Shown here: one piece after another, positions 1 through 64,000 of the stretch
How the letters are laid out: each line of letters begins with the position of its first letter
Numbering within the stretch: the first letter of the stretch is position 1
NCBI RefSeq assembly: GCF_006345805.1
Contig: NC_042999.1
Coordinates: 62,496,001-62,560,000, forward strand
Length of the DNA: 64,000 bases
Direction of reading: 5' to 3'
Origin: Octopus sinensis
Lineage: Eukaryota
Position numbers and translations under genes: made by a program
Notes under the pieces: model-generated
What the model was told of the DNA's origin: nothing
The model's input: only the letters and a program-made list of their open reading frames with translations
The model's database searches: none

Positions 1-900
1 TTTGTTGTCTGCTGTGATAGTAGCTCTCTGACCTTCCCCAGCTGGTTCTTATGCTGACTGCTATGGTTTCAGAGCAACCACTTCTCTTGCTAATTACATC
101 TCCAAGGAAACAAAAGCTATCAACTACTTCTATGAGCCATCCAGGCATTTAAAATAACCTATTTCTGCTCCAGTGCATCTGTCACATATGAAGCATGTGT
201 AGGGTATAGCAGTGGCATTTATACCTACTCCTTTTCTGTATATTAAGCAAGGTCCTTTCCCTAAAGATACCAGAGTCCTATCTTCTTTCCTGCTTACTAA
301 ATCCTTAGTCTTTAAGTTTACCTTGGGACCTCTTGATTCTAGGTTTAGCTTCCATGTTTGGTATTTCCTCTCTAATTCCACAAAAGATTCAGCTATGGAA
401 ACCTGATTCATCAACATATAGGAGTTCCCATTGACAGCCAGCATTAAACTCTTTTGTGATAGTCTGTAGGTCTATGAGGAATAGGAAAGGAATGAGGACT
501 GAATTTTGATAGACTTTTAGCTTCCCACTAAATTTGTCATTGAAAGTGTTGTTGACTCTCACTTAACTTACTGCAACTTTGTACACAGCTTGTACAGCTC
601 TTACCATTGCCTCGCCAGAAAGACTGCATTTGTAATGGCTCCTCCAGACATTAAGACAAACTGTATCTCATCTGGGTCTCCTTTCTCATGGATCAGTTTT
701 GCTAATCTCACTCCATGATTTTCATAACCTGAACTAGTAGTTTGATTCTTTTATAATTTCCTCTCTCTAAGGTTATCTCCATTGCCTTTGTAGCAGTTTT
801 CAAAGATATAACTACACCAGTTAGTGGGTATGGCAACTTCCTACATAACCTGATTAACTATCTGGGTGGTAATCATCTATCGTTTCTCTCCAGAAATTTT
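1..900 (-). mobile_element. Decayed RTE-clade LINE reverse transcriptase fragment
   Basis: Minus-strand peptide IAESFVELERKYQTWKLNLESRGPKVNLKTK follows a degenerate YADD region; frameshifted; homologous to 43075-43760. Confidence 0.75.
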
Positions 901-966
901 AAAAAACCTCTGCAACTATTCCTAAAAGACTTATAATATATGTGTGTATGCATGTCTATGTATGTC

Positions 967-1005
<39 letters not shown>

Positions 1006-1326
1006 TTCTATTATAGCCAGAAATCAGTCAAAACCTTGCGGACGAATTTGGTAGATGGAAACTGAAAGAAGCCTGTTGTACGTATGGATGTGAGTTGGAG
1101 TCTCCTTGTCGTGACATTGTAGTTGTAAATGAATGCTACTGTCACACTGCAGTGTCTTACCTTCCCAATCATGTGGGAAAACAAATCTGGCCATGGAGAA
1201 ATATTGCCTTCCTTGGAAACAGATGAGGATTGGTGATTGGAAGGGCATCCAGTTATAGGAAATCTACCTCAACAAATTACTTTTGACCCATGCAAGCATA
1301 GGAAAGTGGGCATTAAAGTTAAGATG

Positions 1327-1328
1327 AT

Positions 1329-1410
<82 letters not shown>

Positions 1411-1570
1411 TATATACATACATATATATACATATATATATATATATGTGTGTGTGTGTGGTGTGTGTGTGTGTGTGTCGAGAGAGAGAGAGAGGTATAT
1501 GTATTTATATGTGTATATATATGTATTTATGTGTCTGTTTGTAAATGTAAATAGTCATATATATATAGTG
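1327..1570. repeat. (TA)n/(TG)n/(GA)n microsatellite block
   Basis: Direct inspection. Confidence 0.95.
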
Positions 1571-2069
1571 TATTCATAGGTAAATGACTAACAGCCTTTG
1601 TTTCTCTTTATGGTTTCACTATTCCTTAATTATTATGTCATTAACACCTAATTGATAGGCAGATGGATAAAACTAAGAGATCTTTTTATTCCTCTTTAAT
1701 TATACTGCAAAATATATAAATATGACAATAGAAGAAATACCATTCCAGTTCTACATGTAAATTGATTATTATAATTTGTATTACATTATTTGTGGATTAT
1801 GAGTTCATTAAAATCTTCAGCTTTTATTTCTATTACAAAATCACATTTAAAATTAAGTTAACTTTTTCATATATGTAATTTATTTGTTATTTCTTAAGAG
1901 GTTCAGTTAGCCATTATTGCTGCTGCTGTTACTGCTACTACTATTACTACTACTACTAGTAGTAATATATAATGCTAGAATTTGTTTATGTTTCTTTGTA
2001 TTCTAAGGCAACTTTCATAAATATACTTTTAAGATTTAAGACTTATTTAAAATATTATTATTATTCCTT

Positions 2070-3251
2070 AGATTGGTGGTGGTGATTAGCAGAATTAGTA
2101 AAGCAATTCCTAGTTGCATCTAGTTGTGTCTCTTTAACTCCTGAATTCAGAACCAGCCTTGCTATTCATCTTCTAACAATTGATAAAATTAATGTTTCAA
2201 GTACCAGTGTTGATAAATTGACACCATTTTTCCGGTTAGAATTTTTAACCTTCTGTGATACTATAAAAATATATTCTTATTTTTATTAAGGTGAGTGAGG
2301 GTATGTGGCTTAGTGGTTAGGGCATTTGGATCATGATCGTAAGGTTGTGAGTTCGATTCCCAGCGACGTATTGTGTCCTTGAGCAAGACACTTTATTTCA
2401 TGTTGCTCCAGTCCACTCAGCTGGCAAAAATAAGTAGTACCTGTATTTCAAAAGGGCCAGCCTTGTCACACTCTGTGTCACGCTGAATCTCCTTGCGAAC
2501 TACATTAAGGGTACAAGTGTCTGTGGAGTGCTCAGCCACATGCATGTTAATTTCATGAGCAAGCTGTTCCGTTGATCGTATCAGCTGGGACCCTTGTCAT
2601 CATAACTGATGGAGTGCTCCTATTAAGGTGATGAGCTGGCTGAATTGTAAGCATGCCAGACAAAATGCTTAGCTGCCTTTTGTTCGGCTTTATATTCTGA
2701 GTTCAAATGCAGCCATTGTTGATTTTTTTTTTCCTTCATCCTTTCAGGGTCAATAAAATAAGTAGTAGTTGAGCACTGGAGTTCATGTAATTGACTTACC
2801 CACCCATCTCAAAATTTCATGCCTTGTGCCTATTGTGGAAAAAAATATTATAATCATTATTATTAAGACAGTGAGCTGGCAGAGTCATTATTAGCATACA
2901 AGATAAAGGGTATTTCGTTCAGCTTTACATTCTGAGTTCACGTTCTGCTATGATCAACCTTGTCATCCTTTCACAGTTGATAAAATGAGTATCAATTAAT
3001 TACTAGTATTGATAAAGTTGACTAAACCCCCTCCTACTAAATTTCAGGTTGTGCCTATAGTAGAACTGATTATTATTATTATGGTGGAATTGAGTCAGTA
3101 GAGCACCATAAAAAATATTCTACAGTATTTAAGCAGGCCCCATCATGTTCTGGATTCAAATCTCACCAAAGTTAGCTTTTCCTTTCAGCCTTTCCTTAAG
3201 ATCAGAAGTCATAATAGCCAGTGCCTGGTATTGCATCAGGGCATTTATTAT

Positions 3252-3310
<59 letters not shown>

Positions 3311-3558
3311 GAAGGAGGCAAGCTGGCAGAATCATTACCACACCAAGTGAAATGCTTAGTGGTATTTCATCTGTCTTCACATTCTGGGTTCAAATTCAAC
3401 CAAATTTCACTTTGCCTGTCATCCTTTCAAGGTCAATAGAATAAGTACCAGTTGAGTACTGGGGTTGATGTAATTGACTATCCCCAACCACAAAAATTTC
3501 AGGCCTTGTGCCTATAGTAGAAAGGATTATTATTATTATTATTATTATATTATTATTA

Positions 3559-3596
<38 letters not shown>

Positions 3597-3811
3597 GAAG
3601 GAGGCAAGCTGGCAGAATCATTACCACACCAAGTGAAATGCTTAGTGGTATTTCATCTGTCTTCACATTCTGGGTTCAAATTCAACCAAATTTCACTTTG
3701 CCTGTCATCCTTTCAAGGTCAATAGAATAAGTACCAGTTGAGTACTGGGGTTGATGTAATTGACTATCCCCAACCACAAAAATTTCAGGCCTTGTGCCTA
3801 TAGTAGAAAGG

Positions 3812-3869
<58 letters not shown>

Positions 3870-4287
3870 CAGCGAGCTAGCAGAATCATTAGTGCACTGG
3901 ACAAAATGCTTAATAATATTTTGCCCGTCACTATGTTCTGAGTTCAAATTCCACTGAGGTCAACTTTGCCTTTCATCCTTTTGGGGGGTCAATAAAATAA
4001 ATAACACTGGGGTTAATGTAATCAGCTCATCCATTCCCTAAAATTATTGGACTTGTGCCAAAATTTGAAGCCATTATTATTATTATTATTATCAAAGGCA
4101 GAGAATCTGGGAGAGTTATTAGCATGTCGAAATATCTAGCAGCATTTCTTCTGACTCTACATTCTAGGTTCAAATGCTGCTGAGGTCTACTTTGCCTTTT
4201 ATAAAATAAAGTACCAGTCAAGTGATAAGGTCAGAGTAAATGTCTAACCCCTCCCACCAAAGTTGTTGGCCTTGTGCGAAAATTTGA

Positions 4288-4319
<32 letters not shown>

Positions 4320-5442
4320 TGAAGGCTGGCTGAATAAATTGGCATATCAGACAAAATGCTTAGCATAATTTTTTGTTTGTCTTTTATCCTTTCTGAGGTG
4401 ATAAAATAGAATAACATTCAAGTACTTGGGTTGTTATCACTTAACACCACCTACCCTGTTTCCAAAATGGCTGGCCTTGTGCTGAAATTAAAAAGCATTA
4501 TCATTATTATTATTATTATAAGGCAGTGAGCTGACAGGAACGTTAGCACACCAGGCGAAATGCTTAGCAGTATTTCATCTGTCTTTACATTCTGAGTTCA
4601 AATTCTGCCAAGGTCAACTTTGCCTTTCATCCTTTCAAGGTCAATAAATTAAGTACTAGTTGCATACTGGGGTCGAACTAATTGACTGCCCCCCCTCCCC
4701 CAAAATTTCAGTTCTTGTGCCTAGAGTAGAAAAGATCATTATTATTATTATAATTATTTTTATTATTATTATTATAAGACGGTAAGCTGGCAAAATCGTT
4801 AGCACCCCAGGCAACATGCTTAGTGGCATTTCAAGTTCAAATTCTGCCGAGATCAACTTTGCCTTTCAACCTTTCGGCTTCAATAAATTAAGCACCAGTG
4901 AAACACTGGGGTTGATGTGATCAAATGATCCCCTGCCACCAAATTTCAGGCCTTGTGCCTATAGTAGAAAAGGATTATTATTATTATTAAAGTGGCAAAC
5001 TGCAGAATTGTTAGCACACTGGCCAAAATGCTTAGCAGCATTTCATCCATCTTCATGTTCTGAGTTCAAATTTTGCTAGAGTTGACTTTGCCTTTCATCC
5101 TTTCCGGGCCAATAAATTATGCACAAGTCAAGCGCTGGGATCGATGTAATCGGCTATACTCCTCCACCAAAATTTCAGACCTTGTGTCTATAGTAGAAGG
5201 TGGCAAGCTGGCAGAAACGTTAGCGCACTGGTCGAAATGCTCTGTGGTTATGCTCTGAGTTCAAATTCCGCCGAGATCGACTTTGCCTTTCATCCTTTTG
5301 GGGTCAATACATAAAGTACCAGTTATGCACAGGGGTCGATGTAATCGACTTAATCCCTCTGTCTGTCCTTGTTTGTCCCCTCTATGTTTAGCCCCTTCTG
5401 GGCAATAAAGAAATATATAGTAGAAAGGATTATTATTATTAT
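2070..5442 (+). mobile_element. Head-to-tail array of roughly 12 SINE family A copies separated by (ATT)n
   Basis: Repeated ~220 bp unit gagctggcagaatcgttagc...gagttcaaattc (A/B-box-like)...gcctttcatcctttc...gataaaataagtaccag...ggccttgtgcc followed by ATT tails. Confidence 0.9.
2295..2620 (+). mobile_element. tRNA-derived SINE nested in the head of a family A SINE
   Basis: A box tggcttagtgg, B box gagttcgattcc; TSD tattaaggtga at 2284-2294 and 2621-2631. Confidence 0.85.
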
Positions 5443-5864
5443 TGCAGTAAAGTCAATACAACAGTAGAACAGGCTAGTTTACTTTATTGTATCCCATTTG
5501 ATATTTCACTTTTCTGAGTTCAATTTCATGCTAAGATTGCCTTTACTTTATATTCTTTAAAGGTTGATAAAATAACAATGGGTTCAATTATATATTTAAT
5601 CATTATTACTTTTTATCATCATCATTATGTAGTTGGCTTTTTAAGTAGAAAATTATAACATTGCTCTTGTGTTTAAGATATATATTCTTATATTCAAATT
5701 TTGCATATCTTTCATCAGGTAAGTTTTCATTTTTTTCAAATAAATTTCGCATTAGTTTTCTTTACTTTGGTGGTTATTAGATGAATGGAATGTCAAAAGT
5801 GAAATTTCTCGGTGTATTTTTTATTGTGTCACAAGACATCAGTAACAACATTAATCTACAGTGA

Positions 5865-6088
5865 ATATATATATATGTGTGTGTGTGTGTATTTACATAT
5901 GTATATATATATGTCTATATATATGTCTGTATATACATATGTAATTGTATATGTACATATATGGATGTATGTGTGTGTATATATATATATAATGTATGTG
6001 TATATGTCTATATATGTATGTATATGTATTTGTATATATATGTATGTGTATATATATACATATATGTATATATATATGTACATGTATG

Positions 6089-6167
<79 letters not shown>

Positions 6168-6205
6168 GTATGTGTATATATAATGTGTGTGTATATATAT
6201 GCATA
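5865..6205. repeat. (TA)n/(TATG)n microsatellite
   Basis: Direct inspection; explains the YI-repeat ORFs. Confidence 0.95.
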
Positions 6206-9200
6206 GAAACTCTAGAAACTAGGTGTGCATTTTTGTAAAATCAGGTTAGTTGTTCAGCCATATTCATGACTGAATGTTTACCTGGGTTCTGTTTTTTGAT
6301 ATTGTCTCTTGATTTATGGTTGCAAGTGTTTGATATCTTAACATTTTCTTCAAAATTTTGATCATATTTGTCTGATTATCTCAACAAGTTTAATCTCTGT
6401 TAAAACCCACTTTTATTTATTTCTTTTTTTTTTCAAATACAGTTGTTTATTTTGATGGGTTCACTTGATATTTTCAAACCGATTCTAAGTTAGCAAGACT
6501 TTAATTGAAACATTTGATAAATATTTTTAGAAAATTTCTAATATATATAGATTATAAACAAATTAAAGTTCTTATATAAATGAAATGTAACAATATTTCT
6601 TCTTTCTTTTTACCTGAGGCTAGTGTATGACATTATAATATTACTGCTAATGTTTAAATTCTCTAAATTATAATGTCAGTTATTATATATGCTCGAATAT
6701 AAAGTGAAGAATTTTCTCAAATATTTCCCTCAATTTCAAAGCAAACAGAAAAGCTACTATCTAGTTGATTCTCAAGGAAGTCCCTATTAATCATATTAAG
6801 TTATGAGGGACTTTGTAAAGACTGAAACATATGGTGCCCCTTCACCCTATATTTGAGCATATGCAATAACTTTTATCACAAATCAATGCATTTAATTTAC
6901 TTTCAGTTCCAAAATATATTGTAAAAGAAAAGAAAATACATTTATGGTTTCTTGTGTAAAATCTATAGTTTTGATATAGATCATAACTATATTCCTTTCA
7001 CAATTATAGATTTGTGCCTTGTAGCATAAGATCACAAATGTGAATGATTGATTAAATCAATGTACTATATGCCTGGTACTGTTTTATAAGTCTAGTTGGT
7101 ATATAAAACTCTTTTGACTCTGACTACATTTGAACTCAGAATGTAGAGAGAGCAAACACATTTTGTTCAATGCTGTATCCATTTTACATTACAACCACTT
7201 TTATTAGTTATGTTACCAATTAGCAGTCAAGAAAGAGATGAAAACTTAATAAAATTCATTTTCACAATTTTAATTGATTAAATCATACACTCACATATGA
7301 TAAAGGCTGATGATGAATAAATGTCATTATTTCATAATAGCTCATAGTTATTGTTATTCACATAGACTATTTTACTCTTACTAAATACTAGTATAAGTAG
7401 GTTCAGGTGTATGTGCTACAAAATATATTATTATATTTGAAAAAAAAATGTACAGAGAAAACCATTATTTTTATGTACAGATATATGTAAGTAATAATTA
7501 AAAATCAATACTACTACAGTTTACCATGTGGTGCTATTGTAATAGGCATGGCTTAATATCTAAGTCTACTATTATATACTGATTTAGATCACTGTGCAGG
7601 TATTGTGATCAGTAAGCAATTATATCAATCAATTTCACTTTTGCAATTGATGGATTAGCATTGAAGTACTTTAAACCCTAAAACTTATTTTACTCATTTA
7701 GTTTTCACATGATATCTTGCAATAAATGCTGTGATAAATACAAAAGACTATGAGCCCATGAACAACTTCATATTAGTTATTTGAATATCAAATTTAAGCA
7801 AATTAACTACTTACATTCTTTTATTTTCTCTCTGCTTACTGTTTAATCAATGCCTCAGCAGTTATTTTAATAATAGAAGAAAATAATATTTAAAGGAGAA
7901 CTGAATAAGCTAAGCATTAAGTCAAAGATAAATAATGCATTGAAAATATTTTACTCTTCTCTCTTTCAATCTGCTTGTAAATATCAATTGATACCCTGTT
8001 GTGAATAAGAAATGATTTTTGAAATAGTCAGTAGTAGAAAATGATATCTAACAACATGATTTTTTTTCTCTGTAGCTGACCTGGTAGTGTCCTAACCAGA
8101 TTGCATGTTATGTCAATTAGACTCTTTTCTATAGCTGTGTTCTGTTCATGTAATTCTCATTAATGTCAAACCAGTTAGTAAGTATGTGATCTAGTCTGGC
8201 TTTATAAAGATACATAATGCCATTTAATTCTCTAATAAAGTCAATATCTATTTTAAATGCACAATAAGCATTTCATTTTCAGTGTGACTTACACACCTGA
8301 TTAAATATGCTGTTGTCACAAATGACATCTTTCTTTATGTTATTATCATATAATTATCCTATCAGTTTTCTCAAAAAATAGAAAAATGCTTGCTTTCTTT
8401 ACAAATTGAGATGATTAGATTTAGAGTTTATTACCATTGTCATTATCATCATCATCTTAGAGGATATATTAACTAACACATCAGTGGTGTCATCTTTATC
8501 ATCAATGTAATTGTTGTTCATTATCATTTTATCATTATTCATTTTAATTTTAGTAAATCATTGCAAAATTAGTACTTAGTGTTAATTTCTTTTATAATGT
8601 AATTTTCTTTTTCATTTCTGCACCATCCTCACCAGTTTCACATCCTTTCTAACATTTTCAGTTGAAGCTGTTACTCGGGGATGGTTAGCTTAAAAACTAA
8701 CATCAAAAATAAAATCGAATATAGCTGTGTTAAAATTTTCACTAAATTGATAATTCTCACTTTAAAAATCTAGTAAAGAACTTCAACTCACAGTATTCAT
8801 ATATCTAAAATGTTTAGAATAATTTGAGCACACTTCATTTCAACTAAGTCACAATATTAATCAAGGATATTAATCACTTTCCAATAAAGATGCAGCCATA
8901 CTAATTAGAGTCAATGGTCTTAATTTAAAATCTGAGTAAATAAATATCATTGATATTCTTTGTCTTTGGGAAATATATATAATAATATTATATATATATA
9001 TATATATATATTCTCTTTCAGCAATTAGAAAAAAGTGTTATAAGTATTATAAATTTTAGGCATAACCAGTGTGATTAGTGTGCTTGTTCATTAAATTTCA
9101 ACATACTGTGAGAAAAAAAAAAACCTTACTGAGATATATCTTCATGTATGTATTACTTATTAGTCTAATTGGATCATATCTGAAAACTAACCTGTTTACT

Positions 9201-10089
9201 ATACTACCAAAATTTACTATTTACTCTTTACTATTTTAGCAAAATTTAAAATATGCGGTAAGTTTGGTGGTATTTGTAGAATGGCAGTCAAAATGCCCTG
9301 AAGCATTTAATTACATCTCTTTCCATTCAAGTTCAAATTCTGCCAAATTTAAGTTGGCTTTTCATGCATCTCGGTTCAGTAGAAGTACCAGTCTAAAAGT
9401 ATTAGGGTAATTAAATCTACTATATCTTTGAATGTAGTAACCTGTTTTGGCCTCAGTCCAATAACTGAAACAAATAAAACAATATAAGAATACACATACT
9501 ATCTAAATTAGCTTTAAATTATCATAAATAATACAGAACTAGACTAAATGTTTTACGAAGGTTTCTATATTCTCTGTTGATATCCTGCCTGTGTTAATAA
9601 CTAGGTAACAGTAATAATAATTAATTAGTATGTCACAATATATATGCAATGTTGGAAATTTTAAAAAAAGAATTGCCTCCTTCTTTGTCAGTAAATCATT
9701 ATCATATTTATTATTATTTTACAATGATTATAATTAGATATTTAGTGAATATATCAGAAAAATCTCACTCATTTGTATTTTTATTGCTTCTCATGACCTC
9801 ATGTTTATTCAGCATTTTCTTTTTAATCATTCATTTATCATTGTCGTTGTTGTTCTCGGTGTTGTCATACCTTTTTCATACATAGATTATATGTATTTTT
9901 TGTATGTATGTGCTTATAATCAGAATAGTGTAGTAGCCTTATATATATAGTATATGTGCATATACATATATTTATATTAATGTACACATGCATAGATATA
10001 TTAGATATATTTAGATATAATATTTGTATATATTACAAATAATATTTATGTATTATATATAATATATATGCACTACATATATCTATTGA

Positions 10090-10389
10090 TAAAAATGGTA
10101 AGACAACAAAAGAATGAAAGAAACCTTGATATTATGTGAATAGAGGAATTTATCTGTAAATGTAATATGCAACAATTATTCGGTAGCCATAATAAAACTC
10201 TGAGTTTTGGATGCCGAGGTGGAAATCCATGCCGCCATCTCTTCAGTTATCCGGCCATCGGATAGATTTTTCATAGCTTTTTTTCCGATGGCCAGATAAC
10301 TGAAGAGATGGCGGCATGGATTTCCCCCTCGGCATCCGAAACTTGGAGTTTTATCATGGCTACCAAATAATTGTCACATATTACATTTA
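10090..10389. mobile_element. Fold-back element 1 (106-bp inverted arms plus left-side tail), Penelope-like architecture
   Basis: Arms 10157-10262 and 10284-10389 are reverse complements with scattered mismatches; lies in TA-rich sequence; tail boundary approximate. Confidence 0.8.
10291..10360 (+). ncRNA. Type I hammerhead ribozyme motif
   Basis: Stem I gataa/ttatc, core CTGAAGA 10300-10306, stem II GATG/CATC, GAAA 10338-10341, stem III ACT-tgg-AGT, cleavage triplet GTT 10348-10350. Confidence 0.72.
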
Positions 10390-11629
10390 TGTATGTATAT
10401 ATATACAAAATAATTTTTGTAAAATAGGAATTTATAATTTTATATATTATATCATATTAATACACGTGCACACACACACACTCATGTAATTATATATATA
10501 TAACTTTACATAATGTTCAATTGTGTACACATATCTACAGCATTGTTTGTAAAAATACTATTCTTTGCTTGTATGGGTCAGGTGAAATTTATTGAAACAG
10601 ATTTTCTGTGGCCAAATGCTATTCATTACCAACTTCCACCTGTCTCCAAGCAAAGTTGTATTTCTCGTAGTCCCTTCGATACAAACTGTACAAATACCAG
10701 AAGTGTTTGCAAACAAATGGCACATAATCTGTGACAGTGGCATTTGTTTAAAATTATCACATATCAATATAAAGACATATAAATTATATACATATATATG
10801 TGTTTATATATCATCATATGTGTATATAAACACATATACCTATATAATACACACACACACATACACATTTGTATATTTATGCATATGTATAATATGTGTG
10901 TATAAAACCCTTCAGTTTCAGTCTACTGGACCCTCTTACAAGAATATATATAATCTCCAAAGAAAAGCCAGTCATCATGCCAATCACTAACTCTTGAAAT
11001 CCTTAGGCCTTGGAGAGAGAAATGAAACCATTTTGTGGATTGAGTCTGTATTTCTGGATCATAAAGATATGATCTCATCTCCCTCCCTGTCACCAGATCA
11101 GAAAAATGTGTCTTTAATGGCTTCAAATGCTTCAAACAGATCAGATCAGATTATAGTACACTTTCTGATACCTAAAATTTTTCACCATCTTCTATAATGT
11201 ATTGTGACCATTATTCATTTGAGCCTTACAGATTGTGACTCATCAGTCTGCATAAACCTGTTTGTCTACTCACTAGCAATTTGTGTCAGTTGTCATAGTT
11301 GATGGTTTTTCTAGTGCATGGTTTTGGCTTCAATCTGGTTTCCTCCTTTTTAAAAATTTTTCATCCATCTATGCACATTGCTCTCCTCAATGAAATCATT
11401 TCCATAAACAACCTGCAGTCTTCTGTGGACGTCAGACATACCTTCTTCATCAAGAAATCATCAGCATCTTACTTCTGCTTTTATTTGCCTACAATGAAAA
11501 AAGAAGAGGAACAATAGTTACTCTACCAAGATGTGCAATTTGGAGGACTTATGCAGTTATAGAAAAGTTATACCACTTTAGGATTATTCTTGGGATAGCC
11601 CTTATGTCTGCACACACACATATATATAT

Positions 11630-11860
11630 TTCTTTACTACTCACAAGGGGTTAAACATAGAGGGGACGAACAAGGACAGACAAAGGGATTAAGTCGATTA
11701 CATCGCTCCCAGTGTGAAACTGGTACTTAATTTATCGACCCTGAAATGATGAAACGCAAATTCGACCTCAGCGGAATTTGAACTCAGAACGTAACGGCAG
11801 ACGAAATACAGCTACGTATTTCGCCCGGCATGCTAACGTTTCTGCTAGCTCGCCGCCTTA
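11630..11860 (-). mobile_element. SINE family A copy (alternative tail subfamily)
   Basis: Reverse complement of the 5200-5415 unit. Confidence 0.85.
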
Positions 11861-12908
11861 TATGTATATATATGCACACACATATATATATACATATAAA
11901 TCATACACACACACACATCAAATTCATCATCATCATCATCATCATCATTAAATGTCTGTTTTCCATTCTGACATGGGTTGGACACTTAGATAGAAATTGG
12001 CAAGCCAGAGCATTGCACTGAGCTCCAGTGTCTCCCTTGGCATGGTTTCTACAGCTCGATGCCCTTCCTAACACCATCAACTTTACTTAATATATTGTGT
12101 GCTTTTATGTGGTACCAGCACTAAGTGGAGGTGTGTATTGAGGGAGGTAGCTTTATGTAATGTGATGAGATGTTAAAGTATGACAGTATGTTGTGTCAGT
12201 AATACATGGTTACCTTAGCCATGTGTCACCTCTACAGGTGATAAAAAAAGAGAGATGGTAGTGAATAGACATCCCGGCATACCCACAAGCTTCATGAAGG
12301 TGAATATAAGATAAATGGAACAGAAGATTGAACTAGGCTAATAAGTAGATAGATTCACAAGAGAGTGAAAGGAAAGTGGCAAATGGATAAAAATGGGGAT
12401 AGAGAAATACAGTGTATGGGGAACATGGATAGACATTTGGTGAGTGGGGAATTTCAGTTTTCAGAGTAAAGGTAATAGAAGTGTGTCAAGGAGATGATAG
12501 GTGGCAGCACAAAAGTGGGGTGAAATATGTGCAGTTCTGCTTTCATATAATTACAGCAGCTAAGTGGTATATATGTGTGCGTGTTTGTATTGATATAGAA
12601 AGATAGATATATGCACAATATCCACAAGTGCATGCACACACATATAGCTGAAAATGTATATAACTGAATATGTATTTATGATAGTATGTATAAGTGCTAT
12701 GAATTGGTAGTTATGTATAAGCATCAGTGGAGAGTGGTTGATTTGCAAAACTTTTTAAAGCATTAACTGAGGTTGCCTGGTGTCAAGCTATATAGGTTTT
12801 TAAGGAAAACTTTTTCTTTGAATAACATTTGTATTGTGGAAGGGGCATAATTGTATGCATGGCAGACAGTCTTCCACAAAATTTTTTGTCAGCACATTTA
12901 GCTACAGA

Positions 12909-13132
12909 TATGAGGGGTTGCTGAAAAGTTCCTGGCTTTGGGTAAAAGAAAATACAGGGAGGATCAGTCAGTTATGATTTTATTCAACATATTCCCTTCT
13001 CAGATTCACACACACTTACTGCAGTGTTCCTTCAGTTTTTCTAAGCCCTGTAAAATTAACTCAGAAGGTTGGGTTTCCAACGAGGCCTTACACGATACCC
13101 TTAAAGCCAGAAACTTTTCAGCACTCCTTGTA
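12909..13132 (-). mobile_element. Mariner-derived MITE
   Basis: ~30 bp TIRs tatgaggggttgctgaaaagttcctggcttt / aaagccagaaacttttcagcactccttgta with TA ends; internal minus-strand GLEKLKEHCSKCV resembles a mariner transposase C-terminus. Confidence 0.8.
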
Positions 13133-13394
13133 TATTGACAAATTTGAATGACAGAAGCCATTTGTGTGTGTGTAAACGTATGTAAATCCTCCCATTGAAT
13201 CACATACTCATCTGAAACTTCTGGATCCGCTTCTCTGACCCAACAACTGCTCCAATCTTTCTCCACCTCCTCACCTGAAGAAAGATCATAACTTTGCCAC
13301 CTCTGAGTTAGTAGCTTTATAGCTCCCAGCCATACACAACCAGGCGCTCTTAAATGCACTTGTTAACAATGCAACAATTGTCCTTATATTTGTT

Positions 13395-13625
13395 TCTTTA
13401 TTATCCACAAGGGGCTAAACTTAGAGGGGACTAACAAGGACAGGCAAACGAATTAAGTCAATTACATCGACCCCAGTGCATAACTGGTACATAATTTATC
13501 GACCCCAAAAGGATGAAAGGCAAAGTCAACCTCGGCAGAATTTGAACTCAGAACGTAACAGCAGACGAAATACGGCTACACATTTTGCCCGGCATGCAAA
13601 CGGTTCTGCCAGCTCAACGCCTTAT
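13395..13625 (-). mobile_element. SINE family A copy
   Basis: Same unit as 11630-11860. Confidence 0.85.
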
Positions 13626-14020
13626 ATTATTTGTCCTTATATTAACAACACTGTAGCTTTAGTCATTGGAGAGCCATTCCATTTTTATCCTTCAGCTCAC
13701 CATAAATTTTTCTTCCACTTCACCCACAACAGCTTCTCATTTAATTTCCTTCCCCCTCTCTCTCTTTCTCTCACTTCCTCCTAGTTTTTTTTTTCCTCTC
13801 CTTCTACCTGTCTGCATACACATACTTGTTGTTTTGTGTTACCCATCAGTTACAGCCTCAAAGTTTACATCCTCAGACAATATAAAACTCTGCTGTCTTA
13901 ACCCTGTAGAGGACTCAGTCCAAAATGATGGATACTCTACTCCCCTGTGGCAGTTTCACCTTAATTTTTCTGTGGCTATTTCTAAATGATACTTTTTTGA
14001 ACCTGTCTACTCTTTAATAA

Positions 14021-14240
14021 CCCTTTAGCATTCAAACTGGCCATATCTGGTCTCAGTATTCTACTTGCTTTATGTTCAAACCAGCCAGATGCAACTTTAC
14101 ACACTTACCCTATAATGTCCTTCTAAAAATAAGCAATCACATCATGAAAATCTCAAAGATACAAAATAATGCATGATTAATTCAAAACAATATGAATAAA
14201 TAAGCATTGCATTTAACAAAATAATCTGAATGCTAAAGGG
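14021..14240. mobile_element. piggyBac-like MITE
   Basis: Perfect TIR ccctttagcattca / tgaatgctaaaggg with TAA/TTA flanks (degenerate TTAA); second inverted copy at about 38202-38936. Confidence 0.75.
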
Positions 14241-16481
14241 TTACTTTCAAATCTAGTAAAAAGAAAATTGTAATTTCATAAATTCTGCTCAGTCTATTCT
14301 TAGGACTTAAACTTTCTCCCTGTTGCTAATTATTAATTACAAAAGTTTTAATAACCAAAATTTAGACCCCAAATCTTCTTCTAAACCTCATTGTTTTGAT
14401 TGATTCTAATAACCTAAATCAACTCATCCTTTTATCTCCATGGAATTTTGAATTAGTACTACTTCAGTTGATAATTAAAGCTGTAAATGATATTTGTGTT
14501 CATTGGCCATTTTTCTTGTCATTCCTACATATTCATTTGGTAATATGTATGGTGTTAATACTTTGAGACTAATTTTTTTAACACAACCTTGGCTTTGATT
14601 TTGAAAAATAAAATTTAAAATATAGTCTTTTAAAATTATTATGATATTATTTTATTTTCAATATTCTTATTTTTAAAGATCCATTATTATTAAATGTTTC
14701 ATATAATTTCTGCCTTTTAATATAAAGAAATCATTTAAGACTTCAAATGAAAATATTCATATTCTATTACCATCTACATAGAGATCTCAAAGTGTTAATA
14801 TTGGCAAAGCTCTGGCACAATACTATGGGAAAATGGTAATGAAAGGCAGTAGTGGCTGAGATACTTAGCTCTATTTACAGCTTCCTGTAACTTGTATTTG
14901 CCATTTTTATAAAATGCTGCCTACAGCCATGGACCATCTTTGTTAAAATGTTTTTTAAAAAGTCAGCTGATCAGTTGTTCATCATTTTTTTTACATTTGT
15001 TGATCCACTGCTATCTTTCTTTCTGCTGCAATTTTTGTCCTTTCCTCATGGTCATCTTCCTTTTTCTTAGAAAACCCAACTTGATATTGAAGAATGTTTC
15101 ACAGAAAAAATTAATTTTACTTTACTAATAATATTTCTCACCCCTCTAAGAAACAAGCAAGTCAAATAGCCATATCTATAAAGGACGCAATTGGACATAC
15201 TTTTAGCAGCAGTTTTCTGTACTTTATGGTCAATCCTATTAAATATGGTAAACCCCAGAGTAGCCTACTACATCAGTTCAACCTAGATTTTCTAACTTGA
15301 ATTATTTCTGTTCAAACAATGTTTTTATGATATTGTAATTGAAAATATTTATGAAATTTACTTGATTTAGTTTTCGAAGCATAACTTGATAGCAACAGCA
15401 ATTCACAGTTAGGTATTGAATCCCCTGTAATCCACTTAAAATACATACACAAAACTAGTGAAGCAGTAAATAAATAATTTTGTAACCTTTCCATATTGCT
15501 AAAGGTTTCGAAAAGTATAATATATATATATGATATGGCTTTGCTTTAAAGTATTAGGTCCCCTTTTCAAAGACAAATTTTTATTTAAAGTAACATGAAC
15601 ACTAATATTTTAAAACTAGCAATTTCAGACAACATATTTAAATTCTTATATAGACACATAATATATGTTGACATAAATTGGTTGAAAATTACTTGCTGGA
15701 GCATTTTGTATCCATTAGCAGAAGTTAAATACACTAGTTTAACCAAATGAAGTATTTTCTTAAAATTTTCTTTAAGCAACCAAGACTTTTCTCTAGTCTT
15801 GCAACTTCTTTGGCCATGCTTAAGAAGTCTTTGATACCTAGGAAGTCCCTGCCCCTTTAGATTCTGCAACTAGCTCAGATATTTTTCGATGGTCAGTTAA
15901 GAGTGCTTTTTTTTTTTCTCATAATAGCTGAATTACCTTTAGTTTCTGTAAGCCATTTTTGATGTTTAAAAGTCACACCTCCAACAATACTTCATCTATT
16001 AGGATTTATTGAATCAGCTCCTCTTTCAAATTGATTTTGTGCCAAGTCAAAAAGAAATCCTTGAATTGACACAAATAGCAGCACCTTTACAGGAGTTAGC
16101 TTCATACTTTTATATTCTGAGTTCAAATCAAACTGGGGCTAATATTGCTTTTCATCTCTCCAAGCACAATATAAAAAACTAATCAATGATACAATGGAGT
16201 CAATTTAATAAATTACATTTCCATCCCCATAAGAATTAGCTTTTTTATCTTATCAATAGAAATCCTTATTGTTGTTATTAAAGAGGAGATGGATTGCAGA
16301 ATATGTAGATTCTGACATGAAATGACTTACAATAGTTTATTGCCCATTTTGAAAGAATGAAATTAGTTTTGTAGTAGACATTTCACATAAACCATACTCT
16401 AGTACAGGTTTATGGTACTTTCATAATGTAAATTTGTATAAAATATCATGTAGTAGTAGTAGTAGTAGCAGTATTAGTAGC

Positions 16482-16514
<33 letters not shown>

Positions 16515-17044
16515 TATCCGCCATCATTTAACATCTGCCTTCCATGTTGGCATGGTTTTTACAGCTGGATGCCCTTCCAAATGCCAACCACTTCTCATAG
16601 TTCAAAGTGTGAACTGGATGCTTTTTATGTGGCGCCTGCACCGGCAGGGTCACCAAGTAACTTGCAAGGCAAAGGACCTTTAAGAGAATAGGGGGCATTG
16701 GAGGAGGTGATCTTGTGTCAGATGATGAAAGGTTAGAGTGTGACAGAAACAGGTGTCTTGCTATAGAGGAGGTACATGGTTACCCAGCCATAGAGAGAGA
16801 GAGAGAGAGTGTGGTAACAAGAACGAGGATAGAAACAGGTGTGCTGATGTAAAGAAGATACTTATTAATCTAGCCAGAGAGGAGAGCAAAAAAAGAAGAG
16901 AGAGAGAGAGTGATCAAGAATGAGGGTAGAAATAGGTGAGATACATAGCTATCCAGCCAGAGGGAAGAACAAGGGAAAGAGAGAGAGTGGGAGACAGCAA
17001 AAGTGCAGGAGAGAGATGGTGAAGTGCCAGAGTGTAATAATAAT

Positions 17045-17980
17045 AATAATAATGATGATTTCAAATTTTGGCACAAGGCCGGCAATTTGGGGGAGGAGAT
17101 ACATCAATTACATCAGCCCTAGTGTTCAACTATTACTTATTTTATCGATCCCAAAAAGATGAAAGCAAAGTCAACCTTAGCGGAATTTGAACTCAGAACA
17201 TAAAGCTGGGAAAAATGCTGATTAGTATTTTGTCCAGTATGTTAATGATTCTGCCAGCTTACTGCCTGGTGGTAATAATAATAATAATCCTTCCTACTAT
17301 GGGCACAAGGCCTGAAATTTATGGGGAGTGGGTAATTCAATCACATCAACCCCAGTACTTGACTGGTGCTAAATTTATTACCCCTGAAACAATGAAAGCA
17401 AACTCAACCTCGGCGGAATTTGAACTCAGAACGTAACAGCAGACAAAATACCTATTTCTTTACTACCCACAAGGGGCTAAACACAGAGGGGACAAACAAG
17501 GACAGACAAACGGATTAAGTCAATTACATCGACCCCAGTGCATAACTGGTACTTAATTTATCGATCCTGAAAGGATGAAAGGCAAAGTCGACCTCGGCGG
17601 AATTTGAACTCAGAACGTAAGAGCAGATGAAATGCGACTACACATTTCGCCCTGCGTGCTAACGATTCTGCCAGCTCGTTGCCTTAAACAGGTGAAATAC
17701 TGCTAAGCATTTTGCCCAGCTTGCTAATGATTCTGCCAGCTCACCACATTAATAATAATGATAATAATCTTTTCTACTGTAGACACAAGGCCTGAAATTT
17801 GGGGGTAGAGGACTAATCAGTTACATTGATCCCAGTGTTTCACTGGTACTTAATTTATTAACCCCAAAAGGATGAAAGGCAAAGTTGACCTCAGCAGAAT
17901 TTGAACTCAGAGCGTAGCAACAGGTAAAATACTGCTGAGCATTTTGACCAGCATGCTAACGATTCTACCAGCTTGCCACC

Positions 17981-18022
<42 letters not shown>

Positions 18023-19200
18023 TAATATGAGAGGTATAAAAAATAGCAAAGTACCAGGCCCTGACTATTAAATTACAGAGGCTATGGAAAGTGTGGGTAA
18101 AATGTATCCCAGTAGTTAATGGTGCATTGGGAACTATCCATAAAGATCTGAACAGATGGATAGAGGAAATAGGCATAAAACCCAGTTTAGCGCAGCTGTA
18201 GTAAACAGTGTTATTAGGGACAGCTAGGACACTTAGGAGGATTCTTGGCATCTAAGGCAACTTGTTGTAGCCTGATGTTAGGATTCTTTCTTTTTCTAAC
18301 AGTCTAATCTGTTGAATGTATATGATAATAATAGTAATAATGATGGTTTCAAATTTTTGTACAAGGCCAGCAGTTTTAGGGGAAAAGGTAAGATGATGTC
18401 ATCACCTTGACTGATACTTATTTTATCGATTCCAAAAAGATGAAAAGCAAATTCAACCTCTGCAGAATCTGAACTCAGAACAAAAAGACAGACAAAATGC
18501 CGCTAAACTTTTTGTTCGGCATGCTAACAATTCTGCCAACTCACTGCCTTAATAATAATAATAATAATAATAATATTAATAATAATAATAATAATAAAAA
18601 GATGGGCTACAGCAAATATTCTGCTTAATACCATAGATTTGCTTGTCACTTGTTTGACCTTAACCAGTTGAGCATGTCCCTTAGTGGTTGATATGTGCAT
18701 CTCTGATCGCGAGCAGAAGTAGTGGGGGAGCATCATAGCTATGTGTTGAGCGGGATTCTTTGGAGTTTGAATAATTCACCTCTGGAAACACAGGTGGTTC
18801 GTTCAACATCGTTAAACAACCCTTATTCAGGGACCTTTTGAGTAGGATGGGTTACTCAAGCAGGAGAAAATTCTAACTGGGCCCCACCTGCAAGGTCATT
18901 GCTGTTTATCGTGATATGAGATCACCATGTCACGCACATATAGTTGTGATGCATGTGCCTGGTGTACCCTTATCAGACGGGTAGTCATGATGGGTATACT
19001 GGGCTTCATATATTTTACTCCAGTATCACTTTGATGGCATGAACTGCTCTCTCACTCAATAATAATAATAATAGTTATAATAATGATAATCCTTTCTACT
19101 AAGGGGCACAAAGCCTGAAATTTTGGAGGAGGGATTAAGTTGATTACATCAACCCCAGTGTTTCACTGGTACTTAATTTGTCAACCCTGAAAGGATGACA
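17045..19200 (-). mobile_element. Cluster of about 6 minus-strand SINE family A copies with (AAT)n spacers and nested inserts
   Basis: Reverse complement of the units in 2070-5442. Confidence 0.88.
18022..18325 (+). mobile_element. 3' fragment of an RLE-type non-LTR retrotransposon (Dong/R4-like) in a (TAA)n tract
   Basis: Translates KIAKYQAL..LQRLWKV..CIPVVNGALGTIHKDLNRWIEEIGI..TVLLGTARTLRRIL, the typical C-terminus of restriction-like-endonuclease LINEs; flanked by TAA repeats. Confidence 0.75.
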
Positions 19201-20173
19201 ATCTTATTAAAGGTCAATGTGTGTGAACAGAAGATAGATATATGTAAATGTACTTGTGCAACTTGTATCAAAATGAATTTTTTTAAAAGAATCCGGCAAG
19301 CAGAATGTCTTTATTCTGTATTTCTTGGATGAAGTTTTGCCAACATATTGGCAAAACTTCATCCTACTACAGTAGAGTTAATTAAGTCAAAAATAATAGT
19401 TTGGTAGCCTTTAATGCATTTATATAAAATAAATGATATTAAGTTGTTAAATTTAAATACGAGACGCATCTCCTTTACTGAAAAATTACATGGTTTTTGT
19501 TATTTTTTAATTAAAATTCTGGCAAGTTTATAAATAAAGTGTTGATTAAAATTTGTAATACCTTTTAACACTAATCTAAAGTAAGAATGAAAAAATACTA
19601 GCTACATTATAATAATTACCTGTACAATACAATTAATACCCATGTGAAATCAATAATGACAAATTGTGCTTCAAAAATACTTGTAATTGAGTCCATTAAA
19701 TCCAATATAATTGAATCACTAAAAATTAATTTGCTTTCATTAGCAAATAATTTTTTAAAAAAAGAGGTGGAAACAATAAGAAATATTTGTAACTGGCCCT
19801 TTTTATTTTTTATGTTTTATATTATATTTATTAGCAAAGGTATTTACTAATATTTTGCTTTCAGTCTATTTTCAATAGCATTTTTTTCACCAAGGTTTAT
19901 TTTCCACTCTAGCCCCTATTTTATTCTTTTCATTTTACATTTATCTTTCATGTGAAAATCAAATCTTTTCTTCTCATTCTATATGCAGTATTTGTTTTGA
20001 TATTTAATGTTCAGTGCTTAAAGTACTTCTGTATTTATCATCTGTTTAACTGGAAGTAGGACTGTCTATATAAGCAGAGCATACTGCTTTCTGTTGTTGC
20101 TGTGCTCTCCTGTTTCGGTGTTATGTACTTGTGCTATATTTTAGCTTTCTGAACCATATATATATATATATAT

Positions 20174-20515
20174 AAACAATTGCAGCATGGAAGGTGTTTA
20201 TAAGCCATTTAAGAAACACACAAAATCCGTTAGATTCACTTCAACATTTAAATTTAATTTGTCAAAATATTTTCATCGCTTTGAGACCGCAATCTGTTCA
20301 CTGACAAAATTTCGTGCTGCATCTCTTTTGTCAGTGAACAGATTACGGTCTCAAAGCGACGAAAATATTTTGACAAATTAAATTTAAATGTTGAAGTGAA
20401 TCTAATGGATTTTGTGTGTTACTTAAATGGCTTATAAACACCTTCCATGCTGCAATTGTTTTCGTTCCAGCACACGATCTCAGACCAAGTCACTCGCTAT
20501 GCAAGTACATCTCCA
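20174..20515. mobile_element. Fold-back element 2 (136-bp inverted arms plus right-side tail) inserted in (TA)n
   Basis: Arms 20174-20309 and 20326-20461, 16-nt loop, only a few mismatches; ~54 nt unique tail followed by TA repeat. Confidence 0.85.
20327..20377 (+). ncRNA. Minimal hammerhead ribozyme motif with G3-C8 variant core (second copy on - strand in the left arm)
   Basis: Stem I tttgtca/tgacaaa, core GTGAACA 20334-20340, stem II ATTRC/GCGAY, GAAA 20361-20364, palindromic stem III AATATT. Confidence 0.62.
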
Positions 20516-22799
20516 TATATATATATGTATATTCTTTCTACATTGTTAACGTTTGAGATGAATTCTTTGACAGTATTTATTATAAACTAAAAATGCTTCA
20601 TGTAGATAAAAGATAACTATCAATGTAATAACCAATAATTCTCTATTTTCTGGAGGTAACAACCAAAACATAATTGTTATTTTAGGGAAGTTATACAATT
20701 TAAACATTATTAGTCTTAAATAATTAAAAGTTGTTTATTCGTAGAGAACCACTTTGGCATATGTTTGGGTTAACTACTGTTATCACTGGATATTATTTCA
20801 GTTGTAACTATGAATTCATTTTTAAATAAGTTGACTCACCTCTCTTAAGTCTATTTTCTCATAGTATAGTAAGCAGCACTCTGTACCAGAAGCTGTTGCA
20901 TAGTTAGTCAGTTTGTTCATTGTAGGAGCTAAGATTCTCCTGACTATCTTTAAAGTAGAGGGTTACATTTTTTAGTCCTTATTGGTAGCATAGTATGTTA
21001 CACAGTAATGTCTATTATGGATCACACAGGCTTACCATAGCTTGAATATTTACCCAATGACGAAGTTTGACATGAACTGGATATATTAATGATTTGCTAT
21101 TTGTTACTTTTTAGTACATTAAATCTGCAAGTTAATCATAAAAGATTAAATTAACTATGCAAGCTGATATTGCTTTGTACAAAAATTTGAAATCCAAAGA
21201 CCTCCCAAATCAAAAAGTTTTGAAGTGAGATGTGCTACAAATAGAAAATTCTAGAAAATGTTAGTAAAGTTCTCAGGTGATGTGTAACTGTTGTGTCACA
21301 CAGTAGGCTGCCAGTGTTGGGAATGACTTCTTCCATTCTGGGTTGGGCTTATCCAGCCTAAGTTGACTCCAGTTTATAGTCAGGTGCTACCATAGTAACA
21401 CCTTCAGATTGATAATCATGGAACAACTGAACATTCATCATAATTAACTGAATTATTTTAACATCAAATCTGAATTTCACCTCCACATATTTGACTTGCA
21501 TCATTACTTGTACATGTATGGGTACAAAATTATTTAGAACTTTTATAAATTCACTGTAAGTGGAACCTCAGTTTATGAATGCCTCTCATCACAAATAGGG
21601 TAACAAATGGTATATCAAGTAACGAACATAAAAGCTGACAACAACGGTTGGTGACAAGCTAGGATTATCAGCAGGAGAGTGTCAGTTGCTATCTAGCTAT
21701 CACTTAGAGCACATCCATGACCGAATTCACCATGCATTCTCTTGAATGGTAAAAAGAGTTTCAATTTGCTAACATTTTGGGTGACGAATGGCCTTCAGAA
21801 ACAAATTAAATTCATAAACCAAAGTTGCACTGTATTAAAACTAGCGTCACATTATATGTATTGTGAAATATCAGCAGATGATGCATGTAGGCTGAGGTCC
21901 CAGCCATAGATGTTCCATATGATAATTTCAAAATCTTCAAACATCTAAAATCAGAAACAGCCCTGATTCCAAATATTTCAGATAAAAATTTATCAGTCTG
22001 CATCAATTTCAGACATTTGCCAATGCAGAGAAGACCAAGTCTATTCAGTAACGAGAGGTCTCTGTACAAAAAAGCATTTGCTGGGCAACTCATACCAACT
22101 TACCAGTAAATACAAAAACAGTTCATCTCGTTCTGTATTTCCTTAATGTTACTCATTGCTCACAATGTGCATTTAACATGAGTTTCTTTTTACCCTTTCA
22201 TGTTGATGTATGCTTGAGAGCAGTAGAATATTTTTGATTATTGCTGTTGATTGAATCATTTCTCACCTAATTCAAACTTGTTAAAAATTTAGTAACATAT
22301 TTCAAAATGTTGATATTCTAAACTAATAATTGTGATGATGATATAATAAATGAAATTATATTTTATTACCATAAAAACAATAAAAGCCATTAAATATTTA
22401 TCACACACATGAAAGCATTGTGTGTATGTGAGTACTTAAACTCAATGTATTTCAACTTTCATTTTTTTTTTCTATATGTAAAAAGTCAAAGCAAGAGTAA
22501 TTTAGATTCTACAACAGAGCAAAACATAAATTGTGATTATTCATTTTCTATCAATTTTTGGAGAGTTAACTATGAAAATATATTTGTCATTCAATTAACA
22601 CTATTGCTAAAAAAATCTAATTAATCATTGTAGCTGAAGTTAAAATATCATATGATTATTGTAGCTAAGTTAAGGGGTTAAGTGAGAAATAGAACATTGG
22701 ACTTTTATTGTTTTTCATCCCTCTAATTCTAATTCCAAACCTTACTAGAGTTAGTATTGCTTTTCACCATCCTGGAATGGGTAAAATAAATTAGATCCA

Positions 22800-23150
22800 T
22801 CCATCCATTTTCTCAACCCACTGTTCTTGGGATGGTTGTGTGGGTAAAGTTACCAGATACTTCTTCCATAGCATCCTATCAGAAGTAAGCCTAATTATTT
22901 TTCTGGATGGATTCCCAAGCATGACCAAATGAGACTATGGATATTATCCAACTATCCCATTCATGGTCTACCCCTATGTTTCTAGCTGGTTGGCTCAATT
23001 TGAAGAATCCACTTTGCAATTCTTTCTTGCAATATTCTATCACATGTCCATAATACCAGAACTGTGACCTCTCAATGTAGAGAAGTTTGACCTGGAGAGA
23101 TTACTTAGTCTCTCAGCAATGCACCCTGTTGAGTAATGTTACTCTATAAA
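22800..23150 (-). mobile_element. Decayed LINE 3' fragment (RTE-like)
   Basis: Minus strand reads IERSQFWYYGHV followed by an RGRP-like motif; heavily degenerate. Confidence 0.5.
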
Positions 23151-23177
23151 TAGATGTTAGTTCAAATTTGTGACCAT

Positions 23178-23565
23178 AGGTGCAGGAGTGGCTGTGTGGT
23201 AAGTAGCTTGCTTACCAACCACATGGTTCTGGGTTCAGTCCCACTGTGTGGCACCTTGAGCAAGTGTCTTCTACTATAGCCTTGGGCCAACCAAAGCCTT
23301 GTGAGTGGATTTTGTACATGGAAACTGAAAGAAGCCCGTCGTATATACGTATATGTATATATGTGTGTGTGTCTGTGTTTGTCCCCACAACATCGCTTGA
23401 CAACCGATGCTGGTGTGTTTACGTCCCCGTAACTTAGCGGTTCAGCAAAAGAGATCAATAGAATAAGCATTAGGCTTACAAAGACTAAGTCCTGGGAACG
23501 ATTTGCACTAAAGGCAGTGCTCCAGTATGGCTGCAGTCAAATGACTGAAACAAGTAAAAAGAGTA
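23178..23565 (+). mobile_element. tRNA-derived SINE family B with internal TA/TG microsatellite
   Basis: A box tggctgtgtgg, B box gggttcagtccc; homologous copies at 36760-37175, 40475-40940, 44845-45540, 62148-62558 and 62845-63200. Confidence 0.9.
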
Positions 23566-23977
23566 TATAATTACAGTCATCTCCAGAATTATTTTCTACA
23601 TCATAAATATCTGCTACTGTTGCTACTACTGTTACCATTTTTGATAATTAATTTATTGGTTTACATTTGTCATAAGCTATAAATTATATATGTCTGCTTT
23701 ATAATTTCCTTTTTTTAAGTTACAATATAAGAAACTTTGATTTTAAATTATTTTAGTTTATAAACAGTAAGAATATATTATTTTGCTGTGGTCATACAAG
23801 TACCATTTAAAATTATTAATTCATTAATCATATAATTTGAATATATCAAAGAAATTCATTAGCCATACAAAATCTGTACATGTGTGTGTATGTGTAATGT
23901 ATATATGAATGTGTGTATATGTACATGTGTGTGTATAAATGCATATATATGTATGCATGCAGGTGTGCGTGTATGTG

Positions 23978-24019
<42 letters not shown>

Positions 24020-25157
24020 GTATGTGTATATATGTCATACATATCATTATCATCATCATTTTACATCTGCTTTTTACCATGCTTGCATAGGTTAGATTCT
24101 TTATCAAAATTGGTGACATTCATACAGAGAACACCTGAAAAACAAGCCAATGATCTGAATAGGTTTTTCTGGGTTACCACTATCAGGCAGGTTGTGCTAA
24201 GCAAAAAGAGTAAAGAATTTCACGTACTGTCTAGCACTTATTATTCAGAGTCTCTGCTCCACCCTTCCTGAGCAGGGTCTTTGCTTTTCTAGTACATTCC
24301 ATTTTGGCATGTTTTCTACAGTTAGATGCCTTTCCTATCACTTTTACAGGTGTGTATATATGTGTGTGTGTGTATATATATATGTGTATGTATGTATATA
24401 TATATATGATTAAGTATGTGTGTTATGTAAGTATATATATATATATGTATGTATGTATATATATATATGAATAAGTATGTGTGTTATGTATGTATATATG
24501 TTTACATGTAGGTGTGTGCATACATAGATATAAATGAATCTGTATGTGGTGCATGTACTTTCTCACATGCACATGGGAAAATAATGAATGCTTCGTTTTG
24601 CTTGTAGCTTGTCTGATAAATAGGTTTTAATGCTTCAAATGGAAATATACATTCTACTTACAATTTTAAAGTCAAATTACAAAGTGTATGATTTTTTATA
24701 TTCATGTGCAAAGTTATACATAAACATTGTGTGACCAGTTTATATATTTATATATCTACATATACAAAAGTAGAGACCACACCTTAATATACAAACTTGA
24801 CCACTCCAAAAATTATACTAAGGAGTTAGTTGTCCCCCTTGCACCTGTTACCTCCCTTGGTCCACTCTCTAGACTCATTCTTATTTTTCAAGCATCAAAA
24901 ATAGTGAGACCCCTTTGTCACAAGAATTGATTACTTTACAATGTCCCTTGAAAAGCTAATTTAAATAGCAAAAACTGGTTGGATATCACTACATCCATAA
25001 AATACATACATATTTTTAAAAATTTCTTTATAAAAAGATATTAAACTATGTGAAACGAAGGCATTTGTCTTCCACTTTTTATATATGTTTTCCACATATT
25101 TTCAACTCATAATTTTGCCACGTGGTGTATACTGAATCTCCAGTACTTTTGCTCCTT

Positions 25158-25192
<35 letters not shown>

Positions 25193-25196
<4 letters not shown>

Positions 25197-25900
25197 GGCA
25201 CGTAACAAACACCATCCGATCGTGGCCGTTCGCCAGCCTCATCTGGCACCTGTGTCGGTGGCACATAAAAACACCATCCGAAGACCCGGCAAGACTAGTC
25301 AGGCCATAACCTGTGGCCTCTACCTGGGACGTAGTCAGTCCACCTGTGCATACCTTCCTTCTTGTGACACTTGTGAAGACCTGTTGAGGCAAGTGAAAAT
25401 CAAAACAAATCAAAATAGATGAACATCAATGGAATCTGTATCTTTGTGGTACCAGTGCCGGTGGCACGTGGCCCACAAGAAAACCATCCGAACGTGGCCG
25501 TAGCCAGTACCGCATCGACTGGCCTCCGTGCTGTGGGCACGTAACAAACACCATCCGATCGTGGCCGTTTGCCAGCCTCATCTGGCACCTGTGTCAGTGG
25601 CACATAAAAACATCATCCGAGCGTGGCCGTCTGCCAGCCTCGTCTGGCACCTGTGTCGGTGGCACATAAAAACACCATCCGAGCGTGGCCGTTTGCCAGC
25701 CTCGTCTGGCACCTGTGTCGGTGGCACATAAAATCACCCACTACACTCTCGGAGTGGTTGGCGTTAGGAAGGGCATCCAGCTGTAGAAACACTGCCAGAT
25801 CTGACTGGACTGGTGCAGCTTTCGGGCTCCCCAGACCCCAGTTGAACCGTCCAACCCATGCTAGCATGGAAAGCGGACGTTAAATGATGATGATGATGAT
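25193..25900 (+). mobile_element. RTE-associated 3' UTR element with ~60-bp internal tandem repeats and (GAT)n tail
   Basis: Repeats acaccatccgagcgtggccgtttgccagcctcgtctggcacctgtgtcggtggcacataaaa; terminal ggcgttaggaagggcatccagctgtagaaac...gttaaatgatgatg shared with 34895-35730. Confidence 0.85.
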
Positions 25901-26651
25901 ATATATATATATATACTGCTAAAATATCTAAATAGATTCACTGATTTATGTTTAAGTCCTGCAATATTTAAGTACAGTTTGTAAACAACTTAAGCAAAAT
26001 ATTAGAATGAGAAAATGTTTAGGAGACCAACAAGTTTATTGTGTGTGTGTGTAGTTGTAATAATGAAGTCAAACCAAATAGTAATATTTTGAAATCATTT
26101 AGTATGCATGTTTCAGGTTTGTGTTATATGTAATAGGAAATGTATCCATTGTGTAAACCTTCCTCAGTTAAAGTGTTTCAAAAATACAACTCAGTGCCAG
26201 TACTAACTAGTTGGTTTTGACTCCATTTATGTGGATACTCTTACAATGATTTGGAATAGTTTGCTGTTTTTGACTTGTTAAAAACTCTGGTTTTATACAC
26301 CGCCCTTTAGCATAACACAGAATTCACACACACAAACTTATTTTTAATATAAGCCATACAGTGCTACTGATATTCAAGTCTCATAACAGATATTAAATAG
26401 CTAGATTATATATATCACAGACATTATACATACAGAAGACATCTGTTTTGGTCAAGTTCATTATAGAAGTAAAGCATTCCAAGTTATATGTTTTGAAAAA
26501 TCCTGATACAATTATAAATTATGAGATATAGATGTTAAACACTTACGTAACTTATGAGATTTATTTAAATTAACTAACTGAAAACCTATTATGTTGAACA
26601 GCATTATTTCACTATTACCTAATTTTTCTACTTCCTAACATGCTAACATTT

Positions 26652-26944
26652 TGTTGTGTGGACACCCCCAGACAATGAAGTAGACTAGCCCAATACGTAG
26701 ATATAGAGGGAGAAGTCTAGAGAACAGGAGAAGAGCAGAGTAGAGTAGTAAAGGCATCCGAACGTGTGACATAACAGTGGCGACGAGGATTTCGTAGCTC
26801 ACACAGTCACTGTGTAATGTTGCAATATAACAGTGGCAACAAGGATTTCATAGCTCACACAGTCACTGTGTAGTATTGCGATATAACAGTGGCAACAAGG
26901 ATTTCATAGCTCACACAGCTACTGTGTAGTATTGCGATATAACA
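26652..26944 (+). mobile_element. Miniature LTR-type element: 125-bp LTR plus 3 x 56-bp PBS-containing tandem units
   Basis: TGT...ACA termini; 5-bp TSD CATTT at 26647-26651 and 26945-26949; TGGCGACGAGGAT one base after the LTR end. Confidence 0.75.
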
Positions 26945-28299
26945 CATTTAAAATATCATATCTTTTGAATAACTTTTCCCTTATTTTATTTTAATTATAT
27001 TGTATCTGGTTCAGTGTTGTACTCCAGTTTAGCTTTTCTAAGTTGATTTAAATGGATGTCATATGTCATGCGAGTAACTGCTTTTCTCTATCCCATAATT
27101 TATAACTGTGGAGTATTCAAAACATGTAACTAAGAATATTGCTCTTTTGTTTTGGAGCTGATATCCGAAACAAATAAAGGGAAAATTACCATTGCATAAA
27201 GCAAGATTATGTATCAACCACCTGGTATCAGAATTTAACCAGCATATATAGCTACTACTCAAAATTGTCAGATGAAAAATAATAAGATGCATAGAGTTAC
27301 TGTGATAACACATGTGACTTTATATATTATCACAGTGATATATTATTATGTATAATTTATGCAACAGTATATATTATCACAGCAATATGTTATGTATAAT
27401 TTATATGATAATATATGATGCATAAAGTCACTGTGTCTTATTTCTTATATTTTGTCCTGTTTTGACCTTATAGAAAAAAATTGAAAACATATATCAGACA
27501 ATGCTCCATGGAAACTATACTGCTCTGATACATACATATATAGATTTATGCTATACATGACATTGATATACATTAAGTTCATATTTAGGCAATCATATCC
27601 TTTAAGTTACTACTTTTTGTTCAGTATTTATTAATTTTTTTAATATTTATTTTACATATTTATTTCAGTCTTCTTTTTCTTTTGAAGTGTCTTGTGTATG
27701 AAATAATTGTCAGTAGTTTTATGTAAATCAATTTAGTTTTGTCCTTTTTTTTCTTATTTTTAGTATGCCTGGAAAATTGTGGAGAGACTTTACTTTGATG
27801 AGAATGAGTTTAATTGATAATTATCACTAAATTAGTTTAATCAAAAATATATATATATTTTTTAACCTGCACTAAATAATGACAAGAAAAACAACTACAA
27901 TAATAATACTTTCAATCTATAAGCACAAGACTGAAATTTTGCGCAGTGGGGGTCATTTGATAGCACTGATCCCAGTACTAAACTGGTACTTACTTCAGTG
28001 AAGATGAAATTTTGGAAGGCAAAATTTGAACTCAGAATATAAAAATGGACAAAATGCTGTTAAATATTTTGTCCAATGTGCTAATGATTTTGCCAGCTTA
28101 CCACCTTAATAATAATGATGATAATAAACTGTGTGTTATTCTTCTCCCACAGACATCAGTGTTTTCAGTTGCATAGCACCTCACCTGTTAACATCTTCAG
28201 ACAAGCAAAACCTTGTTGTCCCTTGACGTCTCTGGTTGAGACTTGGATGCAAATCATATTAAAGAAAGTAAAACCAAAAACGTAGCATAATAATAATAT

Positions 28300-28565
28300 G
28301 AATGTAGTTGTTAAGGAACAGGAAAATACCAAGACTTAACAAGAGAATGCAAAACACTGTAGAGGGTTTGCAAAAGTAAACCCAGCAGTTATAGATGCCT
28401 TATGTACCATTTACCAACAGACTTGACAGTTTCTTTATTGAGTTTAGTGTAACTATGAGATTTGCATTAATACAGAAATCTATTCTATTAGGAACAGCAA
28501 GGATTATTCGAAAGGTTTTGGTATTTAAGGAAACTAGTTATGACTTGTGCTTGCCTTTAATTAAT
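28300..28565 (+). mobile_element. Decayed RLE-type LINE 3' fragment
   Basis: LIQKSILLGTARIIRKVL matches the C-terminus seen at 18022-18325. Confidence 0.6.
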
Positions 28566-31115
28566 AACAGTGATCATCAAAGACATTTTATGATACAAAT
28601 TAAAAGCAAATACAAACTGAGTTGTACATTAATGTTCCAGTGATGAAAATAAATCAAAAATTGTTGTAGTGTATCTTATTAATATGATTTGGGATCAAAT
28701 AGAGAGCGATGTGGGAAAATATATCTTAATTCCTACATTTTTACCACTTTAAAACTTTTCAGGTGGTTACTTTATCAAATAAAATTATTTTATGTAATCT
28801 TTCTTTAAATATATTTTATTTAACAAAATTATATTTTCATAAGGCTTATTAAAACATTGTTTATTTTCTTAATGTAATCAAAGATTGAATTAAAGTTTAA
28901 ATAGAAGTCAAACTTTTAAAATTTCTTAAAAGAATGAGTAAAAAAATGTATTGAAATTTAAATAATTATATTTAATGCATTCATAAAATATTTCCTCATC
29001 TTCCTTTGTATTGGTGTGTGTGTGTGTGTGTGCAAATATATGCACACATATGCATGGTGCTCTTTTTCTTGAATAAGGTCAAAAAAATATCTGAATTTGC
29101 CTTGATTCAAATGAAGTTAATATTCTATGTTACATTGATTCATAACTCTAGAAATCATAAAAGAATATTAGAAACGCATCATATATATATACATATATAT
29201 AGATATATATATCAAATTTCATGTAGTTATTTGCAGTGACCTTACTGAAACTAATGCTCACTAAAAGAGTGACTCAGAGAGGACATTAATATCCAGGAAT
29301 ATTTGATGCATTATAAACAATTAGTAGAGTTGGAAATGATACATTTAATGTAGTGAGCCAAGAAACTCTAATATACTCTTAGTGAAGAGAAAAATCAAGA
29401 GGAACATCTCTAAAATTTTAAATTAATAAAAATAAAATGCTGTAGGAAGTTTGTCTGTAGCAGTATGGTGACAACTCTGAGCTTGTCTCTCCTATGGTTT
29501 TCGACCAGAATTAATGATAAAACTAAAAATAGTTATTCTCTCACCATTATCTACTATTGGATCTACCTAAATGTAACTGCTGTATCAGATGTGCTGTAAT
29601 TTGGAGATCTTTTTTGTGATAAAAATGCGATATGAGGTTGTGGGGATATCTTTTTCTTATTGCACTGGTTGAAATATTTGTTCATTCTTTTCATGGTCAA
29701 CCATTTAGGTATTACTTTGATTTCTGTTTCTAATAAGGGTTAACTTGGTAAATGCTTTGATCAAAAGCCTCAAAACAAATCGCTATAATTTTACTCATTT
29801 ACTGGTTTCAACAATCTGGCTATGACAATACTATGGCACCACCATTAAATAATTTAATAATATTTTCTCTATTCGCCACATCAGTGATCAAAATAATTAC
29901 CATTATCGCCATATGCTCTTATCATCATTAATATTGCATCTCTCGTTACTAAAAGATTTATCATTTTTTCTTTCCCTCCTTCTCTTTCAAAGCCTACTAT
30001 TTCAAACCATAGGCACAAAGTTGTCTCCATATCATTAACATCAAATGTTTTTTGTCCACAATTAATTTTCACCCATTAGAATCCTTTTAGTTTAAATTAG
30101 AAACATTTCTGTTTAGTTTGCATTTTCCTTATTTATCAAGTTACTAAACTGACTTCTAAAACAGCATCCAAATAAAACTCCCTCAAATCATAGTCTGCTA
30201 GAAATAGCAGTCTAATAAATCATCCTGACATCAATCTTATTTAAGATCAAGAGCATATCAGGCAATGTAATCCTAAGTATATAAAAATGCCTTTGATCAT
30301 AGGTTTTCTTGATTAGGACTGGGAATAAACAACAACGAAATAAACTAGTTTGGGATTTTACATTCTGTTTTGTTTTTTGTTGTTGTTTTTTCAATAGTTT
30401 TCATGGTTTTCAAATTTCAAATGTTGTTTATTGATGTTTTTATAAATAGTTTTCTCTTTGACAGAAGTAGAAAGAAACTTTAATCAAAAAAATTCTGCTA
30501 CTGTTTCTTCTTTTACATTTTGTCATTGAACTTGCACAAAAGCTTTTGATACACATCAGAATAAATAGCTCCCCCAACCCAGAAAAATAATATCTTTCAA
30601 GTAAATAGTACAAATTCAATAACTGCTTGTTCTTTTAGTATTTTGTTGTCTTAACTATTAAAACCTTCTTAATTTTTCATAACTGATTGTTTAAAGATTA
30701 TTTCAAACATTTTTAGAGATGTGGGTTTATAAAATTATAATTATCATGAAATTTTGCAATAATAGTAGTTTTACAATTTAGTGTGAAATATTCTTTATAA
30801 AAATATCTATTGTCCATAATTTCATAAAATTTCATTAACAATGATTCTGCAAGTGATGTACAACAACACTAACATCTAAATCTATATTTACATAACCTTT
30901 CATTATGAAAGACTCAAAAGTTTAGATGCACCTAATTTTCAAAACGTTTTTACAATCAAATAGTGATATTCATTGAGAAGAAAACTTTATTATTTAAAAT
31001 ATAATTAATAGATAATTATACAAAAATAGAACTCTGAAAAAAAAAATGTTCTCATTTCAACAATATTTCAAAGCGGTTCATTTCTCAATGTATTTTAAAA
31101 TGTAGTAGTCAAATG

Positions 31116-31416
31116 TTGTTTGTCCCTTCTCGAGCCATGCCTGGCTCATAAGGGCTGGTTTCCTGGTTTCCTTGGTATATAGGTTCCCCACCTGGACAGG
31201 ACGCCAATCCATCGCAGGTGAGCTGCAAGATGCAGGAGGAAAGAGTGAGAGAAAATTGTGGTGAAAGATTTAGAAGTTCGCCATTACGTTCTGCCAGAGC
31301 CGCATGGAGCTTAGGTGTTTTGCTCATAAACACACACATCGCCCAGTCTGAGACTCGAACCCACAAACCCTTGACTGCGAATCCATTGCTCTAACCACTA
31401 GGCCATGTGCCTCCAC
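31116..31416 (-). mobile_element. tRNA-derived SINE family C, full length
   Basis: A and B boxes on the minus strand; 12-bp TSD agtagtcaaatg at 31104-31115 and 31417-31428. Confidence 0.9.
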
Positions 31417-31904
31417 AGTAGTCAAATGGCTTCTCATTTATTTATGTTAGAAATGAGAAAAATCTTCATAAGTCATGATAATTAACCCTTTAAAAACATT
31501 AATGCTTGCATTGAATTTGAAGAGAAGGTTAACCTCCATGATATAACATTGGAACATAGGGTTTCACAGCAACTTTAGATTTATAGTGAAATGGCTTGTT
31601 TAAGATAAGTGTAGCACATGAAAATTGAAAATAAGATGTAAAACTTTGTTGGATTCACATTGTAAGAAACAGCAAAAAATCTAACCAGATGGCTCCCGAG
31701 TAAGAGTTTCTGATTGTTACTACATACAAAGATGTTAAATTTAAAAAAGGTAGTGGGATGTATTGTATATATATCATTTGCATATGTGGTGGGGGGGGGC
31801 AGAGTTAGTGGTAATCAACAGAAAGTCATGCATACAGAAAAGGAAAATATTTTGAAAGGTTTCAAAATTGGTTGAAATGTATATTTACAGGGTCCTATTA
31901 TTAA

Positions 31905-32198
31905 CCTAGTGGTTAGAGCAGCGGACTTGCGGTCGAGGGATCACGGGTTCGAATCTCAGACCAGGCGATGTGTGTGTTTATGAGCGAAACACTTAAGCTC
32001 CACGCAGCTCTGGCAGAAGGTAATGGCGAACTTCTGCTGACTCTTTCGCCACAACTTTCTCTCACTCTTTCCTCCTGCATCTTGCAACTCACCTGCGACA
32101 AACCGGCATCCCGTCCAGGTGGGGAACCAATACGCAAAGGAAACTGGGAAACCAGCCCTTATGACTCAGGCATGGCTTGAGAAGGAACAAACAAAAAC
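31905..32198 (+). mobile_element. tRNA-derived SINE family C, slightly 5' truncated
   Basis: cctagtggttagagc...gggttcgaatctc; TSD attattaa; reverse complement of 31116-31416. Confidence 0.9.
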
Positions 32199-32721
32199 AT
32201 TATTAATGCAGGCACATGTGGGTCATTTAATAGGGAAACTTTTGATTCTAATACTTTGCAGTGGGCATAATCCATAAGAGAATTTGACTTGAAAGTTTTT
32301 TAAGGCATATTTTGTCAGTGTCAATTAGAGCAGTTTTAGTTTTTGCCATATTGCTCGAAAGAGACAGTAAAACTCTTTTGTAAAAAATTGCAAGTTCTGC
32401 AAAATAGAAGATAATCTTCTTGCTAGTTGAATCTTCCATCTAATTTCAATCCCTAGTTGTAACTGTTTCCTTTCGTTTATACTTACAAGGTCTTTGAATA
32501 TTGCAAGTTCCAAGCTCCTTCCTTGAAGTCAGTAGGGTTAGACACTCATTTATGGACATCTTATATTATGTAAAAGTCAGTTCGATGATTATTTATCCCA
32601 GTAATGTGAGATAAATTAAATAGCTACTGATTGAGAATTAACAGATAGGATCACATGACTACACAAGATCATTTTTAAACTTTTACACCCGTGAACACTT
32701 ACTCATGTTCATTTTCATGTT

Positions 32722-32975
32722 CATCATCATCATCATCATTTAACATCCGTTTTCCATGCTGGCAAGGGTTGGACAGTTTGACCGGGGTCTGGCAAGCCAG
32801 GAGGCTGCACCAGGCTCCATTCTGATCCAGCAGTGTTTCTACAGCTGGATGCCCTTCCTAATGCCAACCACACCGTGAGTGTAGTGGGTACTTTTTTACA
32901 TGCCACCAGCACAGGTGCCAGAGGAGGCTGGCAATGGCCACAATTGGTTGGTGCTTTTTACATGCCACCGGCACA
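32722..32975 (-). mobile_element. RTE-associated 3' end fragment
   Basis: (CAT)n followed by ...ctacagctggatgcccttcctaatgccaacc, reverse complement of the 35560-35730 terminus. Confidence 0.8.
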
Positions 32976-33292
32976 TTGTAATATAATATAAAAAAGATTA
33001 TTTAATTTTTGCATATGTACACTTGTTAAAAATCATTATGTATGTGTATGTGTGTGTGTCTGTCTCTGTGCATGTGTATATGTGTCATGCATATCTTTAT
33101 GTTTGCAAACATTTATACATTAAAAATAAATAACAAAATCTCTTAATACTTAGTTTGTAAACACTAAAAGAAGACATAATATTAATTCATAAAAATCTAT
33201 TATTTTCATGAATTATCTTTCATATAATAAGGCATCATACTGTTATTGATGTGAAATAACAGAAAAATATGAAAGATATGATGAGCTTCTCT

Positions 33293-33344
<52 letters not shown>

Positions 33345-34294
33345 TCCCTTGTTATGCCCTACATATATATATATATACACATGCATTTTCTCCCTTAACA
33401 TTCTTACTGTTATATATGATAGAATCCACACTCATTAGTTTCATGTATCATCTAATTTAAATATTTTCAATGAGTCGTCCTACCAGGAACAAACAGTAAC
33501 ATTATATTTCACTGTACAAGGAATTCTTTTATCATTAAAAGATGAAATCTATATTCATTTAATACTTGTAAAAAGAAAATCTGGAAAATTCTGAAAATAG
33601 CAAATGTTTTCAAGCGTCAGTTATATTTAGAAAATAATTTTCATTGTAACTTAAGCATGAGTTGCTAAATTAATTGCTTCTCTGTAAATATCTTTCATTG
33701 TTGTTGGCATGGCTGCTCCAGTCAGTGGTGCTGGGAAGAGCTAACCAGATGACTGTAAATCTCTGCTACATCTGTGCAACTTGCTCATGTGTGGTATATA
33801 TATCTATATATATGTCAACTTTTGTATTGTTTTAATCAGCTGTCTGTATGTGCAATGTCATGTAGATGGTCAATCAAATTCCCTGTTCTAGAAAAGCTGT
33901 TTAGTTTGAATCCCACTTTAGACAACTGCTAGTAGATCCCTTGTGTGAAACCTCTTGTATTCAGATGTGTTGGTAATATTGGTAACCCTGATCTATAGAG
34001 TTATGTTGATTGAGTTATTTTTTGTATGAGCTACAAATAATTTTCCAAATGTTTAAGGAAGCTGAACAGATATGTCACATCTGAAAAGCTGTGGGTTTTC
34101 TTTTTTTTTTTTTTTATTACATTTTCATTACAGCTGATGTTGCTGAAATATGTTCCAAGAATTTAATATTTTCAGACGGCTCAATTCAACATCAACTAAC
34201 TTGTAGAATGAAAGTAATTTTTACTCTTTTTACTGAATATAAACTTTATGAATTTCTATTTCATAACAAACTGCATCATTATTTGTTTTGTTAG

Positions 34295-34402
34295 GTTTAA
34301 AAGTTGTTGGTGGTCGAATGACAGAAAAAGGTCAACTTGGTGCATTCATTACAAAAGTAAAAAAAGGCAGCATAGCAGATACTGTAGGCCACTTGCGGGC
34401 AG
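34295..34402 (+). CDS. RIMS: RIM exon, PDZ domain part 1 (GLKVVGGRMTEKGQLGAFITKVKKGSIADTVGHLRA)
   Basis: ttag acceptor, g|gtaatg donor, phase 1-1; peptide closely matches the RIM PDZ. Confidence 0.96.
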
Positions 34403-37400
34403 GTAATGTATTTAAGAAATTGCATGAATATAAATTTTATATACATTCGTTACTTATTTATATATTTTTATAAAACTATTTTGATTTTACTTCATAGTAT
34501 GTAATTTCATTAAATAATTTTTTGGTAAATTACTTGAGTATTTCTTATATTTTGTTCCCAAATACAAAATACTTTTCAGATTACTCAATCCATCTGCATT
34601 ACCAGTAGAATAAAATAATGTTCTTTTTTCTTCATTATATTATAAAATGCATTAAAATATTTTGTTTATCAGGAGATGAAGTTGTGGAATGGAATGGACG
34701 ATCATTGCGTGAAGCCACATTTGAAGAAGTGTATGACATCATTTTTGAAACCAAACACGAACCTCAAGTAGAGCTAATTGTACATAGAAATGCAAAGTAA
34801 GTGTTAAAAGATTTTTATGGTATATCATCTCTCAACACACCTTTACATTACAAGATATTCCTGATGTCAAAGTATATCAAAACAACTAAACGCCTATTTT
34901 TCGGGGGATGGAGGCTTCTTCTTTTAACTAGAGGTAGACCCAGGAAAACCTGGGATGAAGTGGTGAAGCTTCGAACTTTAGGCCTCACCAAGGAAATGAC
35001 CAGTAACTGAGACCTTTGGAAATATGCAGTGTGTGAGAAGACCTGGCAAGCCAAATGAGACCATAACCTCATGGCCTATGCCAGGGGCGTAACCAGCCCA
35101 CTTATGCGTACCTTTTCCTTCTTTGGAGACTAAACTCTGCTTGTGAAGACCTGTTGAGGCAAGTGAAATCAAAATCAAAGTGAAATTCGATGATGGGCAC
35201 CCGTGCTAGCGGAGTACAAAGAGCACCATACAAGCATGATCGTTGACAGAGCAGCTAACTGGCTTCCATGCCAGTGGCACATAAAAGGCACCATTCGAGT
35301 GTGATCGTTACCAGTGTCACCTTACTGGCACTTGTGCCCAGTGCTAGTAGGGTGCTAAGAGCACCATCTGAGCGTGATCGTTGCCAGAGCGGCTAACTGG
35401 CTTCCATGCCAGTGGCATGTAAAAGGCACCATTTGAGCATGATCGTTACCAGCATCGCCTTACTGGCACCTGTGCCAGTGGAATGTGTAAAAAGATTTGA
35501 GCAAAGTCGTTGCCAGTACTGCCTGACTGGCCCCCGTGCCGGCGGCACGTAAAAAGCACCCACTACACTCTCGGAGTGGTTGGCGTTAGGAAGGGCATCC
35601 AGCTGTAGAAACTCTGCCAGATCTAGACTGGAGCCTGGTGCAGCCATCTGGTTCGCCAGCCCTCAGTCAAACCGTCCAACCCATGCTAGCATGGAAAGTG
35701 GACATTAAACGATGATGATGATGATGATGAACTAAAAAATTCTTGTCAGACATTCAACACAAATTTTTATTACTCATTTTTGTATTATTTTACTATTATA
35801 TTATTGTTCTAAGTAAAAATCTGTGAGCAACAGTTAATGAATCAATGATAATATCATTTTGAAAATTTATATTCTGATTGCAATGCATGAATACATCAGG
35901 ATAGTACAGTCTTGGTCAGAGTAGGGAATACAATTTTAATCTTCACTTCATTACAAAAATTTTATTTTATCTACCCATGTGTTTGAAATGGAGGCAAAAG
36001 ATCATAAGCATTTTAATGAATTTAACATTTATGCTCTATAGCAGCATTGGTAATAACCCTAACTTTGAACAGTTTTTAGTCTTTCTGCAAAGAGGTCATA
36101 CTTATTCTAACATAAAGTTAGGATGCATAGAAAATCATTTGATTATTAAAAAATTCTGTTTCAGTTATAGCTTTGATATACAAAATATCAAAATACCCAT
36201 TATCGGATCAGGAGTGCATTTGTCAATCTAATAATGCAGTTGTAGAACAGTATTGTGTAAATTGTTATTGAATGAACTAATGAGTGGCCTACTTTACACC
36301 ACTGTAATGTTAACTTAACTTGATGTATCCTGTTGAACTGAGTAAATTCAGAACCATAGATATGAAAAAAATAATGATTATTTGATTTTAAGATTCTCTT
36401 AAAATGCAGAATAATTGATTTTGATAGCTATTTTATAATAGAACTCCTTTAAATAATCATTTCCTATTTTTGTTTTCTCAGAACTGGTGAGATTCCTCCT
36501 GGATTGCAGCAAATTGAGCCTTCAGGTAGAGGTAAGTGATAAAGTTTGTTAAATTTCAGCTGTTAAAATAGCTTTACAAATACACAAACCAAACACTTTA
36601 CCACCTTAAAATAGAATTGGCATACTGGATAATGTAGTTCTAGATATATTATCTGAAAATAAGATGAGAACAGCCTTGCACATATGACTTCTTGATCAGA
36701 GCTGACCAGAGAATAAAGTATAATCTCATACAAACAAGGTCAAATATTATAGAATAATTACTCTACTCTCTTTTACTTGTTTCAGTCATTTGACTGTGGC
36801 CATGCTGGATCACCGCTTTTAGTTGAGCAAATCGACCCCAGGACTTATTCTTTGGATGCCTAGTACTTATTCTATCAGTATCTTTTGCCGAACCGCTAAA
36901 TTACAGGAACGTAAGCACACCAGCATCGGTTGTCAAGTGATGTTGGGGGGGACAAACACAGACACAAACATATGCACACACACACTTATATATATATATA
37001 TACATACATACGACAGGCTTCTTTCAGTTTCCATCTATCAAATCCACTCACAAGGCTTTGGTCAGCCTGAGGCTATAGTAGAAGACACTTGCCCAAGGTG
37101 CCACGCAGTGGGAAGGAACCCGGAACCATGTGGTTGGTAAGCAAGCTACTTACCACACAGCCACTCTGATGCCTACAAATTACAATTGAGTAATTTTTAT
37201 TAAAAATTGCATTTTGATTGGATATTCTTAGATGCACATATTAATAGATATTATTAGAAATCTATTGCAGTTATTTAAATAGGTTCATCAAAATAATACA
37301 ATATAACAGTTGACCACAATGCTAATTGCCTGGATCAGCCAGGCTGTCTGGTGCCGAGACGACTCTGCTGGCCACAGCATTTGCTCCATTCCTCTTGTGC

Positions 37401-39929
37401 TCTTGCCATTCTCCTCCACGTTGTTCCAAACATCTTTCTTAAATCATCATCTCACCTGATTGGAGGTCTTCCGATCGGTCTCTTCCATTCATGCGGGTAC
37501 CACTTAGCTACTGCACGGGTCCAATCTCTTCAACAGCAGAGTCTTACCTGTAATGCTAATGCACGTGAAACTTGGGCCTTGACGAGGAGAAAAGAACAAC
37601 ATCTGTTTACGGCGCAGACAACCATGGAAAGGTCAATGTTAGGAATCTCACTAAGGGATCACATCCAGAATGAGGAGATCAGGGATAGAACTGGAGTGAA
37701 GGACATCATTGCTGAATATCACCACACAAAATACGATGGGCCAGTCATGTCACAAGGTTCACAGACACGATGCTAATACACTCATAAAGTCATGAATGAT
37801 TTCTTTTCTCAACCATGAAATGGATTTTTTTTCTACTATTCATGCTTTTCATATTTGCTTCCAATCAAAGTAGTCAAAGCTTTTAAAGTTTGATTCAAAC
37901 CTATAGGAGTGACATGTCTCTCTCTTTTGAGACATTCTGCAGCTGTGGAGGTTTTACTTTGATGAGAAATCTGTGTGTAACAGCTTTACTTCTTAATGTT
38001 TTAATGTTGTATTCTCTGCAAGATCAATGCCGTAAGGCCAAGTGACAGTGGGTTTGATTTTATTTTTACTTATGAGCAATTACAGTTAGCAAGTAATATG
38101 GTCCATGTTTGTTTTGCAGGAGTATGTTCACAATATGATAGTTTCTCCTTTGTAAGTCATTTTTATTGTGATTGACCAGTTTTACTTTATGCTGTTGGCA
38201 TTTAGCCTTTTAGCGTTCACATTATTTCATCAAGTGTAATAATTATTCATTCTTATTGTTTTAAATTAATCATACATTCTCTTGTAGCTTTGAAATTTTG
38301 ATAATGTGATTGTTTATTTTTAGAATGATATAGTAGGATAGGTGTGAGAGGTCAGATCTAGCCAGTTTTTGAACAGAAGCCAGGTATTATTTACATTTGA
38401 CAGATATTTGTCCTCATCTTCTTTGTTGTTAACATGTTTCGACTGATATACACTCCAGCCTTCATTGGGTGTCTTGGGGAAATTTCAAACCTGGGTTCAC
38501 ATTCCTAAGGTATTTTTTTATATTATTATTATTATTATTCAGGTCACTGCTTGGAATTGAACTCAGAATCTTGGGGTTAGTAGCCCACACTCTTAACCAC
38601 TACGCCCACGGGCATATGGCATATTGGTTATGAGCGCAGGTTACTAACCCCAAGATTCCGAGTTTGATTCCAGGCAGTGACCTGAATGATAATAATAATA
38701 ATAATAATAATAATATCGAAAAATACTTTAGGAATGAGAACCCAGGTTCGAAATTTCCCCAAGACACCTGAAGAAGGCCGGAGGGTATATCAGCCGAAAC
38801 GTTGTGTTAACAACAAACAAGATGACAAATATCCATCAAATGTAAATAATGTACATAATTCCTCATCTCTTAAATATAGAACAGAAAGCAGGTATATTTG
38901 AGCTGGATATAGCCAGTTTAAATGCCAAAGGATCAATTATTCACTTTCACACATTTAAGAGTGGTGAAACTCTGTTTAGATAGTCTCCAACAATTGCTGG
39001 CTGTCAATATACAATATTCTGATACTTATTTCCATTCATTACAGGGACGATAAGAGTTGTCTATTATTAATTCCTTTACATATGGAGTACATAGGCTCTT
39101 GTAGAATTTCTCCATAAAATTTTTCAAAATATAGATAATTATAAGTATCTTAATGGACACTATATATAATTACTCCAACTCATGAATTCCATTTCATTGA
39201 AGGGGAAAATTCTTCAGTTATTTATATATAAATAACTGAAGAATTTTTTAGCAATGTTCTTGGTTATGAAGATCCAAACTTTCTGATATTTGTGACATAA
39301 CAAGTTCACATAATTTACTATTCGCAACAAAAGAGTTGAAGCGAAGTAAGGTTTCTTGTGTCTTTTAGTAGTAAAGCTCATTACACCTATTGAAATCTGT
39401 TTAATAACAAAGGATATTATAAGCAATTTATCTTAATTATTGAAATGATGTATGTTTATATATTCTCACAATTTCCTTTTTCTTTTTTTTTTGTTATTTT
39501 AAATTACTTTTCAGCAGATTATAGTTCAAAAGATGGTCTCATGACTCGTCCCAGTGTCATGGTCACTTCCCCTGGATCACCGAGTGCCTCAGGAAAGCGG
39601 GTCCATTCACCGCAAATTACCGGAAAAATTCAAGTAAATTATCATAACATTTATTTTACAGATATCATTGTCATTGTATCATTGTACTTGTTAAAAATAT
39701 TTCTTTCTATCGTCTGTCATCATTTAATGTCCATTTTCCATGCCGGCATGGGTCATGGCCAATGCCCTTCCTGTTACCAACCCTCACCTGTTTCCAAGCA
39801 AGTTAGTATTTCCCCATTCAGGCATGTTTTCCATGAAAGACTGGAAATGAGTGGCATCAGTTGTATGATGGTGTTACTTGTTTGCAATCATCACATGATG
39901 TCAAAACAAGGGAACACAAAATACACACA

Positions 39930-39960
<31 letters not shown>

Positions 39961-42900
39961 CAACACACACACACACATGTTTCAGTTTCTGTTTATAAAA
40001 TCCATTCAGAAGGCTTTGGTCAGCCCAGAGTATATAGTAAAATACACTTACTGAAGGTACTGTGCAGTAAGATTGAACTGAAGACCATGTAGTCCAGAAG
40101 CAAACTTCTTAACCACACAGCGATACCTGCACCATGCTATTATTTTAAAGTTGATGGTTGAGAACAAGCCATAGATTTGTTTACAACAATAGAAATTGTG
40201 CAAAATCTCACCAACATTACATTTCAAATTTTCATGGAATCAGCTTGTCTCTTAAATTTGATATTAATAATAAATGTAAATGATGACAGAATACTTAAAG
40301 TAAGAAATTAAATCAATAATTTGCAGCATCTATACCTATATTCGTCTTCAAGTAGTGTTGTTGTCAGGTGAAGCAACTATAAATTCCTTTTAGCATGACA
40401 AACACAAAAGCTAAGTTCTGTTTTACCTGAACAGAAAATCAACTGAATTAAAAGGTACTATAGATATACTCTTTTTCACTCTTTTTACTTGTTTCAGTCA
40501 TTTTGACTGCAGTCATGCTGGAGTACCGCCTTTAGTTGAGCAAATCGACCCCAGGACTTATTATTTGTAAGCCTTGTACTTATTCTATCGGTCTCTTTTG
40601 CCGAACCACTAAGTTACGGGGACGTAAACAACCATCGGTTGTTAAGCGATGTTGGGGGGACAAACACAGACACACAAACATACATATATATATATACATA
40701 TATATACATACATATATATATATATATATATACGACACATATGTATATATATATACGACATATATATATATATACGACGGGCTTCTTTCAGTTTCCATCT
40801 ACCAAATGCACTCACAAGGCTTTGGCTGGCCCAAGGCTATAGTAGAAGACACTTGCCCAAGGTGCCACGCAGTGGGAATGAACCCAGAACCATGTGGTTG
40901 GTAAGCAAGCTACTTACCACACAGCCACTCCTGCGCCTATACTTGAAAAAATATTTTTGAAATTATATGCTGCACTGAATGGTAAAATAATTTTTTTTTT
41001 AAATAGACAAAAATAAAAATCTAATCTTTGTTTTTATCTATCATTTCTGTCATTTCAGATTCGAATGTGGTATGATGATAGTCGTTGTGAATTGTCAATT
41101 TGCATTGTCAGTGCCCTGGACCTACTTCCTTCAGCAGATGGCAAACTGCGCAACCCATACTGTAAGCTGTATTTACTTCCTGACAAAAGGTAAAAATTTT
41201 AATTATACTTTACCATCCATTATTGATCATAATTCCTTAATCCATTCAACTGTTTTACTGCGTAAATCAGGTATATTTATCTACTCAAAATCTCCTTGCC
41301 CTTAATCATTTAAAGCAGTTTTATATCCCAATCAATCTTTTATTGGGGAATGTCATATTTGAAAGTATTTTTTGTTGAGATATGTCAAGTTTATTGAGGC
41401 AATGTGACTTGCAGAAAATATCAATTCTATTTTTGATAGATGTGTAACATCATTACTGAAATCATCATCATCATCATCATCATTGTTTAACGTCCGTTTT
41501 CCATGCTAGCATGGGTTGGACGGTTTGACTGGGGTCTGGGAAGCCAGAAGGCTGCACCAGGCTCCAGTCTGATCTGGCAGTGTTTCTACAGCTGGATGCC
41601 CTTCCTAATGCCAACCACTCCGTGAGTGTAGTGGGTGCTTTTTACATGCCAGGCAAGGCTGGCAACGGCCACGATCAGTTGGTGCTTTTTACGTGCCACC
41701 AGCACGGAAGCCAGTCAAGGCGGCACTGGCATCGACCACGTTCGGATGGTGCTTTTTATGTGCCACCGGCACAGGGATCACAACTATAATTTCCATTGAT
41801 TTTTTATGTTGATGTACTTGACTTAATATCTATGAAATTTCATTTCATAATTAAAGAGTTAAACAACTATTTTCAAAATTTTTTTCTTCACTATAACATT
41901 ACTGTATTCATTGAAGAAGCTAAAATTTTTAAAGGACTATCGGAAGTTTCTTCAATCTAATTACATTACCAAGACTAGTGACTTAAAGTAAACAAATGAA
42001 ATATTTGTCAAGGTAAAGCACCATCTGTTTTCTATTCACTTTCTCAAGCACGTTGCTTTCACTGAATAGATACATAGCAGTGAGTACTCTTTCATCTTAT
42101 GTAATGCAACAAGATAAGTTTACTAGTGCTGATGCTACAACAAAATGCATTCAGTACTCTATAAAGTGGTTTGGCAAACAAGAAAAGGCATTGTATGGTC
42201 AATCAACACCCTTTAGTTTTATTGAGAACATGACAGCTTCTCTACGATGTTGCCACAATAAAATGCACTCAGTGAACTCTGTAAAGTGGATGGTAATAGG
42301 AAAGGCATCCAGCCATAGAAACTCAGAAGATGAAATGTATGAGCAAGATATTGCCTTCCAACCTGTCTTCAAAAGTTTTAATAAGAACTGTCTATGATGA
42401 CCTGTCCAGTTCATACCAGCATGGAAAGCAGATATAGCATGATAATAATGATGATGTATGTATGTGTATCATTTATATAGCCAGAAAGAGAGGCAGAGAC
42501 AGAGAGTTAGAGAGAAATATATAGATATGAAGTCTTATTTAGACATGCATATATTTGCATGCTCGTGAAAATTTTTAATTTATGGGTGTGTATGAATGAA
42601 TGTATGTATACACAAATATTTATACATACACTATCTATCTATCCGCTCAGTCGAAGTCGACTCTCAGTTACTCGAGCCAGTGTTCTCCAGCCAGTTCTAT
42701 CCTGAGTCGCTTCTTGCAGATTGGCTATGGCCATTTCCATGTCACTCTTGATGGTGTCAAGCCAGCAGGTTCTTGGTCGGCCTCTTCCTCTCTCTGTCTA
42801 TATATATATATATATCTACATACACACATGCAGATATATATACACACAGACATGCACAAAATACATGTGTGTATCATCATCTTTTAGCATCCATTTTCCA

Positions 42901-45900
42901 TGTTGGCATGATTTGAACAATTTGAGAGGATTCAACAGGTTTGGAGACGGCATCGTCCTCCAATGTCTACTTTGGCATGGTTCCTACAGCTGGATGCTTT
43001 TTCTAATGCCAAACACTTTACAAAGTGTTCTAGGTGTTCTTTTCATGGTGCCAGCACACTACATCTGATTCCACTGATGTCCAGTTTTTCTCTCAGAACA
43101 TTTGTACAATGTCTTTCTTGCACACTTACATTACACAGCAGAGCATGCTAGCTTTATTTCTTTCCAGTCTTCTCAAATCCTCTGCATTCCAAGCCCATGT
43201 GTCACCACCATGTAGTATTGCAGTTCTAATGTAGGTGCTATACAATCTGCTTTGAGGTAAAAGATCTCTGTTGCCAGCAGTGGTACAAGCTTCCTGAACT
43301 TTTTCCAAACTGGCTACTAGTACCTTGGGTACTATGCTTTCAAAACAAGCAGTTTCCCTGCTGATTACATCTCCGAAGTAACAAAAGCTATCAACTACTT
43401 CTATGAGAACTCCAGTCATATAAGTTAATCTATTTTTTGTGTGCTCCTAGTACATAATGCTTTGGTGCAACTCATTTATGAAGCTTAATTTCTCTGTTAG
43501 TCTGCCTGTAATTCCACTACATCTCTTGTGTGTCCATTGCTTATTTCAGGTACATCATATGGAGTTTACACCTACTCTTCATCTGTATATTAAGCAAAGT
43601 CATTTCCCTGAAGATATCAGGACCTTATCTTCTTTTCTACATACTAAAACCTTAACCTTTGCAAAGTGTACCTAGAAGCCACTCAATTCTAGGTTGAGAT
43701 TCTATGCCTAGAATTTCCTCCCTAATTCCCCTATAGATTCATCAGCTTGCATCCAGTATATTCTGAAGAAGGGTACCTGCTCTAAAAGGCATCCAGATGG
43801 AGAAATTATGCTAAAATTGAACATTGTCCTCCACTCTATCTAGAAGGACAGTAACTCCGAATAAGTACTGACTGAGATCATGATGACTTCTCCCAACTCA
43901 TGCTAGCAAGGAGGGTGAACAAAAATTGATGATGATACATATATACATTTGTTCATTTTATGTCCAGTTTTCCATGGACTAGATACATATGTATTATTGA
44001 GACAAAATTTTCACAGCCAGATGCTTTTCCTGTTACTAAACCTTACCTATTTTGCAAGTGAGTTTTCATTTCATCCATTTTTGAAACCATGGTGCAACCA
44101 GACAATTTGTTAACCTGGAAATGCTTTTTGACACTGTCTATGGCTTTGCTCATCACATAATGTAAGCATTCATGCACATACGCTTATATATATATAATGG
44201 ACTTTATACAGTTTCTATGTGTCAAATATTTTCACAGGGGTTTAGTCAGCCTGGAGCTAAAGAAAAAGACACTTGCCCAAGCTGCTGTGCATGTATATTT
44301 TCATTTATATTTATTATTTATTCAAATAATTTGCTTTTTGATTTGGACAGCTAACTTTATAGCAAGCCTTCTAATGAAATGTATGTATTAATCAATGTAT
44401 ATAACACAGCTTTAATATGCATGAAGGATACACGAGGTGAATTTTGAGAATGAAATTTATTGAAAATTTTACTTTATATAAGCTACCAAATTATATGTCT
44501 CTATCTTTATACATTGGCAGTGAGAAAACTAAGAGACGCACAAAAACAATTCCCAACACCAATGACCCAACGTGGAACCAAACATTTGTCTATGTTGCTG
44601 GTAAAGAATCACACTTCAAACAAAGATTATTAGAAATTACAGTATGGGATTATGACAGACTTGGTGCGAGTGAATTTCTTGGAGAAGTACGTTGGTCTTT
44701 TAGTCTACTATTTATTTTTTGTTTTACAATTAAAATAGGAATTGTTGGAAAGTTCTAGCAAATTACTACTGAAAGTTTAAAATTTTACCTAAATTCTAGA
44801 ATAAACAGAGTATTTTTGTCAGTTGTGATATATAAATCCTTTACCCTTTACTTACTTCAGTCATTGGACTGTGGCCATGCAGTAGCATCACCTTGATGGA
44901 TTTCCCCAGTACTTATTTTTAAAACTGGTACTTATTCTATTGGTCTCTTTTGCCAAACTTATGAGGATGTAAACAAGCCAACACCAGTTGTTAAGTAGTG
45001 GTAGTGGACAAATACATATATATGTATATATAAAAATTAGGAAAAAAACACCTTTTATCCATTCAAAATGAACAATTAAATTACACCATCTAGAAAATTA
45101 CATAAACTAGAAATATTAAAATTAAAATAACAATAATATACCGATGATTAAGTAAATTGCAAAATAATAATAAAAACGTATATATTTGGTGTAATTTAAT
45201 TGTTCATTTTGAATTGATAAAAGGTGTTTTTTTCTAATTTTTATATATATATAATATTTTGTGAAATTTGATTTAGTATTTCTAAATTGAATTTTTCCCT
45301 GTAAGTTAGGAATAATATTCCCTCATATAATTATTATATATATATGTATGTATGTATATATATGTATATACACATAGTCACACATGTGGGGCTTCCACAC
45401 AATTTCCATCTACCAAATTCACTCACAAGTCATACCAAAGCTATAATAGAAAACACTTGCCCAAGGTGCTTTGCAGTGGAAATGACCCTAATACCACATT
45501 GTGGCAAAGTGAGCTTCTTAAGCACATAATCATGTCTGTATAAACATTTGATATTATTTTAAATTTGTTGATAACATTTTAGGATAAACACATCAGTTGT
45601 TTTAAGTAAATGTACAAATGAATTTTTTTTAAAGATATTCTTTTTTCTTCAGGTAATAATTGATTTATCTCGAGCCAATTTTAAGGATGATCCTCTGTGG
45701 TATCCACTACGGCAGCAGGATGAATCTAATATTCAACTGCCCACATCTTCCTCACGCACAGTAAGTAAACAATTTTACTATACAATACTGGAAGTTACAG
45801 GAAAGAATATGATTGGACACATTACTGAAAAGATTACTTTCTCTTTATCCTCATATTTTGTGCCACTCATATCTTCATCATTTTTATCATTGTTATTATT

Positions 45901-48900
45901 ATTATTGGGTTGTCCGGAAAGTTTGTGCCGATTTTTAAAGGAAAGAAAAAGGTCAATAAATACTTGCCATTACATTTTTAATCAACCAAATATGAACCAT
46001 TCTGTTGCACAATGCATTTCCATCTTTCCTTTAACTTGAAAATACCCTTTTCCCGGAATTGAGGTGGTTTCATGGCAAAGAATTCATCAAGGTATCTTTT
46101 TACGTCATCCAAGGAATTGAAATTTTTACCATTAAGACTATTCTGCAGAGACCTGAATAAGTGGAAATCCGAAGGAGCAATATCTGGTGAATATGGAGGG
46201 TGGGGTAACACATCCCAGCTGAGCTGCAGCAATTTTTGTCTGGTTCCCAAAGCATCAAGTGCCGAAAATGAACTTTCTTATCTTCCATTTTAAAGGGTTA
46301 CAGAATTAACACAGGTTATAGGAACATAAACCTTCTTCCACAAAAAGATAGCTTAAACTGTGCTCTAAATGGAGGTGTAGTCAAATCCTATTTTATGGAC
46401 TCAACCATGTTCTAAGATAAGTCAAAAGGTAAGCTACTATAAATCGGCACGAACTTTCCGGACAACCCAATATTATCATCTCATGTCCATTTTTCCATGC
46501 TTGTATGTGTCAGATGGAATTTGTTAAGGCTGGTTTTCTACTGTGGATGTTCCTCCTGTTCCCAACCCTCACCTGATTCCAAACAAAAACTAAACCTGTT
46601 TTGAGAATGCCATGTTAGTAAGAAATATTCTAGGCTTGATGCTAAATAAAGGAATACAACATCTTGATTTGACAAAAGAGTTTGCCGATGAATTGCAGAG
46701 GCTGTTTTGCTGCTAGAGAATGGAATATATGGAAAAGCCTTGATATGTTCATACTAGGTTTGAGGGAAATTGAATATTAAAAGAAGGGGATAATGAAGAG
46801 AGTTGTAATTCCAAAACAGAAGTGCATCTAGAAAATGTCCAACAAGGTTTATCTTGAAATTAATATTTGCATTTTACCACTGTTTAATATTATCAAATTG
46901 TTAGATTCCTATTGTACAGTATGACATTTTGCTAATATCATTCATTGGTATAAATTCTTAGATTGTTGAGTGTGAATCAACCCCAGTTTATGATTAGTAA
47001 TTGATTAGTCAATCCCAGAGGGATAAAAAGCAACGTCAAATCTAACAATATTTGAACTAAGCTAAATGGATAGAGCTAAATTTGAAGCTTTTCTTTTTTT
47101 CCTGCACCATTATTGTTAAATATTTTAACATTATAAACAGTTTATTAATATTAACCGTACTTTTATCACATCTACAAAAAAACATTATGAATTTACTAAA
47201 TTTTAAATTTCTTTTCTCAGAAAAGTAGCCATGATCCTGGTGATATTCAAAAGGTTCATCTTTCCCCACCTGTTGGCTCTCGGGGTTTCAGTGACAGTGA
47301 TATGTCAGAATTTGATTATGATGACAGTTTTCAAACAGGTAAAATCTTGCACGATGTTTATTCGAAATTTATAAAGTCACTTAATGTATCATTTTCTCAA
47401 ATATTTATAACTGGATGCAGCTATAATTGTACTGGCACTTGATATAGTCTGACGACTATTTCCTTTGGTGTTTTTCAAACTTTTTCAAATACTACTCTTA
47501 TAAGCTGTATAATAAACTATTACTTTGTTTTTATTGATTGTTTGCATCTCTCTGTAATATTCTTTATATTATTCAGCATGCTGAACAAAATAATTTTGAA
47601 AAACTATTATCCTTAAAGTGCTCTATCCATTGATGAAGCTTAACTTATAAATCACACTTGAATCTGTTGTGGTTAATATTAAAAAATTCCTCTTTCAGCT
47701 TATTGAAACTGTTGTTATAATGCAGCATCTACTGTGTAGTTGTATGTATTTTGCTGTCATTTTACTAAACTGTTCTTTGTTTTGTGTAATTTGAAATGCG
47801 CAGTGATGTTTTGAAAAAAAATCTTGATTCTACAGAAATTCAAGACATTCTCAACTCATTTTAAAAAATAGCATGTCATTTATTATTATTATTTCATTTA
47901 TTTATTTATGTATTTTTGTATATTTTCATGTTGTTTAACATAATTATTGCAAACATCAAAAGATTTTTAAAAAATATACTTTGTGATCTAGATACTAAAA
48001 TCACTTTATAAAAATTTATAGGCTTAACTAAAAATTATGATCCCGTTTGTTTCCTTTATAGCCAACATGTTATAGAAGATAAAATCAGGTTCCTGGATAT
48101 ATAAGTGTAATAGAGCATCAATAATCATCATCATTGCAATCATCCTCATCATCTTCATTATCATTAGTTAACATCAATTTTTTTCATGTTGGTATAGGTT
48201 AAACACAGATTAATATCAACAGCTTACCTTAGATTGATGTCCTAAACCATTATTTACTTAATACTTTGGTTTTTCAATTCTTCATGAGAACATGTATAAG
48301 CAAAACTAAACTCACCTGGAGCTAGAATTATTTTACACTACATGTTTGATTATAAAATGTGGTTTTCTTTTTCCCAGAAATTCTCTCTGAGAAAGATGGG
48401 TCACCTTATACTCAAATTCTTACAACAATGCTCATATTTAACAAAGATACATATGAGCAGTTTTAAAGCACAAAATATATGCATTCAAACATATATATCT
48501 TATATTATGTGTAAATAGTATTTATTTTCATTAAACATAAAGTTCATTCTTTTAGAAAAATAATAGAATCAAGTGAAATGCAGTGAAATATAAAGCTTGT
48601 TTTTACCAACCTCTATGTTACAAAATGAAAAATTTGTCTGTTTGGGTATTAAAACTCTGGACCTAAACAGATAAGACTAAATGTTGTGAGGTATTTAGTA
48701 TATAACTTTATTGTAAACATTACAAATACTATTTCAAATTTCATATTACTTTACATAAGCTCAAAATATTCAACTTGAACATCTATTTGATCAACATGGA
48801 TTAAATTGGCTTGAGTAGTGATTTATAATCAATTAAATTATTCCATCCATTCATCAAGATCCTAGGATGTTAATGAAATAATATGCAATTATGTTTCTAA

Positions 48901-51130
48901 CAATAATATTTTCTCTAAAGATCTTCTAAGTTGCCCAAATTATATAAATATTCTTGATCTATTATTTTGTATAAAATAAGACGTTGAGAACCTGTGTTAC
49001 AAATAATGCTTGGAACTTCACTTGTGTGTAAAATTAACATGTCTAGAAATTATTAAATCTAGTGAAGTTAGAAAGGATAATGGGTTTAACAGCCTAGTTA
49101 ATACTTCCTATTATGTTTTATCCTCACTGCTTCTTTCGTTCTTCCTTCCACACTTATCATGTTGACTTACAACTGCTTACAGCACATTTTCAGTGAAGAT
49201 TTATCATCTATAGTACTCATATTGCTTCGTTGTCAAGTGAATTTATATGGCACCATGTTTTTTATATATTCATCATTCATTATTTAACATCCAGTTTTAA
49301 CCATGTTTATATGTATTAGAAAGATCTACTCACCCACAGCTCTCATTGAGCATGAATAAGGAAAAGTGAAATAACTTATTGGAATATGAATAATATTCAA
49401 TCATACTGAGTTATGAGCAACACAAAAAATAGTATAATATAGTAATAAAATTGTAACAAAGTATTACCCAGTCAAAAAGAAAATATTTCATCACTATCAA
49501 ACCATATATTATCATGTTGTATAATCTCATTTGTGGCACATGATATCTGCAAAATAATTGCTAAATCTATTTGACAGCATATTTGAAATAAAGTAATACA
49601 CTTTAACAGTATTACTGTTTCAGTTTAAAACATGAAAATACTGAGGTTTTCTAGCTGTTTACATACTATATTACATGATTTTAAATGTTAACACTAACAA
49701 CATTGATCTGGATGAGTAAGGTTCACAGTTCTAGTTGTCTTAGGCATTTTTTTTTCCTAAAAATATGTATCATTCCCAATTCATGATTCAGTGATTTACA
49801 TTAGAAAAGTCTTCGTATTATGAAGTATTTGCTTCAACAGTGCATACAATATATAAATATGTTCAACTTATGACTGTACTTGCATACAAAATGAGTATAA
49901 AAGCTGAAAATGTATGTTAAGTCTAAAAGATGGCTAAAACAGCTGCCAATCTCTGTTTAAATATAATAAAAATGATAAAACTACAATGCACTTTTGTAAG
50001 TACATAAGAGAAAGAATAGCATTTGTACATGTGTGTAAACCAGCCATGGGCAACCTGTGACCCACAGGACTCTGAATGGCACACCTGTAATGAAAAACTA
50101 CCTTGAATTTTTTAGTCATGCAGCCTACCAGATGTTGAGCCATGTCTCATGTGGTCTGCTTCTCATAAAAGGTTGCCCGTGCCTGGCATAAACCATGTAT
50201 ATCTACAATCTCACAATTGTGTTATTTCCCTTCTTAACATGAGTTAAATATATCTAACATTTTGCATCCTCACACTGGATTAAGGTAGGTCTGTACTGAT
50301 TGGTAACAATTTGTATATTGGAGCATGTAAAACTTAACCAATATTTGTACGGATATATACATCTATATATTTACGCATGCCTACATTTGAGTATTACAAA
50401 CATGTAATATGCATATGTTTCTCTAATACTATTCAACGATATTTTGTTTTTATCTTTTTTATTATATTTCTCTTTGTAGTTCAATGATCTACCAGTTTTG
50501 TACTGATTAATTCTTTAGGTTCCTAAGTGTTCCAGTTTTACTAAATTATTAATTCTATCTAACTTGCTTGTTTTAACTGCTATCTGCCCAGGTGCTGCTC
50601 TTTTAGAAAGGATGGGTGGAAGCAGCATCAGCTCTCTGAGTAGCGCCATCAGTGCAGCACACCTCAATGAGGATTATTCTGAGATTATGGATGGCAGGTG
50701 CAAATCTCGCAGAGATCGTGGGGTTGGATCACCAACTACCAGACGGCGCAGTGGGACAGGTAGATTCTATTAGTACCAATGGACTTCTTTCTTTCTTCTC
50801 TCACCTTTGTTTTAATTTCTGCTTCAGTCAGATATATTTTAAGAGGCAGAAGTGGTAGAGCGTCAAACAAAATACCTTGTGATATTTTAATGACTCTTTA
50901 CTTTCTAACTCCTCAGATATCAACTTTGCCTTTCGTCCTTCCAGGATTGATAAAATAAGGTACCAGTCTTGTACTGGGGTTGGTTTAATTGATTATATCT
51001 ACTCCTAAATTTTTTGCTTCTTGCATGTGTAAGAAATCAATAATTAACTATTAAATATATATTTTTTAATTTTCACAGTATTTGTGTACATTATATATAT
51101 ATATATATATTATATATATATATATAATGC

Positions 51131-51198
<68 letters not shown>

Positions 51199-54100
51199 TA
51201 TGCCAAGGTTGAGAGAAAAGTTAAGAACATCCATAAAATTGCTCTTCACAAGAGTACTTATTCTCATTATAGTGTCTTTTACCTGAAATTTTTTATTTAT
51301 CTAGTTACACTGTCAATGTTTTCATAAAAAACTTCCTAACCCTGTGTCACCTTGCTGTATTTCCTAATTTTATTTATTGCCTATTTAATGTATTTTATTT
51401 TGTTTGGTTTTTAAATCCCACGTTTTTACATTTTCTTTGTATGTACTTATTTTCTTCCCATAAATTTCCTCCTTTTTATGTTATTCAGGTTTTACAGTCA
51501 GGGTTTTTTCACAATTTTTTTTTTTTTTTGTAGGTTTCTAAATTACTTTCTACTGGCAAAATTAATTTTAATTTTATCAAATTTCCTTTGCATGCTTTAT
51601 CATTTGCATTTACTCATTTAAAGCTTTTGATTAAAAATATTTTTATTATATATATGAGACAAAAATATTTGTCTTTTTTTTTTTCTCAGACTTAAAGGGT
51701 TGTTCCATAGTAACTTTTTTAATGTAGATTTCAATGCCACAAATTATTCCTTCATTTGTCCCAGAAAATTTTACTGTATATATATCATAGTGATTTTTGA
51801 AAGCTAGAACATAGCTACAAATCTTTGAAAAGATACAGTCAACTTGATACCCACCCCTATCAACCAAGTCGTTATTTTAGCAGTCTAGAAACATTAATGA
51901 CAAACAGCATTGATCTTGTCAGTAATAAAACTCAAAGTATAAGACGTGTACTTAAATACCTCATAGACAGATAATCAGCCAGGCAGATAGATCGATAGAT
52001 ATATCATAGTAAATACAAAGCAAAAAAAGGGTTAATTGAATAAATATTTCAAAGTAAAGTATTTTTCACAATATAATTATTAAGGCTCAAATTTTAAAAC
52101 TGTGTATTTGCATAATCATATATTCAACTGTAATGAATTGATACTATTCTAGAGAATACCAATTTTTTATTAAAATCAAATCTATCAGATAAAAACTATA
52201 TATATTAAATGATTTCAACAAAACAAAATGTTAATTTACAATATTTTACTCTTTATTTAAGTACAGTCAGTTGTACTTAATTGCACAGCCTTGGTTATTA
52301 AAATTACTATGCAATAAAATGAATTCACATAGTTGGCAATAAATTATGATTTCACTATATCATCATTAATAAGGTTTATACATGCATATAAATTATATAA
52401 TAAAACAGGGATAGCACATTTTCATTGATTTTTCAGGGGTTTTTCTACTTACAGAGCATTTTGTGTAAAGATAATTGGCTAATGTTCCATTCAGTCCAGT
52501 CTCTATTTTTCATTATTGATATGTATAGCATGATAATTTGTTTGATTTATTCTTTTTGATAATTTTTAAAATTCTATTTGATATTCTCCTATTACCCAAA
52601 CTAAAACAGATTAATGTCTTGATAATGTCTGTCATATTATTTTCCTCAAGTCCAAACTGTCTATTTTATTGATATGTATTGACAGGCCCAATCACTTATC
52701 TAATTTCCATTGAGGTTTTACAACTCCTTTTGATGTTCTTGAATTACCAAAGCTAACCAGATTCATACATCCTGATAACAACCTTCACACACTTTGAATA
52801 ACTCAATTAAAATTAGGATTATACAAGTTAAGAAAAACTTAATTGAGTTTGACAGGTTAAGAAATATTTCAGTTAGTTACAGGCTTTAATCAATAAAGAA
52901 AAGTGCAAAATAACTTGATTTAAAACTATCGTTTTACAAGTTTTATCAACAACGAAAATTAATTAATTGAAGAAACTTATTACATTAAAATTACATCAGA
53001 ATCTGGACTTCAGATTCACTGAAATATTTACATAACAAAAATTGAATATATTTGATTCTTATGACATCGCTTGGTTATAAACCATGATGCCCCAACTATT
53101 TTCAGTTTAACTCATTGAGAAAACGAAAACTCTTAGAGTTATTTCATTCATATATTAGCTCTTAAGGTTTTGTATAATGAAGTATCACATATGACTGCAT
53201 CAGTCAGCCACTGCTGAAATGTATGATATCATACAAATTGTGCTAACCTTGTTTACATTCATGTTGAAACTCTAATATTACAGAAAAATCTCTAACTCTT
53301 TTCTCTATCATTTATTTCTGTTCATTATAGTAATGAGTTTTGACAGGATGTTAAGCAATTAATCAAAGGTTCAATTACATTTTACCATCCTTTTACATAA
53401 AATCAGAGAAAAACCTATATTAATTAACTAAAATTGACTTTTACCATTCAATTTTTTTTTTACATAGACTTGATACTAAATGATGGTTCAGAGTTTTCAA
53501 AGGTTATTCAATTAATCAAGTTATGCAATTAAATGGAATTGACTGACTATATGTCATTGCTTTAAAAGCAGCTTGAAGTTGCATCTTCTTTATTTTTAGA
53601 TTATTTTCATCATATTCCAGCAGTAATAAGTTACCAGCATCCTTTGAAATGTGCTCTTTTTATATTTCATCAATGAAATATCGTGTCATATTCATCACTC
53701 ACAACTTCTAACATTGAATATGCAGAAACTGAACCTTTTATGACATATTGCACCTAACAGGTTCTATTGCATCAACTCCTTGTAATTTTGAACAATTTTT
53801 TTTATCCCAAAAATATTTATGACTAAATCCTGTTAATCATTCCCAACAGCTACCCCAACTCTTTCTTATATGGAGACATATAGCTTAGTGGTTAGGGTGT
53901 TGGACTCATGGTCATAATATTGTGGTTTCAATTCCTGGACTGGGTGATGCATTGTGTTCTTGAGCAAAGCACTTCATTTCACATTGCTCCAGTCCATTCG
54001 GTTGGCAAAAATAGGTAGTCCTGTGACAGACTAGCGTTCCATCCAGGAGGGAATATATGCACCACAGAAACCCAGGAACTGGTTCTATTAGTCTATATTG

Positions 54101-57100
54101 ACTCAGGAAGGATCTACCCCAACTCTTTCTCGATTAGATGGCAGTGATCATTATTTGTTTAATTTAGAGTCCTACAGAGATGCACTTCTGTTCTTCAGCA
54201 ACAGAAAGGCATCTCTGAATTAACTAGACCTAAAGTTTTGTCTGATGCTCATTTTTGTCTAGGAAAATGTGACAGAAATGTGCTTTTTCTGTCACTTATT
54301 TGTCCTTATTTAATAGTTTTTGCAATAAATATCACCACAATATGTGATGATCTCTTCTTTTTGTAATCAACACAGATTACAATGTTTAGAATCAATATTC
54401 TATCAATTGATATGTCACCATAGTCTGGAAATAAGTTCTTATGCCATTTAAGGACATACAAAATGTTTATGTTGTTTTGGTGATATTTTGCATTTTTTAT
54501 GCAAATATGTCACAATAAGTCAATCTTGTACAACTAGATTTAACGTAATTCCTACTTTCAACTACTTTTCTTTAGTATTCCTGAATTGAGGCTTCAAATT
54601 CATCAGATGTAAAAATCTCTGCCCATCAATACAGTCATACTACTTTTGTCACTTTTTATAAAATTACAATTAATTTAAATAGGATTTCCTAAGCCAAACT
54701 TGCGGCATCTTTTGCATGAAATTGAATTTATATGATGAAATCATTTCAATTTTTTTTTTTTTTCTCACTTTAGAAAATAACCTCCAGAATTATGTTGCTT
54801 GAATAGCATCTTGAACTTCCTTTATGAGTCTTACAGAAATATTTCATTATTCCTTTCAAGATATTCCAGCCGATTTATTAAAACACACACCCACACACAC
54901 ACATATTACCATTTGTCGCAAGAAGCTGTTAATATTGTTTTCTTGCAGAGACAGAATATTTCGTTGATACTCTTTTCAGTGGTTAAGAAATGCAAATGAA
55001 GTAAAATGCCTATTCCTAGAAATCAAAATTGAGTTGTAGATTCAGTTCACTGGAACTTTAATTCAACTACATTGTCCTTGCCAACATTAACTATAAACAT
55101 TATTGATATTTGTCTTTGACCGGGGTGTATTCTCATCTGAGCAGAAGCACTGCATGTCAGAGTGCCTGTTCAGACAGAAGCAGGATATCTTCATTTAAAC
55201 CTAGTTATTCTTGTGCCTGCCGATGTGCTACAAATATGATCACCATTGACAAACAGCTAAACTAACAGTTCTCATTCCTCTTTTCATCTGACACACATCA
55301 GACCCACCCTGTTTTCTTTCTCGATTTCTTTTTCTCTATCTTTCTCTTTAGATCCCATTTATGTGACTGCATATATAACAAAGCGATCTGCAGAACCTTC
55401 ACACTCCTATTTTTCATCAATTTCCATTTGTTTCTTTACAGCTGTTTCTTTGCAATGCAATCTGCTACTCCTACTTTCTATATTCCCTACCAGAAACCTT
55501 TCCCATCTTTCTCAGATCTCTTTTCATATCTTTCAAAATTGTTATACAACCTACCATTAGAATCTTCCACTTCTGCAACCTTACTTCACTCTAGATGTCA
55601 TATTTTTCTCTCTACCTTCTAGCACTACCTTTATATTCAGCCTAAGAATCCCAATTCTATGTTAATCACCATCCTGACTGCACCTCCATAAACTGCATCT
55701 GTTAGCAATTTAGCATGTAAATCTAACGTTAACTCCATTTAAATGGAGTGCAGTGTAAATTATCATTTCAGTGAACATCTTGAAGTCATGAACATTGCTT
55801 GGGAGCTCTCTAAGCCAGTGAACCAGCTCTTCATTTTGTCAATTTGTCAGACTAATTCAACAACCACAGTTCAGTTTGTGATATCATCTTATTTTATTAA
55901 TATTAATCTACCTACACAGGAAAAATCTTTTCACCTGTACTCTTTACTTTTCTTCACCTGTCAGAATCAATAAACTCATTTGTCTTCTCTTTAATATCAC
56001 CCTCTTACTCCCATTTTTTTCTCTTGTTCTTTTCTTTAGTATCTCATTTTCACCTTTACATCTTAATTTTAAAGTTTTCTTACTTTGGCACTTTCATTTT
56101 ATCTCTACTTTGTCTGATCTAACTTTCCTTTCATATTTTACTATTTTTATCATGCCTCATTTTATATGCCTCTTATGACTAGATGTTGATCTCTCATCCA
56201 TTTCATGCATCATCTCTTCCTACCTCTCTCATCATTCCCCAGTTTCAACCACCTCTCTCGATATATATTTTTCTTTTCTCCTCCTCCCTGTCATCATTCA
56301 TAATTCCCCTCAACTATATTACTTCTTTATAAAGATTCCCTTTTCTCATTCTCCAAAAAGAATTAAAATTCTTTTCTCTTTACAAAACACAAACTTACCC
56401 ATTTTTATTAACTTTACAGTACTCATTATACCCATCAACATCAAGTTTTAGTGTTTATAAGCAACATCAAGTTTTAGTGTTTATAAGTATTTCATTCTGA
56501 CTAACTTGCACGGAACAATAAAAGTATGGGATTTTTTCAAGAAATCAGCTATATGTTTGTCCCCTTTCATGGATAAAAGTAGATCAAATGGAAAAATTAA
56601 AGAACTTGTAGAGAAATATTTAATTCAATAAAATAAATACTTATAACTTTTACTTTAAATTAGGTCTGAAGAATACGAACTGGCCAGTCTTTGCTCCCAG
56701 AAAGTTTGTTACTGTTTAACTTTATTTTTCTTTTTTAAGATTTTGGGGGTACTGACGGAAATATAAAACAAAAATTATTGTTATTATTTATAATGTTTTC
56801 CTTCAGCAACGAATATTTATCAATACATTTATTTTGTTCTTAAAAGAGCCAAACCAATTAGAGAACTGAAAATTGTATTTGTTTTATTTCATTGTAGTGT
56901 TTGTTGTTCTATCAAGCTGTTATTGTATTATTTGTGCATGCTTGCATGGATTATTTGTGCATTTAATTGTAATTTCCTTCAAATTCACCCATGTGTCTTA
57001 AATTAATCAACTTCTGCTAATTACTTTGACTATACCACCTGAATATAACTGATTTTTCATCGTTATATTTATATAGTTATTGCCAGAGATGAACTTGATG

Positions 57101-58719
57101 ATCACCGCAAACATAGCCATCCTGAAGGGGGATCCCTTGTTGTTCCTGAGAAAGGAACACGACAGAGATCTCGGTCACCGGTTGAAGATATGAATCATGG
57201 ATCCTCTCGGACTACTCGATCTCCAGCCCGTCACCAAGTGCCTGAGACATTGTCAAGGTCATTATCTCCCCATAGTTCCAGGTTTGTTTGTGGCAACACA
57301 TAAAAAACAAATGGATAAGCTTTTAAATATATCTTACCTTGATAAGTTAATATCTATACATATATGACTTCCATTGCTGAGCTAAACTCTTTTAAAAATA
57401 TTTCAAACTTTTCTAAATGATAAAAATCTAGATAGAACTATTTCTTTATTTTATAACTTTAGATATGTAAAAAAAAATAGTTTTGTTTTGCAGTTCTAGT
57501 TAATAGCTTATCTCAATATAAAAATTTACTGCTAATTTAATGATCACTTATCATTTCTTTATTAACTTCTTAATTAGACATTTGATTATTTTTCATTTCT
57601 CTAAAATACATTTTAAAACCTTAATATGGAGATCTTTTATTTCCTATTGCATAAATTACATTTTGCAATAATAAATGGCTCTAACTTGCTCCATAGACAA
57701 AATCGTGGTATGTCCCCTATACGAGTGCTACCTACCACATCACGGTCTGCTGGAGGCACACCTTCAAGTACACCCTCTCCAAAGAAACGACAGTTACCTT
57801 CAATACCAATTGAAGCACAGATTGCCAGTAGAGATCGAGGTGAGTACATAACACAAGTTATATTTTGAATATACAATGTTTATAGTTTCTTAAGCTTTTT
57901 TTCGTATTCTCTCTCAATCATAGTGAATGGCATTGTTCACTTGCAAGCTCTTTTACTGAGCATCATACAACTAACTGCATGCTTTCTAACCTTGTATTTG
58001 AGTTAGAGGATTATTTAGTATGCATGCAGATAAATCCATCACATTTGCTACATAATTTGCTTTCAATTCAGCATAATAAAACCTCTCTCAAACATATTTC
58101 TTCAACCCCTATCACTCTCAATATAATGTGTACAGGTTATCAAGTAGACATTTTGCAATCGTTCAGCCCAACAAAATAACTAAACCTTACCATGTGCCTG
58201 CTATCAGCTTCATATAGTGCATTTCTTAGCTGGCCCTTATTTTCATGAAGCTCCTCAAAACTTTCTCTTTCTACAGATACCCATCCCAACTTTTAGAAAC
58301 ACATGAGCATGATTGTTGCCAGAGCAACAAGCTGGCCTCCGTGCCGATGACACATAAAAAACACCATCCAAGCATGATCATTACCTGTGTAGGCTTACTG
58401 GCACTTGTGCTGGTGGTACATGAAAAAACATTCAAGCGAGGTCATTGCCAGTGCCGCTGGACTGGCTCCTGTGCAGGTGGCACATAAAAAGCACCATTTG
58501 AGTGTGGCCATTGCCAGTACCGCCTGATTGGCCCTCGTGCCGGTGGCACGTAAAAATACCCACTACATTCTCGGAGTGGTTGGTGTTAGGAAGGGCATCC
58601 AGCTGTAGAAACTCTGCCAGATCAAGATTGGAGTCTGGTGCAGCCATCTGGTTTGCCAGACCTTAGTCAAATCGTCCGACCCATGCTAGCATGGAAAGCG
58701 GACGTTAAACGACGACGAC

Positions 58720-58755
<36 letters not shown>

Positions 58756-61700
58756 GACGATGATGACGACGACGGCGACAGCCTCTCAAATCTCTTAATC
58801 AATAGAAATAGTCGTAAGCAACCAATGCCTTTCCTCATTGTTGATCACTAATATGGCTTTTGTAGAGGTGCATCTGCCAGAAGGTTACTATTTGACATTC
58901 CACACCTGTAGCTTTCCTTCTTGAGATGTGTGACAATGCAATATCATTGCCCTTGATGATAGTAAAGATTTCAACCATGTCTTGTACAAGAACCTTTTAG
59001 TAAAGTGATTCCTTTATCTCTTGGATCAAATGCTTCCTGTCACATTTTACCATCAAAACCATCAATAAACTCTCTCTAAATTACATAATTTATAATCTAA
59101 ATGTCTCAAGCTTCAGCTATGTAATCCACATTGTCTCTTCAGTATCATTTTTCCTTGCAGAAATTAAATTTGTATCCTCTCCAAACTAACCTTTTCTCAT
59201 ATACTTTCTGCCCACCCACCCACCTCTCTCTCTTTCTCTCTCTCCCTCTCTCCTTCCCCTACTTTCATGATTTGATCTACCAGCTATAGATATGTAAAAC
59301 CTCTTTTGGTTTTTACCTATCAGTGTAATAGTAATTTCATGTTACCTAAAATTTTGTCATTCCATCGTTTGTATAACAATAAAAATTTTTTAAATAGCAA
59401 TATTGTAGCAAATGTTTTTAAAGAAATTAAAATTTGTTGATTTTTTTTTTTAGATTTTTGAAGCTTTTAAATGTATAAAATCTAGTATGTTTCTTAGTTA
59501 TATTTCTTTCATTTATTTTTAGTAACACAAGATTTAGAGGAACGTGCTAGACAAATGAAACTAAAAATGAAAATAAATGCTCAACATAGGCATGGAACTG
59601 CCAATCACGGTGCTCCATCTTCAGATAGTGAAATTGCACATCATCATCATCGTAGTCGGTTGCGGGATGGAGATTACAGACATGATCGTTACGACATTCA
59701 TGGTTATCATAGCCGTGGCCGAGATTTAGAAAGAGGACACAGATCTAGGAGAAGAAAAGGTGAGACCTGATTGTTTTTGTATTTAAAACAGCTTTCTAAA
59801 TAAGAAGGGTCAAAGTATTTATTTGATACATTATTTACATTTAACAGATATTTGCCCTCATCTTGTTTGTTGTTAACACGTTTTGACTGATATACCCATC
59901 AAATGTAAATAATGTACATAATTCCTCATCTCTTAAATATAGAACTGTAATTATTTGATCTTCACTTTAGCTTAATTTGGCAGAATCGTTAGCATGCCAG
60001 ACAAAATGCTTGGCAGCATGTCATTCATCTTCATGTTCTGAGTTCAAATTCCACCAAGGTCAACTTTACCTTTCATCCTTGTGGGGTTGTTAAAATAAAT
60101 ATCAATGGAACGCTGGGGCATTGTATTCAACTTGCCCTCCCCTAAAATTAGTGGCTTTGTGCCAAAATTTGAAACTATTATTAGTTTATTTGTCAGAGAT
60201 TTTTCATCACACATTCTGTGACCTCTTCAGGTAGGACAAGAAGAGTTACATGGGACAGAGAATCACAGGAGAGATCTCAGAATCTGTGACAAAAGAACAA
60301 TTACAAATAAACTAATAATAATAATAATGATAAATGGTAATGGTTTTTTGCCACTATAACATGGCTGCTCCATAAAGAACCATGTTACTACATTTTAACC
60401 CCAGGAAAACATATTTTCCAGCTGCTTAACAATATACAACCTGTGTCCAGTATATTGTAAAGTATTTTAGAACTAGCTAATAATAATAAAGCTAAAGTGA
60501 ATGGTAAAAGTACTTTTAATAAATCATCTGAGAATTAGATTTTATTTTTGAATAACTGTTGGCAAAAAATAGGGCAATTTCAACCATTACAGATTAGGGT
60601 ACGAAGACCAGTGCACAAGAAAACCCCTACATGATCACTTGACCTGCATGAAATAGCAGCCAAATCTACCTCACATAACACACTGCTGTCTTGAAAAAGG
60701 AGAATATATTGAATAATATAAACTCCAATATTGAAACAGACAGGATCATCATGATTGGAATGCTTTTCATCATAGGTCTATTTGATCAGCATTGACCTGA
60801 GGCTAAACATAAACAATTAAGGAGGTTTTATAGCTAATTCTAAATGGTAAGCCTTTTAGAACTTAACAAAATAAATAAAAAGATATTATCCAGCTGAGAT
60901 ATCGGTAATGATGTTGGTTATCATTTTACAAATAAAAGCAGTGTGTGCAGGAAGAAAATATATATAGTTATGTTTGCATAACCTTCTCTGTTAGACATAC
61001 CTAAATAGTCAAATTATTATGTTTAGGTGTGAATAAACTGTTAGGTTTCAAAACAGACACTAAACAGGTGTATGTTCACTAGCTACGAGATCAAATAAAG
61101 ACAAACATTCCATTTAGGACCTTCATCATGGAAGATATGTTGGTTATAAAACTACAGTAATTCATCTATTAAACTTAATCTTCTTGAATCTAATCTATTT
61201 TATCTGAGATTTTTTCCTACAGTTATTGTTCTCTACTGCATCTTAGCTTTTTATGTGTTGTTTATAAAGTTATTGTGTCATTAGAAAAGTGCATTTGTAA
61301 TACAGTATAACCATAAGCAGTGATGTTGTTTGCTAATGTGGTAGCCTTTGTTACCTATCAAGTCATTTTGAAAAGCAAAATTCTACTTTGTATTTTTGTA
61401 TCTTTCTATAATGCAGAATTCAGTCCTGATGTGTCTGATGACAATCTGCCCAGTGATGCTTCAGAAACTAGTGATATGTCGGAGGTGTCAAAAGTCAGCA
61501 CCATCAGTATGCGATCAACACAATCTGAACGACCTCATAGGAAATTTAGGTAAGTGTTTAAAATAGGGAACTATTGGTCAATGAAATAACACTTCAAATT
61601 CTGATGCGAGCATTACTATGTATATCAGTTTACTTAACTGAAATGCCTTCCGTTCTCTGCATTCAATCTTTCAGTTATGTTAGGTGGAATTAATAATTGC

Positions 61701-62115
61701 AGTTGCATTTTGTTTTTTAGGTGAAAACATTCATAGCTGGAGCATAAATACATTTGGATGATGTTAGCATGGATACTGTTAAGTTTGAATTTTTGGTGAC
61801 TAGTGGCTGGGGAGTAGAGAAACATTGACTCTAAGGGATTTCTGAAGAAGAGCAGTGGGAAGTGGGTTTAGTATAGAGTTGATCAGGAGGAATAATACAA
61901 AGTGAGCATGGTGGGAAGTCCGTGCATGTAGGAAGGAGCAATATTCATTAAGTTTGGAGTAACAAAGGCCATTTAGTAACACTGTCAACTCTGGTTGGGG
62001 ATAAAGCAATGTAAGTGCTTAATAATAACATTACACTTTTATTTGTTCCAACCACTGGCTGGAACAATTACAAACATCACCATACTGAATGTTTAAATAT
62101 GTGTATGTGTATGTG

Positions 62116-62150
<35 letters not shown>

Positions 62151-62807
62151 TCTTTTACTTGTTTCAGTCATTTGACTGTGGCCATGCTGGAGCACCGCCT
62201 TTAGTCAAGCAAATTGACCCCGGGACTTATTCTTTGTAAGCCTAGTACTTATTTTATCGGTCTCTTTTGCCAAACCACTAAGTTATGGGGATGTAAACAC
62301 ACCAGCATCAGTTGTCAAGTGATGTTGAGGGGATGAACCCAGACACACAAACATATACACGCACATACATATATATATGTATATACATATATACGACGGG
62401 CTTCTTTCAGTTTCCGTCTACCGAAATCCACTCACAAGGCTTTGGTCAGCCCAAGGCTATAGTAGAAGACACTTTCCCAAGGTGCCATGCAGTGGGACTG
62501 AACCCAGAACCATGTAGTTGGTAAGCAAGCTACTTATCACACAGCCACTCCTGCACTTATATATACAAGAAAAAAAAACACCTGCTTCTTCAGATTCTTT
62601 TCCTTATATTTTTACTTGTGCAGTAACTCCCAACTTTACTTTGTTATATATATATATTGTCCGTTTAATTGGAAAATTCTTTATGTGGCTGAAGATTGCT
62701 CGACATTTTAAAACTGATGTAATACTTACAGTGTTTAATAAAATGAAGTAGCATGAAACAATTGTACTACTCTACCTTGGATATCCTTGTTGCTTATTTT
62801 GATTATA

Positions 62808-62850
<43 letters not shown>

Positions 62851-63996
62851 CTTACTTCCCAACCACATGGTTCAAGGTTCAATCCCACTGTGTAGCACCT
62901 TGGGCAAGTGTCTTCTCAGGCCGACCAAAGCCTTGTCAATGGATTTGGTAGACAGAAACTGAAAGAAGCCTGTTGTATATATGTATGTATATATGTTTGT
63001 GTGTCTGTGTTTGTCCCTCACCACCACTCGACAACTGATGTTGGTGTGTTTACATCGCTGTAACTTAGCAGTTCGGCAAAAGAGATCAATAGAATAAGTA
63101 CTAGGCTTTACAAAGAATAAGTCTTGGGTCGATTTGTTCGACTAAAAGTGGTGCTCCAGCATGGCCACAGTCAAATGACTGAAACCAATAAAAGAATAAT
63201 ACATATGTATATAATTAATTAGAATTAAAGTACAAAAATTTTTTACATGTTGTGCCATTCATTTATAAAACTACTTGCTCTAATAATTAATGATTATGAA
63301 ACTTAGACTACAAATTAGGGGAGCTTACTAAAATCTGCTACATGGTACAAAGAGTAATTTGAATTCTTAGGGAGCTGATAATAGGTAGAACTGTTGGGAC
63401 AGCAAAAATATCCTAATTAGAGGTATTTTAGTTATTTATTTTTTCTTTTTCTTTCCTTTCTCTTTTTTTTTGTTGCTTACTTTTGTAAATTAATAATGAT
63501 TGTTTCTAACAATAATTAAAGAAAATGAAACTTTATGAGGATATGGTATTAAATTGAGTGAAAATACATTCACTTTAAACTTGGCTATAATTAACGGTGT
63601 AGCTCAGAGACCATCAAACAATTGCATGGATTTTATTTATATTTGCAGAAATTATTATTTTAAATTTTCATATCTACTGTTGTTTATTATATTCAACTAA
63701 GTGTACGTTTTACTATTTTATCAAAATAATTCTACTTTCATTTCTAATAAGGAATTAACTGAATTTTTTTTTCATTTGTTAATTTCTATATTTAAGTAAC
63801 ATTTTCATATCCATTCACTTAGTCTAATACTTTGTATAATTAATTCCTGCTTTTAGCGAATTCACATCTAAGATGGAAAGTCGAACAACAATTCCGAAGA
63901 GGCAGATTATTCGAAGCCCAAGTTCCGAAAGTTCAAGCTTTGAACGGAATGATGGAAGCATTTCGGATTCTGCTGTATCTTCCAGTGTCATAGAAG
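34295..63996 (+). CDS. RIMS: RIM / regulating synaptic membrane exocytosis protein (RIMS1/2, unc-10 ortholog); partial multi-exon CDS, 14 exons in window, about 650 codons
   Basis: Manual join 34295-34402, 34673-34796, 36482-36531, 39515-39633, 41059-41189, 44521-44686, 45653-45760, 47221-47338, 50592-50759, 57077-57281, 57697-57839, 59523-59759, 61417-61549, 63857-63996. All introns GT-AG, phases concordant, no stops. Contains RIM hallmark motifs GLKVVGG...GAFITKVKKGSIADTVGHLRAGDEV (PDZ), RNPY...KRRTKT...WNQTF...EFLGE (C2A), RQLPSIP, EERARQMK, QSERP, NDGSxSD. Confidence 0.95.
34673..34796 (+). CDS. RIMS: RIM exon, PDZ domain part 2 (GDEVVEWNGRSLREATFEEVYDIIFETKHEPQVELIVHRNA)
   Basis: tcag acceptor, aa|gtaagt donor, phase 1-2; RIM PDZ C-terminal half. 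Confidence 0.96.
34895..35730 (+). mobile_element. RTE LINE 3' end (ORF C-terminus, repeat-containing 3' UTR, (GAT)n tail)
   Basis: RGRPRKTWDEVVK.LRTLGLTKEMT...LWKYAV is an RTE C-terminal motif; followed by tandem gtggcac units and GAT tail. Confidence 0.85.
36482..36531 (+). CDS. RIMS: RIM small linker exon (TGEIPPGLQQIEPSGR)
   Basis: Pyrimidine tract plus cag, g|gtaagt donor; phase 2-1 is exactly what is needed to join the flanking exons. Confidence 0.85.
36760..37175 (-). mobile_element. SINE family B
   Basis: Reverse complement of 23178-23565. Confidence 0.9.
37327..37769 (-). mobile_element. RTE LINE 3' fragment with an inverted 5' segment
   Basis: Minus strand about 37330-37527 reads WTRAVAKWYP..KRPIGRPPIR*DDDL; plus strand about 37528-37769 reads ETWALT..MERSMLGISLRDHIQNEEIRDRTGVKDII..RWASHVTRFTD; candidate TSD atgctaat. 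Confidence 0.8.
38386..38882. mobile_element. Fold-back element 3: inverted duplication of a tRNA-headed unit carrying a hammerhead ribozyme, plus 32-nt tail
   Basis: Arms about 38386-38606 and 38618-38850; tail gtacataattcctcatctcttaaatatagaac; imperfect flanking duplication gaacagaagccaggt / gaacagaaagcaggt. Confidence 0.85.
38763..38808 (+). ncRNA. Minimal type I hammerhead ribozyme
   Basis: gacac-CTGAAGA-a-GGCCG-gagggtatat-CAGCC-GAAA-C-GT-T-gtgtt: stem I gacac/gtgtt, stem II (GGCTG in the other arm), loopless palindromic stem III ACGT. Confidence 0.8.
39515..39633 (+). CDS. RIMS: RIM exon (ADYSSKDGLMTRPSVMVTSPGSPSASGKRVHSPQITGKIQ)
   Basis: cagcag acceptor, caa|gtaaat donor, phase 1-0; RPSxxVTSP segment that precedes C2A in RIMs. 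Confidence 0.9.
40475..40940 (-). mobile_element. SINE family B
   Basis: Reverse complement of 23178-23565; ends about 120 bp before a C2A exon. Confidence 0.9.
41059..41189 (+). CDS. RIMS: RIM exon, C2A part 1 (IRMWYDDSRCELSICIVSALDLLPSADGKLRNPYCKLYLLPDK)
   Basis: ttcag acceptor, ag|gtaaaa donor, phase 0-2; this frame is absent from the ORF track and was read manually. Confidence 0.95.
41462..41830 (-). mobile_element. RTE-associated 3' UTR element
   Basis: (CAT)n plus the same terminus as 25740-25900 in reverse. Confidence 0.85.
43075..43760 (-). mobile_element. Decayed RTE LINE RT/C-terminal fragment
   Basis: IEVVDSFCYFGDVIS...RLYSTYIRTAILHGGDTWAWNAEDLRRLERN. Confidence 0.85.
44521..44686 (+). 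CDS. RIMS: RIM exon, C2A part 2 (SEKTKRRTKTIPNTNDPTWNQTF...LEITVWDYDRLGASEFLGE)
   Basis: gcag acceptor, gaa|gtacgt donor, phase 2-0; C2 consensus. Confidence 0.96.
44845..45540 (-). mobile_element. Degenerate SINE family B with a fold-back element nested in its TA tract
   Basis: Both SINE halves are recognisable on either side of 45025-45335. Confidence 0.7.
45025..45335. mobile_element. Fold-back element 4 (~64-bp inverted arms, degenerate hammerhead in spacer, right tail)
   Basis: Arms 45025-45088 and 45187-45250; spacer aatata-CCGATGA...AAAAC-GTA-tatatt. Confidence 0.7.
45653..45760 (+). CDS. RIMS: RIM exon, end of C2A (VIIDLSRANFKDDPLWYPLRQQDESNIQLPTSSSRT)
   Basis: ttcag acceptor, aca|gtaagt donor, phase 0-0; WYxL last strand of a C2 domain. 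Confidence 0.94.
45903..46472 (-). mobile_element. Internally deleted mariner transposon (mellifera-subfamily-like)
   Basis: 32-bp TIRs including TA (tattgggttgtccggaaagttYgtgccgattt, 1 mismatch); N-terminus MEDKKVHFRHLML abuts C-terminus WDVLPHPPYSPDIAPSDFHLFRSLQNSL...KLKERWKCIVQQNGSY. Confidence 0.93.
47221..47338 (+). CDS. RIMS: RIM exon (KSSHDPGDIQKVHLSPPVGSRGFSDSDMSEFDYDDSFQT)
   Basis: ctcag acceptor, g|gtaaaa donor, phase 0-1; SDSxxSxxDxDD motif seen after RIM C2A. Confidence 0.9.
50041..50185. mobile_element. hAT-like MITE
   Basis: TIRs cagccatgggcaacct / aggttgcccgtgcctg; imperfect 8-bp TSD gtgtaaac / gcataaac. Confidence 0.7.
50592..50759 (+). CDS. RIMS: RIM exon (GAALLERMGGSSISSLSS...RRRSGT)
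   Basis: ccag acceptor, g|gtagat donor, phase 1-1, 168 nt; open frame with raised GC inside an AT-rich intron. Confidence 0.82.
53867..54113 (+). mobile_element. tRNA-derived SINE
   Basis: A box tagcttagtgg, B box ggtttcaattcc; 17-bp TSD ctaccccaactctttct at 53850-53866 and 54114-54130. Confidence 0.88.
56436..56487. repeat. Perfect 26-bp tandem duplication
   Basis: caacatcaagttttagtgtttataag x2. Confidence 0.9.
57077..57281 (+). CDS. RIMS: RIM exon (VIARDELDDHRKHSHPEGGSLVVPEKGTRQRSRSP...SRSLSPHSS)
   Basis: atag acceptor, ag|gtttgt donor, phase 1-2; LxVP...RSRSP Ser/Arg-rich linker. Confidence 0.85.
57697..57839 (+). CDS. RIMS: RIM exon with RIM-BP SH3-binding motif (…TPSPKKRQLPSIPIEAQIASRDR)
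   Basis: atag acceptor, g|gtgagt donor, phase 2-1; RQLPxxP motif. Confidence 0.92.
58300..58780 (+). mobile_element. RTE-associated 3' UTR element with (GAT/GAC)n tail
   Basis: Homologous to 35370-35730. Confidence 0.85.
59523..59759 (+). CDS. RIMS: RIM exon (VTQDLEERARQMKLKMKINAQ...RSRRRK)
   Basis: tttag acceptor, g|gtgaga donor, phase 1-1; EERxRQMK motif. Confidence 0.9.
59829..59945. mobile_element. Internally collapsed copy of fold-back element 3
   Basis: Left terminus matches 38386-38450; right part including the tail matches 38833-38882. Confidence 0.8.
59975..60175 (+). mobile_element. SINE family A
   Basis: Same unit as the 2070-5442 array. Confidence 0.85.
60176..60320. mobile_element. 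Fold-back element 5 (old), with a hammerhead-like motif on the - strand
   Basis: Terminal IR tattattagtttatttgt / acaaataaactaataata; minus strand reads CTGAAGA-g-GTCAC-agaatgt-GTGAT-GAAA. Confidence 0.55.
61417..61549 (+). CDS. RIMS: RIM exon (EFSPDVSDDNLPSDASETSDMSEVSKVSTISMRSTQSERPHRKF)
   Basis: gcag acceptor, ag|gtaagt donor, phase 1-2; QSERP motif. Confidence 0.92.
62148..62558 (-). mobile_element. SINE family B
   Basis: Reverse complement of 23178-23565. Confidence 0.9.
62845..63200 (+). mobile_element. SINE family B (5' truncated)
   Basis: Collinear with 23205-23565. Confidence 0.9.
63857..63996 (+). CDS. RIMS: RIM exon (SEFTSKMESRTTIPKRQIIRSPSSESSSFERNDGSISDSAVSSSVIE)
   Basis: ttttag acceptor; probable donor g|gtag at the window edge; FTxKM and NDGSxSD motifs. 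Confidence 0.88.
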
Positions 63997-64000
63997 GTAG

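What the first reader, a model, noticed from the sequence alone, without database searches (positions are those of the whole stretch)
10090..60320. A class of non-coding fold-back elements, each built around a minimal hammerhead ribozyme (Penelope-like architecture)
Seen: five elements (10090-10389, 20174-20515, 38386-38882, 45025-45335, 60176-60320) plus a collapsed sixth copy (59829-59945) share little or no primary sequence but the same design. Each has a head-to-head inverted duplication, a type I hammerhead topology (stem I, CUGANGA-like core, stem II, GAAA, very short or palindromic stem III) reading outward from the centre, and insertion in AT-rich or microsatellite DNA; four also have an unpaired 30-85 nt tail on one side. 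Established: Penelope-like elements carry minimal hammerheads in their pseudo-LTRs, often insert with an inverted pLTR copy and a 3' tail, and minimal hammerheads with palindromic helix III can act as dimers. Inference: these are several families of tiny non-autonomous ribozyme-processed retroelements mobilised by PLE RT/GIY-YIG machinery, at about one per 11-13 kb here. They would probably be mis-annotated as MITEs.
Basis: partly seen in the sequence, partly recalled or inferred. Interest (0 to 1): 0.9.

Follow-up and report, generated by a model that had tools for sequence, protein, structure and literature searches.

The report
Penelope retroelement ends, one flipped hammerhead
These hairpin-shaped repeats are copies from five high-copy repeat families, likely ends of Penelope-type jumping genes that folded back during insertion, and one family carries a predicted self-cutting RNA whose key core base pair is flipped (G3-C8), a form I found in print only as a lab mutant; cutting is untested.

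Summary
The fold-backs are real but are not a new class. Each belongs to a dispersed family of an estimated few thousand to ~14,000 copies. The inverted arm is optional (6 of 14 unselected insertions), variable in length and lacks the tail of the other arm; 8-15 bp target duplications enclose both arms (E2, E3). This is the published Penelope-like (PLE) insertion pattern, not a MITE. All five families carry a type I hammerhead motif, but in the window only three arms keep the fold (E1, E2, E3); E4's copy starts downstream of it and E5 and the sixth copy are broken. E1 is the 3' end of a decayed Hydra-type RT/GIY-YIG element; E3 has a tRNA-like head; no parent was found for E2, E3, E5. Copies span the cut site and 5' ends do not pile up there, so 'ribozyme-processed' is unsupported. 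The one surprise: E2's core has C3-G8 swapped to G3-C8 (98 of 100 listed of 1,112 exact matches). I found this only as an engineered, partly active mutant; one key paper was unreadable. An unchecked scan note reports such a swap on other DNA. Window density is ~5x the genome sample.

The parts
10097..10264 (-). E1 tailed arm: 3' end (pLTR plus ~50-nt tail) of a Hydra-type PLE; hammerhead core 10246-10240 with G12 changed to A at 10208
10266..10389 (+). E1 tail-less inverted arm with intact type I hammerhead fold (core from 10300; predicted cut 10350/10351)
20174..20325 (-). E2 tail-less arm; G3-C8 hammerhead fold intact (core 20301-20295; A-U in place of G10.1-C11.1)
20326..20517 (+). E2 tailed arm; G3 at 20334, C8 at 20339; stem II damaged; ~60-nt tail from about 20462
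38386..38606 (-). E3 tail-less arm, core damaged
38610..38682 (+). E3 tRNA-like head with A and B box (decayed in this copy)
   Evidence: boxes in 14 of 19 heads; relaxed ARAGORN call on 4 of 19 heads against 0.05 in shuffles
38683..38882 (+). E3 body: (AAT)n, intact minimal hammerhead (core 38768-38774, palindromic stem III, predicted cut 38803/38804), ~27-nt tail
45016..45190 (-). E4 tail-less arm; begins 3' of the family's cut site, no hammerhead
45187..45328 (+). E4 tailed arm (~75-nt tail), no hammerhead
59827..59947 (.). Collapsed E3 fold-back without core, inserted into the minus arm of E5
59948..59969 (-). Displaced piece of the E5 minus arm
60181..60230 (-). E5 arm: canonical core 60230-60224 but 5' strand of stem I lost at the inversion junction
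60233..60333 (+). E5 arm, decayed hammerhead

Best explanation
The five fold-backs are single insertions from five high-copy repeat families, likely 5'-truncated, 5'-inverted 3' ends of Penelope-like retroelements and their non-coding parasites, and family E2 carries a predicted hammerhead ribozyme whose C3-G8 core pair is swapped to G3-C8. Shown here: optional inverted arm, one tailed and one tail-less arm, variable target duplications around the whole structure in E2 and E3, family-level hammerhead motifs, RT plus endonuclease upstream of E1. Inferred from published PLE biochemistry: a PLE RT/GIY-YIG protein nicks both strands of AT-rich DNA and starts reverse transcription at two internal sites of an uncut RNA; priming from both nicks, one at each start site, would give two opposed cDNAs, hence a head-to-head copy with a tail on one side. 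The fold-back is then a by-product, and RNA read through it is predicted to be a long helix with the ribozyme buried. The hammerhead would matter only in the source transcript, probably as a slow or protein-assisted cutter or as a folded handle. The reciprocal double change in E2 suggests the 3-8 pair was kept by selection in its source element.
For: Two 3' ends per family. One long plus one short end in E2 32 of 36, E4 30 of 34, E1 7 of 11, E3 20 of 36 distinct fold-back junctions. Duplications of 8-15 bp in 14 of 22 E2 and 9 of 30 E3 copies with non-microsatellite right flanks, against 9% and 2.5% in swapped-flank controls. (TA)n/(TAA)n right flank in 37 of 59 E2 and 43 of 49 E4 tailed copies. 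E1: RT and endonuclease lie about 0.7-0.95 kb upstream of the hammerhead on the same strand in L237/L293, L247/L291, L252/L294, L230, L239; 23 relatives of 629-815 aa at 36-44% identity carry DKT (23), YxDD (23), RWK (21), CxCx4-6C (18), the Hydra marks of PMC8557442 section 11. Genome holds 5,029 GIY-YIG candidates and open ~780-aa RT+GIY-YIG frames. E2: 1,112 exact 35-mers with positions 3 and 8 left free for C or G; of the 100 listed 98 G3-C8, 2 G3-G8, 0 with C3; no variant of 5% or more at these two places in 4 runs of 4 organism labels; predicted fold is the hammerhead topology. Literature: PMC8557442 (inversion, tail, microsatellite bias; passages); PMC11167929 (both strands cut, two RT starts, cutting not needed in vitro, C3G/G8C partly rescues; parts 1-2 of 4).
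Against: No coding parent found for E2, E3, E5; E4's 1.7 kb upstream has no PLE protein match and its apparent link to an open Neptune-like copy failed. E5 fold-backs did not show the long/short rule (0 of 12; end classes uncertain in this old family). E4 showed no target duplication in 6 testable copies; 21 of 30 E3 copies had none of 8 bp or more. E3 does not prefer (TA)n (1 of 31). Rfam recognises none of the motifs; fold energies are not beyond shuffles (z +0.7 to -1.2). Core conservation over the rest is weak and biased by how copies were picked (3 of 52 against 205 of 1,313 columns, p 0.03); 9 of 35 E5 copies have U3-G8. No cleavage was measured.
Confidence: 0.85

Rival explanations
1. 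One reading: dedicated tiny fold-back elements whose RNA is released by their own hammerheads (acting as dimers) and re-inserted as a unit.
For: All five families carry a hammerhead motif; E2, E3 and E5 have short, fairly fixed 5' limits in the copies seen; one E2 fold-back junction is shared by 10 of 30 unselected pattern hits.
Against: Inversion is optional and junctions differ per copy; the shared junction sits inside a larger ~2-kb repeat, so it moved as cargo; only one arm is sense on a strand and the core is predicted to be fully paired in the hairpin; 0 of 18 unselected 5' ends at the cut site; cofolding two E2 motifs did not give the stem III duplex.
Confidence: 0.06
2. E2's G3-C8 core is a dead ribozyme: two chance changes in one source copy that amplified because cutting is not needed for transposition.
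For: Hammerhead mutants did not reduce insertion in vitro and the double swap only partly rescues (PMC11167929); 8 of 9 Xenopus retrozyme dimers did not cut in vitro (bioRxiv 2026.07.22.740005); the family descends from few sources, so 1,112 copies are not independent events.
Against: The two changes are exactly reciprocal while the other core bases, G10.1-C11.1, a 7-bp stem I, 5-bp stem II and palindromic stem III are all kept; frequent subfamily variants inside the motif fall in loop II or keep a wobble pair.
Confidence: 0.3
3. MITEs or other DNA-transposon derivatives with long terminal inverted repeats.
For: Long near-perfect inverted arms (up to 136 nt at 97%).
Against: Arms absent in many copies, variable, asymmetric; target duplications 8-15 bp, not fixed; E1 continues into an RT frame.
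Confidence: 0.02
4. E3 is an ordinary LINE-dependent tRNA SINE that merely picked up a hammerhead-bearing piece.
For: tRNA-like head with A/B boxes; no PLE partner found; no (TA)n bias.
Against: Ends at two discrete points 25-27 nt apart without a poly(A) or repeat tail, and 4 of 4 unselected insertions are inverted, tailed arm plus short arm.
Confidence: 0.12

Closest known systems
Minimal hammerheads in PLE pseudo-LTRs (Cervera and de la Pena 2014, PMC4209133; parts 1-2 of 4 read)
   Same: Type I, short or palindromic stem III, extra base after A9, many families per genome, opposite-strand pairs 100-700 bp apart, natural U3-A8 variant (also present here in L211, L214, L218).
   Different: G3-C8 is not among the variants in the text read; figures and supplements were not seen.
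Hydra clade of C-terminal EN+ PLEs (Craig et al. 2021, PMC8557442; passages and section 11 read)
   Same: E1's parent: RT then endonuclease with CxCx5C linker and CxxC before the conserved E; hammerhead; inverted 5' copy and tail; (TA)n flanks.
   Different: All E1-parent copies seen are broken; no tree was built, so clade membership rests on motifs.
Poseidon element of Anolis (Frangieh et al. 2024, PMC11167929; parts 1-2 of 4 read)
   Same: Two RT start sites give the optional tail; engineered C3G/G8C partly restores cutting.
   Different: There the swap is a lab mutant; here it is the fixed state of a family. Tails here are 25-75 nt.
Schistosoma Sm-alpha/Sj-alpha SINE-like hammerhead elements (review PMC6765202, passages)
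   Same: E3 joins a Pol III-type head to a type I hammerhead.
   Different: Those occur in tandem and cut in vitro; E3 copies seen are dispersed, minimal-stem III, with PLE-type inversion and tail.
Non-LTR retrozymes (PMC7229834 passages; bioRxiv 2026.07.22.740005 parts 1-3 of 5)
   Same: Short non-coding type I hammerhead elements proposed to use PLE proteins.
   Different: Defined as head-to-tail tandem repeats making circular RNA; copies here are monomers or head-to-head.

Membership tests
Penelope-like elements (EN+) | RT plus GIY-YIG frame upstream of the terminal repeat, same strand | tested here: met
   E1 only
Penelope-like elements (EN+) | Coding parent or partner for E2, E3, E4, E5 | tested here: inconclusive
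   None found in fetched loci; E4 body ~79% like 3' repeats of one Neptune-like family, tail link rejected, 1.7 kb upstream non-coding; only 150 of 5,029 GIY-YIG candidates were scored
Penelope-like elements (EN+) | Optional 3' tail (two discrete 3' ends) | tested here: met
   (clear in E1-E4, weak in E5)
Penelope-like elements (EN+) | Variable 5' truncation with optional inverted copy | tested here: met
Penelope-like elements (EN+) | Sense-strand type I hammerhead motif near the 3' end | tested here: met
   All five families; only 3 window arms intact
Hydra clade (E1 parent) | CxCx5C linker and CxxC before conserved E | tested here: met
   Read in L235, L247, L252, L257
Hydra clade (E1 parent) | RWK and DKT motifs | tested here: inconclusive
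   In 21 and 23 of 23 relatives; not read in the host's broken copies
Hydra clade (E1 parent) | Placement in an RT tree | not tested
   No named reference set at hand
Hammerhead ribozyme (E2) | Three stems around the core, paired positions 3 and 8, G12 A13 A14, A15.1-U16.1, H17 | tested here: met
   pair is G3-C8
Hammerhead ribozyme (E2) | Consensus C3 and G8 | tested here: not met
   0 of 100 listed matches have C3
Hammerhead ribozyme | Match to an Rfam hammerhead model | tested here: not met
   canonical-core E1 and E3 are missed too, so the test is insensitive here
Hammerhead ribozyme | Self-cleavage | not testable with these tools
   Only contigs were available
tRNA-derived SINE (E3) | tRNA-like head with A and B box | tested here: met
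   14 of 19 each; relaxed ARAGORN 4 of 19 against 0.05; default ARAGORN and Rfam miss the window copy
tRNA-derived SINE (E3) | LINE-type 3' end (poly(A) or short-repeat tail) | tested here: not met
   Two fixed 3' ends instead
MITE | Symmetric terminal inverted repeats in all copies and fixed target duplication | tested here: not met
Non-LTR retrozyme | Head-to-tail tandem hammerhead repeats | tested here: not met
   Copies seen are monomers or head-to-head; tandem E2 units occur only inside a larger repeat

The most novel reading that the evidence does not exclude
E2 is a ~210-nt protein-free parasite of Penelope-like elements, thousands of copies strong and shared by several related species, that runs on a working natural G3-C8 hammerhead, not yet described, with E5 as its older C3-G8 sister; together with tRNA-headed E3 it shows that Penelope proteins drive their own SINE-like families.
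Probability: 0.35. Interest if true: 0.62.

Novelty: new variant of a known kind. Interest (0 to 1): 0.45.

Why it matters
Why PLEs keep hammerheads is open: cutting was dispensable for insertion in vitro. A family that swapped the 3-8 pair yet kept every other feature is a natural test of whether selection acts on cutting or on the fold, and G8 supplies the general acid, so a natural C8 is of interest to ribozyme chemists. Standard descriptors and Rfam miss it, so similar families may be overlooked elsewhere. For annotation, these hairpins should be filed as PLE ends, not MITEs or miRNA precursors; if transcribed they would be a large source of long double-stranded RNA. The architecture itself is already known.

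Tried and rejected
Rfam: no hammerhead or tRNA hit, only sub-threshold miRNA-type matches to hairpins and (TA)n. E4 linked to the open Neptune-like copy L214: rejected, the E4-like tail is missing after the other copies and L218 shows the element ending before it. Single RT or endonuclease fragments near E2, E3, E5 copies (L003, L083, L084, L086, L138, L213, L220, L228, L288) were not repeated across copies and were treated as chance neighbours. One E4 copy (L169) follows a Hydra-type endonuclease end; single case, not used. Pile-up of 5' ends at the cut site: none. Cofolding two E2 motifs gave no stem III duplex in the best structure; weak test. E5 pattern with free positions 3 and 8 gave only 3 exact matches, all C3-G8. 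E2-E5 kinship beyond the hammerhead: borderline (14 of 500 shuffles as good). Pfam does not recognise the E1-parent protein or its relatives; the Atlas lead was GIY-YIG/HTH_animal clusters at 0.93-0.96. Expression: no RNA holder listed on record, contigs only. Host tRNA source of the E3 head was not identified. Locus L081 was mis-cut and left out. Literature for natural G3-C8: searches and passages of PMC3088659, PMC6155905, PMC3884650 found only U3-A8 as natural and G3-C8 as engineered; Lunse et al. 2017 (variants in PLEs), Hammann et al. 2012 and Arkhipova et al. 2017 were not held, and no supplements were read, so a prior report is not excluded. Whether E3 is one of the long-known octopus tRNA SINEs (names recalled) could not be checked (one search found nothing).


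Full report
Setting. The window lies at G000:C3:62496001-62560000 of a 2.72-Gb AT-rich animal genome. I guess a cephalopod from recalled repeat content; this was not tested. I call the elements E1 (10.1 kb), E2 (20.2 kb), E3 (38.4 kb), E4 (45.0 kb), E5 (60.2 kb).

Observation. The inverted duplications are present. Each arm belongs to a dispersed family: 2419, 2678, 2209, 1940 and 261 first-look candidates for E1-E5, of which 40 each were scored and up to 30 fetched. In 80 evenly placed 10-kb blocks (799,900 bases; two adjoin the window) the five families gave 14 insertions, 6 with both orientations: one per 57 kb (34-105 kb), so the window's six are about five times denser (the window was chosen after the fact). 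Rough genome estimates are 3,000-14,000 copies per family, each from 1-4 hits.

Hammerheads. A strict descriptor found only E3 in the window, against 0.05 per shuffle. A relaxed one added E1's plus arm and E2's minus arm, and three weak hits. At family level all five carry a type I motif: E1 canonical core, long stem II, near-palindromic stem III; E3 canonical, extra base after A9, palindromic stem III; E5 canonical, very short stem III; E4 canonical with a 13-bp stem II and long loop, found only after following two copies that reached further 5'; E2 with core GUGAACA. The window's E4 starts 3' of the cut site and has no ribozyme; E5 and the sixth copy (an E3 remnant nested in E5) are broken. 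Rfam detects none of them and their fold energies are unremarkable, although the predicted folds of E2's minus arm and of E3 are the hammerhead topology.

Insertion pattern. Every family shows two 3' ends: E2 211 and about 149-155, E4 406 and 329-334, E1 399 and 348, E3 287 and 254-262, E5 about 201-210 and 170. In fold-backs one arm has the long end and the other the short end in 32 of 36 (E2), 30 of 34 (E4), 7 of 11 (E1), 20 of 36 (E3) and 0 of 12 (E5) distinct junctions; most others had one long end and one unclassed end. 5' ends vary. Duplications of 8-15 bp enclose both arms in 14 of 22 E2 and 9 of 30 E3 testable copies (controls 9% and 2.5%), 0 of 6 in E4; most E2 and E4 copies abut (TA)n or (TAA)n. 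This matches the PLE pattern described in PMC8557442 and the two RT start sites of PMC11167929, and excludes MITEs.

Parents. Walking 5' from E1 led through about 0.8 kb of non-coding DNA into an endonuclease and RT frame; its 23 relatives carry the Hydra marks. E1 is therefore a truncation of a coding element. E4 extends at least 1.7 kb without a protein match; its body is about 79% like repeats behind the stop of one Neptune-like family, but a link to the open copy L214 failed. E3 begins with a tRNA-like head. E2 never extended more than about 63 nt 5' of its cut site in the copies seen; E5 about 90-130 nt. No partner was found for E2, E3, E5, but only 150 of 5,029 GIY-YIG candidates were scored; open ~780-aa RT+GIY-YIG frames exist.

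Role of the ribozyme. Many copies keep sequence on both sides of the cut site, and 0 of 18 unselected arms start within 3 nt of it (one search agrees), so the template was uncut or rejoined RNA (inference). On any strand only one arm is sense, and the fold-back RNA is predicted to pair the core almost completely. The fold-backs are thus unlikely to be ribozyme-processed units. Published work found cutting protein-assisted and dispensable for insertion in vitro.

The G3-C8 family. With positions 3 and 8 free for C or G, a 35-letter pattern has 1,112 exact matches (0 for the reversed control); 98 of the 100 listed are G3-C8, 2 G3-G8. An alignment gave 79 of 81 (selected copies), the one unselected copy agrees, and contigs of four runs with four organism labels show no variant of 5% or more at either place. 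Ten of 30 fetched matches are one junction carried by a larger repeat, so the count overstates independent insertions. E5 has a similar motif with C3-G8, a likely sister, though similarity outside the motif is borderline. C3-G8 is a known tertiary pair; U3-A8 is the natural variant in PMC3088659 and PMC4209133; G3-C8 appeared only as an engineered, partly active mutant. Lunse et al. 2017 could not be read and no supplements were seen. An unchecked scan note describes such a swap in a protist element. The swap arose once in a source element, so the copies are not independent proof of selection; a pooled test of core conservation was weak and biased.

Verdict. New variant of a known kind; interest 0.45.

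Noticed in passing
L260:813-2870 (also L262, L263, L277-L280, L282, L283, L287, L299-L301): A dispersed ~2.06-kb repeat, 92-98% alike, carries one E2 fold-back and an E1 tail piece as cargo; its left end resembles Helentron/HINE elements (label recalled, not tested).
   Followed up: partly
L211, L214, L218 (e.g. L214:1174-4874): Young Neptune-like PLE with an upstream 479-aa frame overlapping an open ~780-aa RT+GIY-YIG frame and a U3-A8 hammerhead in its terminal repeat; many copies.
   Followed up: partly
L033, L050, L098, L135, L163, L183, L212, L216, L228, L240, L247, L295, L347, L366, L381: At least ten further type I hammerhead families with palindromic stem III, several also as fold-backs.
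   Followed up: no
E2 5' end (L271): The first ~18 nt resemble the reverse complement of the short 3' end, as if the source element froze an old inversion.
   Followed up: partly
window 59827-60333: Nested site: E3 remnant and another repeat (about 59970-60175) both sit inside the minus arm of E5.
   Followed up: partly
window 3245-5419, 11623-13629, 17453-18600: Clusters of a repeat in both orientations, with a 286-bp tandem at 3245-3866; no hammerhead found there.
   Followed up: no
window 39394-40089: 232-codon open stretch whose later part looks like an exon; no Pfam hit.
   Followed up: no
L220, L221, L223, L225, L229: A second Neptune-like family has two ~280-bp tandem repeats behind its stop, about 79% like the E4 body, with no hammerhead detected.
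   Followed up: partly
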